From: an uncultured virus (IMG/VR IMGVR_UViG_3300022661_000087)
Taxonomy: Duplodnaviria; Heunggongvirae; Uroviricota; Caudoviricetes
IMG/VR virus record: IMGVR_UViG_3300022661_000087
Length of the DNA stretch: 64,000 nt
Reading direction: 5' to 3' (one strand)
Shown: positions 1 to 64,000 of the stretch, piece by piece
Layout of the letters: each line of letters opens with the position of its first letter
Position numbering within the stretch: position 1 is the first letter of the stretch
Made by a program: the position numbers and the translations under genes
The notes under the pieces: generated by a model
The model's database searches: none
The model's input: the letters and a program-made list of their open reading frames with translations, nothing else
Told to the model about the DNA's origin: nothing

Positions 1-127
1 ATCAATTAGCAAATAAATAGTTGCGGTTTGGAGAATCGTAGTGTCTAGGGGTCCAGAGACGAGAGATTGGTTTAGCTGACATAAAAGCGCTTTGGAGCCT
101 CCCGGCCGCAAACTTTAAATGAAAAAT

Positions 128-272
128 GTTAAAAAATTAGACAGCTATATTTTTGTTAAAAAATTAGACTTCTATGTATTTGGTTAAAAAAATAGACATC
201 TATATATTTGTTAAAAAAATGTGTTAAAATTTTGTACATCTATATAAAATGTTAAAAATTTAGACTTCTATA
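128..272 (+). repeat. Iteron-like direct repeats (TGTTAAAAAWTTAGAC-type), candidate replication origin
   Basis: About six copies near 128, 154, 182, 209, 222 and 250 in AT-rich DNA upstream of a winged-helix gene. Confidence 0.7.
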
Positions 273-332
273 TCGTGGGTAAAACTTGTTAAATGGTTAA
301 CAACTTTTCTTAAGAATAGTTGGAAGGGAGGT

Positions 333-953
333 GTGATTGTGTTAAAGATTCAACCAAATTCAAGACAGGTTCCCAAGGCTAAAGATATTTGTTCGAATAA
401 AAAGTATTATGATATTCTTTATGCTTATCTTCAGTGTATCTCAACAAGAGATGAGAAGAGCGGAACTAGATATTTTTCAAAGAAAGATATAAATTTTAGT
501 AAGCTTGGTGAGATGTTTAACTTATCGAGACAGACGGTTTCAACGAAGTTTAAGAATCTAAAGGAATTGGGTTTAGTTGTTGAAGCAGGAAAAGATACAT
601 ATAGATTAGTTGAATTAAGTGCTGATTTAGCTTCTTTGGTTCCATATGGGACATTAAAGTTAATTACAGACACTTTAAGTGAGAATTCTATTTCAACTTA
701 TATTTATTTATTGAATTGTTATTATGCTAATGAGTGTCGTCCGTTTTAGTTTACATTAGACCAGGTAAAGAGTTATATTGGAATTAGCACAAGCACGAGA
801 AGTAATAATGATACCGTAACGAATATCCTGTATGTATTAGAAAAGGTGGGGCTGATTAAGTATTCATTGACTACAATGAAACAAGAGGCGGACACTTTTC
901 AAAATGTGAAAACAATTTATCAATTAGACTGGTTAACTAATACGTTGAATTAA
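333..953 (+). CDS. Winged-helix DNA-binding protein, candidate replication initiator (206 aa, one in-frame TAG)
   Basis: GGGAGG RBS; HTH motif FSKLGEMFNLSRQTVSTKFKNLKELGLV; frame continues through TAG 747-749 into a second wHTH-like segment to TAA 951-953. Confidence 0.65.
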
Positions 954-955
954 AG

Positions 956-1017
956 TGTTAAAAATTTAGACGCATGAGTGTTAAAATTTTGTACATACTT
1001 TGTTAAAAAAATAGTAT
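956..1017 (+). repeat. Second cluster of the same iteron-like repeat
   Basis: TGTTAAAAATTTAGAC, TGTTAAAATTTTGTAC and TGTTAAAAAAATAGTA directly after the gene stop. Confidence 0.7.
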
Positions 1018-1118
1018 CCTTATAAATAGAAATAGAGAACTGTCAATCGTAAGAGGCTTTAAATGTCCCTTCGGGCCATTTAAATCCTCTATACGCGGGG
1101 CCGGAGGGAGGTATAGAA

Positions 1119-1337
1119 GTGATTATCTTAGATGAAAACAAATTAAGAAATGGAACTATTCGGATGATTGGAGAAGATTATGGTATGGAATTAAGTTCTC
1201 CAATTGAACATCCAGAATGGTATGAACAAGAAATCGATATGATTGTAGATAAATTTAAGTTTGATATTGATAGTTTCAAAGAAAGATTAATTGAAACTAT
1301 TAAAAATGGTATTAAAGTAGAATTGAAGGTGAAGTAA
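1119..1337 (+). CDS. Hypothetical protein
   Basis: GGAGGGAGG RBS, 72-aa ORF. Confidence 0.65.
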   Translation: MIILDENKLRNGTIRMIGEDYGMELSSPIEHPEWYEQEIDMIVDKFKFDIDSFKERLIETIKNGIKVELKVK

Positions 1338-1528
1338 TGGAAGGTTTTGAGATACCTAAGGGAGCAGTAAAATTCGCTATGGGTAGTTATGATAAATTAC
1401 CAGAGAATGTGGTAGAAGTGAAGGTATATATGCGAAGTGGAGACCCAAAGATGTATATAGTACCAATTTAGAAAAATGAATCGAAAATTGAAATTGAACC
1501 TTTGCTAGATAATCCATTTTTAATTTGA
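1337..1528 (+). CDS. Hypothetical protein (TAG read-through)
   Basis: ATG overlaps the previous TAA; one in-frame TAG; ends at TGA. Confidence 0.45.
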
Positions 1529-1643
1529 AAATTAAAATAAAATTTTGTATAATAATAGTAGGAAGAAAAACTGATTTCAAAATCTCGTTTGAAAATCTGA
1601 AATTGAAATCAAAAATGAAATGAAAATCGAAAGGAAAAATGAG

Positions 1644-2174
1644 ATGACATTTGATTATAATACTTTAAAAAGAGCAGCTAGAGATGGATTAAGACTAGGT
1701 AACTGGAATGGTAAGGCTGTATTTGCTGCTCCCTCTAGTAGATTGGATAACTTGGGAAGTGGTGCTTATTATATTCTCTATGATGATGAGAATAAGATTG
1801 TCGCCAAGACCAGCAACGGATGGAAGAGTTATGGTGAGGTAAGTGAGAGTGGTAGTGTAAGCGAGTACAGTAGTGTCCGCACTTATAGAACTCCCGCAGA
1901 GACAGCAGCAGCCGCACGCAAGGCTTCTACTTCTGGAATGAGATACAGTAGTGAACCCATTCCGCAGGCTACTATGACTGTAAGCTATGCGGATTCCGCA
2001 GGAACTGGAGGTACTTACTCTCCTGGATATAACAGAACTGAAAGACCTGTGGGAGATGTGAAGCTGGGCCTTGATGTTGAAGGCACATTGAAGAAGGCAA
2101 GAGAGATGACGGTTGAGAGCCTCTTGGAGGGATTCTTGCCGGAAGTTGATTTTGGCGTAATGGCTAAAGGTTAA
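1644..2174 (+). CDS. Hypothetical protein
   Basis: AAAGGA RBS before ATG 1644; followed by a terminator. Confidence 0.7.
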   Translation: MTFDYNTLKRAARDGLRLGNWNGKAVFAAPSSRLDNLGSGAYYILYDDENKIVAKTSNGWKSYGEVSESGSVSEYSSVRTYRTPAETAAAARKASTSGMRYSSEPIPQATMTVSYADSAGTGGTYSPGYNRTERPVGDVKLGLDVEGTLKKAREMTVESLLEGFLPEVDFGVMAKG

Positions 2175-2199
2175 GTCACTTCGCTTCGCTCGTGACTTT

Positions 2200-2234
2200 A
2201 GGGGAACACTGTAATGGTGTTCCCCCCTTTTTTT
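2200..2234 (+). terminator. Rho-independent terminator
   Basis: GGGGAACAC/GTGTTCCCC stem followed by a T-run. Confidence 0.7.
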
Positions 2235-2463
2235 GCTCTTTTGGAAGAAATTGTGTGTTTTGCGGAGGTTTTGCGAGAGTGTGGTGGCCGATCGGCCCCA
2301 GGTATATGAATCGTATTTTCCACGTCCCCGTCACCGTTAAATTCACATATAAAAAAATAACTCCCAGACCTTTGACAATCTGGGAGTTTCTTTCATAATT
2401 CAATTTGCCTGCTCTTGGTCTTCGTAGCTAGCTATAGAATAAACAGACGTCTTTCTCATCACA

Positions 2464-2931
2464 TTAATTAAACATCTTGATAAAATCGGCCAGAATTTGC
2501 TCGTCGCTCTTTGCCACAGGAGTAATTCTGCCGCTCGCAGGACCAGGGTGATGAAGACGCACTGAGCCGCTCTTGTCGGAGTCCAGCTTAGCCTCCAGGT
2601 CCGCAAACATCTTCTTCAAATCGCGCATGGCCGCAAACATCTCAGTGAAAGCCGCAACCAGCTGGTCCATTTCCTCGTCGGAAAGGGTCATCTCATCGGG
2701 GTCCATACCCTCCAAAATAGCCAGCTCCTTGATGATATCGACCATCTCTTCAATTAGGTCTCTCTTGGTGGCTTCCTTCTCTACCTCAGCCTGCTTTGCG
2801 GCCTCGGCCTCTAGAGCAGCATTGTGCTCGTCGATAGCGGCATTCATCATTGCGGCAATCTCGTTGCCGATAGCAGTCATATCCTCACCATTCTGCAGAC
2901 GGGTCAGGAAATAATTCTTATCAATAACCAT
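2464..2931 (-). CDS. Acidic helical hypothetical protein
   Basis: 155-aa ORF with GAGG RBS, its own promoter (about 2966-2995) and a downstream hairpin. Confidence 0.75.
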   Translation of the reverse strand: MVIDKNYFLTRLQNGEDMTAIGNEIAAMMNAAIDEHNAALEAEAAKQAEVEKEATKRDLIEEMVDIIKELAILEGMDPDEMTLSDEEMDQLVAAFTEMFAAMRDLKKMFADLEAKLDSDKSGSVRLHHPGPASGRITPVAKSDEQILADFIKMFN

Positions 2932-3312
2932 TGGTATATACCTCTTTCTTTTCTTATTGTATTATTATTATACAAAAAAATTTTATAAAAATCAAATGGC
3001 CGTTCGGCCTTGATTTTTATAAAAAAATATGTTATAATATTAAAAAAACATATTTTTACCGGTCGGCCCGCGTATATGCGGGCGGTTTTTGTAGGACCGG
3101 TCGGCTCCCGACCGGGGCTCACTTTACGGGAAAATTAAGTGCATATGAAAAGTCGCTAGAAGTAGCAAAAAATTTGCATATGGGGTGTACCGGTCGGAAA
3201 ATCGGGCCTTGGCCTCCGTCCGCGGCCCGTTGAACCCCACCATTATTATACCATACCGGGCCGCACTTGTCAAGTGGTAAAATGAAAAAAAAATGAGACC
3301 CCTGCGGGGGTC

Positions 3313-3510
3313 TCACCACCAATTCGGACCGAGGTCATCCAGCGTATAGCGGTCTTCGACTTCCGCAATGTCATCGAAAAACTCGCCATCCTCGCAACAG
3401 TTACAGCAAGCCACATCGTCTGTGGTTTCCTGCCCCACATGGGTACACCGCATGCATCTATTTTCTGCGGTGGGCTTGGGGTTAATGAATCGGGTTTTCT
3501 TATTCTTCAT
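3313..3510 (-). CDS. Small Cys-rich acidic protein
   Basis: GAGGAGG RBS; CxxC...CCxCC. Confidence 0.6.
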   Translation of the reverse strand: MKNKKTRFINPKPTAENRCMRCTHVGQETTDDVACCNCCEDGEFFDDIAEVEDRYTLDDLGPNWW

Positions 3511-3637
3511 CCCAGTCATCCTCCTCACAGGGTGCTTTGCCGAAGCCATCGAAATGACAGCGGGGGTAATCTTCGTCCTCGTCCTGCCAGTAGTAGCCAC
3601 AGCCACTATCAGCACAGCCCAGATGCTTTTTGCTCAT
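3500..3637 (-). CDS. Small Cys-rich acidic protein (45 aa)
   Basis: MSKKHLGCADSGCGYYWQDEDEDYPRCHF; overlaps both neighbours. Confidence 0.55.
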   Translation of the reverse strand: MSKKHLGCADSGCGYYWQDEDEDYPRCHFDGFGKAPCEEDDWDEE

Positions 3638-3755
3638 TGCCTTTGTCCTCGCTTTCTTTGGGGTTGGTGTTGGATTCTTCTTGGCATCCGCATCTATCGC
3701 ATCGGCTTTCGTCAATGTCGGTGCGCCAGTAGTTATCACATTTCAGACAGTTCAT
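3609..3755 (-). CDS. Small Cys-rich protein (48 aa)
   Basis: Follows a promoter and the AAAGGAACTGATAC leader; MNCLKCDNYW...CDRCGC. Confidence 0.6.
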   Translation of the reverse strand: MNCLKCDNYWRTDIDESRCDRCGCQEESNTNPKESEDKGNEQKASGLC

Positions 3756-3859
3756 TGTATCAGTTCCTTTCCTTTGATGAACTCATTATAGCACATTCTT
3801 GGAGATTTGTCAATAGGTTTTTGAAAAATATTTTTCGCCGGGGTTTCCACTCCCTGCCT

Positions 3860-4465
3860 TTAGAAAGGCAGTTCGTGGTGTTCCGCCGCCCACTGGCAAG
3901 CGATTTTGTTGTATTCCTCTGTGATGGAAGGAATGTCGATGAAAGAGCGACTTGCCATGTAGTCCGCCATGTGAACACATCTGTCCACGCTGGTGAAAGG
4001 TCTGTCCTCTCGTTCAGTAGACCATTGACCCATGTGACTTTCAACTGCGTTCAGCAGAAGAAAATGGGGAGTAAAATCGAACACCTGTTCGCACCAACCT
4101 GCAAAAGCCTTGCTTGCGTTTCTTGCGTGGTTCTTGTATTCTGCCTTGTCAAACCAATCGACACCATACTTTGCGGTATCATGGATGATACAAGCCGCAA
4201 TTACGAAGTCCTTGTACTCGTCTTTCATGTAGGCGTAGGAACTCATGCGGAGCAGTTCTTCAGCGAACATCACAACCGCCTTGGTGTGACGAACCAGACC
4301 GCCGATGCCCTGCGAAAACTGGGGATGATACTTGCCAGAAGAGGAAGCACCATCTGTCCAGAAGTAGTCAGGGGTGGCTTCTTCCATGTAAGACTTGACC
4401 GCCATACGCAGGTCTTCATTGACAATCAGATTGATTTCACGCTCAAACAGTTTAATGGTTCTCAT
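3860..4465 (-). CDS. HD-domain phosphohydrolase
   Basis: ASSSGKYHP..GGLVRHT..IIHD..HMG..VHMAD motifs. Confidence 0.85.
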   Translation of the reverse strand: MRTIKLFEREINLIVNEDLRMAVKSYMEEATPDYFWTDGASSSGKYHPQFSQGIGGLVRHTKAVVMFAEELLRMSSYAYMKDEYKDFVIAACIIHDTAKYGVDWFDKAEYKNHARNASKAFAGWCEQVFDFTPHFLLLNAVESHMGQWSTEREDRPFTSVDRCVHMADYMASRSFIDIPSITEEYNKIACQWAAEHHELPF

Positions 4466-4551
4466 AGTAAATTACCCTTTCTTGTGGAGCACTCGCTCCC
4501 TTGATTACATACTTATTATAGCACAGACTTAATAATTTGTCAAGCACTTTT

Positions 4552-4722
4552 TTAATTTTCATTGGAAAAAGGAACACAAGCTAAAAGCTCATTAGACGCT
4601 AATTCGATAATGTATCGATACATGGTTGCATCGTCATGGAGAGTTCCCCCAAAAGATAAAACAGTATCAATAATAACTTTGTGCAATTCAGCTTTAGCCT
4701 TGCGCATTTCTTCTGCGGTCAT
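4552..4722 (-). CDS. Hypothetical protein (56 aa)
   Basis: GAGGTGAGG RBS, own promoter; MTAEEMRKAKAELHK. Confidence 0.55.
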   Translation of the reverse strand: MTAEEMRKAKAELHKVIIDTVLSFGGTLHDDATMYRYIIELASNELLACVPFSNEN

Positions 4723-4911
4723 TTGCCTCACCTCTTAGGATTAGTATACCACCAATTGCGGGAAAAATCAAGATGACAAACTGCACAAAAAATTCGATTG
4801 GAAATTTACGGGGACTAGTTATTTTGACGAATTCCGGGCGCCACACTCGTTGGCGCACGGCGCAAAAAAGCCCCTGCCCCACGAATTGGGGGCAGGGGGA
4901 GGAAGGGGTCA

Positions 4912-5280
4912 TCACTGGATGACCCTGAAGAACGCCTTGCGCTTCTCCTCGATGCGCTCGACAGACACACCAATCATGCCACGCACGATGGCGCTCACTC
5001 GCTGATTAGTCAGCTCTGCGCAGGCAGGCACTTCCTTAATCAGCTCAGTGATGGAGAACAGACGATTGGGGTCTGCGCTCATGTGGGACAGAATGGCTTC
5101 TGCCACACCAGCATTGGCGACCTGCTGGGCAGTAGGCTTCTTCTCAGCAGAGTTCTTCTTCGCCAGGAGTTCCAGCTCATGCTCGATGAACTCGACCAGC
5201 GCAAGGTTGGACTTGACCTCAGCCAGGGTCAGCAGGGTGTTGAAATGGTCCTTCTTAGTCAGCTTCTTAGTGTTTGCCAT
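4912..5280 (-). CDS. Winged-helix-like protein, paralog 1 of 3
   Basis: Shares HELELLAKKNSAEKKPTAQQ and PACAELTNQRVSAIVRG with 6447-6815 and 9485-9844. Confidence 0.8.
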   Translation of the reverse strand: MANTKKLTKKDHFNTLLTLAEVKSNLALVEFIEHELELLAKKNSAEKKPTAQQVANAGVAEAILSHMSADPNRLFSITELIKEVPACAELTNQRVSAIVRGMIGVSVERIEEKRKAFFRVIQ

Positions 5281-5958
5281 AGTATCAGTTCCTTTCTGGT
5301 TTTTTAGGGTTTTCCTTCCCTTGATTACATACTTATTATAGCACATGGTTTTGAGTTTGTCAAGAGGTTTTCAAAAAATATTCGCGACTATTTTTTTTAT
5401 TCCCACAGCATCCTTGCGCTCACTGGACTTGTTTCTGCCCCCTGCCTTGAGTCTACTCGCACCCTTTCGTTGCTCACCACTCACCCTAGTAGGGGGGAAT
5501 CTTGCGTAGGAGTTGTAGAGTTTCAATTCGCCTGTGTCTGTTTCCACCATCTGTTGCGGTCTTGCCTCGAAGGAGTTCCCCTCTTGATTACATACTCATT
5601 ATAGCACATCTTGTGCTGTTTGTCAAGTGGTTTTTCAAAAGTTTTTTGAAAAAGTTTCGGTGGTCTGATTGGTGGGACAATCTAACCCCTCTGCCCAACA
5701 TTTTTCAACCCTCTGCGCCGACCCATCTGCGGGGGTTTACTTCATCCCCTTGACACTACTAATTATAGCAGATTTTTAGGAAAATGCAAGTGGTAATGTT
5801 GTACAAATAATTGGGTAAAAAACTTGTTGAACTTGTGCATTTTGCCGAATACCGGGCCGCACATCTGTGTGCGGCCGGCCGATTTTTGTGCAAATTGCAC
5901 AAATTTAAATTTAATTTGGAAAAAATAACGAAAAAATCGCCCTTTTGGGGCGATTTTC

Positions 5959-6330
5959 TCAACTTTTTGGCTTGCGTTTCTGCACAAGCGTCAGTTCGTA
6001 GGCATTTTCACCAACTTTTAAGGCGATTTGACGCTCTTTATTGGTGATTTCGACCATTTCGTAGCCATTTTCAGCCAAAAACTGAGCAATTTCGGCAATT
6101 ATCGTGGCTTTTGTGGGGTTTTCCTTGCGTTTTCGCTCGGTTTTCTGCCCATTTGTCTGCCTTGTGCCAGTATTTGCGAATTTTTTGGCTTGCTTTTCGG
6201 CTTCAGGTGAGAGGTCAAAAGCCATTCGCTCACCTCTGTCGATTGCCTTGTCGTCTGCGATAATCTGTTCGGCTTCTTCTTTGGAGCATTTCAGATTTCG
6301 CATAATGCGTTCGACTTGACTTTCTGCCAT
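5959..6330 (-). CDS. Hypothetical protein, DDKAIDRG family paralog 1
   Basis: Similar to 9000-9359. Confidence 0.8.
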   Translation of the reverse strand: MAESQVERIMRNLKCSKEEAEQIIADDKAIDRGERMAFDLSPEAEKQAKKFANTGTRQTNGQKTERKRKENPTKATIIAEIAQFLAENGYEMVEITNKERQIALKVGENAYELTLVQKRKPKS

Positions 6331-6446
6331 TGGTTTACCCCCTTTCTGTACTTACAGTATAGCACATCTTGGGCGGTTTGTCAAGACCTTTTTTGAAATT
6401 CCGTGCCCCATTTTGGGGGGGCTATTGCCCCCCCTTGGGGAGTGGC

Positions 6447-6815
6447 TCAGCGAATGGCTCTGAAATAAGCCTTTCGCTTCTCTTCCACACGCTCCACAGA
6501 GGTGCCGATGAGACCACGCACGATTGCGGACACTCGCTGATTGGTCAACTCAGCACACGCAGGCACTTCCTTGATAACCTCAGTGATGGTAAAGAGGCGG
6601 TTGGGCTGGCTCTGGAGATGAGCCACGATGGCTTCGCCGATGGAAGCATTGGCGGTCTGCTGAGCAGTGGGTTTCTTCTCAGCGGAGTTCTTCTTGGCGA
6701 GCAACTCCAACTCGTGCTCGATGAACTCCACGAGCATTGCGTTCTCCGCAACAGCGGGGATAGCCTTGAGCATTGCAAACTTCTGAGCCTTGGTAATCTT
6801 CTGAGTAGTAGCCAT
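6447..6815 (-). CDS. Winged-helix-like protein, paralog 2 of 3
   Basis: Same motifs as 4912-5280. Confidence 0.8.
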   Translation of the reverse strand: MATTQKITKAQKFAMLKAIPAVAENAMLVEFIEHELELLAKKNSAEKKPTAQQTANASIGEAIVAHLQSQPNRLFTITEVIKEVPACAELTNQRVSAIVRGLIGTSVERVEEKRKAYFRAIR

Positions 6816-7149
6816 AGTATCAATTCCTTTCTGGTTTTTAAGACTGTCCTTGTCTTTGTGTATTTATTATATCATAGGTTGAGCGATTTGTCAAGAGGTT
6901 TTTTTGATTTTTTTGAAAATCTTTTTTGAACCTTTGGCTTTCTCTCTCCCTTTGATGTATTCATTATATCACATCTTTGGGGGTTTGTCAAGAGGTTTTT
7001 TTAAGTTTTTCAAACTTTTTTTCGGTCTGTCCGCTTGGGTCTCTCCCTTACTGACATAGATAGTATACCACATCCAAAAGCGAATTGCAATAGGCAAACT
7101 GCACAAATTACAGGAAAATTAAAAAGATTATTTTGTGCAACATTTCCTC

Positions 7150-7178
7150 TTGACAAATTGTGCGGGGCATGGTATAAT
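7150..7178 (+). promoter_or_regulatory. Antisense promoter facing a GC stem-loop
   Basis: TTGACA-N17-TATAAT; equivalents at 10404-10432, 14370-14398 and 16493-16521. Confidence 0.8.
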
Positions 7179-7230
7179 GGTAAATTCGGCCGGGCACAGT
7201 CGCGCCCGGGCCGCGCAAAAAGCGAGGGTT

Positions 7231-7509
7231 TTACTCCTCGCTTTTCACCAGCTTCCGCACTTCGCCCAGAAGCTTCTTGATTTGTGCCATCTTTTCGTAG
7301 TCGTCCACGCAGGTTTCGATGGTGTCCACCAGATGGTCAATTTCGCCATTCAGATTGGCTTCGTACTTGCGGAAGCAGACAGTATCTCTGCCATCGATGA
7401 AGATTTCGAGGGGTTCGCCCTCGCGGATGCCCATTGACCGACGGATTTCTCTGGGGATAACCACTCTGCCGAGGTCATCAACTCTGCGGATAATTCCAGT
7501 TGCTTTCAT
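7231..7509 (-). CDS. AbrB/SpoVT-family transcription regulator
   Basis: MKATGIIRRVDDLGRVVIPREIRRSMGIREGEPLEIF matches the SpoVT/AbrB N-terminus. Confidence 0.9.
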   Translation of the reverse strand: MKATGIIRRVDDLGRVVIPREIRRSMGIREGEPLEIFIDGRDTVCFRKYEANLNGEIDHLVDTIETCVDDYEKMAQIKKLLGEVRKLVKSEE

Positions 7510-7577
7510 TGTATCAGTTCCTTTCCTCTTGGATTGTCTTAATTATAGCACATTTGGTGGAGTTTGTCAAGACCTTT

Positions 7578-8057
7578 TTACAAGGTCTTGCTTTCACTCA
7601 CAAAGTATTTTGCATCGTATTTTTCAAGCAAGGCTTTGACTTTCTTGCTTTTCTCTTGGCTGTCGCAGTAAATGTTGAACACAGACCACTTGCCGATTTT
7701 GGGAATGTAGTTGCAAGGGATTTCTTCTGCGGTCAAATCACAATGCAGGCTTTTGGTGTAGGGGTCAAAGACAGTTGCTTCAATCTTCCAAAGCTTGTCC
7801 TTGCGTGCCTTTTCTTCAATGAGTTTTACCACATAGACACCCACCAAATTACACAGAGCCACAATTCCTGCTTTGAGGTAGAGGTCAAGTTCACACATTA
7901 AGTAAACAGTGACGATGGTGTACAGACCATAGGCAACCGCATTGATAACTGCGGCAGACACCTTTCCGCATTTAACAGTGGCGATAGATTTTACAGTTTG
8001 AATGATAACATTGGCGATGTTCAGAGCGATGAACACAATCAGCAATTTCGTATCCAT
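7578..8057 (-). CDS. Membrane protein, DUF5698/DUF2179-like
   Basis: Three hydrophobic N-terminal helices plus a small soluble C-terminal domain. Confidence 0.6.
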   Translation of the reverse strand: MDTKLLIVFIALNIANVIIQTVKSIATVKCGKVSAAVINAVAYGLYTIVTVYLMCELDLYLKAGIVALCNLVGVYVVKLIEEKARKDKLWKIEATVFDPYTKSLHCDLTAEEIPCNYIPKIGKWSVFNIYCDSQEKSKKVKALLEKYDAKYFVSESKTL

Positions 8058-8151
8058 TCACTTCACTTCCTTTCTGTGGTTATTATAGCACAAATCTCTC
8101 TGTTTGTCAATACCCTTTTGGAAATTATTTTTCCGGGCGGAGCCAAAGGGG

Positions 8152-8397
8152 TTAGAACCCCCTGGCATCCTTGTCGTTGTCCTTGGCAGGCATCGGCACC
8201 GCAGGAGTGGGAGCCTTTGGCTTGTTGATAATGGCATCCACCTGCTCATAGAGTGCGTAAGCCCTCTTGGACTTCTTGTACACCTTGCGGAGTTCGGAGT
8301 AGGTGAGGGAGTTGAACTGCTCGTCGGTCATAGTGACACCGACCTTGCTGAGCTTGTTGCGGATGGACTTGAGGGACATTTCATTGAACATTTTCAT
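8152..8397 (-). CDS. Basic hypothetical protein
   Basis: Promoter and conserved leader upstream. Confidence 0.7.
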   Translation of the reverse strand: MKMFNEMSLKSIRNKLSKVGVTMTDEQFNSLTYSELRKVYKKSKRAYALYEQVDAIINKPKAPTPAVPMPAKDNDKDARGF

Positions 8398-8492
8398 AGT
8401 ATCAGTTCCTTTCTTGTTTTCTGTAATTATTATAGCACACTTTTGGATGTTTGTCAATAGGTTTTTTGAAACTTTTTTTCTTTTGTGGGGAA

Positions 8493-8675
8493 TTAGTACC
8501 CCCCACAACCGCGGTAAGTGCGGAAGAGACTGTCAGCCTTTTCCTTGGTCATCGGACCGAACTCTTCGCAGTAGTAGCGGAAAGAGAGTTCATCCCAACA
8601 CTCGACCACACAATCACCGCCGTTGCAGTAGTTCTGCATTGCGTAGTCCATGAACTGCTTGTAAGTCATACCCAT
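8493..8675 (-). CDS. Hypothetical protein
   Basis: AAGGAGG RBS and own promoter. Confidence 0.7.
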   Translation of the reverse strand: MGMTYKQFMDYAMQNYCNGGDCVVECWDELSFRYYCEEFGPMTKEKADSLFRTYRGCGGY

Positions 8676-8999
8676 TGTTGTTACCTCCTTGACTTTGTAC
8701 CCTTATTATACACCCGATAATGGGAAATGTCAATAGTCAATTTGCACAAAGATTTCGCCCCAAAAATTGTTGAAACTGGTTATTTCGCCGAAAAACCGGC
8801 GCTGGCGTACGTCAGCGCGCGGCCGAATTTTTGTGCAAAATGACGAAGACCCAAGGGCGCCCCCCTGGGTCTTTTCTCGGCTGTTTTGTTTTAGTACCAT
8901 ACCCCAGGGTTGGGCGCCTTCCCCCTAGTGGTTTACCTCCAGACGATGACAGCACACCGCCAATGGAATGGGGCCGATTGGCTCGACCCCTTAGGAGCC

Positions 9000-9359
9000 T
9001 TAGGAACGAGGGCAGGCAAGTGTGACCTTGTACTTCGTTCCATTGTGGATGAACAAGAACTCGCGTTCGGGGTTGTTGATGGTGAAATCTTCCACACCCA
9101 AAACTCGCAGACCATCCATCATTGCGGAGCAGATTTCAGCCTTTTCAGGCTTGGCTTTCTTCTCTCGCTTCACTGGGGTGGTGCTGACCTTGCGCTCGGC
9201 TTGTCTTGCCTTTTTTGCGCCTTTCTCAAGTTCGGGGTCAAGCTCAAACATCTTTGCGCCCCTGTCGATTGCTTTGTCATCCTCAATCAACTGGATTGCT
9301 TCCTCTCGGCTGATGCCGAGGCTTGCCATGTGCTTGGCAATTAACTTTTCATCAAGCAT
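9000..9359 (-). CDS. Hypothetical protein, DDKAIDRG family paralog 2
   Basis: Similar to 5959-6330. Confidence 0.8.
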   Translation of the reverse strand: MLDEKLIAKHMASLGISREEAIQLIEDDKAIDRGAKMFELDPELEKGAKKARQAERKVSTTPVKREKKAKPEKAEICSAMMDGLRVLGVEDFTINNPEREFLFIHNGTKYKVTLACPRS

Positions 9360-9484
9360 TGACTCACTTCCTTTCTGTGATTATAGTATAGCACAGACAG
9401 AGGGATTTGTCAAGTGCTTTTTGAAAATTTTTTCGCCGGGGTCAAGGTGGGCAGGGGTTACCCCCTGCCCTTGGGGGAGTAGGC

Positions 9485-9844
9485 TTACTCCGCAATCTTG
9501 CGGAAGTATGCCTTACGCTTTTCCTCGACACGCTCAACCTTGGTGCCAATCATACCACGCACGATGGCAGAAACACGCTGGTTGGTCAGTTCCGCACACG
9601 CAGGAACAGTCTTGATGAGGTCGGTGATGGTGTAGAGGACACCATCTTCCATCGCATTGACGATGGCATCAGCGACACCTGCGTTTGCCACCTGCTGTGC
9701 GGTCGGCTTCTTTTCCGCAGAGTTCTTCTTGGCGAGCAGTTCCAGTTCGTGGGCGATGAAAGCCTGCTCATCGGCAGTCAGAGGGTAGTTGGCAGAAATC
9801 TGCTTGAAGTAGTCAGCCTTGGTCATCTTCTTGTTGTTAGCCAT
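9485..9844 (-). CDS. Winged-helix-like protein, paralog 3 of 3
   Basis: Same motifs as 4912-5280. Confidence 0.8.
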   Translation of the reverse strand: MANNKKMTKADYFKQISANYPLTADEQAFIAHELELLAKKNSAEKKPTAQQVANAGVADAIVNAMEDGVLYTITDLIKTVPACAELTNQRVSAIVRGMIGTKVERVEEKRKAYFRKIAE

Positions 9845-9974
9845 AGTATCAATTCCTTTCGGTTTTAACGACTTGAACCTGTCGATGAATTTATTTGTAA
9901 GAGGTTTTCCTCTTTACATACTTATTATAGCACATCTTGATTTGTTTGTCAAGAGTTTTTTTTAATTTTTTTTT

Positions 9975-10205
9975 CTTTGGCTTGGCTGAGCCTTTAAGCC
10001 ACAGTTAGGGTGAGTCCGCTTTCACCACCAAAGAAATTGGCTTTTGTATCCTGCGTATCCACGACATTTTTTCAGCCTGCGTGGTCTGGTTCACATTTGT
10101 ATTCCGCAAACAGGAACACCTTGCGGTCGGGTCATTGGTAACAAGGTCTTACTCGCTCTCGTGGGCACCCACCTTTTCGTGGTCGCCTTGCCCTCGCCTT
10201 TTGTA
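9975..10205 (-). ncRNA. Candidate structured ncRNA
   Basis: Own promoter at 10211-10239, no RBS-led ORF, several GC stems. Confidence 0.4.
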
Positions 10206-10517
10206 CCCTTATTGTATCACACTTTAAGGGGTTTGTCAAGGGGTTTTCTCAATTTTTTTTGAGATTTTTTTTTCGCCCTTGGGGGCAGGCTCACCTATCT
10301 CCCCTTGACAATGATAGTATACCACAGACCGCACCAAAAGTCAATAGGTAATAATGCACAAAAACAGGAATTCAAATCAATCAAACTTTGTGTAACTTTT
10401 CTCTTGACAAATTGCTGGCGGTGTGGTATAATGGAAATTCCGGCGCCCACATCCGAGGGCGCCGCGCCCAAAAATTGAAATGAAAAAGCCACCCCTTGCG
10501 GGATGGCTCTTGGTTTG

Positions 10518-10760
10518 TTACTTTGCCAGGTGTGCCATCAGCACACCCAGGGTCATCAGAGCGAACTCAGACTGGACGAACTGGTCGGGGTGGTTGACGA
10601 GGGCGAGGACTTCGCCAGTCAGACCATCAACGCAGTGGGCGTGGACACCATCCATGTCCCTCTGCATCATTTCCAGAACTGCGACCTCGGGGTCGTTGGT
10701 TTCGACAGTGACCTTGGCATCATCGTAGAAGCTCTCAACAACATACTTGTAGTTCATCAT
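10518..10760 (-). CDS. Hypothetical protein
   Basis: Promoter and conserved leader upstream. Confidence 0.7.
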   Translation of the reverse strand: MMNYKYVVESFYDDAKVTVETNDPEVAVLEMMQRDMDGVHAHCVDGLTGEVLALVNHPDQFVQSEFALMTLGVLMAHLAK

Positions 10761-10848
10761 GGTATCATTTCCTTTCTGGTGTTTGGGATTTTCCTTTCCC
10801 TTTGTTGTATTTATTATAGCACACTCTTGGGGGTTTGTCAAGGGTTTT

Positions 10849-11256
10849 TTACATTCTTTCAGAAAAATATTTGAAACCCTTTTCGCAGATTTCGAGATAA
10901 ACCTCTCGGCTTACTCTCACCCACTCTTCGCTTTTTTCTACCTTGCCTTTGCAAACTGCATACAAAATTGCGTGGCACTGCCATTCGGACTTGCCGACCA
11001 TGGGGCGGGGAATGGTACAAAAATCAATGTGGAACATTCCAGGGTTGGTGGTGAGATAATCTTTCATTCTGCGTTGCAGGTTGTAGCTTTTACCAACCTT
11101 TACCAAATAGATTTCTTCATGGGTAAAGGGATTGAAATTGGTGCTACCTACAAGGTACAAACCTTCGCTTTCGGGTGCAGAGAAGCGCAGGGGGTTTGCT
11201 TCGTTAATAAATGCGGGAGTATTTCGCATAGCTTCCAAATGTTCTGCCCAAGTCAT
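10849..11256 (-). CDS. GIY-YIG/T5orf172-like nuclease
   Basis: GLYLVG...LVKVGKSYNLQRRM...EW. Confidence 0.65.
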   Translation of the reverse strand: MTWAEHLEAMRNTPAFINEANPLRFSAPESEGLYLVGSTNFNPFTHEEIYLVKVGKSYNLQRRMKDYLTTNPGMFHIDFCTIPRPMVGKSEWQCHAILYAVCKGKVEKSEEWVRVSREVYLEICEKGFKYFSERM

Positions 11257-11345
11257 TACTGTCAGTTCCTTTCTTGTTTTCTGAGTTAATTATAGCACAT
11301 GATTTTGAATTTGTCAATACCTTTTTTCGCCCGGGAGGGCAGATT

Positions 11346-12005
11346 TTAGAATCTGCCCTTGACCACTTGGAAGCGATAGGCGGAATCGCCCTTGTGAACA
11401 TTGCGAGTAAACTTGCGGTGAGTTGCCCAAACCGCACGCAGAATCTGCATTTCGATTTCACAATCTGCGAGGGCGGTGTGTTCCTCGACGAACTCAATGT
11501 CTCCGCTGATGAAGCGGTAGCAGATTTCTGCGGTCATCTGAACGTTTCCGCTCTTGGTTACAAAGCCATTTTCACAGCAGAATTTGTTGTACTTGGTGTA
11601 CTTGCCGATGGTCTCGAAAAATGCCTGCCAAGTGTCGATGAATTCCATTCCCTCGATACACTCAGCAACGAAAGTCTTGTTGAAGTCAAAACCGCTGTTG
11701 TGGGCGCAGGCGCAGGACACATTGTTTTCAGCAAGCCACGCAGAGAAGATTTCGCTTGCCTCTGCTTCGTTGTAGCAGATAATAGTTGCAGGGTCGCGGA
11801 GCAGGTCGCGGTAGTAGTCTTTTTTGAATTTGCCATAGAACGCAGAATCCAAAAGTAGGTTGCCGATGACCACGATGTTGATTCTGCTGATTTCTGCTCT
11901 CTTGGTGAAAGCAATGCCAGCGCAGTGGTAGGTAGGGCAGTGCGCCTGAGAAGCACCGCCGAGGGTTTCAGTGTCGATAATTGCAAAAGTTTTTTCAGTA
12001 AACAT
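11346..12005 (-). CDS. DEDDh 3'-5' exonuclease
   Basis: IIDTET, AHNSGFD and HTALAD motifs. Confidence 0.85.
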   Translation of the reverse strand: MFTEKTFAIIDTETLGGASQAHCPTYHCAGIAFTKRAEISRINIVVIGNLLLDSAFYGKFKKDYYRDLLRDPATIICYNEAEASEIFSAWLAENNVSCACAHNSGFDFNKTFVAECIEGMEFIDTWQAFFETIGKYTKYNKFCCENGFVTKSGNVQMTAEICYRFISGDIEFVEEHTALADCEIEMQILRAVWATHRKFTRNVHKGDSAYRFQVVKGRF

Positions 12006-12089
12006 TGGTATCATTTCCTTTCACTTGATAAATTTATTATAGCACAGATTGTTTGATTTGTCAATACCTTTTTTTAATTTTTCCGGGGA

Positions 12090-12494
12090 TTAGCCTTGCT
12101 GTAAGGCTACTCCCCTTTCACGCAGGTATTCTGCGAACTCGTCCGCAGGAAGTTTGTCCATGAGGGTGGACATGGGCAGGTGGGAGACTTCTTTGGTGTA
12201 GTTCCACACGCACACCTCTTTGAAGTTCCTCTTGGTGACAGTATAGTGGTTCATGCCACATTTCACCAATACCTTGGGGGTCTTGAACAGACCGATGTAG
12301 GCTTCTGCATTTCTTACCTTGTTTTCACAGACCGCTTCAAAAAAGCTCTCGAAAGTGTCGTAGTAAGTGCGGTTGGTGCGGTCGAGGGATTCTTCCGCAT
12401 CGAGCAGGTGCAGGTGCCACCAAATAGAAGTTTCTTCAAAATCTCTGCGAGGAGACAGAGAGATGGATTGTCCGCAATCGTAAACCAGTTTCAT
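12090..12494 (-). CDS. Hypothetical protein
   Basis: Promoter and conserved leader upstream. Confidence 0.7.
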   Translation of the reverse strand: MKLVYDCGQSISLSPRRDFEETSIWWHLHLLDAEESLDRTNRTYYDTFESFFEAVCENKVRNAEAYIGLFKTPKVLVKCGMNHYTVTKRNFKEVCVWNYTKEVSHLPMSTLMDKLPADEFAEYLRERGVALQQG

Positions 12495-12664
12495 GTGTAT
12501 CAGTTCCTTTCCTTTGTTGATACTATTGTATCACACCTTTTGGGATTTGTCAACTGTTATTTTGCACAAATAAATTGCACGGAAAATTGTTGAAACTGGT
12601 TATTCTGACGAAAATCGGCGCGCCTGGACCGTGAGCGCGCCGCCAAAAACAAACGACTGCTTTT

Positions 12665-12934
12665 TCAGCAGTCGTAAGTATAACAACCTGCGAAGGGGTC
12701 GAACCCGCATTCGTCCGCATCGGGCTCGTCCTCGCTTTCGCCCTGGGTCTGTTCCAGGTCGCGGTATCCTGCAAGGGTGTATTCCTCGTGCCACTGGTAA
12801 TGGTTTCCGCAGTGGTCGCACTCGCCAACCTTAAAGAGGGTCACAGTGGTGTTGTCCACCTCAATGTCGAGAGTATCGAACTCAACAACCTCGCCCCCGC
12901 AAGTGGGGCAAACTACAATTCCAGTTTTCAGCAT
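12665..12934 (-). CDS. Zinc-ribbon acidic protein
   Basis: CPTCG...CDHCG. Confidence 0.65.
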   Translation of the reverse strand: MLKTGIVVCPTCGGEVVEFDTLDIEVDNTTVTLFKVGECDHCGNHYQWHEEYTLAGYRDLEQTQGESEDEPDADECGFDPFAGCYTYDC

Positions 12935-13147
12935 TCTTCATCATCCTCCAATCTTTCTTTGATTGCTTCAACGATTATCTTGCCGACCTTGACAGCCATC
13001 ATCAAGGCGAATGCTCCGACAAAGCCAACCAATGCCCAGCCGATTTCTTCGGGGATTGCGCAAATCATTTCTAACATTTTTATCAGTTCCTTTCTTCTTT
13101 GTGTCTTAATTATAGCACATCAATTGCCGTTTGTCAAGAGGAAATTC

Positions 13148-13600
13148 TCAGATTTCTCTGAGAATTTCCAAGATGTTCTGCACATCGTAGGCTCTGCCTG
13201 TCCAGTTCGTTCTGTTGCGTTCTTCATCGTCGAACAGAATGTCGAGAGGATTGTTGCAGAAGTTCTGCTTCGGAGTGCCATAGGGAACGATGTGGATTTC
13301 GTTCCAGTTCACGCTCGGCAGGTGCTTTCTCAGCCAGTTCAGCTTGACTTCGGTAACTGCTTCGTTGTATTCAGCAGTTCCACTTTTGCTCAACCAAGAG
13401 ATAACTGCGAGGTTGTAGCCGTTCCGCTGAAGTGCGTTCAGCTTGCGAGCCAGTGCGGAGAGGTGGAGCAGAGGTCTTGCGTTTGCGTAGGGGAAAGTGT
13501 CACCTGCGATGAGGTATTCGAGCCAGTTCTCTACACCATAGAGGTCAGCGATTGTGCCGTCCATGTCGAAGTTAATTGTGATGTTCATCTGCTTTGCCAT
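13148..13600 (-). CDS. HAD-superfamily 5'(3')-nucleotidase-like protein
   Basis: FDMDGTIAD motif I and ILFDD motif IV. Confidence 0.8.
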   Translation of the reverse strand: MAKQMNITINFDMDGTIADLYGVENWLEYLIAGDTFPYANARPLLHLSALARKLNALQRNGYNLAVISWLSKSGTAEYNEAVTEVKLNWLRKHLPSVNWNEIHIVPYGTPKQNFCNNPLDILFDDEERNRTNWTGRAYDVQNILEILREI

Positions 13601-13690
13601 TTGTATCAGTTCCTTTCCTTTTTGTACCTTAATTATACACCCAAAACCGTGATTTGTCAATACCTTTTTTGAAAAAAGGGAAAGTTTTTT

Positions 13691-14164
13691 TTACTTTCCC
13701 TTTTTCATTTCTCTTGCCCGCTTCTGTGCCTTGTGGAGCACATCCACATTGGTCAGGCTTGCGTTTTCGTACTTGACCTGATACTGAACGCCACCGATTT
13801 CCACATCACCGCAGTAGTCAAAGCGGACATGGTCGGGAGTGTACTCACCCAGACCGCAAGCCTTGTGCAGATAGGCTTCGCACTTGTGACCCTTGTTCTT
13901 GTAAGGAATGGCTTCAAATTCAGCCTTGGTCATGATGGGGGTTGCACCCTTGGCAATCAGCTTATCCTTTTCGGATACGCTGATGTACATCTTGAATTTC
14001 TGCTGTCCGCCGTTCTTGGAGGACTCAAATTCTTCGTGTGCCCAACGAGGAGCGATGTGCTTGCAGTTGTAGATGTAGATGATACCCTTGCGCTCGAAGA
14101 AAATCAGAGTGCGGTCAGCGCCAGTCAGCTTGTTGTAGTAGCGGAAGAAATTACCCTTAGTCAT
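13691..14164 (-). CDS. Hypothetical protein, possible PD-(D/E)XK-like fold
   Basis: GDVEIGGVQYQVK segment; own promoter. Confidence 0.6.
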   Translation of the reverse strand: MTKGNFFRYYNKLTGADRTLIFFERKGIIYIYNCKHIAPRWAHEEFESSKNGGQQKFKMYISVSEKDKLIAKGATPIMTKAEFEAIPYKNKGHKCEAYLHKACGLGEYTPDHVRFDYCGDVEIGGVQYQVKYENASLTNVDVLHKAQKRAREMKKGK

Positions 14165-14459
14165 TGTTATTATCTCCTTTTCAGTTCCTTTTTGTATCTT
14201 AATTATAACACCAGTTTCCCGGTTTGTCAAGAACTTTTTTTCATTTTCTTGAACTTTTTTTTGATTTAGTGGTCTCTCTCAACCACAAGAACATTGTATC
14301 ACATCCGGAATAGAAAGTCAAGCACAATTTTAGGAAAAACAACTATTTATTTTTTGTGCAAATTGCCTATTGACAAATTGCTGGGGCTGTGGTATAATGG
14401 AAATAACGCGCGCCTGGGCCGTGGGCGCGCGACCGAAAAAGCAAAATGGAAAAAGCGCC

Positions 14460-14699
14460 TTAGTAGTAAGGCGCTTCGATTTCCAGTATCTCGGTTTGAA
14501 TGAGTGTAAAATGTGCCCTGAACCGACACCCGCACCCGCAAATGTAATCGTCTTTTTTCTCTCTGCGGTTGCTTGTATTGTCCTGGTACACCAGTTCGGA
14601 TTGGGCACTACTCCCGCAGTTAGGACATCTAATGCGAGGGTCACGCAATTGTGCTTGCCACTCTCGTGCTATTTCTGCTGCTGTTTTCATTGTTCTCAC
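14460..14699 (-). CDS. Small zinc-ribbon protein
   Basis: CPNCG...CGCG. Confidence 0.6.
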   Translation of the reverse strand: MRTMKTAAEIAREWQAQLRDPRIRCPNCGSSAQSELVYQDNTSNRREKKDDYICGCGCRFRAHFTLIQTEILEIEAPYY

Positions 14700-14735
14700 C
14701 TCTTGGCATTATTATAACATGGTTTGGGGATTTTG

Positions 14736-14960
14736 TCAACCCCCGCAAGCACATTTTTTTTCGTAATGTTCTCTAACAAGGAGAGCATCCCGCACTCGCT
14801 TCTGGTTGAAATCTTCTTTGTGAATTACTGTGCAATAGTAGTATTTTGTGCGGAAAATGGGCCAATTGGGATGAATTATCTTTCGATAGACTACATGAAC
14901 ATAGTCTTCGCCGAGCTTCCATGTGGCTTCGTACTCACCATCTGCCCCTTTAATAATCAT
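14736..14960 (-). CDS. Hypothetical protein
   Basis: Start overlaps the stop of the upstream gene. Confidence 0.55.
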   Translation of the reverse strand: MIIKGADGEYEATWKLGEDYVHVVYRKIIHPNWPIFRTKYYYCTVIHKEDFNQKRVRDALLVREHYEKKCACGG

Positions 14961-15112
14961 CCATTATCACCCCTTTTGAATTTCTGTCTGTTGTATTTCT
15001 TCTTGCTTTCTACCACAGAGCCACGCTTGCGAAAGTGGAGATACTGCTGAAGTTCTTCTCCCTCTTTCTTGAACATTCTGCGGTCGATTGTGTTTTTCTT
15101 TTTCTTACTCAT
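14957..15112 (-). CDS. Small highly basic protein
   Basis: GAGG RBS; Lys/Arg-rich. Confidence 0.6.
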   Translation of the reverse strand: MSKKKKNTIDRRMFKKEGEELQQYLHFRKRGSVVESKKKYNRQKFKRGDNG

Positions 15113-15174
15113 TTCGTTTACCTCTTTTCTTTTTGTAATTAAATTATACCATAGATTTAGGGATTTGTCAACCC

Positions 15175-15501
15175 CTAAATCCAATTATTTTCACAGTCCC
15201 ATGCTTTTGCCCGTCTGATGATTTCAGAGTAACCAGCAGGAGGATAACCACCAGTAGTTTCGTAGAACATCTTGCAGGCAATCTTCCATCTTGCAGGGTA
15301 GGCGGTGACAAGAATGTTGCTCTTGGCATCCATTACCATTAAGATACCAGTGGAAGTCAAGCAGTTTCTCTTTCCTCTGTAAATTGTGGTGCAAATGATT
15401 TCGCCGAAGCCTAACTCTCTATCCATTTTTACAAGTCTTTCTCTGCGTTCGGTGTAGCAGTGGTCGGTGAAACTCACGGTGATGCTCATGCTCTTTAACA
15501 T
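15175..15501 (-). CDS. Hypothetical protein (ends at TAG, with a TAA six codons later)
   Basis: GAGGAG RBS and own promoter. Confidence 0.65.
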   Translation of the reverse strand: MLKSMSITVSFTDHCYTERRERLVKMDRELGFGEIICTTIYRGKRNCLTSTGILMVMDAKSNILVTAYPARWKIACKMFYETTGGYPPAGYSEIIRRAKAWDCENNWI

Positions 15502-15568
15502 TTGATTTACTCTCCTCTCTTTTTGTATCTTAATTATAACACGGGAAAGGGGTTTTGTCAACCCCTTT

Positions 15569-16009
15569 TCAAAAAATTTTTTCGCCAATGTTTGTCACAA
15601 CTGTGGCTTCAATCCACCGCACGCAAATGCCCTTGCTTTCCAAAAGGCGATAGTATTGCAGGTCGTTGTCGAAATTTTGTTCGAAGTCTGCGATTGCCTT
15701 AAAGTTTGCGAGGATGGGGTTCTTGTGGTAGCGGAACTCAAGACGAGCACGCCAAGCCTCTTTGCTCTGCGAGGGTGCGAGGATAACAAAGGGAATGTTG
15801 TTGTTCATGCAGTATTCAATCACCACACGATGAGCGGAGATGAATACATTCTTGTCAGTAGCGAGGGCAACCGCCGTCCGCACATAGTTTTCTTCCCATC
15901 CTGCGACCTTGACAAATGCGGAGCTGTCGAGGTCAACAGTAGTATTGGGGTTATTTCTACAGTAGGTAGATTTTCCACTACCCTGATAGCCACAGTAAAT
16001 CATTTTCAT
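15569..16009 (-). CDS. P-loop kinase/NTPase
   Basis: Walker A GYQGSGKST. Confidence 0.75.
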   Translation of the reverse strand: MKMIYCGYQGSGKSTYCRNNPNTTVDLDSSAFVKVAGWEENYVRTAVALATDKNVFISAHRVVIEYCMNNNIPFVILAPSQSKEAWRARLEFRYHKNPILANFKAIADFEQNFDNDLQYYRLLESKGICVRWIEATVVTNIGEKIF

Positions 16010-16060
16010 TTCAGTTCCTTTCCTTTTGTACCTACATTGTATCACAGAGAAAGGCTTTTG

Positions 16061-16384
16061 TCAAGCCTTTTCTGCGAGAATTTCCAAAAGTTCATAGCCA
16101 GAAAGGAAAGTATTTCCTGCGAGGTGGTAGGCTCGGCAGTGCTCAGCCAGTTCTTCCCTTGCTCTGTCGTAGCTACGCAGAGCGGAAACCAGTACCCATT
16201 TATCCTCGGTTACATCGCCCGCAAACATCTTGTATTCTGCGGACTCTTGGGGCAACATAGCCATTGCCTTCTGTCTGCGGTTGATGACTCTCACACAGTA
16301 CTCAATCTTGTCCTTTGCATTGCGAGTAGCGATGACGAGTTCGTCTCTCTTGGTCTCTTCGGCAGTCTTGGTAATCTTCTTCAT
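16061..16384 (-). CDS. Hypothetical helical protein
   Basis: AAAGGAG RBS and own promoter. Confidence 0.7.
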   Translation of the reverse strand: MKKITKTAEETKRDELVIATRNAKDKIEYCVRVINRRQKAMAMLPQESAEYKMFAGDVTEDKWVLVSALRSYDRAREELAEHCRAYHLAGNTFLSGYELLEILAEKA

Positions 16385-16596
16385 GGTGTTTAGCTCCTTT
16401 GTTCTTTTGTTGTACTTAGTATACCACACGGAGACCGATTTGTCAATACCTTTTGGGAAAAATAATTATTTATTTTTTTTCTAATTTTCCTCTTGACAAA
16501 ATGGCTGGGATGTGTTATACTGGCAATTAGGGCGCGCCAGGACCGTTGGCGCGCCTATGGCGGGATTCGTCACATTGCACAATTAAAGGGTGTGCC

Positions 16597-16818
16597 TTAC
16601 TCTTGGCACACCCTCATCAGCAGTCTCTCATAGGACACACCTGCTACCTTACACAGCACACGCAGGTTGTCTCTCACCATCAGCTTCTCTGCGTAGGTGA
16701 TGTCCTCGTTGTCCTTGTTCAGTACCATGATGATGTACTTGTACTGATGGCTTGCCTGCACCTCAGGCTTTAGCTCTCTTACTGTGCTCAGCATCTTGTT
16801 GATAGGTCTCTTGTTCAT
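16597..16818 (-). CDS. Hypothetical protein
   Basis: GAGGAGG RBS; terminator overlaps the stop. Confidence 0.65.
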   Translation of the reverse strand: MNKRPINKMLSTVRELKPEVQASHQYKYIIMVLNKDNEDITYAEKLMVRDNLRVLCKVAGVSYERLLMRVCQE

Positions 16819-16835
16819 TGTCTTGTCCTCCTCTA

Positions 16836-16991
16836 TTAGTTCTTGTTGACAGCGATGATAGTGGCAATAGCAGCTACGCCAAAGGCTACGACTAGAGCCA
16901 CAAGAGTGATACCCAGCCACTCAGGACAAGTAGTAGTATTGTCAAGGTTGCTGTTAGCAATCCACATAGCGATGTTGTTAGAAATGGTCAT
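16836..16991 (-). CDS. Small single-pass membrane protein
   Basis: AAAGGAG RBS; WLGITLVALVVAFGVAAIATIIAV. Confidence 0.6.
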   Translation of the reverse strand: MTISNNIAMWIANSNLDNTTTCPEWLGITLVALVVAFGVAAIATIIAVNKN

Positions 16992-17196
16992 TGTTGTTAT
17001 CTCCTTTACTCTGTGAGGTTGTGTCCCTCTCTCTTTGTGTCTTTATTATAGCATTACGGGAGCTTTTTGTCAAGAGTTTTTTTGCTTATTTACGCAACTT
17101 TTTTTTAGCACCCCCTACAGTATGCCCCACTAGGGGACCTGACGCCTGTGCTCGGTGGCTACTACTACATAGTATAATAGAGTAAGGCTGTGTACC

Positions 17197-17478
17197 TTAC
17201 TCTACATCTACTACTCTGTCATCATAGATAGTATCACTGCCCATGGCTAGCATGGTTAGCACTACCCTTGTGCCTACACATGGTACAGTGTCACCCTCTA
17301 CATCATAGCACCACACATTGCCTGTGGTGTCCTCTGCGCTGATGGTGTTACCCTCTACCTCTACTACCACAGCTTCTCTTGTGTACCTATCATTAAGCTG
17401 TGCTTGACCTAGTGCATTGAAGGTCACTACCAGTAGTATAGCACACAGCACACACAGTACCTTCTCACTCATTGTCAT
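17197..17478 (-). CDS. Membrane-anchored or secreted small protein
   Basis: Hydrophobic N-terminus; first gene of the leftward early region. Confidence 0.65.
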   Translation of the reverse strand: MTMSEKVLCVLCAILLVVTFNALGQAQLNDRYTREAVVVEVEGNTISAEDTTGNVWCYDVEGDTVPCVGTRVVLTMLAMGSDTIYDDRVVDVE

Positions 17479-17621
17479 TACCTCACTGTTCCTTTGTTGT
17501 ATCTACAGTATACCACATTACAGGATGTTTGTCAATAGGTAAGATGCACAAATGTGTAGAACTTTTTTTGTGTAGGGTATTATTGCATGGCAGCTAGGGC
17601 CGCGCCGCACGTGCACGGCCC

Positions 17622-17710
17622 AGCGTGTGTATTGTGTATGTATTATTGTGTGTGTATTGTTTATTATACATACATTATTGTGTATGTATGAGGATGTGTT
17701 GTGTGTGTCT
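17622..17710. repeat. TG/TA-rich low-complexity tract at the early-region boundary
   Basis: Repeated GTGTGTATT/TGTATG units. Confidence 0.6.
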
Positions 17711-17881
17711 TTGCGCCTCTTTGCCGGGGCTGGCAATACCTTTGCTGTGTGCGCTCGCCGCGACGCAGACTATAGACTTTGTGTTTTTCCCCAGATGTGA
17801 ATAAAACCCCGGGGCCTATTTCGGGAAAAAAATTTTTTTGCCCAGACAAAACGCTTTTGTCTGGGCATTATAATCTTGAAA

Positions 17882-18646
17882 TCAATTTTCAATTTCGGAA
17901 AACGATAATTCTGGGAAAAAAGATAATAGGTACCCTATTGTCAAATTATTATACTCAGTATATGGTATTCTAATAAGACGAATATTATTTTCCTTACACC
18001 ATTGATTTTTTCTTGTATCACGCTCTTGTTGAATTTTTAACTGTTCTTCTCCACCCCATAATTCAACAGCTTCAAAATGTTGCTGACCATCATATTCAAT
18101 CAATCCCAATAATTTACCATCTTTAAAAATGGCGAAATCAAATGGTGATAAAATATTGAACTCTTTAATCCTATACTGTGTTTGAAAATCAATACCTGCT
18201 TTTACCAATAGCTGAGTAAGTTTTATTTCTCCGCTGGATTGAGAAGCGCATCCACAAGAAATAGTACGATTATGAAATTGACCTTTTAAATGCTCAACTC
18301 TGACATCAATAATGTTACCACACTCGCACTTACATTTAACATAACTGTGATTACCTTTTGATTCAGCTCTATCTATAATTTCTAATAAGCCAAATCTATC
18401 TCCTTTATGCCAAGAAATTAAACCTCTTTCTTCTGCTTTTTGTCTAATCTTTTCTCCTTTGCATTTATTACAACATTCACTTTTTCCATTTACTAAGCTA
18501 TCTCTTGAAACACTAATTACTTCTCCACATAATCCACATTTACAAAACCAAAATGTTGAATGCTGCTTAGAAGTTGGATGATAATCTCTTTCAATAACTT
18601 CCCATTCTCCAAATTTCATACCTGGTATAATTTTTAATGGTGGCAT
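17882..18646 (-). CDS. Putative homing-type endonuclease (Cys-rich repeats plus PD-(D/E)XK/DUF2726-like domain)
   Basis: Two FG.(W/L)..I...CKC.CG...SCG(C) repeats; C-terminal FDFAI...IEYDGQQHF. Confidence 0.75.
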   Translation of the reverse strand: MPPLKIIPGMKFGEWEVIERDYHPTSKQHSTFWFCKCGLCGEVISVSRDSLVNGKSECCNKCKGEKIRQKAEERGLISWHKGDRFGLLEIIDRAESKGNHSYVKCKCECGNIIDVRVEHLKGQFHNRTISCGCASQSSGEIKLTQLLVKAGIDFQTQYRIKEFNILSPFDFAIFKDGKLLGLIEYDGQQHFEAVELWGGEEQLKIQQERDTRKNQWCKENNIRLIRIPYTEYNNLTIGYLLSFFPELSFSEIEN

Positions 18647-18769
18647 AATATTTCCTCCTTGTTTTATGCTATTATATATAATTTTCCCGAAACTCATATT
18701 TCGGGATTTTGTCCAAAGAAAAATGGGAAAATATGTTTTTATTATATTTTCCCATTTTTTAATTATTTT

Positions 18770-19294
18770 TTACGTACACGCTCTTACAGATGCCGTTTTA
18801 CCGGTTGCCACGGCCGCAGTTAAATATTCCACGACACCTTGCAAATTGTCAATACTTGTTGTATAATCATTATACACTTTTGATTCCAGTCCAGAGACCG
18901 CTGAACCGGCCTCGCCGCAAGAAATCGTAATGCTGTATCCGGGGTCTGGCTGTCCCTTTGTTGTCAAAGTATAATCGTAAGGATTATAGTCATATTCCTA
19001 TACTGTGATAGGCTCATAGATAGAATCAGCCTCGCGCATGAAATAATGCCATACATAACCACCCAGGTCTTGCGCTGTTCCTAGATAGCTCATGAACATC
19101 AACTCGTCGGGAACCATCCAGCCGGTACCCCAGGCCGCAATCTCATAGTTTCTCGCATTGCCATTTTCTTCGACGATTGCCCAGATGTGAGGCCAGCCAT
19201 TTTGCTCTTGGATATCTAGCCATTTAATTACATCCGCATGAATGGTAATTACTTCGCCATCTCTTGGCAATCTATATTTAAATATTTTCTTCAT
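18770..19294 (-). CDS. Hypothetical protein (two track ORFs joined across TAG 18998-19000)
   Basis: In-frame join EPITV*EYDYNPY. Confidence 0.65.
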
Positions 19295-19505
19295 TTTTTG
19301 CTTCCTCTTCTTCAACGTGCTTAGTTACACAAATAAACCATCTGCCATCAACAAAGGTGGTATAATAGTCCATATTGTCGCCATTTTCAATTCCAAATTT
19401 TGCTTTCAAATGAGAAGGTACGACAATTCGACTTGAACTATCAACCTTATATGGTCTGCCTTCTGGAATCAATTGCGCGTTGTTAATCCAATCACTCATT
19501 GGCAT
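19278..19505 (-). CDS. AbrB/MazE/SpoVT-like DNA-binding protein
   Basis: KVDSSSRIVVPSHLKAKFGIENGD. Confidence 0.7.
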   Translation of the reverse strand: MPMSDWINNAQLIPEGRPYKVDSSSRIVVPSHLKAKFGIENGDNMDYYTTFVDGRWFICVTKHVEEEEAKNEENI

Positions 19506-19792
19506 AATGTACATCCTCCTTCCTTATAGTAGGCACAGAACATTGTGCACTAGCCGCCGTTCTGGTCACAGGGTTTATATTTTTCTATCATCTCTTGGAT
19601 ATGCGGGCACCGCTCTACAAATCGCAAGAAATAATCATATCCATAAAGGGCAAAAATGCGGTCAGCTTTAAAAGTATCTCGTTCTACCCGATACTTCTGC
19701 GGGTCGCAGCCAATTTGCCCTAGATATGCGGCATAGCTATCTGCTTCCCACATACCTTCAACTTCTAATAAAATCAAAGTCCATTTATCCAC
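19496..19792 (-). CDS. Hypothetical protein with C-terminal Cys cluster (TAG read-through)
   Basis: CDQNGG*CTMFCAYYKEGGCTLCQ; the TGA overlaps the next gene start. Confidence 0.65.
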
Positions 19793-20597
19793 GTTTTAAA
19801 CTCACCCTTGCTTTCGCATCAATTACATTCTCCAAAAGTGCGCATCTGGTCAAAAGACCGACCCCTCCTGGAACTGGTGTTACATCTCGTCCTTCTGTAT
19901 TGAAGGCATCGCCGACAAGTCGGCTTCTGCCTTCAGCATCTGTTACAAAGTTAATGCCGACGTCAATAACAGGCACATGAATTGGGTAGCAATTTAAAAA
20001 GCCTGCTTTACCTACTGCTGTGACAATCAGGTCAGCCCCATACAAATGATGTGACAATTTTGATTTACTGTGGCAAAGAGTTACTGTCGCATCTGCGTCT
20101 GTCATCATTCTCGCCAAAGGCTTACCAACAATATTACTGCGACCAATGATTACGACGTCGCGTCCCGCAACGTCGTAATCGCAAGCACGAAGATATTTCA
20201 TGATGCCTGCGGGAGTTGCTGGGTCATAAGGACTATCTGGATGAAATCCATCAACATCCTTCAAAGGATTGATTGCGGCAACCACGACCTTCTCGCGGAT
20301 ATGAGGTGGGAGTGGTAGTTGCACTATAACGCCGTCATAGTGTTCCTGGTCGAGCTTGATATTTTCACATAGCTCATGTTCAGTAATATCCTCTGGATAT
20401 TGATAAACATCAGCAATGATACCGACCTCTTCACAATCTTTCACTTTGTTTTTGATATAACGATTTGATGCTTCTACATTTCCAACTTGGATAATTGCTA
20501 ACTTAGGTGCATCACCAATTGCGGTAATGCGGTCTTTAAATTGTTCTTTCAGTGCTTTAGTATATTCTTTAATATTTCCAAGGACCATCGTCGTCAT
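19785..20597 (-). CDS. folD: Methylenetetrahydrofolate dehydrogenase/cyclohydrolase
   Basis: VQLPLP, KDVDGFHP, GRSNIVGKP, TVTLCHS, VIDVGIN and TPVPGGVG motifs. Confidence 0.95.
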   Translation of the reverse strand: MTTMVLGNIKEYTKALKEQFKDRITAIGDAPKLAIIQVGNVEASNRYIKNKVKDCEEVGIIADVYQYPEDITEHELCENIKLDQEHYDGVIVQLPLPPHIREKVVVAAINPLKDVDGFHPDSPYDPATPAGIMKYLRACDYDVAGRDVVIIGRSNIVGKPLARMMTDADATVTLCHSKSKLSHHLYGADLIVTAVGKAGFLNCYPIHVPVIDVGINFVTDAEGRSRLVGDAFNTEGRDVTPVPGGVGLLTRCALLENVIDAKARVSLKRG

Positions 20598-20802
20598 CCC
20601 CCCACCCTTCCGGTAAAATACAGTCTAAAATTGCTTCAAGTACATTTGCGGCCGCGAATATTGGACCGCCAATAATAAAGATAATGCCTACGATTAATTG
20701 GTCTTTCCAATTTAAATCTTTACAGGCTGGTGCATATTGAATCATCACCAGGAGTGACATGATTGCCCATAAAATAGCAATAATTAATCCGCTGGTTTCC
20801 AT
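20569..20802 (-). CDS. Small two-helix membrane protein
   Basis: Two hydrophobic segments; GGAAGG RBS. Confidence 0.6.
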   Translation of the reverse strand: METSGLIIAILWAIMSLLVMIQYAPACKDLNWKDQLIVGIIFIIGGPIFAAANVLEAILDCILPEGWGDDDDGPWKY

Positions 20803-21212
20803 GTCCACATTCCTTCCCAAGGAGCATATACAACAACATTCTTAAATATTGTCGGAGTTCCAAAAGCCTCTTCAAGGATTTCATCGGGAACATCATCACC
20901 TTGCGCACCGATATATTCTCGTTCACTTTCTTTCGTACATATTGTAAAACCTACAATTTTCTTTTCATCATACATCGAAAAATCTGTAATCATCATTTCA
21001 GAATCTGAATTGAATTTAACTTGCGAGATTACTGTTGCGGGATAATATTTACCATCATATGCTTTCCCGAATTTCGCGGAAGGTTTGCCGGAGGCCATAT
21101 CTAAAGAGGCTTCAACAATATCAAAGGTGTTTTTTAGCACCCCAAGTAACCAAAAAATAAAGGCGGTTGCGCCGACCAATAAGATACTTAGGATAACGAT
21201 TGCGACAATCAT
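20784..21212 (-). CDS. Membrane-anchored hypothetical protein
   Basis: N-terminal TM helix; promoter at about 21246-21274. Confidence 0.7.
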   Translation of the reverse strand: MIVAIVILSILLVGATAFIFWLLGVLKNTFDIVEASLDMASGKPSAKFGKAYDGKYYPATVISQVKFNSDSEMMITDFSMYDEKKIVGFTICTKESEREYIGAQGDDVPDEILEEAFGTPTIFKNVVVYAPWEGMWTWKPAD

Positions 21213-21356
21213 ATATACTGCTCCTTATCTTTTATTTATATAAATATTATAACAAAAAATTTTTCTTTTGTCAAGTCGGTTGCTTCAGGTCAAATCCAAT
21301 TTATTTTATTGTCAGAATTTTTAAATATAAGTTAGGGAAAAATTTTTCGGAAAAAC

Positions 21357-21385
21357 TTGACTCAAGAAAAATTTTCTGGTATAAT
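21357..21385 (+). promoter_or_regulatory. SigmaA-type promoter opening the morphogenesis block
   Basis: TTGACT-N17-TATAAT; similar promoters at 37528-37556 and 47602-47630. Confidence 0.75.
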
Positions 21386-21413
21386 AAAAGTATGAAAGAC
21401 TGGAGGTAAAGTA

Positions 21414-22466
21414 ATGACCAAATTAAATTATACTTTAGAATCTCCAGAAGAAAGAAAATAGTTAGTCGAAAAAATTTTAGAAGAGTGTCCCAATCCTACT
21501 CCCTAGTACCTTGAGACACTTGCGGACTACCTAGTTCTTTGCATGGAGAAACAAGAGAAAAAGGAGCGTAAGCTATTAACTGAGAACCGAATGGCCACAG
21601 TCAATAAACGTGAAACTTCTTTCGAAGGTCTTGTTTCCCAACTCGAAAATGGCGAAGATGGCATTTATGGAATGATTAGTAATGATAAGAATTAGATTTT
21701 TCAACCAAAAGTAATGATAACAAAGAAAGATGTAGAAGAGATACCTGGGTTAGCACAATTAAGAGAAGCCATTAAGATGTGGGAACAGAAGTTAAAGACT
21801 ACTTCCGGGCGTGATGCTTTTATCATCAAGACTGCGATTATCGAATTACGAAAGGACCAATATATTCTTAAAGATGCCTATCGTAAACCAATAATCCCCA
21901 AAAATATCACCCGCTCGAAACACTTTATACCTTTAGAAAGCGACTTTGATTTTGACGATGAAGGTTATGTGATTCCAGAGGGTGTTTCTTTATGTGACCC
22001 GAAAGTCGTTTCAGCAATCTTATGTAACTACTCCTTAATGAAGCAAGAAAGTTGGGGAGAGTTTGAAAAGGATTTGTGGTATCTTATGTAGGAATTTGAT
22101 GAAGTTGCGGATGCAGCTTTAAAAGATTATCCTTTATATGACCGCATTTGTGAATACAAAGTTGATGGGTTGCAAAATATTGACATTCAAGAAAAACTTC
22201 AAATGGAATTTGGGATTAAACATAGTGTTGAATATATTTCAAGTTTATGGAGAAATAAAATTCCAAAATTAATAGCTTCCGAGGCGGAAGATAGATTACT
22301 TAACTGGTATTTTTTAAATGAAATGAAAGGTAAGTATAAGAAGTGCAGCCGCTGTGGAGAAATTAAATTAGCACATAATAAATATTTTAGTAAGAATAAG
22401 ACTTCAAAAGATGGCTTTTACAGTATTTGTAAAAAGTGCAGAAACTCTAAGGCCAAAAAGTCATAA
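21414..22466 (+). CDS. Putative transcription regulator with sigma-region-4-like HTH and C-terminal Zn finger (350 aa, TAG read-through)
   Basis: GGAGG RBS; fragments 21714 and 22170 in frame with ATG 21414; CSRC...CKKC. Confidence 0.65.
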
Positions 22467-22508
22467 TTCCGGCCTTGAATTTTCATTATAAGTAAAGGAG
22501 GAATTTTT

Positions 22509-23726
22509 ATGGCTGAAAGCTTTTATTGTGAAAAATGTAATCGAACAATGAACGCTGATTAGTTCTATGGGTCTAATAATACAAGTAAGTATCCAGAAGG
22601 TAAGTTGCATAAATGTAAGAAGTGTGCGACGATGCATGTAGATAATTTTAATCCAGATACTTATTTATGGATTTTACAAGAATGTGATGTTCCATATGTT
22701 CCAGAAGAATGGAACAAGTTACTGGCATCATATGGTAAAGACCGTTCTAAATTAACTGGTACGACTATTGTAGGTCGTTATCTTTCAAAGATGAAACTAA
22801 AGCAGTTTAGAGATTATCGTTGGAAAGATACTGAGTTCTTACAAGAAGTCGCAAATAAGAAAATTGAAGAAACTATGAAGCGTTAGGGATATGAAGCTGC
22901 GGAAATCGCTCAAGCGCTCGCCACGGCTAGTGTTCCGATTCCCCAAGGGGAAATTGAAATTCCTGTTTACCAGGAAACTAATGATAATCCATTCCTGTCG
23001 TCTGGAGACGACTACTTTGCGGAGCAAAGTGGAGGCCAAGACGATTTTGTGGATGATTTAACTGAAGAAGATAGAACATATCTTCGATTGAAATGGGGTA
23101 AAACCTATAAGCCAGAAGAGTGGATTAGACTTGAATAGTTATATGAAGAAATGATGCAATCATATGATATTCAAGGCGCCGGACACATTGATACTTTGAA
23201 ATTAGTATGTAAGACATCTCTCAAGGCGAATCAATTAATCGACATTGGCGATATTGAGGGCTTCCAGAAGATGAGTAAAGTTTATGACAGTTTAATGAAG
23301 TCTGGTAAGTTTACTGCGGCTCAGAATAAAGCTGAGTCTGGCGAATTTATTGATAGTATTGGTGAATTGGTTGCTCTCTGTGAGAGAGAGGGATTTATTC
23401 CTAGATATTATATTGATGAACCAAATGATAAAGTTGATAGAACATTACAAGATTTACAGAGTTATACACGCGATTTAATTAATGAAGAGACTAACTTGAG
23501 TTCTATGATTGAACACGCTCTTCGTGAAATTGAAAAAGATAAGGAAAATGAAGCTAAACTTGAGTCCGATGATGGTTCTGAGGACGAAGATGCATTTGAA
23601 GCTTCTCTATTCGAAGATAATGCTGAGAAAGTTTTACATGATGAGGACTTTACTGCTTTTAATGATTTCGAAGATGAGCTTGCGGATGATGATGAAGCTT
23701 TCTTAAAATCAATTTTAGGTGGATAA
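22509..23726 (+). CDS. Zn-finger protein, candidate terminase small subunit (TAG read-through)
   Basis: CEKC...CKKC; joins track ORFs 22605 and 23151; directly upstream of the large terminase. Confidence 0.55.
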
Positions 23727-23728
23727 TT

Positions 23729-25465
23729 ATGGCACTGCAGGATTTATTGAATTTATCACAATCTCGTAAAAAGGTTGGTCTTTCTGAAGAAAGAGTGCGT
23801 GCCATAATTCCTGTAGCCAGAGACTATGTAGCTTACTGGCGAGAATACCCAGATATGTTTATTGACTTCTTACAAGATGGTGGTAATCCAGAAGTTAAGA
23901 AGGAATTAAAATTTTATTTCTATCAACGAGTTTTCTTACGTGCGGCAATGCGATATAAATATGTTTACATGGTATTCCCCCGTGCGTATTCTAAATCTTT
24001 CCTTTCTATTATGGTTTTGATGTGCCGTTGTGTTTTATATCCAGGGGCAAAGTTATTTGTTACATCTGGTGGTAAAGAGTAGGCAGCTGGCATCGTAAAA
24101 GAAAAGGTTCAAGAAATTTGTACTCTAGTACCTGCGTTCCGTCGAGAAATTGACTGGGGTCGAGGTAAAACACTAGAGGGTAAAGACTATTGTAAATATG
24201 TCTTTAAAAATGGTTCTTATTTCGATAATATTGCGGCTCGTGAGAGTTCGCGTGGTAAGCGTCGTCATGGAGGACTAATTGAGGAATGTGTTGGCGTTGA
24301 TGGTACCATCCTTTCTGAAGTTATTATTCCTACCACTAACGTTTCTCGTAGATGTTTAGATGGAACTGTTCATCCAGAAGAGACGCTGAATAAGAGTCAG
24401 ATTTATGTCACAACCGCAGGATGGAAAAATACTTTCCCATATGATAAATTAATTACCTTACTTGTTCGTATGGTAACCGAGCCTGAAAAAGCAATTATCA
24501 TGGGTGGTACTTGGCGAATTCCTGTTTTGGTCAAATTGCTTGATGCGAATTTTATTAAAGATTTAAAGAATGACGGAACTTTCAATGAAGCTTCTTTTGC
24601 TCGTGAATATGAGAGTCGTTGGTCTGGTACTGTTGAAGATGCATTCTTTAATGGTGAGTTCTTTGATAGAAATCGTAAGTTACAGAAACCTGAATATGAG
24701 CATTCCGGCAGGAGTGCGGCGAACGCCTACTATATCCTATCAGTTGACGTAGGTCGTAAGGGATGTGACTCTGTTGTTTGTGTATTTAAGGTAACCCCTC
24801 AAGCACAAGGTCCCGCAATTAAGTCTTTGGTTAATATTTATACTTTTGCGGATGAACATTTTGAGGACCAGGCAATTAGAATTAAGAAATTATATTATAA
24901 GTATAAAGCCCGCACAATCGTAATCGACGGTAATGGTCTTGGTATTGGATTAGTTGACTATATGATTAAATCTCAAGAAGATGAAAATGGTGACTTCTTC
25001 CCAGACTTTGGTGTTGAGAATGATGAAGATGGTTATTATAAAAAATATCGAACTGCAAATACTGAGTTTGATGCTATGTATATTCTAAAAGCAAATGCTC
25101 CTATTAATACTGAGTGTCACGCAAATGCGCAGACTCAGCTACAAGCCGGTAAGGTAAAATTCCTTATTGACGAGCGTGGAGCTAAGGAAAAATTATTGGC
25201 AACTAAAATGGGACAAAATATGAAGCCTGAGGAAAGGGCAGAATATTTAAAACCATTTACCTTAACTTCCATATTAAAGGAAGAGATGATGAATTTGCGT
25301 GAAGAAAATGAAGGCGTAAATATCATCTTAAAACAAGCTAATCGTGGAATTAGGAAAGATAAATTTTCCGCTTTTGAATATGGTCTTTATTATATTAAGC
25401 AAGAAGAAGATAAAAAGAAAAAGAAAAAGAAGTTTAATGCCGCTGATTGGGCATTCTTCAATTAA
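23729..25465 (+). CDS. terL: Terminase large subunit (TAG at 24080-24082)
   Basis: PRAYSKS Walker A, SGGKE*A, LIEE Walker B, VTTAG, SVDVGR nuclease motif. Confidence 0.9.
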
Positions 25466-25476
25466 GGAGGTTGACT

Positions 25477-25833
25477 ATGAGAGCTTCGAGAGGAGAAATT
25501 AAGATTGAAGAAATCTTAAAGGAAGCTGAACTCCCCTTTAAAATGGAGTATATCTTCCCCGACTTAAAGAGCCCAAATGGTCGCCCTTTAAGATTTGATT
25601 TTGTCGTTTTTGATGATGATGGAAAAATTGATTTTATTATTGAGTATCAAGGTAAGCAACATTATGAGCCTAGTGCGAAATTCGGTGGTAAAAAAGGTTT
25701 CTTCCAACAATAGTATAATGATAATCAAAAACGACGCTTTTGTGCTTTACATGATTTTAAGTTGATTGAAATTCCATATACTGACGAAAATTTAATCTCC
25801 TATGACTATATTATGAATTTAGCAGGATATTAA
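25477..25833 (+). CDS. PD-(D/E)XK/DUF2726-like endonuclease (TAG read-through)
   Basis: SRGEIKI..LRFDF..IEYQGKQHY; homologous to the C-terminal domain of 17882-18646. Confidence 0.75.
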
Positions 25834-25847
25834 AAGGAGGTGGAGTT

Positions 25848-27503
25848 TTGGAGTTGAGTAGACAAGAAGAAATCCGTTCAAAAGGTTTTAATATGATGGA
25901 TAATCGAATTACCGAATATGGTAAGATTAAAATCAATACTAAAACTTTGGATGATGCTGTTTTAAATCTTGGCGCGATTCAAGGTGTTACCCGTGGCGTT
26001 ATTAATAAGGCTATTATTTATCGTGCTTTGATGGATAACGATGTTGTCCGTTTGCGTGAGATTTCTAATTATTTCTATAAGGCTAGCGGTATTTATCAAC
26101 GTGTTTGTAATTATGCGGCAACCATGTATAGATATGACTGGTATGTTGTACCTGAAGTATTTGACGAGGCTGCTAAGACAAATGAGAAGATTTTAACTGA
26201 TTTGAATAAAGTCCTCCATTATCTTGATAATTCTTACATCGCTAAAGTTTGCGGTGATATTGCTCTTGGAGTTGTGAAGAATGGCGCTTATTATGGCTAT
26301 ATTGTTCATAGTCCAAAAGGAGTAATCATTCAAGAACTTCCCATTAATTACTGTCGTAGTCGTTTCAACCAAGGTAATTTACCTGTTGTTGAATTTAATA
26401 TGAAATTCTTTGATTAGGCTTTTCCAGACACCACTTACCGTATGCAAGTATTGAATATGTTCCCTGACGAGTTTAAGAAAGGCTATGTCGCTTACAAGAG
26501 TGGAAAGTTGAGTAGACAGAAGTCTCTTGGTCAAGACCCAACCGTTGGTGGTTACTTGGGTAGCCGTTGGGTGGACGATTCTGGTTGGTGGATGCTGGAA
26601 CCTCAGAACACTGTGAAATTCAGTTTCGCTAATGGTGGCAATGGTGCCGCCGACATCCCTTTATTTATCAACGCTATTCCTGCAATTCTGGATTTGGATG
26701 CGGCTCAAGATTTGGACCGTAGAAAGCAAATGCAGAAATTGTTGAAAATTGTAGTCCAGAAGTTACCAATGGATAAAAATGGAGATTTGATTTTCGACGT
26801 TGATGAAGCAAGAGATATTCATAATAATGCTGTGCAAATGTTAAAGCGTGCGGTCGGCGTCGATGTGTTGACCACATTTGCAGACATTGATAGTATTGAT
26901 ATGTCAGATAAAAATACCACTACTTCACAAGATGATTTAGCTAAAGTGGAGCGTAGTGTGTTTAATGCTCTTGGTATTTCTCAGAATATGTTTAATACCG
27001 ATGGTAATTTGGCATTAACTCAATCTATTTTAAATGATGAAGCTGCTTTACGCACATTATTATTACAATTTGAGATTTTCTTTGATAGAATCACTCAATC
27101 ATTGAGTGGGGCAAAGAAGAAATATAACTTCAGATTATATATGCTGGAAACCACACAATATAATTATAAAGAGTTAGCTAAGATGTATAAAGAACAAGTC
27201 CAAATGGGATATTCAAAAATGTTACCCCAAATTGCGTTGGGTCACTCCCAGAGCTTTATCTTAAATACTGCTTACTTTGAGAATGAAGTTATGAAGTTGA
27301 GTGAGATTATGATTCCTCCTCTAATGTCTTCTACTATGAAAATGGAAGATTTAAAAGGTGGGGGCAATTCTAATTAGACTCAAACAAATAAAACTCAAAC
27401 TAATACAGGAGGATAGACTTCTGAGAAATCTGCGGGCCGTCCGGAAAAACCAGACTCCGAGAAATCTGAAAAGACTATCCAAAATAAAGAATCTATGAGC
27501 TAA
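25848..27503 (+). CDS. Portal protein (551 aa, TAG read-through)
   Basis: Position after terminase, size, low-complexity C-terminal tail with GRP motif. Confidence 0.75.
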
Positions 27504-27516
27504 GGAGGAGATTAAA

Positions 27517-29055
27517 ATGCCAATGCATACAAGTATTAAATTGGACACACCTGTTGAATTTATCAATATCACTCCTCTTAATCCTTTGATTTCTAAATGT
27601 CAAATTAAAGTGTGTTATGTTGGTGATGAACCAAATCGTAATAGAAGTATTATTACCAAGGAGACTGCTAAACAAATGGCAAACTCCCTCCCCGGCTGCC
27701 CTATTGTCGGATTTTATAATGAAGAAAAGGGCGACTTTGAGGAGCATAACCGCATTATTGATATTTCAAATGGTAAGTTTGAAATTAAGGATACAACTAG
27801 ACCCTATGGATTTGTTGATTTAAATGCTAAGGTTTGGTTTCAAAAGTTTTTAGATGATGGAATGAATGAGCGTGAATATATGATGACTGAAGGCTGGCTA
27901 TGGACTGGTCAGTATCCCGAGTGTCGTAGAATTTTATCCCAGGGTAATAATCATTCTATGGAACTCGATGAAGACACAATTGATGCACATTGGTCAAAAG
28001 ATGGTAATGGAGAACCTAAATTTTTCATTATCAATGAAGCAATTATCTCAAAACTTTGTACATTGGGTGTGAATAATGAACCTTGCTTCGAAGGTTCTAC
28101 TATTGGTGCCCCTGTAATTCAATTCGCTTTTGCTGATGGTTTTAAAGAGCAAGTATTCTCTATGATGAACGAATTGAAAGAATTACTAAATAAAGGAGGA
28201 GAAAAAGTGTTTACTAGATACGCTGTTGAAATCGGTGACGCTTTGTGGACCGCTCTTTATAGCCATGTAGAAGGTACTTACGGCATTGAGAGTGTCTGTG
28301 AAGACGAGGGACAGAAGCTATTTGCTGTTCTAACTGCCGATGAAAAGTACTATCGTCTTGATTTCTCCGTTGCCGAAGATGGCTCTGTTGTGTTTGCGGC
28401 CGAGGCTCAGTTATTGGAGGATTATACTCCAGCTGAAGAGCCACAGTTCGACGCAGCCGCAGTTGCTGAATATGCTAAGTCAAAGAAGGACGAGGGTAAG
28501 AAGCCCGAGGACGACGATGATGAGGGCGGCGAAGAGGAAAAATGCCCTAAGTGTGGAAAGAAGAAGTCCGAGTGTGAGTGCGAGGATGACGACGATTCCG
28601 ATGATGAGGACGAGAAAAAGAAAAAGCAGGGCAAAAAGGAAAAATACAATCTTGAGGAAATTCAAGAATATGTAGAGCTAAGCAATAAATATTCTGCTTT
28701 AGAGACTGATTATGCTAATGCACAGTCCACTATCACTACTCTACAGAGCCAGCTAAATGAGTTGACTACTTTCAAGAAGGGTATTGAGAAGGCAGAAAAA
28801 GAGAAGATGATTGCAAGTTTCTATATGCTTTCTGATGAAGATAAGAAAGATGTCGTAGAAAATATTGACAAATATTCTCCAAAAGAAATTGAAGCAGAGC
28901 TTTCTATTTTATGTGTTCGCAACAAGGTCAGTTTCAACCTTGATGATGATAAGAACGATGGCAAAGACCCAATGACCTTTAGTTTAAATGGTGGCATGAA
29001 TGATGATGCTCCAGCTTGGATTAAAGCTATTCGTTCTGTTGCGAGTGAAATGTAA
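27517..29055 (+). CDS. Prohead protease/scaffold protein
   Basis: NRNRS..H..SME..CTLG..PCFEG N-terminal domain; acidic and coiled-coil C-terminal part. Confidence 0.75.
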   Translation: MPMHTSIKLDTPVEFINITPLNPLISKCQIKVCYVGDEPNRNRSIITKETAKQMANSLPGCPIVGFYNEEKGDFEEHNRIIDISNGKFEIKDTTRPYGFVDLNAKVWFQKFLDDGMNEREYMMTEGWLWTGQYPECRRILSQGNNHSMELDEDTIDAHWSKDGNGEPKFFIINEAIISKLCTLGVNNEPCFEGSTIGAPVIQFAFADGFKEQVFSMMNELKELLNKGGEKVFTRYAVEIGDALWTALYSHVEGTYGIESVCEDEGQKLFAVLTADEKYYRLDFSVAEDGSVVFAAEAQLLEDYTPAEEPQFDAAAVAEYAKSKKDEGKKPEDDDDEGGEEEKCPKCGKKKSECECEDDDDSDDEDEKKKKQGKKEKYNLEEIQEYVELSNKYSALETDYANAQSTITTLQSQLNELTTFKKGIEKAEKEKMIASFYMLSDEDKKDVVENIDKYSPKEIEAELSILCVRNKVSFNLDDDKNDGKDPMTFSLNGGMNDDAPAWIKAIRSVASEM

Positions 29056-29082
29056 TAAAAACTAAAAGGAGGAAATATAGAA

Positions 29083-29967
29083 ATGCTTAAAGAGTTTTTA
29101 AGTAAGCATATTACTAGTCAGGCTTCTGTGAAGAATGGCGGATATGTTGAACTGGGCTACGGCCAGGTTGAGCCTAACCACTTGTCTGCACAGCGCACTG
29201 CTCAGATTTATGCTCAGTTACCTGCAGACCCCTCTATTGAGGTTCTGGAGCAGGGACAGTTTGTTAAGTATGACTATGCAGCTGGCCTTGTAAACTTTGG
29301 TTCTGATGACCATGATACTGGTGAATGGATGCTGGTTTACAACGAAACTAAGTTGTATCGTGAGCATCAGTTGGATTGCGAATTCGCAATGATTAAGGGC
29401 AACTATCAGGCCCGTGTTTATAGTCCATTGGATGGCGATAACAGCAAGATGGCTGAGGAGCTATATGGACCTACTCGTTTGCTACAGGGTGTTAGCGAAG
29501 TGTATAAGAATGGCTCTTTTGAAGCAAGACCTGTTTTTGACGCTAATGGTAATGTTGTTGCGCCAGTTGTTGATGAAGAGACTGGTAAAGTAAGTTATCC
29601 TGGCGTTGACGATTTTGGTGTCGCTTCTACTGTTTATGACCCATATGAGATGAACGATATTAACAATCCTGAAATTAAGGAAGATTATCGTCGTCGTTTG
29701 TTTATGAAGCTGCGTGCTGTTAAGCATCCTGAGAAGATGATGCCTACTGGCACTACTATGGTACCTCGTGTATTCAAGACTAATGTTGGTGACCATTATA
29801 CTACTAACATGATTCTTGAGTCTGAATTGGCTGTTGGTGATATTTTGGCACCTAATGCTAAGGGTATCTTGGCTAAGGATAACAGCCAGGCTATGAAATG
29901 GCAGGTTGTTAAGGTTTATACTATGCCCGACCATCAAAAGGGCGTTAAGATTCTACGTATTGCGTAA
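29083..29967 (+). CDS. Capsid-associated (decoration) protein
   Basis: Between scaffold and capsid; high-expression codon bias. Confidence 0.55.
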   Translation: MLKEFLSKHITSQASVKNGGYVELGYGQVEPNHLSAQRTAQIYAQLPADPSIEVLEQGQFVKYDYAAGLVNFGSDDHDTGEWMLVYNETKLYREHQLDCEFAMIKGNYQARVYSPLDGDNSKMAEELYGPTRLLQGVSEVYKNGSFEARPVFDANGNVVAPVVDEETGKVSYPGVDDFGVASTVYDPYEMNDINNPEIKEDYRRRLFMKLRAVKHPEKMMPTGTTMVPRVFKTNVGDHYTTNMILESELAVGDILAPNAKGILAKDNSQAMKWQVVKVYTMPDHQKGVKILRIA

Positions 29968-29984
29968 GAAAGGAGAGAAGAGTA

Positions 29985-31097
29985 ATGGCTTTAGATAGAA
30001 ATAATTTAGTACAGTTGGCTAAGACTGTTGCAAAGGCTGACCCTTCTGCTTCTGTGTCTTATAGCTTTAACGGTGAAAACTTTAGTTATGCCGCTTTGAA
30101 CGAGACTCTACGTCGTGAGTTCAATGAGTTGGCTGGTACTTATTCTTTATATCGTGATAACAAGAATTTGATTTTCTCTGTTATCGAAGAGACTTTGGAC
30201 GAGGTTCTGCCTAAGAAGGTTGAAATGGCTTATATGCAGTTCGCCGAGACTAAGCAGTTCGCTCAGGGCGACAAGCCTATTTTCCGTCGTAAGAGAGACG
30301 TTCGTTCTCGTGCTAAGCAGTTCATCACTCGTGTTGGATTGGCTGGTATTTACGAAGTATTTAAGCTAGGTCCTGCAGAAGAAGAGAGCTTCGAAGTTCG
30401 TACTTCTGCTATCGGTGGAGCTGCTCAGATTGGATTCGAGGAGTTCCTAGACGGTCGTGTGGACTTCGCTGAAGTAACTAATATTGTTATGGAAGGTATG
30501 GATGAGTTAATTATGAAGGAAGTTGGACATGCTCTAGCTGCTTCTGTTAACCAGTTACCTCCTGCAAATATTGTTGTTGCTACTGGCTTCGATGAAAAGG
30601 CTTTCGACAACTTGTTGGTTATCGCTTCCGCTTATGGTGAGCCTTCTATTTACTGCACTTATGAGTTCGCAGTTAAGATGGTTCCTGAGCAGGGTTGGCG
30701 TTGGACTGAGAATATGAAGCAAGAGTTGTGGGATACTGGTCACTTGGCTATGTACAAGGGACGTAAGGTTATCATCCTACCTCAGGGCTTGGAAGACGAG
30801 ACCAATACTCGTAAGGTAATCAATCCTGGTTATTGCTATATCATCCCAAGTGGTGCTGATAGCAAGCCTGTTAAGATTGCTTTCGAGGGTGGTACAATCG
30901 TTGACGAGTATGTAAATGCTGACCGTTCTCGTGAGATTCAGGTTTACAAGAAGGTTGGCGTAACTGCTATGTTAGCTAATAACATCTGCGCTTATGCTGA
31001 TACTGAGTTGCTAGGTCAGTATGATTTGGCTGACTCTATTTGGGACAGCTCTAACTATGTTGATATGTCCTATAACGTTAAGGACGTTAATGCCTAA
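29985..31097 (+). CDS. Major capsid protein
   Basis: 370 aa, synteny, strong codon bias, followed by a terminator. Confidence 0.8.
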   Translation: MALDRNNLVQLAKTVAKADPSASVSYSFNGENFSYAALNETLRREFNELAGTYSLYRDNKNLIFSVIEETLDEVLPKKVEMAYMQFAETKQFAQGDKPIFRRKRDVRSRAKQFITRVGLAGIYEVFKLGPAEEESFEVRTSAIGGAAQIGFEEFLDGRVDFAEVTNIVMEGMDELIMKEVGHALAASVNQLPPANIVVATGFDEKAFDNLLVIASAYGEPSIYCTYEFAVKMVPEQGWRWTENMKQELWDTGHLAMYKGRKVIILPQGLEDETNTRKVINPGYCYIIPSGADSKPVKIAFEGGTIVDEYVNADRSREIQVYKKVGVTAMLANNICAYADTELLGQYDLADSIWDSSNYVDMSYNVKDVNA

Positions 31098-31117
31098 TTA
31101 AATATTAATATATAACT

Positions 31118-31158
31118 AAGAGGGGGAAGTGGGGATATCCCCTCTTCCCCCTTTTTTT
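31118..31158 (+). terminator. Rho-independent terminator
   Basis: AGGGGGAAG..CTTCCCCCT plus T-run. Confidence 0.8.
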
Positions 31159-31191
31159 CATTTTAAAAACAGAGAAAAAGGAGATATAAAA

Positions 31192-31812
31192 ATGAGTACA
31201 ATGTATAGAGTAAAAAACCGTGGTGCAAGCACCGTTGTTTATAAGATTCCAGACAAGGGAATTCGTAGAGAATTCAAGCCTGGTCAGATTATTCCAATTA
31301 GTTCTGAAGAGTTAGAAGAATTAACTTTCCAGCCTGGTGGAGTTACTATGTTAAGTCAATTCTTGCAGATTTTGGACCTTGAAGGAATTCAAGCTGCTCG
31401 TATTAAGACTGAACCTGAATATCATATGAGTGAAGCTGATGTTGCCAAGTTGATTACTAGTGGTTCCTTGGATGCTTTCTTGGATGCACTTGACTTTGCT
31501 CCCATTGGAGTTATTGATTTAATTAAGAAGTTGAGTATTTCTATTCCTATGGTTGATATCCCAAAGCGTAAGGCTTTGAAGGAAAAGACTGGTTTTGATG
31601 TGGAAGCCGCATTGAAGCACAATGAGGAAGATAAAGAAGATGACCAGAAGACAATCTTGAAAACTAATAATGGTGGCGAGCGTAGAGTACAGCCTGCTGC
31701 AGCTCCTGCCGGACGTCGTACAGCACCTACTGTAACTGCTCCTGCGGCCGCACCTAAATATAATATTGTTACTAAACCTGCAGTTGAGGCTCCTGCTGAA
31801 TCTGCTGAATAA
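31192..31812 (+). CDS. Virion morphogenesis hypothetical protein
   Basis: AAAGGAG RBS; Pro/Ala-rich tail. Confidence 0.7.
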   Translation: MSTMYRVKNRGASTVVYKIPDKGIRREFKPGQIIPISSEELEELTFQPGGVTMLSQFLQILDLEGIQAARIKTEPEYHMSEADVAKLITSGSLDAFLDALDFAPIGVIDLIKKLSISIPMVDIPKRKALKEKTGFDVEAALKHNEEDKEDDQKTILKTNNGGERRVQPAAAPAGRRTAPTVTAPAAAPKYNIVTKPAVEAPAESAE

Positions 31813-31831
31813 TAAATAAGGAGGCAATTAT

Positions 31832-32410
31832 ATGGCTGAGACACAATTTTCGGCTGTTTATAATCGCTTTCTTGGACAAGTTACCGATGATTTATACTTG
31901 GAATTAACTCCCGAAGATACTTTAAAAGATTTGCAAAATCTTTTAATTAATGCAATTCCTGGTTTTGAATTTCCTCGTCAAGATTTATACAATTATACGA
32001 TTGAAGTTAGAACTATGGGAGCGGATGAATTAACTCCCGATGATTTTGTATTGGGAACTGTTTGGGGAGAGTTACCAAGTGACACATTGTAGACTCCAAA
32101 TGTTTTAGTTGATAAGTCTCGATTTAATGTTGAGCTTACTCAAGAAGAAATCAACATCCTGGCGCTTTTAATGAAGCAAGGTTGGGTTCAGCGCCAGGTT
32201 GCTTCTATCGAAAATACTCGAATGAAATATAGTGGCTCTGATTTTAAAATGACTTCTCAAGCGAACCACTTATCTAAGCTATTGTCTTTATTGACTGAGG
32301 CTCGCAGAGATTCGTTCCATATGCAACGCTTATATAAACGCAGAAAACCTGCGGAAGGCGGTTATAAGAGCAACTGGTCTAGCTTAATGGAGGTTAGTGC
32401 TCTTGACTAA
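31832..32410 (+). CDS. Head-tail adaptor-like protein (TAG read-through)
   Basis: Joins track ORFs 31832 and 32171; synteny. Confidence 0.6.
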
Positions 32411-32705
32411 ATATGGATTTGATTTTGATGATAGAAGCATTGATGTAAATGTTCGTCGTTTAACCAACCAACTTTGGAAATTAATTCCAATGCGCGAGCA
32501 TGAAGAAGATTGGCCTAAACAATTAGATACAGTTATTTTAGAAATTGCGGGCATGAATGAAGTATTCATGAACCCGCAATTTTTACAGCTGCTATGTAAA
32601 TTAGAGGGACTGAAAGCTCAAGAGACGAATTTTGAACTATACCGCAAGACTGTGTTTGAAAGCATTAGTCTTTTGTAGGAGTTAAGCCATGGCATCAGGT
32701 TATGA
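32397..32705 (+). CDS. Hypothetical protein (TAG read-through)
   Basis: GGAGG RBS; ends at a TGA overlapping the next gene. Confidence 0.6.
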
Positions 32706-33906
32706 TTTAAGTAGCCGTGTCCCTTTTAGATTAATGAAAGGTCGATTAGGAGTTTACGATAAAAGACCGTTTGACCCAGCTGGTTCTACTGCCGAACAAC
32801 TTGAATAGCAAAATCGTGTAGAAGAATTGATGAAAGTAATTAAAAATATGAACATTGATTTAGATACTGTAACAATCCAAAAGATTGAGAATTTGTTGTC
32901 ACAAGATAAAATTGATGAGGCTGGTATCGTATTGACGCAACTAGACCCCAAAATTACTGGTATTTGGGAACAAGCTACTCGTTTTCGTCAGGCGGGCGGT
33001 AACAGACAGCAAGAACGTATGATTAAAGACAAGCGTCGTTCTTTAGACCATGCAGTTTGGAATTCTTATCAGGCTGCTGAGGTCGTGCGAGTGGATGCGG
33101 AGAACCGCAAGCCAGTTCGCGCACTTATTAATCCAAATAAACTAAAACAAGACTATGATGATAAAATCATTTCTGTGGGTTTTGAATATAATTTCAAATG
33201 CGGCGATGTGTTTGAGTGGTTAGGTACAAAAACTCACTGGTTAGTTTATTTACAAGATTTAACTGAATTAGCTTATTTCCGTGGTGATATTCGCAAGTGC
33301 TCTTATTAGATTGCTTGGGAGGATGAAGATGGTATTCATACCACATATGCGGCCGTGCGCGGTCCAGTGGAAACTAAAATTAACTTCATTCAAAAACATG
33401 GAATTAGTGTTGACACTCCTAATCACTCATTGAGTATTTTAATGCCAAAAAATGAATACACAATGAATTATTTTAAACGATATAGTAAGTTTTATCTTCA
33501 AGGCGATGATACTTGTTGGCGTGTTGAAGCTTCTGATTGGATTTCGACTCCTGGAATCTTGGAAGTTATCGCAGTAGAGTATTATGCTAATGAAACTGAG
33601 GATGATGTAGATGCTGGTATCGTTGGTGGTTTAATTGAACCAATTAAAGACCCAAATGAAGGAACTGTTGATGAAATGGATATTATTGGAGAAACATTTA
33701 TTAAGGTTAAGAAATTGTATGATTATGAATTTAATGGTACAAAAGCTGATGAATGGTATGTCGACAAGAAATATCCTGTTGAATTAATTCCTGACCCAAC
33801 TGACCCAAGACGAGTATCTGTTCGATGGGTTAGTTCTTATAGTGGACAATTTGAATTACTATATGGAGATTATAGTAAAACAATTGTTGTTGAGTCTTTA
33901 TTTTAA
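32689..33906 (+). CDS. Head-closure/neck-like protein (TAG read-through)
   Basis: Joins track ORFs 32827 and 33355 in frame. Confidence 0.6.
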
Positions 33907-33933
33907 TAATTAAGTGATAAAGGAGATATAGAT

Positions 33934-34518
33934 ATGAAAAGAGAAGTTTATTCTTATCCTAAATCAAGTTTTTTGTCTACTGAAAAAGATATGAATTTGA
34001 TTGTTCAGATGATTATGAAAAATGAGCGTCTGAAAAAAATGTTATACTACACAACTCGTGATTGTATGAATAAGCCTAATTTAACCGAGGATGAAACTCT
34101 TGGTTTATTTGGTGAATAGATTAAGATTGTACCTAAGCTAACTGTTGATGGTTCAGTATTGAATTATATTATTGTTAGTTTTGATAATTTTACTGGTAAT
34201 CGTAAGAATCCCGAGTTTAGAGATAATATTATTGAGTTTGACATTATTTGTCATTTTGACCAATGGAAAATGAAAGACTTTGAGTTGCGTCCTTATAAGA
34301 TTGCGGCAGAGATTGATTCTATGTTCAATGGAAAACATTTAACTGGAATTGGTGAGTTGGAATTTTTAGGCGCAAATCAAATGATTCTTACGGATGAATT
34401 TGGTGGATTGTGTTTAATGTATCAAGCTATCCATGGAGAAGAGGATAAAAAGAAAATGCCTAATCCTAATGATGAAGAAGACTTCATCAAAAACTTTGAT
34501 GCAATGTTTAATAATTGA
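33934..34518 (+). CDS. Tail completion/terminator-like protein (TAG read-through)
   Basis: Joins track ORFs 33934 and 34159. Confidence 0.55.
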
Positions 34519-35240
34519 TGGATACTCGATTATCTTTAATGTGCGGAACGGATTATCCCGTTCCTGAATGTTAGTTAGTTATTCATCAACCTCGCATCAA
34601 AGAGATTGCATTTATAGGGGAAGCAGATTTTTTTACAGGTATTTAGTGTTTGTGCTTAAATAAATCCATGTTTATCAAGGACGAATCTCTTTTAAGAGAT
34701 ACAAATAATTTTCAAATATTTATGACGATAATGTCAGAAAAAGAAGCGGCAGATAAAAAGTTTGCGGTGCAGCAAGTCTTTACTTTAATATTTCCAAAAT
34801 ATAAAGTAATGATGACTCCACGCTCTGTGCTACTTAGTGGAGATGGAATGACAATTCAAATTGATGAAAAGAATTTTGAGTCATTACAAGCAGCGTTGAC
34901 AAATATCTGTTGTCTGAAAACTGGCCCTATGGATTAGTAGAGTTTTAATCCAGCAAATGCTAAAGCTCGAGAGATAGCAGAAAAACTTATGCGAGGACGA
35001 GCTAAGGTTGCTGCTGAAAAGGGTCAAAGTAATATCAGTATATTTAGCCAGTATCTTTCAATACTTACAGTGGGATTACATATTCCTATGTAGGAGCTAA
35101 TGGATTTAACCATGTTCCAATTATATGACTTAGTTGAAAGATATATGCTATATATTAATTGGGATATGGACGTCCGTTGTCGTTTGGCTGGAGGCAAACC
35201 CGACAATCAACCTGACAATTGGATGAAAAATATTCACTAA
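34518..35240 (+). CDS. Hypothetical tail-region protein (several TAG)
   Basis: TGATG coupling; open to TAA 35238-35240 when TAG is read as sense. Confidence 0.65.
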
Positions 35241-35266
35241 CTAAAATTTTAAGGAGGATACAAACC

Positions 35267-36271
35267 ATGAAATTTGGCGTTCGCGAAATTTGTGATGTTG
35301 TCTTAAAGGCAAAGGCTAACCAGAAGGTTGGTAACAAGATTTTCTATAAGAACGAACCTGTTATCTATTTTGATACTCTGAAGACTTCTAGCATGGAGGG
35401 TGCTGCTACTACCGTTTATGCACAGGGCGGCCGTGGTAACTCTCGTTTGATGGCTTGGGAAGGTGAGCGTACCATTACTTTCACTATGGAAGATGCTCTA
35501 ATCTCTCCCGCTGGCTTCATGATTCTATCTGGCGCAGGTTTGATTGAGGCTAGTGATGCTAAGCCCATTATGGTTCATACTACTGAGCAGACTGATGCTG
35601 TTGTTGTTGGCGATGGTGAAGTAACTATTACTCTACAGGAAGCTCCTTATGTACCTGAGTTGGGTAAGAGTGGCTATGGTGAAGATTTCATTTATGTTAT
35701 GTTAATGCAGAATGGTGAAATCGTTACTGAGCCTTTCATTCCTAGTTCTGTTGAAGGCAATGTAATTAAGTTAACTGAAACTTGGACTGATGAAGCTCGT
35801 AGTGAGGTTAATCAGCAGGCTCGTGCTAACGATTTGAGTCCTTTCTATGCTGGTTGTGTTGTATTGGTTGACTACTATGTTGCTCGTAAGTCTATGGCAC
35901 AGCAGATTGATATCACTCCCGACAAGTTCGGTGGTAACTATTACCTAGAGGCTTCTACTCTGTTCCGTAATACTGAGGGTGTTGATATGCCTGCAGAGTT
36001 CGTAATTCCTAACTGCAAGATTCAGTCTAACTTTACTTTCACTATGGCATCTTCTGGCGACCCATCCACTTTCACTTTCACTATGGATGCATTCCCAGAT
36101 TATACTCGTTTCGACCGCACTAAGAAGGTTCTGGCAGCTATTCAGATTATTGAATCTGCTGATACCGATAGCGCTATCGACCGTGTAAGCACTCATTCTA
36201 CTGATACTATTGACTTCAATGGCATGGTAGCTGGTACTCGTCCCTTTGCAGGTTTTGCAACTGAGGAATAA
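35267..36271 (+). CDS. Major tail (tube) protein
   Basis: AAGGAGG RBS, high-expression codons, GGRGNSRLMAW and GDPSTFTFTMD, downstream terminator. Confidence 0.75.
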   Translation: MKFGVREICDVVLKAKANQKVGNKIFYKNEPVIYFDTLKTSSMEGAATTVYAQGGRGNSRLMAWEGERTITFTMEDALISPAGFMILSGAGLIEASDAKPIMVHTTEQTDAVVVGDGEVTITLQEAPYVPELGKSGYGEDFIYVMLMQNGEIVTEPFIPSSVEGNVIKLTETWTDEARSEVNQQARANDLSPFYAGCVVLVDYYVARKSMAQQIDITPDKFGGNYYLEASTLFRNTEGVDMPAEFVIPNCKIQSNFTFTMASSGDPSTFTFTMDAFPDYTRFDRTKKVLAAIQIIESADTDSAIDRVSTHSTDTIDFNGMVAGTRPFAGFATEE

Positions 36272-36290
36272 TTGACAATTAAATAAATTT

Positions 36291-36327
36291 AAGGGGAGAG
36301 ATTAAGAAATTAATCTCTCCCCTTTTT
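36291..36327 (+). terminator. Rho-independent terminator
   Basis: AAGGGGAGAGATTAA/TTAATCTCTCCCCTT plus T-run. Confidence 0.8.
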
Positions 36328-36354
36328 GTCATTTGTAGTAAAAGGAGGAATAGA

Positions 36355-37524
36355 ATGGCTGAAGGTATTATTTTTGGTGGACATTTATTGGATAAAGATA
36401 CTTTTATTCAAATATTTGAAGAATGGTATAATGAAAAAAATCAAGAATTTTATCACGATTTAGTAATATTAAAAGATGAAATATCTCAAATGTATACTAT
36501 GGAATTAAGAGAGAGTCAGTCTCATCCAGGAGTATGGAAAAATGCTATGAGACGTCAGTCATCTTATAGTGCAAAAAAGATATATGAAAGATGGGAATAG
36601 ATTCAAAAAAAATATTTTGGTAATAATGCTGTTACCTTAATTGCTATTACTAAATTTGGAGAAAAAGAATTGACTTGGTCCTAGAATATAGAAGAAGCAA
36701 GTGTAATGACTGAGGGTGGTATTAATGTTACTAAAACTCAATTAAATACGGCAGTTGGTTCTTTGGATAAAGATTTAGCTGCATATGCGGCCGCTCAAGA
36801 GATTTAGAATTTTTTTAGACGACATTATAGTGATATGTGTAATCAACTTTCTGGCTATAAAATGAATAATACAGATGCTCAATTATTACATAAAACAATT
36901 TCTTCAAAATCTCCTTTGTATTAGTCTAGACATGAATCTTTTACTGGACGTAGTTATGGAGAAATTATTTTTGCTTCTTAGGGCAATGCCGAAGGTAAAT
37001 AGTTAGATGCTTTTATGAATCATGTGGCTCAATACAATAAACAATTATTTGGTTTAATGTCTGCTAGTGCTGTTAATAGTAATTAGCTTGTAAATTTAAA
37101 AATAGATGACCACGGTGGATTTTCAGGGATTTTTAGTTCTCCACAAGTAGTATAGCCTTGGTTATTAGCATCATTAAACTCAGCTAGTTGGTTGACAGGA
37201 GGAGACGTTGTTGTTATTGATGAGTCTGGAGCCGTAATTTATAATATTTAGATTAAATCAACATTAGCAGATTCAGGTAAAAACTTTGAATTAGCATTAA
37301 CAAGACTTGAGAGTTTAATTAATAGACTTATTAAAAGAATGGAAAGAATGCATGAAAATCCAAGATTAAAACCTAAGTCTTTAGCTAATATAATGTATAA
37401 GTCTTTAAAAACTACTAGTAGCAATGATGTTGCTAAAAGCGAATCTTTTATGGAGACTGAAGCTTATAATACTGTGCGTAAAAACTTAAATTTAGCTCCA
37501 ATCAATATAAAGTTTAATGTATAA
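36355..37524 (+). CDS. TAG-rich hypothetical protein, possible PD-(D/E)XK nuclease (389 aa)
   Basis: Nine in-frame TAG counted; GGDVVVIDESGAVIYNI*IKST. Confidence 0.6.
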
Positions 37525-37591
37525 AATTTGACAAATCAGAAATTTTCTGGTATAATATAATTGTAAAATGAGATAAAGGAGGAGTTTAGCT

Positions 37592-38131
37592 ATGGCTAAA
37601 GTACCATTTTCAAAACTTCAAGCTAAAGTAGACGGAGGGGCAACAAGTGTCTTTTATTATAATTTAGCAGGAGAAGAAGTTTATTATGAAGTAAAACATT
37701 ATTTACCTTTTAAGGAAAAGCTTGAATTAGTATCAAACATTATTAATAAGTCTATTGATGATAATGGATTTTACAATCCAATGAGAGTAAAATTTAATAT
37801 GGTATTAGAAATTACTTATGCTTATACTAATTTAAGTTTCACTGAAAAAATGAAAGAAGACCCATTTAAATTATATGATATTTTAGTAAGCACTGGTATT
37901 TTTACAGATATTGTTGATGTTATTCGTGAAAAAGATTGGCAAGAAATTCAAGAAAATGTTTGGTCTACTATTAATAATATTTATCAATATAATAATTCTG
38001 TAATGGGAATTTTAGATACATTAAAAGCTGATTATGATAATTTAAATTTTGATGCTACTGAAATCCAAAAGAAGATTGGGGACCCAGAGAATATGGCTTT
38101 ATTGCGTGAAGTCCTAACTAAATTGGGCTAA
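37592..38131 (+). CDS. Hypothetical protein, possible tail assembly chaperone
   Basis: Directly upstream of the tape measure; own promoter. Confidence 0.55.
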   Translation: MAKVPFSKLQAKVDGGATSVFYYNLAGEEVYYEVKHYLPFKEKLELVSNIINKSIDDNGFYNPMRVKFNMVLEITYAYTNLSFTEKMKEDPFKLYDILVSTGIFTDIVDVIREKDWQEIQENVWSTINNIYQYNNSVMGILDTLKADYDNLNFDATEIQKKIGDPENMALLREVLTKLG

Positions 38132-38177
38132 TTAAATTATTCTTATTATTTAGATTTTTAAATTTTAATAGGAATAG

Positions 38178-38220
38178 TCGGGGATGAGAATTTGATTATT
38201 CTCATCCCCGATTTTTTATT
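38178..38220 (+). terminator. Rho-independent terminator
   Basis: TCGGGGATGAGAAT/ATTCTCATCCCCGA plus T-run. Confidence 0.75.
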
Positions 38221-38263
38221 TTGCAAAATAAAAAATTAGGAGAGAAAGGAGATAAAAATTTGT

Positions 38264-41200
38264 ATGGCAAAAAATCTTAATGTTAGTTTAGCTTTTACTG
38301 CGAATACGAATGAGGCTATTGCCGCAATTAAAAATTTGCAAAAAGAGCTTAATGGATTGGCTACTGGTTCTGCATTGAAAAATAGTGGAATTTCACAAAT
38401 TACACCTGAAATTCAAAGAGCTATGACCGCAGCAGGAGAGTTATAGGCTAAACTAGAAGCGGCTACAAATTTAAAAACAGGAAAATTAGATTTAGGTCAA
38501 TTTTCTGATTCCTTAAAAAAAGGCGGAGTTTCTCTTCAGCAATATGCTAATCAATTAAATGCTCTTGGTCCGGCCGGTCGTCAAGCATTTACGAATTTAG
38601 CTTAGTCTGTTTTATAGGCAGAAGCTCCTTTAATTAGATGCAGTCAAAGGGTTAGAGAGCTTGGTACTACATTAGCAAATACTGCAAGATGGCAGTTATC
38701 TTCTAGTATTTTACATGGTTTTATGGGAACCGTATAGTCTGCTTATGGATATGCTCAAGATTTAAATAAATCTTTAAATGATATTCGCATTGTTACTGGT
38801 GCTAGTGTTGCTGAAATGGATGCATTTGCAGCTAAGGCAAATAAGGCAGCGCGGGCATTAAGTACAACAACTAATGAATATGCTAAAGCTTCTTTAATCT
38901 ATTTCCAATAGGGTGATACTCAATCTGAAGCTATGCAAAAAGCTGCTGTTACTGCAAAAATGGCAAATGTAACTGGACAAAGCGCAGATGTTGTTTCTAA
39001 TCAATTAACTGCTATTTGGAATAATTTTAACAAAGAAGGCGATGTTGCTTATGAACATTATGCCGATGTATTAACAAAATTAGGTGCTGCAACTGCGTCT
39101 AGCACTGATGAAATTGCTGGTGGATTAGAGAAATTTGCCGGTATTGCAGATACTATTGGTTTGAGTTATGAATATGCTGCATCTGCTTTGGCAACAATTA
39201 CTGCAACATCTCGTGAAAGTGAAGAAGTTGTTGGTACAGCATTAAAAACAATCTTTGCACGTATTCAAGGTTTAAAGCAAGGAGACACCCTTGAAGATGG
39301 TACTACTTTAAATAAATACTCTGAAGCTTTGCAAAAAGTCGGTATTAGTATTTTTGACCAAACTGGCGAATTGAAGAATATGGATAGTATTCTTGAAGAA
39401 ATGGCCGCAAAATGGGTAACTTTAAATAAAGACCAATAGTTGGCATTGGCTCAAACTGTTGCTGGTGTTCGTCAATATAACCAAATGGTTACTTTGATGG
39501 ATAATTGGGATTTTATGGAAGAAAATCTTGCAACTGCTGGCGCAGCGGATGGAGAACTTAATAAACAAGCTGAGATTTATGCTGAAAGCTGGGAGGCTGC
39601 TCGAGACAGAGTAACAGCAGCAGCAGAAAATTTATATACTAAAATTTTAGATGACGATTTTTTCATTGGTTTTTTAGATGGTTTAAGCCATGTTATTGAT
39701 GGAGTAGGTAGTTTAGTTGATGCTTTTGGAGGTTTAGGTGGCGTTCTAGCAACTATTGGAGCTATTGCCACAAAAGTTTTCCATAAAGAAATTGCTTAGG
39801 GTTTAAGAAATGCTGCTTATAGTATTAAGCAATTTACTCCAGCGGGTAAAAAAGAACATGAAAAGACTAAAGAAGATGCTCTTGAGGGTATTCGTAACTT
39901 AAAATCTAATATGCGTGGTCGTGAAGGCGATGCAGAAAATGCTTCTCTTGATAGAGAAATTCGTATGCAAGAATAGCTACGTGCAGCTGCTGGTCGCGTA
40001 ACTGAAGAAGAGCTTAAATAGCTTCAAGTTCAAATGGATTTAGTACGAGCAATGGATAAGAGAGCAATTGCTGCTGGTAAAGCAGCGGATGCAGCAAGGG
40101 AAGAAGTTGAAGACGCTCGAGATTTAGCAAAAGCCTATGAGAAAATTGAGGCTAGAGATAAGGCCAAGGAAGATTTTTAGAAGAAACATTAGGGTGAAGA
40201 AAATCAAAAACGAAATGACGCAATATCTCAAGCCTTTGACGATGTAATAGATTATGGAGCAAATCACAGAAAGACAAAACATCATCGATTTGGTGAGTAG
40301 GGAGATTATATTAATTAGCAATATGCTTAGGCTCGGTAGAGGGTAGTAGATTCTGGTGAAACAGTAACAGCTGATGCTGTTCGAGGAGAATTTTTAGCTG
40401 GATTAAGAGAGGCGGCCGACAGTAGAGATGAAATGGCGAAAGCTATTTTTGATAAAGTTAAAGCTGCTGGAGAAGAAGCTGCTTAGGCATATGGTGAAGC
40501 TATGAAGTCTGAGCTAGATGAAGCAATGAGAGATGCTGAAAGATAGGCTAGCGAAAAAATTGAAAATATTGGAAAAGCAGTGGATAAAGGTGCTATGACG
40601 GAAGTCCGTGCCAAAGATTTAAGAGAAACTGCTTCTAAACTTTCAGTAAAAACTAAAGACGATAATGGTAATGAAGTTTATAAAACTGCCGATACTGGAT
40701 TAGGTAAAGTATAGGATACATTAAAACAAAAGCTTGCTGCGACAGCTGCTGAAGCTAAAGAATTATAGGCTGCATTAGCTGCTTTGGGTAAATCTGATAG
40801 TGTATTAGATGGTAGAATTGCAGATTTAGAAAATATGACACAAGAATTAAATAGTACTACTGCTAGTGCTGAACGTCTTGAAGAAATTTTAGGATAGCTA
40901 TCTAGTGAAGAGGAAGGCGGTATTACTTCAGTTCTTGAAGATTAGGCTCAAATGTTGACAGTGGATGCAGCAGGAACGCCTTATGGTGGAGAAACAAGCG
41001 CAGATGCAAAAACTCGTGGAGGAGAAGATTATCTTCGTTCTAAGCAAGCTGCTTAGAAACAAATGGATAGCGAAAACGCTAATTTAAATGTTGGCGGTAG
41101 TGAAGAAGGTTTAAATGAATCTTTTAATAAGAGCGGTTTAACAGATTGGGCCGATTAGATTACTAATACTACTGATTTAATTATGGGACTAGGCTCTGCA

Positions 41201-44200
41201 ATCAGTTCAGTATAGGGAGCTATTGATGTTTTTAATAATCCTGATGCAACAGCTTGGGATAAAATTAGTGCAGTAATCAGTGTTGTAATCGGTATTTTAC
41301 CAGTTGCATCAACTTTAATGACAATGTTTGGTACTACTGCAGCAACAGCAGGTGCAACTGCGAGTGCGGGTATGACCGCTGCGTTAGGTTCAATTGGTTG
41401 GATTATTTTAGCAGTAACAGCATTGATTGCAATTTTTATTGCTTTAGGTTCTGCGATAGCAGCAAATTCTCCAGAAGGATAGCTGAAGAGTGCACAAGAA
41501 GCCACTGAAAAAACTGCACAAGCGGCACAAAATGCAAAAAGTGCTTATGAAGAATTGTTAGCTACTATCAATAGATATGATAGTGCAAAAGAATCGTTAG
41601 AAGGATTAGCTAAGGGTACCGAGGAATATACGGAAGCTCTCATGGAGGCTAATGCTGCGGCAAGAGAATTAATTGATACTTATGAATTAACAAGTGATTA
41701 GTTCCATGTGGATGAAAATGGTTTAATTCAAATTGATGAAAATGCTCTTTAGACAAAGAAAGATGAACATCGTGAAAGAGTTGAAAAAACTTCTAGTGCA
41801 TTAACAGGCGCTTAGAAATATGAGAATGAAAAAGAAGACGATGTTACTATTTCTAATATTCGAAAAGAAGCTAATAAGGATTCCATGTATTATGGGTCTG
41901 ATTATTAGAATTATTTAATCTCTGATACTAATATTGAAACTGTATTAGCTGCGGCCAGAAATGCAGAAGGTGGTTCTGATGCTTATTTCGCTGAAGGTGA
42001 AAAAAATATTGCAGCAACAATGGGATGGGACCCAGATGCATTAACAACTTATTAGCAAGATTTTATAAATGCATTAATGGAAAATTCCGCGGCCCTATCT
42101 GAAGCAAATGCAGCAATTTTAGCAAACGCAGCGGCCAATGAAGCTGCTACAAAAGCATAGTTGGCGCAAAATTTGAGTGATGAAACTGCATTTTAGGACA
42201 GTGAATATCAAGATGAGTTATTAGAAGCTGCATTAAATACTCAAGGGACTGAGGAATCAGAAGCTCAAGATAAGCTTGACGGAATGACTCAAGACCAAAT
42301 GTATGATGCTTATGCTGAAATGATGGGCTATACCAATAATGGTATAGGTACTTGGTTAGATGGTAAGCAAGAGTTCTTGGATGCTGACGGAAATCCAATT
42401 GAGTTAACTCCAGAGCAAGTAGAAGCTCAAATGCGTGAAATGTACGCGCAAGAGGGTATGGAAGAAAATGCATTAAATCTTGTAGATACTATGAATCAAG
42501 TAATGGCACGAGCTGATGAAAATAAAGGTGTTATTAGTACTGCTATTACTGGAGATACAGAAAAATTAACTATTGGTTAGTAGGGTATGAGTGCAGATGA
42601 AGTTGCTGCTATGGTTACTGATGAAGAAGCTCAAGCGATGGGCTTTGAAAGTGCGGCAGCTTTTGGAGAATCATTTGCTTCTGCTACAGAGAGCTTTGCT
42701 GGTGAATGGCAATCTTTAATGGGAAATTATGTTGACTCCGTTTCTGATTAGATGCAAACCATGTTTGATAATGGAGAGTTAGATAATCTAACTCTTGGAC
42801 AGTCAGAAAATTTAGCAAATGCTTTTGAAACTGCATATGCAACTAGTGGATAGGCTGGTATGGATGTATTGGCTAAGATGTTTACTGATGCTGGTGAATA
42901 TTCTGACGAATTTGCAAATGCTCTTGGAACTATAGACTGGAGCACTGCTACCCCAGAGACTTTACAAGACGCATTGGATGCCGCGGGTGTTGCTACTCAT
43001 TATACTGCTGATGAATTAAATAATTTAATTAATGTAATGAACGAAGGAGCTATGGGCTTCGAAAATGCTGCAAATAAATATAAAACATTATCTGAGATTG
43101 TTGATTCATTAAAATCTGGTGATACTATTACAGCTGAGCAATTTAAAGAATTGGGTCCAGGTATGGAAGATTATTTCATGCGAATGGCTGATGGTACTTA
43201 TAAATTAATTGGTGATGCAGAAGCTTTCTATGCTGCTGTTAATGAATAGTAGTTGGAAGGTTTTGAAAATACAATTACTGCAAAAACTGAAGATAATGCA
43301 GAAATTGAAAATGTATTAAATCATGATATTAGCTCTTTGGGTAAGATGGATAGTACTACAATGGGTGGTCATGTTTACACTGGAAATGGACAATTTGTTT
43401 AGAATACTGATGTAGCTAATGCTCAATTAAATTTCTTAGAGTAGACTGGCTATGACCCCGCTCAAGTTCAACAATGGCGTGATGATATGTAGGCTGGCAC
43501 TTTAGATGTTAAAGCATTGACAACTGCTGTGAATGAACAAACAACGTCTCTTGGCGGAGCAGCAGCTGCAGAAGAATATTTAACACAATAGCTGGATGCT
43601 AATAATACAGAAATTGAACAAAGTAAAGAGGCTATTGCATCTACGGCTACATCTTTAGATGAATTAGATTAGATGTTGCAAGATGGTAAGATTTCTGTAG
43701 AAGCATATGATAAAGCTGCCTAGGGTGCTTTTGAAAAAGAAGTTGAAGCTGAGGGTTTCGACACTGAAGAACTTAATAATTATGTTGATGCATTAATTGA
43801 ATCTGGTAAATTCTTAGAAGAAAATCGACAAGAAGCTCAAAAATTTGCTTTAGCTCAGTATCGGATGGAAAAAGGATGCACTGAGTTGGTTGAAAGTTAT
43901 GAAGATTGGGACAAAGTTTTATCAGATAATGAAGCTAGTTTAAAAGATATTAATAAAGTTATGCCAAAAGTAAATTCTATGTTACAAGATATGATGGACT
44001 TATCTGATGAAGAATTTGCTTTATTACCAGATAATTTTGCTCAAGATAATTGGAATTTAATTCAAGACGTTTATAATGAAGTTGATGGAGCTTATGAAGC
44101 TTTAAGAGCAAAAATAACAGAAGAAATTGTTATGAAGGTTGTACTTGATGAATCTGCTTAGGGTCAAGTTATGACAGAAGTTAATAATTTTTTAGCCAAT

Positions 44201-47200
44201 GTTAATTTGGATGATATTGAAGTTGGAGCAACTTTAGATTCCACTGGATTTGCAGCTGGTTTATAGGGATTATTGGATTCTGGCGCAGTAACTGTAGAAC
44301 AAATGAATGACATTTTATCAGGTATTGGTTATGAACCAATTATTGAATATGAACAAGTAGCAGTTAGTTCTTTTGCCCGTCAAAGCCAATAGGGTTATAT
44401 TCAAGTTGCAGGTGTTGATGGAAGCATTGAATATGTGCCAATTACATCTGACATGGATATTAGTGGTGAACAATATGTATATGTTCCAAAAATCGGTAGT
44501 TCTAAATATAAAGGCGGCGGTGGTGGTGTCGCTGATGCTAAAGCCAATAAAGGCGGTGGCGGAGGAGGCGGTGGCGGCTCCAAGCCAAAGAAAGCCGACA
44601 AAGTAAAGAAAACTGATGTTGTTGACCGATATAAAGAAATTGACGATAAACTTGATGACATTGCAGATAAAATGGATGATGCTTCTAAGGCTGCTGACCG
44701 TCTATGGGGTCCTGCACGTTTAAAGCAAATGAAAAAAGTTAATGATGCTTTAGAAGAAGAAATTGATGCATTAAAGAAAAAACGAAAAGAAGCACAAGAT
44801 AATCTTGATATTGATAAAAAAGCTTTGAAAGATACTATTAGTGCAGAAGCAGGAGTTACAATTACAGACGCAGATTTTGACGCAGAAGGCAATTTCACTA
44901 GATATGATGAAGTTTTAACTGATTTATATAATGAAATTGATGCTGCTATAGAAGCGGCCAATGCTGATGGTAATGCTGATGAAGATGAACAAGAAAAAAT
45001 TGATAAAATTCAAGAGCGTATTGATAAAGTAAAAGAAGCAATTGACCAATATGATGAAACTCGTGAATTAATTGAAGATTTAGACAATGATATTCAAGAT
45101 AAAATTTACGAATGGCAAGATAACAATTATGAACAATTAAATTATAAACTTGAATATGAAATTGAAATTAATGATTCTGAACTTGAATTATTAGAATATT
45201 ATATGGGCAAAGCTGAAGGTAATATTTATAAAACTGCAGAAGCTTTTGGATATTTAGCTGGACAAGCCGATATTTATACTGATAATTTAAAGCATCAAGA
45301 AGAATATGTTAATGAATTAACTAGGGCTTATTATGCTGGTGAAATTTCTATGGATGCATATAAGGAAGGTTTGCGTGAAGCTCAAAGTGCAACCATTGAA
45401 AACTTATAGGCATTAGAAGAACAAAAGAAAGCTATGCAAGAGTATTATGGTGAAGTAATGGATATGGCTCTTGAAGAAATTTCTTTGTATACAGATGAAA
45501 TGGAAGAGTTAAATTCTGTTCTCGACCATTATTCTAATATTCTTGAATTAGTTGGTAAGCAAGAAGATTATGCAACCAAGGGTAAAGTTTTACAATCCAA
45601 AGCCGCAAATCTTCGCAATGAAATGCAAGTCCAACAAAAACTTTATGAAAAGTCTAATGCCGAAGCTGAAGATTGGGCTGCTAAAATGGCAACAGCAATT
45701 GAAGGTTCTAATGAGTATGAAACTTATAAAAAGAATTGGATTGCGGCCCAAGAGGCAGCTAATGAAGCTCAAGAAAATATGTTAAGTAAGACTGAAGAGT
45801 GGGCTGAAGCAATGAAGGCAGTTATTGAAAATGAATTAGCTGGATTAGCTAAGACCATGGAAGAGTCTTTAACGGGCGGAACTTCATTTGATGAGTTATT
45901 AACTTCTATGGAGCGCCGCAGTAGTCTACAAGAAGAATATCTAACAACTACAAATCAAATTTATGAAACTAATAAATTGATGCGTCAAGCTCAACAAGAA
46001 ATTGATAAAACTACTAACTCTGTAGCAAAGCGAAAGTTGGCTAATTTCATTAATGAAACAGAATAGATGCAAAATCAAACTGAGTTAAGTCAATATGAGT
46101 TAGATATCCAGTAGGCCAAGTATGATTTACTTTTGGCTGAAATTGCATTAGAGGAAGCTCAAAGTGCTAAATCTACTGTTCGCTTACAGCGCGATAGTGA
46201 AGGCAATTTTGGTTATGTTTATACTGCGGACCAGTCTGCGGTCGGTGAGGCCGAACAAGAATTGGCAGATAAGCAAAATGCTCTTTATAATCTTGGATTA
46301 GAAGGTGCTAATGATTATAGTCAAAAGTATGCTGAAACCATGCAAGAAGCTCAAGATGCTATTACTGAATTAACAGAAATGTGGATGAATGGTGAAATTG
46401 AGTCTGAAGAAGAATATCAAAGACGCAAGGCTGAAATTCAGGATTATTATTATGAGAAATTAAAGCAATATTCAAGCTTATATCAAGTAGCATTAACTAC
46501 TGATAGTAATGTTATCAAAGATGCTTGGAGTACTGACTTTAGTGATATGATGTATAAGACTGAAGATTGGAAAGTCGCAACTGATGATTACTTTGCCGGA
46601 GCTGCTGAAAGCATGAAGACCTGGGCTGAAGTTTGTGGAACCGTTCTTGAGGAATCTGGTCTTGATGACGTAAGTAAAAAGGTTGAAGAAATCAATACCA
46701 AGAGTGAGAATTTGAAAAATACTCTAATTGGTGAAGATGGCGAGAGCGGCGTTGTTGGTGCAATGATGTCTGAAGTTGAAGCTGCGGGTAAGTTAAGTGA
46801 AGCTTATATTGGCATTCAAAATCAAATTGATGAAGTTATTAAGAAGTATGAAGAAATGATGGGTGTAATTAATGAAGATTATACCAATGAAAATACTCCT
46901 GAAGTTACTCCTGCGATTACTCCAGACCCTGAACCCGAGCCAGAAGAACCAGTTCCTGAACCAGAGCCTGAACCTGAGGAGGCCACTGTTCCTGAATTAA
47001 AGGTTGGTTCTACAGTTACCGTTAAGAAGAGCGCAAGCAGATGGGCTACTGGAGAAGGTATTTGGAATCCAGTTAAGGGCAACAATTTCAAAGTTAAGAA
47101 AATTAATGGAGAAAAAGTTCTTATTGGAGACCCTTCAGGTCCTAACTATAGTGCTTCTGGCATTACAGGTTGGATTAAGAAAACTGACCTAGAGGGCTTT

Positions 47201-47539
47201 GCTACTGGTGGCTACACTGGAGACTGGGAAGGTTCTTATGGTAAGTTAGCAATGTTACACCAAAAAGAATTGGTGCTAAATGCAAATGATACTGAAAACT
47301 TCTTGCAAGCAATGGATATTCTTGATAAGATTGTTTCTGCTATTGATTTGTATAGTATGAATTCTCAGCTTGGTGGAGCTTTATCTAGTCCGTCTCTTGG
47401 AAATATGGGCGGTGGAGATGTCCTTGAACAACAAGTACATATTGAAGCTAGTTTCCCAGGAGTACAAGATAGAAACGAAATCGAAGAAGCATTTAATACT
47501 CTTATCAATAGAGCATCTCAATATGCTAATCGTAAATAA
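38264..47539 (+). CDS. Tape measure protein (about 3091 aa, many TAG)
   Basis: All track fragments share one frame with ATG 38264; TP901-type region (GTALKTIFARIQ); Ala-rich helical; C-terminal GFATGGYTG. Confidence 0.85.
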
Positions 47540-47545
47540 ATTTTT

Positions 47546-47580
47546 GGGTAGGTTATAGAAATATAACCTACCCTTTTCTT
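47546..47580 (+). terminator. Rho-independent terminator
   Basis: GGGTAGGTTATA/TATAACCTACCC plus T-run. Confidence 0.75.
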
Positions 47581-47663
47581 TATTTGGTCTAATTAAAAAA
47601 ATTGACTTTTCACAAATTTTATAGTATAATAGATTAAGGAGAGAAAGGAGAGTTTGAGTATTT

Positions 47664-50600
47664 ATGGCAATTGAAGTTGATAATCTATTTCAAGCACTAG
47701 ATATTATTTTAGATTAGCGCTTGCAAAATATGAATTATGATAAAACCGATGTTTGTATTATTACTGATGATAGAGATGCTAAAAATGGTCACTATTGGGT
47801 TTCTCCAAACAATGGTGAAACTAGATATGAAGCATTTAGTGAGTCAGAAGAATATAAAAAAGGTGAGAGTGTCAGAGTTTCTATTTTAAATGGAGATTAT
47901 ACTCAAAAGAAATTTATCGTAGGTAAATATGTAGTAGATGATGCTATTACTCCCATTACTTATGTTTCTCCTCTAGATACGGTTATTGATGTTACTGGAA
48001 ATATGATTAGTGAAGCCAAAGCTAATGCTCAATATGGTTTAATTTCAAATGGTACAGTATCAGAAATTCCGATTTGGAGTGCGGATTTGGCTTTAGACCA
48101 ATCTTATAAAGATTTACAAGCCAGTGGCATTTATAATACTATTAGTTTATCTGCTAATTTTAAAACTTTATTAGATAACTATGATATGCGTTCAGGCTCT
48201 TTTGGATTGCGCCTAGATGTATATGTAAAATTAAATCCAAGTAGTGAAAAATATATTGTTCGCTCTGTGTATATGGATAGTTCTGAAATGTTTGGTAATC
48301 CATATGCTTTTACACTATATTCTCCCCAGAGTAGAAAATATGATTTAAGTCAGCTTGGTGCCGTTGAAAAATTAAGTTTATGGTTTTATCAACGAGGAGA
48401 TTTTTCTTATTATGATTCAAATCAAAGACAAACAGTTAATATTGATTATAAAAAAATTCCAAGAGAAAATATTTTATTGAGAGATATTAAAATTGGATTT
48501 GGTAGCGATTTGACTATTGTTCAAGATAATACAATTCAAGCTTTTACAACCAATTCTTCTACTTATAGATTAATTGTTACTAAAGCAGATAATGAAAAAG
48601 GATTAGGATTTTTGTGGTATAACAAAGATGAAAACAATCAATATTTGGGATACAGCGATGGCATTGTTGATTTTGAATATAAGGATGGAAATGTTGTTTA
48701 TACCAATAAGCTTGATAAAAATTAGAATAAAGTAACTCAAGATGTTCTTGATGAAAAGAAACGAGCTATTTTAGAATTTGCTAAGGATGATAAGGATAAT
48801 GTTATCCTAGTCTCTGTATTAGATGATGATGGATATGAAATTTCTTTTGATGATTTAAAAATCACTATTGACGATGCTTTAATCATTTTAGCAAATGAGG
48901 TTAGTAATTTAAAACTCCAATTACAAATTCAATATGACAATGAAGAAATTGGTTTTAATGAGTTCATAGCTCGTAAATCAGATATTGATAATTATGAGCG
49001 AGTTAAACGGACTTATCTTAATACTAATTATTCTAATGAAGAGCTTGAGCAAGCTATTGAGAGCCAGCGTAGTGCAGAATTGGAGGGTTTAAGATTACAA
49101 TTCGAAGCTGGTGCTTTTGGCGAAGGCGATGAAGCAAATTAGAGATATAATAAAGAAATAGCAAAAGTTAATGATTTATATAACAATAAGCGTGCTGAAT
49201 TAAGAAATTATAGAGTTCAAAAAACCTATGTTCTTTAGAAGAAATAGCAAGATGTAATGATACAAAAAGTCGCTCCATATGATGAGTTTAAATATATGGA
49301 AGAAAGCGAAACAGATGCTCGTTTAACCGCACAAGCCGGCAAAGAAGGCGTTCCTTCTGATGCTAAGAGTTTAAAATTATCTGCAGATTTGGCTGAAGTT
49401 AAGCCTTTAATGACTAAAACTTTTGATTTAGTTACCAAAGATTTAACTGCGGTGCTCCGTCAAATGCGCGACCGCACGAACTCTATCGCAGATATCACTA
49501 CGGCTTTAAATGCATTACTATTAACTCCTACCAAGGATGCCGCAGGACAAATCCACGGTACGGAAAGAAATAACATTCTTGCTTGGTATGATTTTACTGA
49601 TGCAATGAGAGAAGAAATGTATGGTGTTTATACAGAACTTCTAGAATATAATTATTTACATTAGGAAAATTTAAAGAAACTTCCTGCAGAGCAAGAAACT
49701 GATGCTATCCTTAGAGAGAAAATGGGAGAGCATTTACAAGCTTGGAATAAATCTGATTTATATTTAAATATTCAAAATAGTTTTAAGTCTTCTTTAATTC
49801 CAATGATAACTAACTTTTTTACAAATGCTCAAACTACAATTGATGCAAATTATAGTGGTTATCAAGGTATTTATGATACTTATAAAACTAAGGCTGATAA
49901 AATAATTGTTCAAATTAATGAGAATTTAAATAAAATGTGGGCAATTGTTGATGACAATAATGCTATTATGGTAGACATGAGACCTTATAATAATGGCCGC
50001 GTATATTTAGATTATAATAAAAAAGATTTATCTAACTATGATAATCGTTATGCAATCTATTGGTATAGATATGAGCCTGGATACACAAGTGATGATAGAT
50101 TATATCCAACTGAATGGAAACGTTTAACGACAAAAGCTGATTTCGGTATTGATGAGTCTGATGAATTAGTATATAACTTTGGATTACCAATTTATGATGA
50201 TTTTGTTTTAAGAGATGGACAATACTATTTTTCTGATAAGGTTCAAGGAACCAATGTCTCTGCAATTCGCATGATGGATGGACAGAGAGTAAATGAAAAA
50301 TATAAAATTGTTTTATTCTATAATCACGAAATGTATGAAAGTAATGAAGTAGAATTTACTAATTTAGATGATGTAGTTGACCCAACCACAGCAGATAAGA
50401 ATGATGCTATTGTTATTACTCACGGCACGAATTCACAAGATACTTACCAGAGTTATGGTTTAAGTAATTTCTTGGTAAATGCGGCCGACGCAAGTAAGGT
50501 GCGAGAATTATCTGTGCATTATGAAGGTATTCTTGCAGGAGATGAAGCTTTAGCTAATACACAAGTATATTGGTATATTCCAAATACTGCTACTATGTTA

Positions 50601-53600
50601 ACTTGCGATGATAAGCATTTAACTGAAACTTTAGGTTTTTATTCTGATTTAAATATTTCAGACGGAGAAAAACCTGATTATAGTAGAAATGGTTATACTT
50701 GTTATTATAAAACAATTGGTGTAGAAACAGTGCAAATTACAGATGACCCAGAAACAGAAGAGGTTGAATCTGGAGAAAAAGTTACTGCAAAAGCAAGTGA
50801 TTTAACATTCACTTATAAGATTAAAGATTATTATTTATCTACCTCAAGCCGCAATGAAATTTTCTGTAAGGTAGTAAAGGATGAATATACATTTGAGACA
50901 AGTATTGTTTTGGCATTTACGTCTCTTGGAACCAGTGGTACTGATTATACATTGGCAATTACTCCTTCTACAACTCAAATTGCAACTTATGCTTCTGGAT
51001 ATTTGCCATTAAATATTGTTTTATATGATTATAAAAATAATACTATTCCTATGACTACAAATTTATTATCGACAGTAAAAGATGGAGCATCTAACTTTAA
51101 GTTAGGTTGGGAAGGACCACACTCCTATGATTTTGCTACATTATCTGATGCCGATGATAATATCGTTGGAGCGAATATTCAATTAACAACTTAGCCATAG
51201 GATAATAATAGTTTAATTTATGGTGTTTTAAAAGCAACTGTTGATTGCCCTATCGAATACACTGTAAATACAGAAGAGGATGAACAAGAAAATAAGGAAA
51301 ACGCTAATAAAACAGCAAGTAGAAATGCAACTTTAACTTCTTATTATCCAATTCCATACAGTGCTGGTAATTACTATATTGAAGGTGCAACAACTATTGT
51401 TTATGATAGTATGGGAAGTAATCCTTCTTATTATAAAGACCCATATAAGATTTTTACTTGTAATACAAATGAAAACCTTGCAGACAAGAAGATTATTCGT
51501 GCAGGTGTGGAATCTGATAAGCCAAAATATGATATCCTGTGGCGAATTGTTTATTATAAAAAAGATAAAGATGGTAAGGTTGTAAAACTAGATAAAAATA
51601 TCCATGCTGATTATAATATTTGTCGTAGTTATATGCCCACTTTAAATGAGAAAAATGGTTTAAATGCATCAAATATGTACATGGGCAATATGGATTGTTG
51701 GTGCGCAGTTGAGTGTTGGTTAAAAGACCTTGAAACTGCTACTTATGATACTAAATATTCTTTAATTTGGGTTCAACCTATTTTTATCTTACAAAATCGC
51801 TATCCGTCTCCAATGCTGAACTCTTGGGATGGAAGCTTGACAATTGACAAAAAAAATGGTACAATATTATCATCATTAGTAGGTGCTGGTCGAAAAACTC
51901 GTGATAATACTTTTGAAGGTGTACTCATGGGAGATATCGAAGGCAGTGCCGGAATCGTAAATGCTGGTAATAAATCTGGTTTAGGTATTTATGGTTTTAA
52001 TGATGGCGCTCAAAGTTTTGGTTTTAATGTCGATGGTACAGGTTTTATTGGTAAATCTGGTAGAGGTAGAATTTTATTTAATGGTAATGAAGGTATTATT
52101 CAAAGCGCTTCTTATACAGCAAATGAAGATAAACCTTATGGTATGAAACTTGACTTTGATGATGGTTGGCTTGAAATGCGAGGCGGCCTAGAGTATGATA
52201 ATGATGATTGGGCAAATGAGGTTGTCAATCATTATAAGGAAATCCTTGCCGCAAAAGTATATAAAGTTGATGAAAATACTCAAGCATTAGTAGCAACTAC
52301 AAAATATATTATTGATAGAGATATAATGGATTTGGATGTTCAAGAAGCATTGCTTGAAAAGATTAAGTATGATGCTGCTCATCAAGCAAATATGTATATT
52401 GAGGGTCGAGCCATTGCCAAAAAAGCTAAAGATAACGGAGAGATAACTCAAGAAGAATATCAAAAGTTATTTGATGAGCTTTATGCTAAAGAGCAAGAGA
52501 AAAAATACTATGCAATGACTACATTAAAAACTGCTAGTATTGGAAGAGGTTTCTCTATTAATGACAAAGATTATGAATTAACCATAGAACAATATAATGC
52601 TATTTTAAATGAATTAGATGAATATATTTTAGCAGAAACTTATGATGGTGAATTAAAAACTGATGCTGAAGGTAGAAAATTTAATTATAAGAGTAGATAT
52701 GGTACTCTTTCTAAAGCTTTACAAGAGTTTGAGGCTCAAGGTCATAAAGTTCTTGGAGATTCAGAAGAAGCTAGTGATGTTACTTTAACTGAAGTTGAGG
52801 TTACAAATCAAAGTCATATTCGTTTAGATGTTAAATCTCCTTATTTCTATATTATTAGCGAATAGGGTAAACGTATTTTAAATATTGGTGATGGCACTGG
52901 ATTTGACTTTGAAGATTATCCATATTTACAATATTCAATTGAAAAGTTCCAGCGAGATAAAGATGGAACAATTCTTTTAGTTAATTTAACTGATGAAACT
53001 GGTTCAACTATTAAAATTGAAGATATAGATGAGGCTAAAGAATTATTAAATTCTGAATGTTCAATTTTAAGAAGTGATGCTTATAATCGTTTTTAGATAA
53101 AAAAGAGCATTACTCAAAAAGATTATGATAATATTTGTTTAGATATTGAGGATTATCGTACTAAGAAATTAGCATATTTAAATACTTGGACAGAAGAAAA
53201 TGCTGAAACTTTTATTGATAAGACTTATGAAGTTGAATATATTCAAAAAACTGGTTTTATTGGTACTGGTACACAAAAAACGAATTGGCTTGAACCTTAT
53301 GGAAGAAACCTTTCTAAAGGTTATTATTTAAAATCTAATGATTTTACTTATACTGCTTTTAGTAAAGAGGATGGTATTGCAAGCGGTCAAGGTTCAGGCT
53401 TTTTACTTGATTTAACAAATGGACACATTAATGCAGCAAATTTAAGCATTGCTTCAAAAAATGTATTTATTGATTCTGGTAAAAATGCTGACCCATTTTT
53501 TATTATTAAAGATAATGATGGATGTAATTTAATTTATGCTGGACAATAGGATTTTTATATTCAATCTCATACATATTCAAGATATGCTCTTGGAGATAGG

Positions 53601-55307
53601 CTAACTGATGATAATGGTAAACAATATTATTATCCAGGTATGAAAATTGATACTGATGGAAATAATTTTTTATTTGATATTAGAGGTAATTATCAATCAA
53701 TAGTAAATATTAATAAGGATGAATTTTTCCTGCAAACTGATAATTATAAAATTCGAGAATATATTACTATAACAAAGTGTTATAATCAAGATTATAGTAT
53801 GAGTTTTGATATACAGGTCGGTAAAGCTGAAAAAGGACATATTATTTATACTGCACCAAATTTTAATAAAAAAAGTGAAAATGTTACGACTGAAGAACAT
53901 ACTTCTATTACTTTATATGAAAGTAAAAAAATTGATGGAATAATGTGGTATAAAATTAACACTGAGCAATGGATACCAGCATTATCTTTTGAATCGATTG
54001 AGGTAAATGATGAAGGTATTGGTACTGGTATAACTTATTTAAACCAAATTATTTATAGCGATTCTGATTATAATTCTATTAAAGTTGGTTTTACCAAAGA
54101 TTCTCATGTTGCAGGTGTTAATATTTAGGCAACTAGAGCAGTTGATGGAGTAGAGTGGTATGCTATTGAAGTACTTGAAGTTGAACATTGGCTACCTGAT
54201 TATTCTATTAAAACTGGTTCTTATGGTTCTGGTATTAGATTGGATTTGTAGGGTGGCTATATTGATGCTTATGATTTTATTATTCGAGGTGAATCTAGCA
54301 CAGACCCCACTGCAGGTTCTTATTTATTATTAGATAGTTAGACTCCGCAATTTGTAGTTCATTTAACTACTCCAGACAGTGATGGTATAATTGATTTAGA
54401 TTTAATTAAAATTTCTCCAGATGAATTTTATTTACATTCTGCAAATTGGTTAGAAACTACTACTCAAGTCACCACTTAGCGGACAGCTAAGATGGACGGC
54501 GGCTGGAATATTAGAAGCGGTCCTGGTATGGATTATTCTATTATCGGTTATTCTTCAAGTGGAAAAAGAGTGGTTGTATATGAAAAGCAGGGAGATTGGT
54601 ACTGTATCGGAGAAGACTAGTGGATTTGGTATGAAGGTTTAACTGATTTTCAAGAAGGTGGAACCGCAAATAAAACTTATGGCACTGGCATGGAAATTGA
54701 TTTAAATGATGGTCGTATTACTGCATACAATGCCAATAATGCGGGTAAAGAATTATTAATTAATTCATTACATGATACATATCCAATTTAGCTAGGAGAA
54801 ATTGGAGATTATAATTTCCAAATTGGTTGGGATGGTAGTTTAAAGGGCGGTAGTATTTATGGTTGGAGTATTGATGCAAGTGGTACTGCTACGTTTAATC
54901 GTTTGAATGCTAATGGTGGTGTTTTAAGTTGGATGTCTATCGGCAGTGCTAATATTTATGATGTTGATATTACTTCTGGCACAATTGCAGGTATGGACTT
55001 CACTACTGGAGGCATTACTGCAGGAGATTGGAATTTTAGTTCTAATGGATTAAGTCATAATGGAAAAGCAATGGAAAAGAAAACTTATGATTCAGTGCGC
55101 TATATGTCTTTATGGACAAAAAAAATACCAGTAAGTGTTAGCGGTAGTTGCTCAATCGAAATTGATGGAGCTACTTATTATGGCTCATGCTCTGCTAGTG
55201 GAAATACTACTGAAGATGTAGGTTATAGAATTGGTTATGTAAAAATGATTTATAATGGATATGGAGAAGAAGGTCAAGAGTCTGCAGTTGTATTTACACC
55301 AGCATAA
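47664..55307 (+). CDS. Giant tail-tip/host-recognition protein (about 2547 aa, TAG read-through) with SH3b-like domains
   Basis: Fragments 47721, 49257, 49722, 51411, 53640 and 54903 in frame with ATG 47664; NIRSGPGMDYSIIG..GDWYCI. Confidence 0.75.
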
Positions 55308-55316
55308 GGAGGATTT

Positions 55317-55685
55317 ATGACAAATTTAGAAATTTTAAATTTTAATGAATTATATAAACAAAATTTTCAAGAATTTGATGAATTATTACCAGCAAAAATT
55401 TTGTTTTATATTTATAAAAATTTATCATTAATTGAAATATCATTACATCATATTGAAAATACTAGAAATAGTATTATTCGTAAATATGGTTTAATTGATG
55501 AATCAAAAGATACTATTCAAATTCCTCCAGAATTAGTAAATGAAGCTAATAAGGAATTAGAAGAAGTTTTAAAAATGGAATAGGAAATTAATTTTTTTTT
55601 AATTCCTCTTTCATGGTTTGATAATATCAATCTTAATCCAAAGCATATGAAATTATTATGGATTATGATTGATGAAAATAAATAA
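55317..55685 (+). CDS. Small tail-region protein, paralog of the next gene (TAG read-through)
   Basis: Aligns end to end with 55700-56068. Confidence 0.75.
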
Positions 55686-55699
55686 AGGAGAAAAAGGTT

Positions 55700-56068
55700 A
55701 TGACTATGACAAACTTTGAAATTTACAATATCGCTAAAGCTATGAGTGACGCCTTCCAGGATGGCACTCAGTATCTACCCGTTAAAGTAAATTTTTTCAT
55801 TCAGAAGAATAAAGCTACTTTAATGTCTTTAGCACAAGATATTGATAATTCTCGTATTGAGATTGTTAAGAATTATGGTACTATGGATGAAGAATCCAAT
55901 CAGTTTATTGTACCAGAAGATAAGATTGAAGCTGCTAACGCAGAGTTGATGGACCTGTTTAATATTGAGCAGGAAGTTGATATTCGTAAGGTAAGCATTG
56001 ATTCTTTCCCCGAAGATATTAATCTAACCACTGCTCAAATGGAAGCTTTAATGTTTATGATTGACTAA
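55700..56068 (+). CDS. Small acidic protein (DUF1617-like)
   Basis: LPVKVNFFIQKN..RIEIVKNYG; terminator at about 56076-56104. Confidence 0.7.
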   Translation: MTMTNFEIYNIAKAMSDAFQDGTQYLPVKVNFFIQKNKATLMSLAQDIDNSRIEIVKNYGTMDEESNQFIVPEDKIEAANAELMDLFNIEQEVDIRKVSIDSFPEDINLTTAQMEALMFMID

Positions 56069-56129
56069 TAAATATTAGGCCAGGTAAATTCTTACCTGGC
56101 CTAACTTATTGCAGAGAGAAAGGAGATTA

Positions 56130-59093
56130 ATGATGTCAACTACTAAGTTATACCCTCCTTATGTGGATGCCGCAGTTCCTGCGCAGTTGGTTCCCGATGA
56201 AAGTACATCAGAAACAACTGTAACACTTACTATTCCATTTCAATTAAATAAGGCAGTAAGTTGGGTAGATTTAAAATCAAAAAATAATATCGCTTTGATT
56301 TTGAAAACGGTATCAACAGGAAAAGTTTTATTAGATTGTTATAAAGGAAACGTTTTAACTCATTATGAACCTACTGGAACACCTGCCGCAGAATTTGAAA
56401 TTCCTAAAACTACTTTTAATCCTGTTGCAGGATAGTTTTATAAAGCTCAAATCGCTTTCATAGATTCTGATGATACTATTGGATATTTTTCAGATGTGAC
56501 TATTGTAAAATTTACTGCAATTCCTGTTATAGGTATTGCCGATTTAGCAAGTGGAACAAATGCTGCTCAATATGTTTATACAGGTACATTTTCAACTACT
56601 GATGTTACTGAAAAAGTATACTCATATGAATTTAATATTTATGATTGTGAAACTGGTATTTTGCATGACACAAGCGGAGTTATGATTCATAATAGTAGCA
56701 CAGATGTTGAACGAGGAAAATCTTTTGACACTTGGACATCTTATAAAACTTTAATTAATGAGCGTCAATATTCTATATGTTATAAAATCACTACTATTAA
56801 TGGTTTAGTGATGGAAACTCCAGCTTATGGAATAATGGCAGTTGAAACTTTAGATTTAGTTTCTAGAAACACAGAATTTATTGCAACATTATATAGTGAT
56901 GATGCTTATATTCATGTTCATATTATGCCAAAAGATATTGATGCAAATATTAAAGCAATTACTGGTAATTTTATTTTAGTTAGAGCATCCAGTGAAGATG
57001 GATTTGGTAGCTGGAATGAAATTTATCGTTTCACTTTGATTAATAACTATCCTTTAATGACACTGTGGAAAGATTTTACGGTGCAACAAGGATATTCATA
57101 TAAATATGCTGTACAAGCCTATAATTCTAAAGGTGTTTATTCTAATCGATTAGAATGTAAATATTATGCTAGTGAATTTGATGAGCGCAATGATGACATT
57201 AACCGTTAGAATTGGAACGCAGAAGCAAAAGACCCTATTGAAAATACTAACTTAAATTGGAATTATTTACAAGAAATTGATGGGTCTCCAACTCAAAGCG
57301 GATTGCCAGTAGATTTTGAAGATGCTTTTCTTTATGATGGAAAACGCCAATTGAGAATTAGATATAATCCAAAAATTAGTTCTTTTAAATCAACTGTGCT
57401 TGAAACTAAAATGGATACTATTGGAGGTAAATATCCTTTTATTTTCCGTAACGGAAATGTTGAATATAAAGAATTCCCAATTTCTGGTTTAATTACAATG
57501 ATTAGCGATGAAAATGCTTTATTTATGGAGTATTCCAAAGAGAATCCAAAAGCTCGTCAGTACAGTACACATCCGCCATATGGTAATGATAATGCGGATT
57601 GGTGGGTCAGCCGAACTGGTATGACGGAGTATGAAGTTCGTAAGACCCAAGAAAAAGAGTTAAGTGGTTCTCCCACAGCATTAACCGCTAGCAACTTCCG
57701 CAAAGAGCGTGAATTTAAAATGGAAGTGTTGGATTGGTTAACAAATGGACAACCAAAGCTATTCCGTTCTCCAAGTGAAGGTAATTTTATTGTTCGTTTA
57801 ATGAATACATCATTAACTCCAAATGATTAGCTTGGACGATTATTACATACTTTCCAATGTACTGCATATGAAATTGCGGAATGTAATTATGAAAATTTGG
57901 AAAAATATAAATTTATTCATGCTCTCGATACTAGTTATTAGGAATTGAAATTTAAAATGCTTGATTGCAATAATACTTTTGCTGACATTCATAATAGACA
58001 AATTATTATTGAGGGTGGTGCTTATTACTTTGCAGTAATAGACCAATGGAGTTATTTGGCATTGAGAATTACTTATGTAAATGGTACATCACAAGTTATT
58101 GATGTTGGTAACTCTACTGGACAATATTTGTTTGACAGAGAAGCATTAAAAAATAACCCAATTGTTTCAGTAACTTATCAAGAAGGTGCGCCAGATGTTG
58201 GTAGTAAAATTCTTTATGGATATTATGATACATCAGATATTGCTTTCTCTTTGATTGCAAGTGTTACAAGAGAAACAGTAGTAGACCAAATTATCGGTCA
58301 TCCGCAAACTTCTTACCGTATAGATAGTTTTAAAATTAATTATGTTCCAACTATTTTAAATGGCATTGGATATAGAGACTTGGCTACAGATTTACAAAAG
58401 GTTTATGGCGAAGATGAAATTCCTCGTTGTACTCTTGGTAAATTTTATTACTTAAAAGCTGAACCCAGAGAGATTACTTTCGTTTATAAAAAAGAAAATA
58501 AATATTATGAAACTTCAAAATGTGATTATGAGGTTCGTCAATGGGATGATACTTATATTTATAAAGTTTTCGAAGAAAGTGATGGCACTTGGGAACCTAC
58601 GAATCAATATAGTGGACGTCCTTCAAATAATATCTTATTACCAGAGCCAAGTTATCTCATTAAATTAAATGCAAAACCCAATAATGGTATTGACCCTGCT
58701 CAAGAAGAGTTTGTGGATTTAAGTTTAAAGGGCGGTAGCGGAGGTAATGCTCCTATTACTACTGGACGATATGAACTTTATTTTGATTTGGATAAAGTAG
58801 AAAGTTTATATATTGGCTCAGGAGTTGTATGTGAAATTTGTTATAATTTAAATACAATTCATTATGAAGCTGAAGATAATATTCAATATAGTGAATTGGT
58901 TGATAGATATAATACTTGGCAAAATCAGCAACGTCAATATAAGAGTATGTTAAAAGCTGGATATAGTAGATTTAGTGCTGATGTCGAACGCGCTCGTATG
59001 AATATGGAACAAAGTTATCATTAGTATTTAAATCAGTTAGAATATATTCTAAATAAGTTGCAAATGGATGGTGAGACTTATTATGCTTTATGA
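56130..59093 (+). CDS. Tail/baseplate structural protein with FN3/Ig-like domains (TAG read-through)
   Basis: Joins 56109, 56496, 57303 and 57945; WKDFTVQQGYSYKYAVQAYN; PKLFRSPSEGN. Confidence 0.7.
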
Positions 59094-61725
59094 TAAAGAA
59101 TTTTTGAAAGAATTAGACAAAACAAAAAATAAAATTGTCTATGCAAAAGTTACTGCATTAACAGTAGAGGAGTCCCCCATTGAAAGCATTGAAGGTCGTG
59201 TAACCCAGGGCTCCATCAACTTAGATGGAGCTTCTGCGGTTCGTCGTTCTTGTTCTTTATCAATTGTAGCAGAGAATTTTGATTATTCAGATTATTTATG
59301 GGGAATGAATACAAAATTTAAGTTAGAAGTTGGTTTACAAAATGATATAAATGATAATTTTCCCAAGATTATTTGGTTTAACCAGGGAATTTATATCATA
59401 ACATCTTTTAATACATCTAGAACTACCAATAACTTTACTATTACTATTCAAGGAAAAGATAAGATGTGTCTTTTGAATGGAGAAGTAAGTGGTACTATTG
59501 GAGTACAAACAGATTTTGGTACAATTGAAGAAGAAGATAATGAAGGAACTTGGACTATTAGACAAATTCCTATTCCTGAAATTATCCGTAATATGGTTCA
59601 TGCATATGGCGGAGAGCCTTATCATAATATTATTATTAAAGATTTGGATACTTTAGGCTTAGAGCTTTTAGAATATCGATATGAAAATATGCCTTTAGTT
59701 ATGTATCGTAAAGCTGAAAGTAATACATATACAAATATTGCTTTTTTAGATAGTGATATGTATTTATATGCTAATAAAAATGATGTCGGAAATGTAGATA
59801 GACGAGTATATTTAAAAGATATTCCCGATACACATTTTGAACAATTAATTGATGGTATTCATACAAGTGACCCTATTGTATATTATGATGATGATAAAGT
59901 TGGTTATAAATTAACTAAGCTTCAATACGGAGATACCGCAGGTTATCGAACAACTGAATTAACATATGCTGGAGACTTGATTGCAAACGTAGGTGAATCA
60001 ATTACTTCAGTTCTTGATAAAATTAAAAATATGCTTGTTGAATTTGAATATTTTTATGATGTTGATGGACGTTTTATATTCCAGAAGAAACAATCTTATA
60101 CTCAGACTCTATGGTCTCCAAGTGGTGATGGAGAAGAGGGAATCACAGAAGGTTTGTTATGGAGTGATGCAGCCGCATATACTTTTAGTGGCAGCGAATT
60201 AATCACTGGTTTTAATAATAATCCTAATCTTTTGAATTTAAGAAATGATTTTTCAATTTGGGGTGAGCGCACAGGCATTAGCGGCGCGCAGATTCCCATT
60301 CATTTAAGATATGCCATTGATGAAAAACCAACTGCTTATACAACTATTTCTTTAACTGATTTTGATAAGAATGAAGTGGATGAATATAATTTAAAATATG
60401 GAACTAATTTAAATAATAATCCTACTTCAATTACTTATTCTATTCACCCAAATATAAGTAGAGCTAAGAATTATGTTTATGTAACCGATTGGCGAGAAGT
60501 ATTGTTCCAAATGGCAAAAGATTATTTTAGATATAATACTTTAAGTGATTTTGAAATTCGTGTGCGCGAAGCTAATCCAACGCTCTATCCCTCTGGCCGC
60601 ACAGGCTATGAACAATATTATACTGATATTCAAGTTTGCTGGCGTTAGCTATATAATCCTGAATTACGAAATAAAATTGCGGATTATACAGAAGAAGTTG
60701 CGGCATTAACGAATGAAGTGACTCAATTAGATAAAGAAATTAAAGATATTGAGAATAGAATTATTGAGTTGAATAATCAATTAAATACTGCTACAACTCA
60801 GAGTTCAATTGATAGTATTGTTTTATCAATTTTATCAGAGCAACAATCTCGCACTGATAAAAAAGCATTAAAATCTCAAAAAGAATATCTTATCGAACAA
60901 AAATAGGAAAGCTTAGATTCTTATAATGAAGATATTTTAAATTATTATCAAGCTCAAGAATTAATAGAATTAGATGTAAATTTATTTACTACTCAATTCC
61001 CCTTATCTGACAGTTAGATTACTATTGATATTTTAGATAGATTTAGAGTTCCAAAAAATTTAATTGATGAACTTTTAGATGAGAAAACCGGTGAACCAAT
61101 TGCTATTAAAGTTAGTGATATCCTTTACTTTAAAGAAGATGATAGTTATTTTTCTGTTATTAATAGTTTTGATGATTATGTAATAATTGCATATTATGAT
61201 AAATCTCGTCTACATTGGCATAAAAATGTTTTTGAGAATCCTGGCAATTTAAATTATTGGTTTGACTTTTTAGATACCGCAGGAGAGCTAAGCCAATATA
61301 GCGTACGAGCTATTGGAGCACGGACGAAAGCTATTAATGAAAATACCGTAAAATCCATTTATTTTAGGGAAACTCCACCAGTTATTTTCGCACCAGATAT
61401 TACTGATGACGAAAAAATGAGTGGTTATAAATATATTCAAATTCCAGAATTTGAAATGGATAAAATGTTTAGTATTAGTGCGCAAGGTAAATCCGCAAAA
61501 GAGCGCTTAGATGAACTTCTTTACAATCATGGTTATTGTACAGAAAGTGCAACTATTACAACAATTCCAGTATATTATTTACAACCAAACACTCGTATTA
61601 AAGTATCTGATGAAAAAACTAAAATTGATGGAGAATACATTGTAAGTAAACTTACAATTCCTTTAGCACATAACGGAACTATGTAGTTAACTACAACGAA
61701 AGCTGCATAGACACTATTCTTTTAA
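59083..61725 (+). CDS. Baseplate hub/Tal-like minor tail protein (TAG read-through)
   Basis: Joins 59068, 60718 and 61417; YFYDVDGRFIFQK; C-terminal IPVYYLQPNTRI. Confidence 0.7.
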
Positions 61726-61740
61726 GAGAGGAGAGGTTTG

Positions 61741-62076
61741 ATGAAAAAGATATATCAATATCGTTATTATGGTAATTCTGATAAGAATTATCCGAAAACT
61801 CTAAATGCAGTACAATTAACCAATGGTGAAATTTTTAATCAAACCAGTAAGGGTTCCATTACTCATTTGGGTTTACAAGCTTCTCCAGGGACTACATTTT
61901 TTTTGAATCGTTGTGATAATCCAATTCAAATTGGAAAAACTGGCATCTACGAGATAGATGTTACTGGTTATGGTTATATTACAAGCATTATGTTTAGTGA
62001 TGATACACTAGCATTAGTAAATGAAGATAATGGAATTATTATTGATATTATATATGAAGGAGGTACTATCGAATGA
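61741..62076 (+). CDS. Small tail-region protein
   Basis: GAGGAGAGG RBS. Confidence 0.65.
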   Translation: MKKIYQYRYYGNSDKNYPKTLNAVQLTNGEIFNQTSKGSITHLGLQASPGTTFFLNRCDNPIQIGKTGIYEIDVTGYGYITSIMFSDDTLALVNEDNGIIIDIIYEGGTIE

Positions 62077-63260
62077 GCAGCTTTTATGGTTAGATGCGAT
62101 GGCAAGATTTTCAATAGTTCTTCTTAAATTTCACTCTTGAGAATAAACATTTCTCAATTGATAATATTTTTAACACTTCCCCTCCATATGAAAATCAAAT
62201 GACAATTGATTCGACTATGAAGGCATATATTCAACCCAATGAAGATTTTGCCACATTTAGATTTAATGCAGCAAATCATTGGATTAAATTTGCGCCAATT
62301 GATTCTTAGGGGGATGAAAAAACAACTTATGTTGGTTTTTCAATTTTTCATAATAAACCAAGCTTGGAAAACACCTATACTCTCCCAATTTTTGAAATAA
62401 CAGTTCCACCTCAAGGCGCAACAATTGAAACCCTTGAGAGTGGAGAATGCTTTAAGATTGCTTGTCCTGCCTTTGATTAGGCAGGACATTTCGTAGGTGA
62501 GGACCATATAGAGCCAACCTATTTTAAAATGCCAGAGCAATTGATTCAAATTAATCAATCTGGTAATGACTTAGTTCTAACAGCTGAAAAGAAATTCCAT
62601 TTTGCGAACACAGATGGTTTAATTGAACTATTATTAAATGACGCAAAAAATAAATTAACTTTTTAGCATAAAACAAACTTCAATGACAACGAAGAGCCTG
62701 ACTTTACTCCATTTTTATACGAAGGTAGTAAAGATGGTACTCAATATGAAGTTGAAATTGTATTGCAACCTGGTGATTTTATTTCAACTTATCATACGGT
62801 TTACGATAAAGCGGGTCATTTAACTACATTAGAAAAAATTTATTATCAATTACCAATTAGTGAAGTTGATTCTCGTATTGAAGTATTAGAAAATACTGTT
62901 GCTGAAATTCAAGGCGACCTTGAAAATATGGCAGGAGATATTGAGACTTTAACTGAAGATTTAGAAGATGCTATAAAAGATGTACAAAGAGCAAATGAAA
63001 TGGTTGGTACTGATGCTGAGTTTGGTAGAGGAGACCAAGCCGCAAAAGAAGATTCTTTTAATGCTTGGGTTAAGGCTTTTACAGGAACAACTCAAAATTA
63101 TCAATCTTTATCAGGAGCTCTTTCTGCAGTACTTGAAAAATTATCTTCTAATAATACTGATTTAGATAATGAAATGCGTAACTTCTATTCTCGTATTATT
63201 GCTATTGAAGATTATTTAGATGGTAAGTTTACCGATTATGAGCCTCCAAAGAGAAGCTAA
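62073..63260 (+). CDS. Tail-region protein with C-terminal coiled coil (TAG read-through)
   Basis: ATGA overlap; MSSFYG*; in frame with track ORF 62763. Confidence 0.65.
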
Positions 63261-63325
63261 TATGCGTAATTTCTTTCTTTTAAGAAATTAAGATATAATA
63301 TACTTTTAAGAAAGGAGAGAATATT

Positions 63326-64000
63326 TTGGCAAATTATGTAAAATTTATGCGTGGTACTCCAAAAGCCTATGAAATGCTTTTAGCCAGTCCAGAGAAACCA
63401 AATGTTGATACTCTGTATTTTATTTCCGAAGCAGATTCAACTAATGCGGTTTTATATTTGGGTGAAAAGCTAATTGCGGGCGGAGGGGGAGCCGCAGGTA
63501 AAATTAGTTTAAGTGAATTAACTGATATTGCTTTAAGTACAGATTTAGCTGATAAGTCTATTTTAGTATATGATACTGCTTCTGGTAAATGGGTTGATTC
63601 TACATTAGAACAAGCTATTTCTGTTTTTATCGGTGCTAGTAAAGATGCCGCAGGTACAGCTGGACTTGTTCCTGCTCCTGGATATGGAGAAACCAATAAG
63701 TTTTTACGTAGTGACGGCACTTGGGTATCTATTGACAGTTCAGAAGCAACTATTATCACTATTGAAAATGAAGATAGTGAAGTCATGCATCAAGAGTTAA
63801 TTGACCAAACCACACAAGGATGGTTGCCATGTGCTGGTGATATTATCATTATTAAAGATATTATTATCAATGATAAATGGCAATATACTTCTTATGTATA
63901 TAATGGTTCTACATGGGCAGCCATGGATGGAAACTATAATGCTGAAAATGTGTATTTTGATTCTGATTTCACATTTACAACTCCAGTTGGTACAGTCACT
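63326..64000 (+). CDS. Tail fibre-like protein, runs off the window end
   Basis: AAAGGAG RBS, TTG start; YVKFMRGT..TLYFI..AGLVPAP..FLRSDGTW. Confidence 0.7.
   Translation, partial: MANYVKFMRGTPKAYEMLLASPEKPNVDTLYFISEADSTNAVLYLGEKLIAGGGGAAGKISLSELTDIALSTDLADKSILVYDTASGKWVDSTLEQAISVFIGASKDAAGTAGLVPAPGYGETNKFLRSDGTWVSIDSSEATIITIENEDSEVMHQELIDQTTQGWLPCAGDIIIIKDIIINDKWQYTSYVYNGSTWAAMDGNYNAENVYFDSDFTFTTPVGTVT

What the first reader, a model, noticed from the sequence alone, without database searches (positions are those of the whole stretch)
3203..17621. Ten co-oriented GC-rich stem-loops with variable stems and a conserved CGT loop end divide the early region every 1-2.2 kb
Seen: hairpins at about 3203-3229, 4834-4860, 5852-5878, 7187-7213, 8796-8822, 10441-10464, 12616-12642, 14407-14431, 16528-16557 and 17597-17621. 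Stem sequences differ but stay paired (GCGCCA/TGGCGC, GGCCGCA/TGCGGCC, CGGCGCCC/GGGCGCCG, CGCGCGCC/GGCGCGCG). The 7-8 nt loops mostly end in CGT (CCTCCGT, CACTCGT, GGACCGT twice, GGGCCGT, CGCACGT; variants CATCTGT, ACAGTCGC, ACATCCGA). Most lie between the terminator of one minus-strand gene block and the first promoter of the next, so they are distinct from the terminators. Inference: a structure-specific signal in ssDNA/cruciform DNA or a small RNA, such as cassette recombination sites, nick or priming sites, stepwise DNA-entry signals, or decoy RNAs. I do not recognise this element; it is the best candidate for an undescribed system here.
Basis: partly seen in the sequence, partly recalled or inferred. 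Interest (0 to 1): 0.9.

Follow-up and report, generated by a model that had tools for sequence, protein, structure and literature searches.

The report
Promoter-coupled hairpin cassettes of a phage
A conserved GC-rich hairpin, often sitting right behind a perfect promoter that points against the genes, marks the borders between blocks of early genes in a group of uncultured gut phages; it looks like a transcription boundary device that resembles, but differs from, the promoter/stem-loop cassettes known from T4-like phages.

Summary
The hairpins are real. Eight of the ten belong to one element family. The site at 3203 is a diverged copy, and 17597 is doubtful. A covariance model finds the eight on the + strand only, and nowhere else in the 105.8-kb record. 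It finds 2-9 co-oriented copies in the early regions of five related phage records. Across 78 distinct copies, 8 of 9 stem pairs show compensatory changes.

Four of the eight window copies start 7-8 nt after a (near-)perfect sigma-70-type promoter that points against the early genes. In relatives, a second consensus promoter on the gene strand often ends 2-5 nt from the other side of the hairpin, giving a face-to-face pair. Copies without the antisense promoter usually carry a T-run on the gene strand, like a terminator.

The best reading is a transcription-level boundary cassette that also yields short hairpin-capped RNA. It most resembles the PeSL promoter/stem-loop cassettes of T4-type phages, but it differs in the antisense and convergent promoters and in the conserved hairpin. 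No expression data with strand or end information could be obtained, so the mechanism is inferred. It matches no Rfam family. I found no evidence for nicking, priming or a dedicated recombinase.

The parts
3203..3229 (+). Imperfect GC hairpin, probably a diverged family copy. A gene-strand promoter (3273-3245) fires into it.
   Evidence: The model scores only 10.1 bits, E 1.5. The flanks align with relatives.
4834..4860 (+). Family hairpin with no antisense promoter.
   Evidence: Model hit 4828-4869, 21.6 bits, E 9.4e-5. Perfect 6-bp stem.
5852..5878 (+). Family hairpin with no antisense promoter.
   Evidence: Model hit 5846-5887, 18.7 bits. Perfect 8-bp stem.
7187..7213 (+). Family hairpin directly behind antisense promoter P+.
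   Evidence: Model hit 7180-7221, 14.9 bits, E 0.027..
8796..8822 (+). Family hairpin with no antisense promoter. The scan calls it terminator-like on the minus strand.
   Evidence: Model hit 8789-8831, 17.5 bits. Terminator-like row 8818-8799.
10441..10464 (+). Family hairpin directly behind antisense promoter P+.
   Evidence: Model hit 10433-10475, 20.4 bits. Perfect 8-bp stem.
12616..12642 (+). Family hairpin (seed copy) with no antisense promoter.
   Evidence: Model hit 12609-12651, 48.9 bits.
14407..14431 (+). Family hairpin (seed copy) directly behind antisense promoter P+.
   Evidence: Model hit 14399-14441, 52.5 bits. Perfect 8-bp stem.
16528..16557 (+). Family hairpin (seed copy) directly behind antisense promoter P+.
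   Evidence: Model hit 16523-16565, 40.2 bits. Perfect 9-bp stem.
17597..17621 (+). GC-rich hairpin at the right edge of the GC-richer region. Family membership is doubtful.
   Evidence: Folds at -20.1 kcal/mol. The model scores 9.3 bits, E 3.2.
7150..7178 (+). Antisense promoter P+ (12 of 12 consensus, TG extension). Its -10 box ends 8 nt before the stem.
10404..10432 (+). Antisense promoter P+ (12 of 12).
14370..14398 (+). Antisense promoter P+ (12 of 12).
16493..16521 (+). Antisense promoter P+ (11 of 12).
3245..3273 (-). Gene-strand consensus promoter (12 of 12) between terminator 3292-3317 and hairpin 3203. This is the same layout as in relatives G001-G003.
   Evidence: plus my reading.
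8767..8795 (+). Conserved promoter-less upstream module that stands in the place of P+. It is A-rich next to the stem.
   Evidence: It is 75% identical to 12541-12647 over 108 nt. Best promoter score is 6 or less.
12587..12615 (+). The same promoter-less upstream module.
3292..3317 (-). Ordinary terminator (T1) of the block to the right.
4871..4898 (-). T1 terminator next to hairpin 4834.
5929..5961 (-). T1 terminator next to hairpin 5852.
7218..7245 (-). T1 terminator next to hairpin 7187. It has T-runs on both sides.
8846..8873 (-). T1 terminator next to hairpin 8796.
10487..10508 (-). T1 terminator next to hairpin 10441.
12653..12675 (-). T1 terminator next to hairpin 12616.
14452..14477 (-). 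T1 terminator next to hairpin 14407.
16587..16614 (-). T1 terminator next to hairpin 16528.

Best explanation
The hairpin is the core of a repeated boundary cassette of about 100-150 bp that acts on transcription of the early region. The early genes run leftward on the minus strand, and almost every gene has its own consensus host-type promoter.

At each block border, in gene-strand order, the cassette holds:
1. an ordinary, variable terminator (T1);
2. the conserved GC hairpin;
3. either a perfect promoter pointing back against the genes (P+, four of eight copies here) or an A-rich stretch that gives the hairpin a U-run on the gene strand.

I propose that the hairpin, as RNA, stops leftward transcription that leaks past T1. 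It would do so either as a second intrinsic terminator, or as a pause hairpin backed by polymerase bound at or firing from the head-on promoter. This keeps the early blocks as separate transcription units. Where P+ is present, the same hairpin becomes the 5' cap of a short antisense transcript. In relatives, a gene-strand promoter that starts inside the stem restarts transcription with a shortened hairpin.

Shown:
- the hairpin family and its covariation;
- its fixed orientation against the genes;
- the exact promoter spacings;
- the asymmetry of the T-runs;
- the repeat nature of the cassettes.

Inferred:
- that the promoters fire;
- where the transcripts start and end;
- that termination or interference occurs.

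As a by-product, the repeated cassettes give homology for swapping gene blocks between phages.
For: Family and structure:
- The model hits 8 of the 10 sites, on the + strand only, and nowhere else in the window or record.
- It gives 8, 7, 6, 2 and 9 co-oriented, clustered hits in five related records.
- 95 hits give 78 distinct rows. 90.5% of cells are paired, 8 of 9 pairs carry compensatory changes, 0 of 500 shuffles reach the observed score, and sliding the partners drops pairing to 29-42%.

Orientation:
- In the window and four relatives, near-consensus promoters and RBS+ATG signals lie on the strand opposite the element: 31 vs 5, 25 vs 4, 21 vs 3 and 27 vs 3 promoters.

Coupling to promoters, in 89 distinct contexts:
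- 35 have both P+ and the gene-strand promoter, 17 have P+ only, 14 have the gene-strand promoter only, and 23 have neither.
- The P+ -10 box ends 7-8 nt from the stem in all copies that score 11 or more. The gene-strand -10 box ends 2-5 nt from the other side.
- P+ scores are bimodal, at 10-12 or at 8.5 and below.
- Of 33 distinct sequences behind the P+ pattern in viral contigs, 29 carry the hairpin by my reading of the printed sequences.
- Of 30 such places in genome contigs, 21 carry it by the model at E up to 0.05.

Terminator-like asymmetry:
- A T-rich tract (at least 4 of 8) follows the hairpin on the gene strand in 79 of 87 copies.
- At least 5 of 8 T occur in 23 of 36 copies without P+ and in 20 of 51 copies with P+.
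- On the other strand a T tract occurs in 33 of 87 copies, and 29 of those take it from the gene-strand -10 box.

Position: T1 lies to the right of each of the eight family hairpins in the window. In the wider set a T1 could be scored beside 73 of 87 copies.

Precedent: PeSL cassettes combine consensus early promoters with stem-loops. One subclass has the stem-loop just downstream of the -10 box, and the stem-loop was shown to terminate (PMC2839356, section 14 read).
Against: - T1 already looks like a competent terminator on the gene strand. An A-run precedes it in 71 of 73 scored cases. A second stop is therefore not obviously needed.
- With P+ present, the gene-strand tail right after the stem is A-rich before it turns T-rich, which makes a poor intrinsic terminator.
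- In 35 of 89 contexts the two promoters face each other with about 37-40 bp between their -10 boxes. They should exclude each other, and a pure boundary role does not explain why both are kept.
- In the 14 copies with only the gene-strand promoter, that promoter is followed at once by a hairpin and a strong T-run. That looks like a tiny RNA gene rather than a restart.
- Three stem pairs and the loop CG are conserved in sequence, which ordinary terminators do not need.
- No stranded reads or transcript ends could be obtained. The RNA runs were available only as contigs.
- The wobble test did not resolve the strand: 5 G-U/U-G against 8 C-A/A-C.
Confidence: 0.4

Rival explanations
1. Small-RNA genes. 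The selected product is the short hairpin RNA itself. It would be made from P+ (plus sense, hairpin at the 5' end). In relatives it would also, or instead, be made from the gene-strand promoter, with the hairpin plus a U-run giving an RNA of about 30-40 nt. The RNA would act as a cis-antisense regulator of the overlapping 5' or 3' ends, or in trans as a decoy or sponge for a host or phage RNA-binding factor or for RNA polymerase.
For: - Consensus promoters stand at fixed distance on one or both sides in 66 of 89 contexts, and P+ scores are bimodal.
- The only near-consensus promoters on the antisense strand of five early regions are those at the hairpins.
- No ORF with a ribosome site follows P+ (my reading).
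- Three stem pairs and the loop are conserved in sequence while the other pairs covary. That pattern is typical of a protein-bound RNA hairpin.
- In 21 of 35 face-to-face copies the plus-sense hairpin is followed by a T tract.
- Earlier notes of this scan report similar promoter-plus-hairpin or face-to-face cassettes in other phages' early regions. These are unchecked leads.
Against: - 23 of 89 contexts have no promoter on either side, so those copies make no such RNA.
- In the 'P+ only' layout, which is the window's layout, the hairpin has no plus-sense T tract (0 of 16). The next hairpin, T1, has one in only 4 of 13 cases, no more often than in copies without P+ (7 of 16). The RNA would therefore have no defined end.
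- The two strands give complementary loops, not identical ones.
- There is no expression evidence.
Confidence: 0.27
2. Nothing more than a second, tandem intrinsic terminator of each minus-strand block. On this reading the adjacent promoters are incidental products of duplication and inversion of promoter cassettes.
For: - The stem is GC-rich, and a gene-strand T tract (at least 4 of 8) follows in 79 of 87 copies.
- The site lies right after T1.
- Hairpin 8796 is called terminator-like by the scan.
- Any RNA hairpin is expected to show covariation.
Against: - In relatives G001-G003 a consensus gene-strand promoter lies between T1 and the hairpin in 18 of 20 copies. There the hairpin is not simply behind the terminator.
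- T1 stems are unrelated to one another, whereas this hairpin keeps sequence features across genomes.
- P+ is kept at 12 of 12 with exact spacing, or else is wholly absent.
- Nominal loops of 7-11 nt and weak tails in the P+ copies are atypical of terminators.
Confidence: 0.13
3. A DNA-level, structure-specific site. The hairpin or cruciform in DNA would be read by a phage enzyme as a recombination, nick, priming or DNA-entry pause site that delimits gene cassettes.
For: - Base pairing is conserved rather than sequence. The wobble count favours neither RNA strand (5 against 8).
- Relatives differ in gene content between the sites, and RNA/DNA contigs join one cassette to another: 5810>10397, 7107>10381, 7109>14346.
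- The early region carries T5-like early functions, NT5C and T5orf172.
Against: - Stems of 8-9 bp are short for cruciform extrusion (general knowledge).
- Joints are just as frequent at ordinary gene promoters, for example 3833>10228, 5296>10199 and 12041>15546. The cassettes are repeats of 100 bp or more at 75-78% identity, so plain homologous recombination is enough.
- There is no Y1/HUH transposase in the record, which is 56% complete.
- A DNA site does not predict the exact spacing to the -10 boxes on both sides.
Confidence: 0.07

Closest known systems
PeSL cassettes (promoter-early stem-loops) of T4-type phages. Arbiol et al. 2010, PMC2839356: abstract, section 14 and passages read. Comeau et al. 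2014, PMC4122927: abstract read.
   Same: - Both are repeated intergenic cassettes in a plastic early region full of small genes.
- Both combine a consensus sigma-70-type early promoter with a GC-rich stem-loop. One described subclass has the stem-loop just downstream of the -10 box.
- In PeSLs the stem-loop is taken as a terminator or attenuator for upstream transcription.
- Both provide homology for shuffling of gene modules.
   Different: - Here the conserved promoter points against the genes and drives no gene.
- In relatives two consensus promoters face each other across the hairpin at fixed spacing.
- A separate, variable terminator stands beside the hairpin.
- The hairpin is one homologous family with covarying stems and conserved positions, rather than G-runs paired with C-runs.
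- The phages show no detected kinship to T4. Of the 17 ORFs scanned outside the early block, 12 have no Pfam family.
- Mini-circles and terminator activity were not tested here.
Face-to-face promoter modules. These include coliphage 186 pR/pL and P2 Pe/Pc, IS10 RNA-IN/RNA-OUT (all recalled, and named in earlier notes of this scan), and RnaG/icsA of Shigella (PMC2879508, search listing only).
   Same: - Two strong promoters converge over a few tens of bases.
- The transcripts overlap at their 5' ends.
- A stem-loop lies in the overlap.
- The expected effects are promoter occlusion, collision or antisense pairing.
   Different: - Those are single-copy switches that control a defined gene. This element is repeated 6-9 times per genome.
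- No start codon lies in the overlap.
- The window itself has only the antisense member of the pair. None of the eight family copies has the gene-strand promoter.
Rho-independent terminators, tandem or bidirectional.
   Same: - The stem is GC-rich.
- A T-rich tract follows on the gene strand in most copies.
- The site lies at the 3' end of transcription units.
   Different: - The element lies downstream of another terminator.
- It is conserved in sequence and orientation across genomes.
- Its loops are long.
- The tail is weak where P+ is present.
- Promoters abut it at fixed distance.
5'-terminal stabiliser stem-loops of bacterial and phage mRNAs (recalled, no call).
   Same: The hairpin would lie within a few nucleotides of the predicted 5' end of transcripts from P+ and from the gene-strand promoter.
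   Different: Known stabilisers head coding mRNAs. Here P+ heads no gene, and about a quarter of the copies have no promoter at all.

Membership tests
PeSL cassettes of T4-type phages | Consensus sigma-70-type early promoter inside the cassette. | tested here: met
   P+ scores 12/12 at 7150, 10404 and 14370, and 11/12 at 16493. 52 of 89 contexts have P+ and 49 of 89 have a gene-strand promoter.
PeSL cassettes of T4-type phages | Adjacent stable stem-loop. Its position relative to the promoter is variable and includes 'downstream of the -10'. | tested here: met
   The stem starts 7-8 nt after the P+ -10 box and 2-5 nt after the gene-strand -10 box. The definition was read.
PeSL cassettes of T4-type phages | Repeated between small early ORFs of a plastic region. 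| tested here: met
   There are 8-10 copies between blocks of small minus-strand genes. Gene order is mosaic in relatives. The cassettes are 75-78% identical repeats.
PeSL cassettes of T4-type phages | Promoter co-directional with the genes and followed by the Shine-Dalgarno sequence and start codon of the next gene. | tested here: not met
   P+ is antisense to all early genes and heads no ORF. The gene-strand promoter of relatives is separated from the next gene by that gene's own promoter.
PeSL cassettes of T4-type phages | Stem-loop terminates transcription, and recombination between cassettes gives indels and mini-circles. | not testable with these tools
   Only contig joints between cassettes and between ordinary promoters were seen. 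No assay was possible.
Rho-independent terminator (gene strand) | GC-rich stem followed at once by a U-run. | tested here: inconclusive
   At least 5 T in 8 occur in 23 of 36 copies without P+ and in 20 of 51 with P+. Among the 6 window copies scored, 3 reach 5 T.
Rho-independent terminator (gene strand) | Short apical loop. | tested here: inconclusive
   Nominal loops are 7-11 nt. An inner A-U and C-G pair closes them to 4-6 nt in 67% of cells.
Any described RNA family (Rfam 15) | Match to a curated covariance model. | tested here: not met
   The window gives 0 matches at gathering score. Region 2000-18500 gives 4 chance-level matches at E up to 1, none at a hairpin.
Cis-antisense 5'-overlap modules (IS10 RNA-IN/RNA-OUT type, recalled) | Convergent promoters whose transcripts overlap at their 5' ends. 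| tested here: inconclusive
   Met in 35 of 89 contexts in relatives. Met in 0 of the 8 family copies in the window.
Cis-antisense 5'-overlap modules (IS10 RNA-IN/RNA-OUT type, recalled) | The overlap covers the ribosome site or start codon of the target. | tested here: not met
   In three cassettes of G002 the next start codon lies more than 150 nt further on, behind its own promoter.
REP/RAYT or IS200/IS605-type DNA hairpin sites | Cognate Y1 (HUH) transposase encoded in the genome. | tested here: not met
   PF01797 gives no match in the 105.8-kb record. The controls gave matches in 6 of 14 genomes. The record is only 56% complete.
Integron attC sites | Integron integrase, and promoter-less cassettes bounded by attC. 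| not tested
   No integrase search was run. The cassettes here are not promoter-less, since nearly every gene has its own promoter.

The most novel reading that the evidence does not exclude
The cassettes may be a new kind of phage early non-coding device. Face-to-face or antisense consensus promoters would fire into a conserved hairpin to make many copies of tiny 5'-triphosphate hairpin RNAs, from either strand. Alternatively they would load and park host RNA polymerase at regular 1-2 kb intervals. The purpose would be to capture or sponge a host factor (RNA polymerase, an RNase or an RNA-binding defence protein). Or the rightward promoters would act as a relay that reels the DNA into the cell by transcription, while the leftward early genes fire behind it. 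This would be a T7-like entry principle (recalled) adapted to an early region that is read the other way.
Probability: 0.2. Interest if true: 0.8.

Novelty: new variant of a known kind. Interest (0 to 1): 0.55.

Why it matters
- It defines, with a usable covariance model, a conserved regulatory element of a widespread but uncultured group of large gut phages. These contigs are up to about 200 kb. They are mostly binned with Clostridia MAGs, which is only a weak hint of host.
- It shows that promoter/stem-loop boundary cassettes, so far described for T4-type phages, recur in an unrelated lineage in a more elaborate form. Here there are perfect promoters that point against the genes, or pairs of promoters that face each other across a covarying hairpin.
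- If the boundary reading is right, these are compact natural transcription insulators.
- If the RNA-product reading is right, they are a family of very abundant early phage small RNAs of unknown target.
- Either way, they mark the points at which early gene blocks are exchanged between phages.

Tried and rejected
- Megablast of the early region and of 20-44 kb against the phage collection gave no usable relative: nothing, and one 178-nt match.
- Rfam gave nothing at gathering or E-value thresholds.
- RNAalifold on a plain MAFFT alignment predicted no pairs, because loop lengths differ and shift the register. I solved this by seeding a model on 11 copies with the same register.
- Wobble asymmetry, meant to tell which strand is the RNA, was unresolved at 5 G-U/U-G against 8 C-A/A-C.
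- I tested whether T1 also terminates P+ transcripts. A plus-sense T tract follows T1 in 4 of 13 'P+ only' copies and in 7 of 16 copies with neither promoter, so there is no enrichment.
- Sequencing runs: four runs (three labelled RNA, one guessed) were laid, but all were contigs. No strand, start, end or level could be read. Contig cover and gaps are not used as evidence.
- The search for a Y1 transposase gave none.
- Look-ups of earlier notes by place and by sequence were empty.
- CRISPR-repeat mimicry (RNA anti-CRISPR), a tRNA-arm mimic and CsrA-type GGA loops were considered from memory. I dropped them because the flanks and loops show no such conserved motif across copies (my reading). 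No formal test was run.
- N4-type hairpin promoters and single-strand origins were considered from memory and dropped, because ordinary double-strand consensus promoters explain early transcription here.
- Single-hairpin folding z-scores are weak, at -1.0 to -4.5. The case rests on covariation and position, not on energy.

Full report
**Setting.** The window is bases 2160-66159 of a 105,768-base virus record, judged 56% complete.
- Positions 2.2-17.9 kb have 43-48% G+C, against 29-41% in the rest of the window.
- This stretch holds small genes on the minus strand only, and almost every gene has its own promoter and ribosome site.
- A consensus scan of 2000-18500 found 65 promoter-like sites, against 19.9 +/- 4.1 in shuffles. 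Of these, 25 match the consensus at 12 of 12 positions: 22 on the minus strand and 3 on the plus strand.
- Only 4 of 32 early proteins pass a Pfam cut-off: HD, MazE/AbrB-like, T5orf172 and NT5C.
- Twelve of the 17 ORFs scanned outside the early block have no family. The phage is far from anything characterised, and megablast against the phage collection found nothing useful.

All ten inverted repeats exist.
- Seven have perfect GC-rich stems of 6-9 bp.
- The region has 14 such hairpins, against 1.07 +/- 1.02 in 200 Markov simulations.
- Each hairpin folds at -14.6 to -23.6 kcal/mol on either strand. Single z-scores are modest, so energy alone proves little.

**One element family.**
- A plain alignment of 27 copies keeps the 3' arm and a loop CG in register, but not the 5' arm, so RNAalifold saw nothing.
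- A covariance model seeded on 11 same-register copies finds eight of the ten sites at E 4.5e-16 to 0.027. All are on the + strand. It finds nothing else in the window or the record.
- Sites 3203 and 17597 score at noise level. The 3203 site lies in a stretch that aligns with relatives and is probably a diverged copy.
- Five related records have 8, 7, 6, 2 and 9 hits. Within each record the hits are co-oriented and clustered in a GC-richer early region.
- Over 33 sources there are 95 hits and 78 distinct rows. 90.5% of cells pair, 8 of 9 pairs have compensatory changes, no shuffle out of 500 reaches the score, and slid partners pair at 29-42%. The alignment is fitted to the model and leans towards it. 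However, the stems are plainly different sequences that stay complementary.
- Three pairs are almost invariant, as is the loop CG.

- In the window, four hairpins (7187, 10441, 14407, 16528) start 7-8 nt after a plus-strand promoter that matches the consensus at 12, 12, 12 and 11 of 12 positions. These point against all the genes and head no ORF.
- Searching the promoter pattern in viral contigs gave 62 loci with 33 distinct downstream sequences. By my reading, 29 of these carry a GC hairpin with a different stem.
- In genome contigs, 21 of 30 such places carry the hairpin by the model at E up to 0.05. Four hairpin-less control loci gave no adjacent hit.
- Across 89 distinct contexts, 35 have this antisense promoter (P+) together with a second consensus promoter on the gene strand. 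That second promoter's -10 box ends 2-5 nt from the other side of the hairpin. A further 17 have P+ only, 14 have the gene-strand promoter only, and 23 have neither. P+ scores are bimodal.
- Counting only the five early regions that were found through the model and not through the promoter pattern, P+ is present in 19-20 of 36 copies.
- The near-consensus promoters on the antisense strand of the relatives' early regions number 5, 4, 3 and 3. That is about as many as the hairpin-linked P+ copies found there (6, 4, 3 and 2-3). In the window all four antisense promoters scoring 11 or more of 12 abut a hairpin.

**Which way does it work?**
- The flanks are asymmetric. On the gene strand a T-rich tract follows the hairpin in 79 of 87 copies. 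It is strongest where P+ is missing: at least 5 of 8 T in 23 of 36 such copies, and a mean of 6.1 T in the copies with only the gene-strand promoter.
- On the other strand a T tract appears almost only where the gene-strand -10 box supplies it.
- The variable terminator T1, to the right of the hairpin, is built for the gene strand. An A-run precedes it in 71 of 73 cases. It is not enriched for a plus-sense T tract when P+ is present.
- Wobble pairs do not favour either strand.
- Sequencing runs that hold relatives were available only as contigs. They show joints between cassettes and between ordinary promoters, which means mosaic gene order. They give no strands or ends.

**Reading.** About three chances in four, this is an RNA-level element coupled to transcription start and stop, and not a DNA-cutting site. 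Within that, I commit at 0.4 to a boundary or insulator cassette.
- Leaked leftward transcription would be stopped at the hairpin, either by its U-run or, where the U-run is replaced by P+, by the head-on promoter.
- P+ transcripts would begin with the hairpin.
- In relatives, the gene-strand promoter would start inside the stem and so escape the full hairpin. This is the logic proposed for one PeSL subclass.
- The trade-off between U-run and P+ is the main support.
- The main difficulties are a competent T1 beside the hairpin, the mutual exclusion of the face-to-face promoters, the copies where a promoter is followed at once by a terminator, and the conserved hairpin positions. These difficulties feed the small-RNA rival (0.27).
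- A bare tandem terminator (0.13) does not explain a promoter lying between T1 and the hairpin in 18 of 20 copies of G001-G003.
- A DNA-level site (0.07) does not predict the promoter spacing. It also has no enzyme candidate.

**Comparison with known systems.**
- The nearest described thing is the PeSL cassette of T4-type phages (PMC2839356 section 14 and passages read; PMC4122927 abstract read). The element meets three of its defining features and fails one, namely a promoter co-directional with and heading the next gene. The activity features could not be tested.
- It also works somewhat like face-to-face promoter switches and 5'-overlap antisense modules (recalled; RnaG paper seen as a listing only). 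However, it is multi-copy and covers no start codon.
- Earlier notes of this scan describe promoter-plus-hairpin or face-to-face cassettes in other phages. I did not check them.
- Searches of the paper library for face-to-face promoters with hairpins, and for host-takeover early regions with stem-loops or antisense, found no description of this element.

**Verdict.** This is a real, conserved and undescribed variant of a known kind of phage regulatory cassette. Its mechanism is inferred, not shown.

Noticed in passing
window 2000-18500: There are 25 promoters that match the sigma-70 consensus at all 12 positions, mostly with a TG extension: 22 on the minus strand and 3 on the plus strand. Nearly every small early gene has its own promoter. 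The promoter/RBS cassettes are 60-90 bp repeats at about 80-85% identity.
   Followed up: partly
window 2200-17900; relatives L097, L100, L101, L102: The early region is a G+C island of 43-48%, against about 29-41% in the rest of the window. The same holds in relatives, at 42-53%. I have no explanation for this.
   Followed up: no
window about 4775, 5885-5903, 7095-7140, 8745, 8830, 12555-12580, 14350, 16575, 17545: A TGCACAA/TTGTGCA motif, sometimes as an inverted pair, lies in the cassettes between P+ and the next block's first promoter. In relatives a TTCGGGA-like motif lies about 40 nt upstream of P+. These are candidate operator sites.
   Followed up: no
window 2962-3090: An 84-bp palindrome (76% match) carries back-to-back promoters: plus strand at 3010-3038 and minus strand at 2995-2967. 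The plus-strand promoter is followed by hairpin 3066-3083 and a T-run. This is another possible tiny plus-strand transcription unit.
   Followed up: no
window 5371-5750 and 9960-10210: These are promoter-driven stretches with no convincing ORF. The two depth bins that hold them (5306-5856 and 9714-10264) are the highest in three of the four runs laid and among the highest in the fourth. The runs are contigs, so depth is a poor measure. They are candidate abundant non-coding early RNAs.
   Followed up: partly
window 120-300 and 950-1010: Iteron-like direct repeats (GTTAAAAAATTAGAC-like) flank a small HTH-like gene at 333-749, whose Pfam matches fall below the curated cut-offs. The region is AT-rich and could be an origin or control region.
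   Followed up: no
window 17620-17720: A TG-rich, low-complexity stretch (GTGTAT-type repeats) lies right after the last hairpin, at the edge of the GC-richer region.
   Followed up: no
window 4919-5371, 6454-6902, 9503-9866; 6328-6845, 9357-9873: There are paralogous early genes: three copies of a protein of about 120 aa, and two copies of another, at 68-72% nucleotide identity. This shows duplication of whole blocks.
   Followed up: partly
window 13148-13600, 10849-11256, 19785-20597: The early region encodes an NT5C-type deoxynucleotidase and a T5orf172-domain protein, which recalls T5 pre-early functions (recalled). A FolD-like dehydrogenase/cyclohydrolase lies just outside the region.
   Followed up: no
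L111-L140 (genome contigs): Contigs that carry the P+-hairpin unit sit mostly in MAG bins labelled Clostridia, Eubacteriales, Acutalibacteraceae or Oscillospiraceae. A few are labelled Treponema, Elusimicrobiaceae or Bacteroidales. They are probably phage contigs binned with, or near, their hosts. This is only a weak hint of host.
   Followed up: partly

What the first reader, a model, noticed from the sequence alone, without database searches (positions are those of the whole stretch)
7150..16615. Four strong antisense promoters that appear to transcribe only a 60-100 nt hairpin RNA
Seen: plus-strand TTGACA-N17-TATAAT/TATACT at 7150, 10404, 14370 and 16493, with related spacers (AATTGCTGG..TGTGG). 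Each lies about 8 nt before a GC stem-loop, followed by the terminator hairpin of the convergent gene, with no RBS or ORF. The elements at 4834, 5852, 8796 and 12616 carry a (T/C)G(A/C)CGAA box instead of a promoter. Inference: a family of abundant small RNAs (protein sponge, antitoxin mimic, RNA anti-CRISPR, replication primer), or transcription that drives hairpin extrusion.
Basis: partly seen in the sequence, partly recalled or inferred. Interest (0 to 1): 0.8.

Follow-up and report, generated by a model that had tools for sequence, protein, structure and literature searches.

The report
Antisense promoter-hairpin cassettes in phage
The early-gene block of this uncultivated phage carries a repeated cassette, a very strong backward-facing promoter followed at once by a GC-rich hairpin, that most likely makes antisense RNA against the neighbouring early gene and marks the borders between transcription units.

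Summary
Four consensus sigma-A-type promoters (7150, 10404, 14370, 16493) lie on the strand opposite about 28 early-gene promoters. Each is followed 8 nt later by a 24-27 nt GC hairpin. Four more hairpins of the same family (4834, 5852, 8796, 12616) have no promoter. A covariance model finds exactly these 8 copies in the 105.8-kb record, all on one strand. Stems covary (10 of 10 pairs), and 76 non-redundant promoter+hairpin copies occur in related uncultivated phage contigs. The promoter is a separate subclass, with a G-rich spacer and GG after the -10.

The claim that only a 60-100 nt RNA is made is not supported. The facing terminators carry the U-tract for the gene strand only (T<=3 on the cassette strand in 54 of 60).

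My best reading, at 0.4, is a cis-antisense and transcriptional-interference module at transcription-unit borders, similar to lambda oop. The hairpin would be the 5' end of the antisense RNA.

I found no support for RNA anti-CRISPR or tandem antitoxin repeats. No strand-resolved RNA data could be obtained, so function is inferred.

The parts
7150..7178 (+). Antisense promoter P_A-1: TTGACA, 17 bp, TGgTATAAT, followed by GG
   Evidence: 12 of 12 consensus positions, TG present
7187..7213 (+). 27-nt GC hairpin, type A, at the predicted 5' end of the P_A-1 RNA
   Evidence: z -3.71 for 7183-7256; E 2.7e-9
7218..7245 (.). Terminator hairpin of the convergent gene 7231-7509. It has A5 before it and T4 after it on the + strand
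7231..7509 (-). Facing early gene, 92 aa, AbrB/MazE-like fold family
   Evidence: (PF04014, E 1.9e-10)
10404..10432 (+). Antisense promoter P_A-2
10441..10464 (+). 24-nt GC hairpin, type A
   Evidence: E 8.6e-5
10478..10516 (.). Terminator hairpin of the convergent gene 10518-10760
14370..14398 (+). Antisense promoter P_A-3
14407..14431 (+). 25-nt GC hairpin, type A
   Evidence: z -3.96; E 1.3e-10
14448..14484 (.). Terminator hairpin of the convergent gene 14460-14690
   Evidence: (called on the - strand only)
16493..16521 (+). Antisense promoter P_A-4 (TATACT -10, 11 of 12 consensus positions)
16530..16556 (+). 27-nt GC hairpin, type A
   Evidence: z -5.63; E 8.4e-9
16587..16614 (.). Terminator hairpin of the convergent gene 16597-16818. 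There is no T run after it on the + strand
4834..4860 (+). 27-nt GC hairpin, type B (no sigma-A promoter), preceded by TGACGAA
   Evidence: E 1.1e-11
5852..5878 (+). 27-nt GC hairpin, type B. It is followed by the palindrome TTTGTGCAAATTGCACAAA
8796..8822 (+). 27-nt GC hairpin, type B. The scan also calls it a - strand terminator (tail CGGTTTTTCG)
12616..12642 (+). 27-nt GC hairpin, type B
   Evidence: E 1.4e-12
7062..7090 (-). Divergent partner promoter of P_A-1. The two -35 hexamers are 59 bp apart, and two TTGTGCA motifs lie between them
10316..10344 (-). Divergent partner promoter of P_A-2 (59 bp between the -35 hexamers)
14293..14321 (-). Divergent partner promoter of P_A-3 (48 bp between the -35 hexamers)
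16418..16446 (-). Divergent partner promoter of P_A-4 (46 bp between the -35 hexamers)

Best explanation
The cassette is a polar boundary module of the phage's early transcription units. It sits just behind the terminator of an early gene and back-to-back with the promoter of the next unit.

In its full form (type A) it carries a dedicated, very strong sigma-A-type promoter, P_A, that fires back towards the gene just ended. The RNA begins with a 24-27 nt GC stem-loop within a few nucleotides of its 5' end. By analogy with known 5' stem-loop stabilisers, this should make the RNA long-lived.

The terminators it meets are built for the opposite direction, so most P_A transcripts should run on as antisense RNA into the facing early gene. 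The likely effects are three:
- head-on interference with RNA polymerases coming from the facing strong promoter;
- pairing with the 3' end of the facing mRNA, as lambda oop RNA does with cII mRNA;
- shielding of the next unit's promoter from read-through.

In some relatives the same cassette faces a gene-strand promoter directly, with about 37 bp between the two -10 elements. The two promoters can then hardly be occupied at once.

What is shown: the anatomy, the polarity, the covariation, the separate promoter subclass, the conservation in relatives and the one-directional terminators. What is inferred: that P_A is active, where its RNA starts and ends, and every effect on the facing gene.
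For: - Promoter under selection. There are four near-consensus sites in the window and 76 non-redundant promoter+hairpin copies in the window plus the fetched viral loci. Many come from close relatives and are not independent.
- Separate subclass. GG follows the -10 in 16 of 22 promoters on the antisense strand against 1 of 111 on the gene strand. The spacer is G-rich in the first group and C-rich in the second.
- Hairpin placed at the RNA start. The distance from the -10 to the stem is 7-8 nt in 61 of 76 copies. In the 17 facing gene-strand promoters the stem starts only 2-4 nt after the -10, so the complete hairpin belongs to the P_A transcript alone.
- Structure is selected. Pairing is 83.1% against 60.5% in shuffles, 10 of 10 pairs show double changes, and slid controls give 31-41%.
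- Polarity. All 35 model matches at E<=0.001 in six sources lie on the strand opposite the early genes (16 of the 35 were training sequences). In the window's own record the count is 8 of 8.
- One-directional terminators.
- Border position, with a divergent partner promoter 46-59 bp away. In relative L018 nearly every early unit has one, 10 cassettes in 14 kb.
- Precedent. Lambda pO-oop-tO overlaps the cII 3' end by 52 bases, with RNase III cleavage of the hybrid proposed (PMC5869508, passages read). SR6 of prophage SPbeta is a 100-nt RNA overlapping the 3' end of yonT (PMC5848175, abstract start in the search listing).
Against: - No RNA evidence. The only runs that hold the region are contig sets without strand or ends.
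- Promoter-less copies keep perfect stems and are the majority in two relatives: about 10 of 13 in L017 and 7 of 10 in L019. The hairpin therefore has, or had, a role that does not need P_A.
- The loop is partly conserved (C at column 31 in 30 of 32 sequences, G at column 32 in 28 of 32) and the hairpin length is fixed (27 nt in 33 of 76). A plain stabiliser does not require either. Both hint at a specific binding partner.
- The facing genes belong to unrelated families, so no common target is evident.
- The P_A at 7150 does have a T4 tail after the next hairpin. Some copies may therefore make a discrete short RNA.
- Folding energies and G-U counts do not favour either strand: the + strand folds better in 23 of 42, the - strand in 18, and G-U pairs number 73 against 54.
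Confidence: 0.4

Rival explanations
1. A family of discrete, abundant small RNAs acts in trans through the conserved hairpin. It would serve as a decoy or sponge for a host or phage RNA-binding protein, a nuclease or a defence sensor. The position opposite early genes would be incidental.
For: - The promoter is very strong and kept in 76 copies.
- Hairpin size is fixed, and the loop core and the 3' flank CC(G/A)AAAA are partly conserved.
- The same loop types recur in the same orientation across phages.
- In the 15 face-to-face copies the hairpin is followed by CCATTTTA, which could end the RNA at about 40 nt.
- The predicted RNAs fold as two clean hairpins, with z from -2.4 to -5.6.
Against: - Stem sequences differ widely between copies within one phage. 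A single protein would have to read shape plus a short loop core.
- Most copies have no terminator of their own.
- Promoter-less copies would be silent, yet they are maintained.
- No partner protein was identified. Pfam finds no RNA-binding or nuclease family among the 28 early ORFs scanned; the only hits are HD, AbrB/MazE-like, T5orf172, NT5C, AAA_33 and FolD.
Confidence: 0.2
2. The hairpin itself is the working part. It would be a second, back-up terminator or insulator for the gene strand, or a DNA-level border and recombination site. P_A would be an accessory that parks RNA polymerase as a head-on roadblock, and its RNA would be a by-product.
For: - Promoter-less copies are common and intact.
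- 8796-8822 is called a - strand terminator. By my reading of the flanks listed, roughly half of the type B copies have a 4-5 A run before the stem, which is a U run on the gene strand.
- Every copy lies directly behind a gene's terminator and ahead of the next unit's promoter.
- A mosaic junction between relatives falls exactly at a hairpin. L019 10679-10801 matches window 12525-12647, and L019 10772-11107 matches window 14408-14744.
- GG after the -10 is, from memory, the optimal discriminator for long-lived open complexes.
Against: - In type A copies the gene-strand tail after the stem is poor (GAAUUUCC). In L018 it is often A-rich (GAAAAACC), so it is not a terminator there.
- The exact 7-8 nt spacing between the -10 and the stem, and the fact that the facing promoters start inside the stem, point to a role in the P_A RNA.
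- The element is polar, with different 5' and 3' flanks, which a pure DNA palindrome need not be.
Confidence: 0.2
3. The hairpin is a loading site for a processive antiterminator, comparable to lambda nut boxB or HK022 put. Early in infection P_A transcripts would stop. Once a phage factor binds the nascent hairpin, the polymerase would become terminator-resistant and sweep antisense across the early block, shutting it off and running towards the opposite-strand late block.
For: - The hairpin lies immediately after the start site, and its size and loop core are conserved.
- A conserved A-rich box follows the stem.
- P_A points the same way as the + strand block that starts at 21.3 kb.
- Promoter-less copies on the same strand could reload the factor.
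Against: - Most terminators on the way are already weak in that direction, so antitermination would have little to overcome.
- The late block has its own consensus promoter at 21357.
- Pfam finds no antiterminator family in the 28 early ORFs.
- Four to ten loaders in each early block is unlike any nut or put system I recall.
Confidence: 0.07
4. The cassettes make RNA anti-CRISPRs: solitary CRISPR-repeat mimics, each with its own promoter.
For: [quoted passage not shown]
- The element is a GC hairpin of repeat-like size with a flank.
- One copy is followed by ATTGAAAT (10471-10478). From memory this resembles the 3' end of some class 1 repeats.
Against: - Stem sequences differ between the 8 copies of one phage, which does not fit mimicry of one host repeat.
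- No Rfam family is matched at E<=5. My recollection is that Rfam holds CRISPR-DR families.
- Among 120 bacterial loci matching one hairpin subfamily, none holds more than one match, so none is an array. The low-GC hits are copies of the cassette itself.
- The host and its repeats are unknown, so identity to a host repeat could not be tested.
Confidence: 0.03
5. The cassettes are replication primers or R-loop origins: a promoter followed by an easily opened A-rich stretch.
For: - A strong promoter is followed by a hairpin and an A-rich tract.
- From memory, T4 and T7 origins consist of a promoter plus a downstream unwinding element, and oop RNA was once proposed as a primer.
Against: - Four to ten copies within 12-14 kb, all confined to the early block.
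- Promoter-less copies exist.
- There is no switch in cumulative GC skew at the elements.
Confidence: 0.04

Closest known systems
Lambda pO-oop-tO (OOP antisense RNA)
   Same: A short unit with its own constitutive promoter lies just downstream of a convergent phage regulatory gene. Its RNA is complementary to the 3' end of that gene's mRNA. OOP overlaps cII by 52 bases, and RNase III cleavage of the hybrid has been proposed (PMC5869508, passages read).
   Different: OOP is a single copy with its own terminator tO. It has no conserved 5' hairpin family and no promoter-less variants. Here there are 4-10 copies per early block, most without an evident terminator, and there is no sequence relation.
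3'-overlapping type I antitoxin RNAs of Bacillus prophages (e.g. SR6/yonT, SR4/bsrG)
   Same: These are convergent antisense RNAs in Firmicute phage DNA that overlap the 3' end of a small gene. SR6 is 100 nt (PMC5848175, abstract start in the search listing).
   Different: The facing genes here are not small hydrophobic toxins. They are 73-92 aa soluble-looking proteins, one of them AbrB/MazE-like. No toxin was tested.
Face-to-face promoter switches with transcriptional interference (coliphage 186 pR/pL and P22 Pant/Psar, both recalled; general mechanism in PMC5001618 and PMC6593788, abstracts in the search listing)
   Same: A strong promoter converges on another promoter at short range. In 15 of 76 family copies the two -10 elements are about 37 bp apart.
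   Different: In the window itself P_A faces a terminator and a whole gene (350-580 bp to the facing promoter), not a promoter. The GC hairpin between the promoters has no counterpart that I know of.
RNA anti-CRISPRs / viral solitary repeat units
   Same: A promoter is followed at once by a repeat-sized hairpin in a viral genome (PMC10651486, passages read).
   Different: No similarity to any known repeat family was found, and the copies differ from each other.
Intrinsic terminators and REP-like extragenic palindromes (recalled)
   Same: GC-rich extragenic hairpins sit behind genes. One copy (8796-8822) scores as a gene-strand terminator.
   Different: The element is polar with A-rich flanks on both sides of the cassette strand. 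It is coupled to a dedicated promoter at a fixed 7-8 nt distance.

Membership tests
cis-antisense sRNA of the oop / type I antitoxin kind | Own promoter, convergent to the target gene and placed just beyond its 3' end | tested here: met
   P_A sits 53-104 nt beyond the stop codons of genes 7231-7509, 10518-10760, 14460-14690 and 16597-16818, on the opposite strand.
cis-antisense sRNA of the oop / type I antitoxin kind | The transcript overlaps the target mRNA | tested here: inconclusive
   Any RNA from P_A must cross the facing terminator hairpin. No transcript was observed, because the runs held only contigs without strand.
cis-antisense sRNA of the oop / type I antitoxin kind | Own terminator that gives a discrete short RNA | tested here: not met
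   No + strand terminator is called behind the four P_A. The next hairpin has T<=3 in its tail in 54 of 60 family copies.
cis-antisense sRNA of the oop / type I antitoxin kind | Lowers expression of the facing gene | not testable with these tools
   This needs reporter or infection experiments.
RNA anti-CRISPR (Racr / solitary repeat unit) | Sequence and structure similar to a CRISPR repeat of the host | tested here: inconclusive
   The host is unknown. No Rfam family is matched at E<=5. The 8 copies differ in stem sequence.
RNA anti-CRISPR (Racr / solitary repeat unit) | Promoter close upstream | tested here: met
   This holds for the 4 type A copies and not for the 4 type B copies.
Type III antitoxin RNA (ToxI-like) | Tandem direct repeats of about 36 nt (recalled) | tested here: not met
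   Tandem Repeats Finder reports only a 97-bp promoter duplication at 6854-7049 and a TG-rich repeat at 17630-17658. The hairpins are dispersed 1-4 kb apart.
Bidirectional intrinsic terminator | GC hairpin with an A run before it and a T run after it | tested here: not met
   Flanks are A-rich on both sides of the cassette strand in 48 of 76 copies. Only 5852 and 8796 have a T run after the stem.
nut/put-type antitermination site | Hairpin in the nascent RNA close to the promoter, plus a cognate antiterminator | tested here: inconclusive
   The position is met. Pfam finds no antiterminator family among the 28 early ORFs, but small novel proteins cannot be excluded.
N4-type hairpin promoter (recalled: 5-7 bp stem, 3-nt loop, used by a virion RNA polymerase) | Short stem with a 3-nt loop that serves as the promoter itself | tested here: not met
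   Stems here are 8-10 bp with 7-11 nt loops, and they sit downstream of a sigma-A consensus promoter.
Any described RNA family (Rfam 15) | Match to a curated covariance model | tested here: not met
   There are 0 matches at gathering score in the whole window. None of the 11 weak matches at E<=5 in 2500-18500 lies on a GC hairpin of the cassette family; STnc320 at 5916-5965 overlaps the neighbouring terminator 5929-5961 of the 5852 element.

The most novel reading that the evidence does not exclude
The cassettes encode a previously undescribed class of phage RNA: a 5'-triphosphate GC minihelix of fixed size (24-27 nt) with a short conserved loop core. It would be made in bulk from a dedicated promoter subclass (G-rich spacer, GG discriminator) at many sites of the early block. 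A specific host or phage protein would recognise it, for instance as a decoy for a nuclease or an RNA-sensing defence, or as a handle that reprograms the transcribing polymerase. The promoter-less copies would be the same signal read within longer antisense transcripts. The family would then be a signature of a whole clade of uncultivated, probably TAG-recoding, phages of gut Clostridia.
Probability: 0.2. Interest if true: 0.85.

Novelty: new variant of a known kind. Interest (0 to 1): 0.6.

Why it matters
Lytic phages are usually thought to time their early genes with promoters, terminators and proteins. Here a repeated, sequence-defined antisense cassette marks nearly every border of the early block. 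It is conserved, with compensatory changes, across many uncultivated phages of gut and rumen type.

If it works as proposed, it is a compact natural device for insulating and throttling very strong transcription units, and so of interest for synthetic circuit design in Firmicutes. It would also be a handle for annotating the early regions and orientation of such phages.

If the hairpin RNA instead has a partner protein, it would add a new kind of phage small RNA. Either way the prediction is simple to test: + strand 5' ends at four named positions.

Tried and rejected
- RNA evidence. The look-up of sequencing runs gave 10 runs, all kept as contigs. Laying 4 of them (3 on record as RNA, 1 guessed) gave fragmentary pieces at 90-99% identity from relatives, with no strand and no ends. 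Contigs do span 16357-16682, 16464-16689 and 8548-8914, but this says nothing about transcription. No verdict.
- Which strand folds. Folding energies of 42 elements on either strand (+ better in 23, - better in 18, mean difference -0.17 kcal/mol), G-U counts (73 against 54, inflated by face-to-face duplicates) and mismatch types in 14 strictly selected hairpins (0 G-U, 7 A-C, mostly at the loop-closing position) give no usable asymmetry.
- Type B box as another promoter type. By eye, against recalled consensus sequences for sigma-D/28, sigma-H, ECF and sigma-54, the spacings do not fit. No tool was used. The box aligns with TAATGGAAA of type A. Intermediate forms exist in L019: at 6415 the -10 is kept and the -35 lost, and at 1262 TTGACA lies 10 nt from the stem.
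- Spo0A idea. TGNCGAA is, from memory, the Spo0A box. Three of the 4 window copies fit it, but the L017 copies do not. Left as an untested lead.
- Gene-strand terminator as the general role. Rejected for type A, see the second rival.
- Known relatives. No DNA match in 50,697 GenBank phage records, either by megablast of 13 kb or by blastn of one cassette at E<=1e-3.
- The ORF-less stretch 9972-10204 (- strand) folds no better than shuffles (z -1.07).

Full report
**Setting.** The window is bases 2160-66159 of a single 105,768-bp virus record that CheckV rates 56% complete. Window 2-18 kb is a block of small - strand genes with 43-48% G+C, against 29-41% in the rest. PHROGs finds portal, terminase, virion and tail tape-measure proteins on the + strand from about 24 kb. 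The best named protein-level relative is the gut phage phAss-1, at 36% identity over 56% of one structural protein. Its authors report TAG recoding and guess a Clostridia host (PMC10607447, passages read). No DNA match exists in 50,697 GenBank phage records.

- The window has 32 perfect TTGACA-N16-18-TATAMT sites against 0.18 expected.
- Each of the four is followed after 8 nt by a GC stem-loop, and then by the terminator hairpin of the convergent gene.
- The predicted RNAs fold into two clean hairpins joined by an A-rich linker, with z-scores from -2.4 to -5.6.

**One family, polar and confined to the early block.**
- Sixteen copies with 27-nt hairpins, from the window and three relatives, align without gaps.
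- On that alignment 83.1% of cells pair, against 60.5% in shuffles (0 of 500). All 10 pairs show changes on both sides. Sliding the partner by 1-3 columns gives 31-41%.
- A covariance model built from it finds 35 matches at E<=0.001 in the window and five loci of relatives. Sixteen of these are its own training rows. Every match lies on the strand opposite the early genes. The 24-nt hairpins of relative L018 score poorly with this model: only 2 of its 11 elements reach E<=0.001.
- In the window's whole record the model finds 8 matches, all on the + strand, all between window 4822 and 16570.
- The consensus reads (T)AATG(G/C)(G/C)AAAtt, then C(C/G)G..CGC, a loop with a conserved CG core, GCG..C(G/C)G, then CC(A/G)AAAA.

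**Relatives.**
- An exact-pattern scan of IMG/VR with the promoter gave 16 loci in 9 contigs.
- A shorter pattern covering the -10 and the leader gave 100 loci.
- Over the window and loci L017-L121, 93 non-redundant promoters are followed by a GC hairpin within 14 nt. In 76 of them the stem starts 5 or more nt after the -10 (7-8 nt in 61). The hairpin is 27 nt long in 33 and 24-25 nt in 25.
- Many of these come from close relatives, so they are not 76 independent events.
- In three fetched early blocks the cassette again lies antisense to the genes: 3 with promoter and about 10 without in L017, 10 and 1 in L018, 3 and about 7 in L019.
- In L018 almost every early unit is bracketed by its own promoter and a cassette.

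**A separate promoter subclass.** In the four phages, GG follows the -10 in 16 of 22 antisense-strand promoters against 1 of 111 gene-strand promoters. Three of the 22 are ordinary promoters of the opposite-strand block. The spacer is G-rich (50-68% G at positions 8-12), whereas gene-strand spacers are C-rich. From memory, a G-rich discriminator favours long-lived open complexes in E. coli. I did not test this.

**Where the RNA would end.**
- The consensus scan calls - strand terminators at 4898-4871, 5961-5929, 8873-8846, 12675-12653 and 14477-14452. It calls none on the + strand behind the four promoters.
- The tails on the + strand are TTTT CACC, gttactttgc (after a stem that already uses the T's), agtatctcgg and catcagcagt.
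- In the family, the hairpin that follows has 3 or fewer T in the next 8 nt in 54 of 60 cases, 4 T in 3 and 5 or more in 3. It has 5 or more A before it in 37 of 60 (my hairpin picking there is crude).
- These terminators are therefore built for the facing gene. The cassette RNA should mostly run on, antisense, into that gene. The 7150 copy is the best candidate for a discrete RNA of about 65 nt.

**Neighbourhood.**
- Each P_A stands back-to-back with a - strand promoter, with 46-59 bp between the -35 hexamers.
- The motif TTGTGCA occurs 19 times in the window. Thirteen of these lie within 120 nt of a hairpin centre, a zone that is 3% of the window (binomial P 4e-16). At 5886-5902 it forms a perfect palindrome. 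In L017 a different motif (TTTAACA) takes the same place. This looks like an operator for an unknown regulator of the divergent promoter pair.

**Face-to-face variant.**
- In 15 of the 76 copies the 3' flank of the hairpin is the -10 of a gene-strand promoter, so two promoters converge with about 37 bp between their -10 elements.
- In those 17 facing promoters the stem begins 2-4 nt after the -10. Their transcripts would start inside the stem, and only the P_A RNA would carry the whole hairpin. This ties the hairpin to the P_A transcript.
- It also shows that P_A can directly oppose a promoter, the arrangement in which transcriptional interference is known (PMC5001618 and PMC6593788, abstracts in the search listing; coliphage 186 and P22 sar recalled).

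**Type A and type B are variants of one locus.**
- Window 5743-7219 aligns with L019 2599-4080, keeping a type B and a type A copy in place.
- At another site L019 10679-10801 matches the upstream part and hairpin of the window's type B copy at 12616, while L019 10772-11107 matches the hairpin and facing gene of the window's type A copy at 14407. This is a recombinant joint at the hairpin.
- Intermediate forms, with the -10 kept and the -35 lost, or with TTGACA 10 nt from the stem, occur in L019.
- The promoter can therefore be lost or swapped while the hairpin stays. Any model must explain this, and my best one explains it only in part.

- RNA anti-CRISPR. No Rfam family is matched. A scan of bacterial genomes with one hairpin subfamily returned 120 single-match loci and no array. 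The seven low-G+C hits I read that carry the cassette are copies of it on contigs binned as Clostridia, Eubacteriales, Acutalibacteraceae and Ca. Aphodosoma MAGs, which is a weak hint at the host.
- Antitoxin repeats. There are no tandem copies.
- Sponge, primer and extrusion could not be tested.

**Verdict.** This is a real, conserved and polar promoter-hairpin cassette. It is most simply read as an antisense, interference and border module of the oop kind, with a 5' stabilising hairpin (0.4). The main alternatives are a trans-acting hairpin RNA family (0.2) and a hairpin-centred terminator or border element with the promoter as accessory (0.2). All functional statements are inferences from sequence. 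The attempt to obtain strand-resolved RNA data failed.

Noticed in passing
window 22000-64000 and the rest of the record (G000 24160-105768): Late genes look TAG-recoded. Reading TAG through raises + strand open frames of 300 or more codons from 18 (10,443 codons) to 24 (20,678 codons). Reading TGA through changes almost nothing (10,530) and TAA little (12,093). The portal and terminase ORFs match only parts of their PHROG profiles. ARAGORN finds no tRNA in the window or in the 105.8-kb record, and the record is rated 56% complete. The distant relative phAss-1 is reported as TAG-recoding (PMC10607447).
   Followed up: partly
window 2000-18000 against the rest: The early block has 43-48% G+C against 29-41% elsewhere, with a sharp drop at about 18 kb.
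   Followed up: no
window 9972-10204 (- strand), 5370-5598 (- strand), 5640-5750 (- strand): Consensus promoters drive stretches without a convincing ORF. The stretch 10038-10258 is the best-conserved segment against L019 (88.7%, against about 70-77% for genes). It lies in the most deeply covered bin in three of the four runs laid, though the tool warns that depth cannot rank genes. Its fold is no better than shuffles (z -1.07).
   Followed up: partly
window 6854-7049 and 7062-7090: Three promoters stand in tandem (7090, 6991, 6894) ahead of gene 6447-6815, including a 97-bp duplication of promoter plus leader. Genes 4912-5280, 6447-6815 and 9485-9844 look like paralogues by eye from the translations (no alignment was run). 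Each is preceded by stacked promoters.
   Followed up: no
window 4782-16582, near every cassette: The motif TTGTGCA/TGCACAA clusters beside the cassettes: 13 of 19 window copies lie within 120 nt of a hairpin centre. It forms a perfect palindrome at 5886-5902. This is probably an operator for the divergent promoter pairs. Relative L017 uses TTTAACA instead.
   Followed up: partly
window 3010-3115: A + strand promoter (TTGATT-N17-TATAAT, 3010-3038) is followed by a terminator-like hairpin at 3066-3083 and by CCGGTCGG/CCGACCGG inverted repeats at 3097-3115, at the left edge of the early block. L019 has CCGATCGG repeats at the matching place.
   Followed up: no
window 17596-17720: A GC hairpin is followed by a TG-rich low-complexity stretch (TATTGTGTATGTAT x2.1) at the right edge of the GC-rich block.
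   Followed up: no
window 4834, 5852, 12616 upstream boxes: TGACGAA, TGCCGAA and TGACGAA fit the TGNCGAA box that I recall as the Spo0A binding consensus. The match is not kept in relative L017.
   Followed up: no
L019 against the window: The early blocks of related phages are mosaics of the same gene modules in different order. The repeated promoter, hairpin and terminator sequences lie at the joints.
   Followed up: partly
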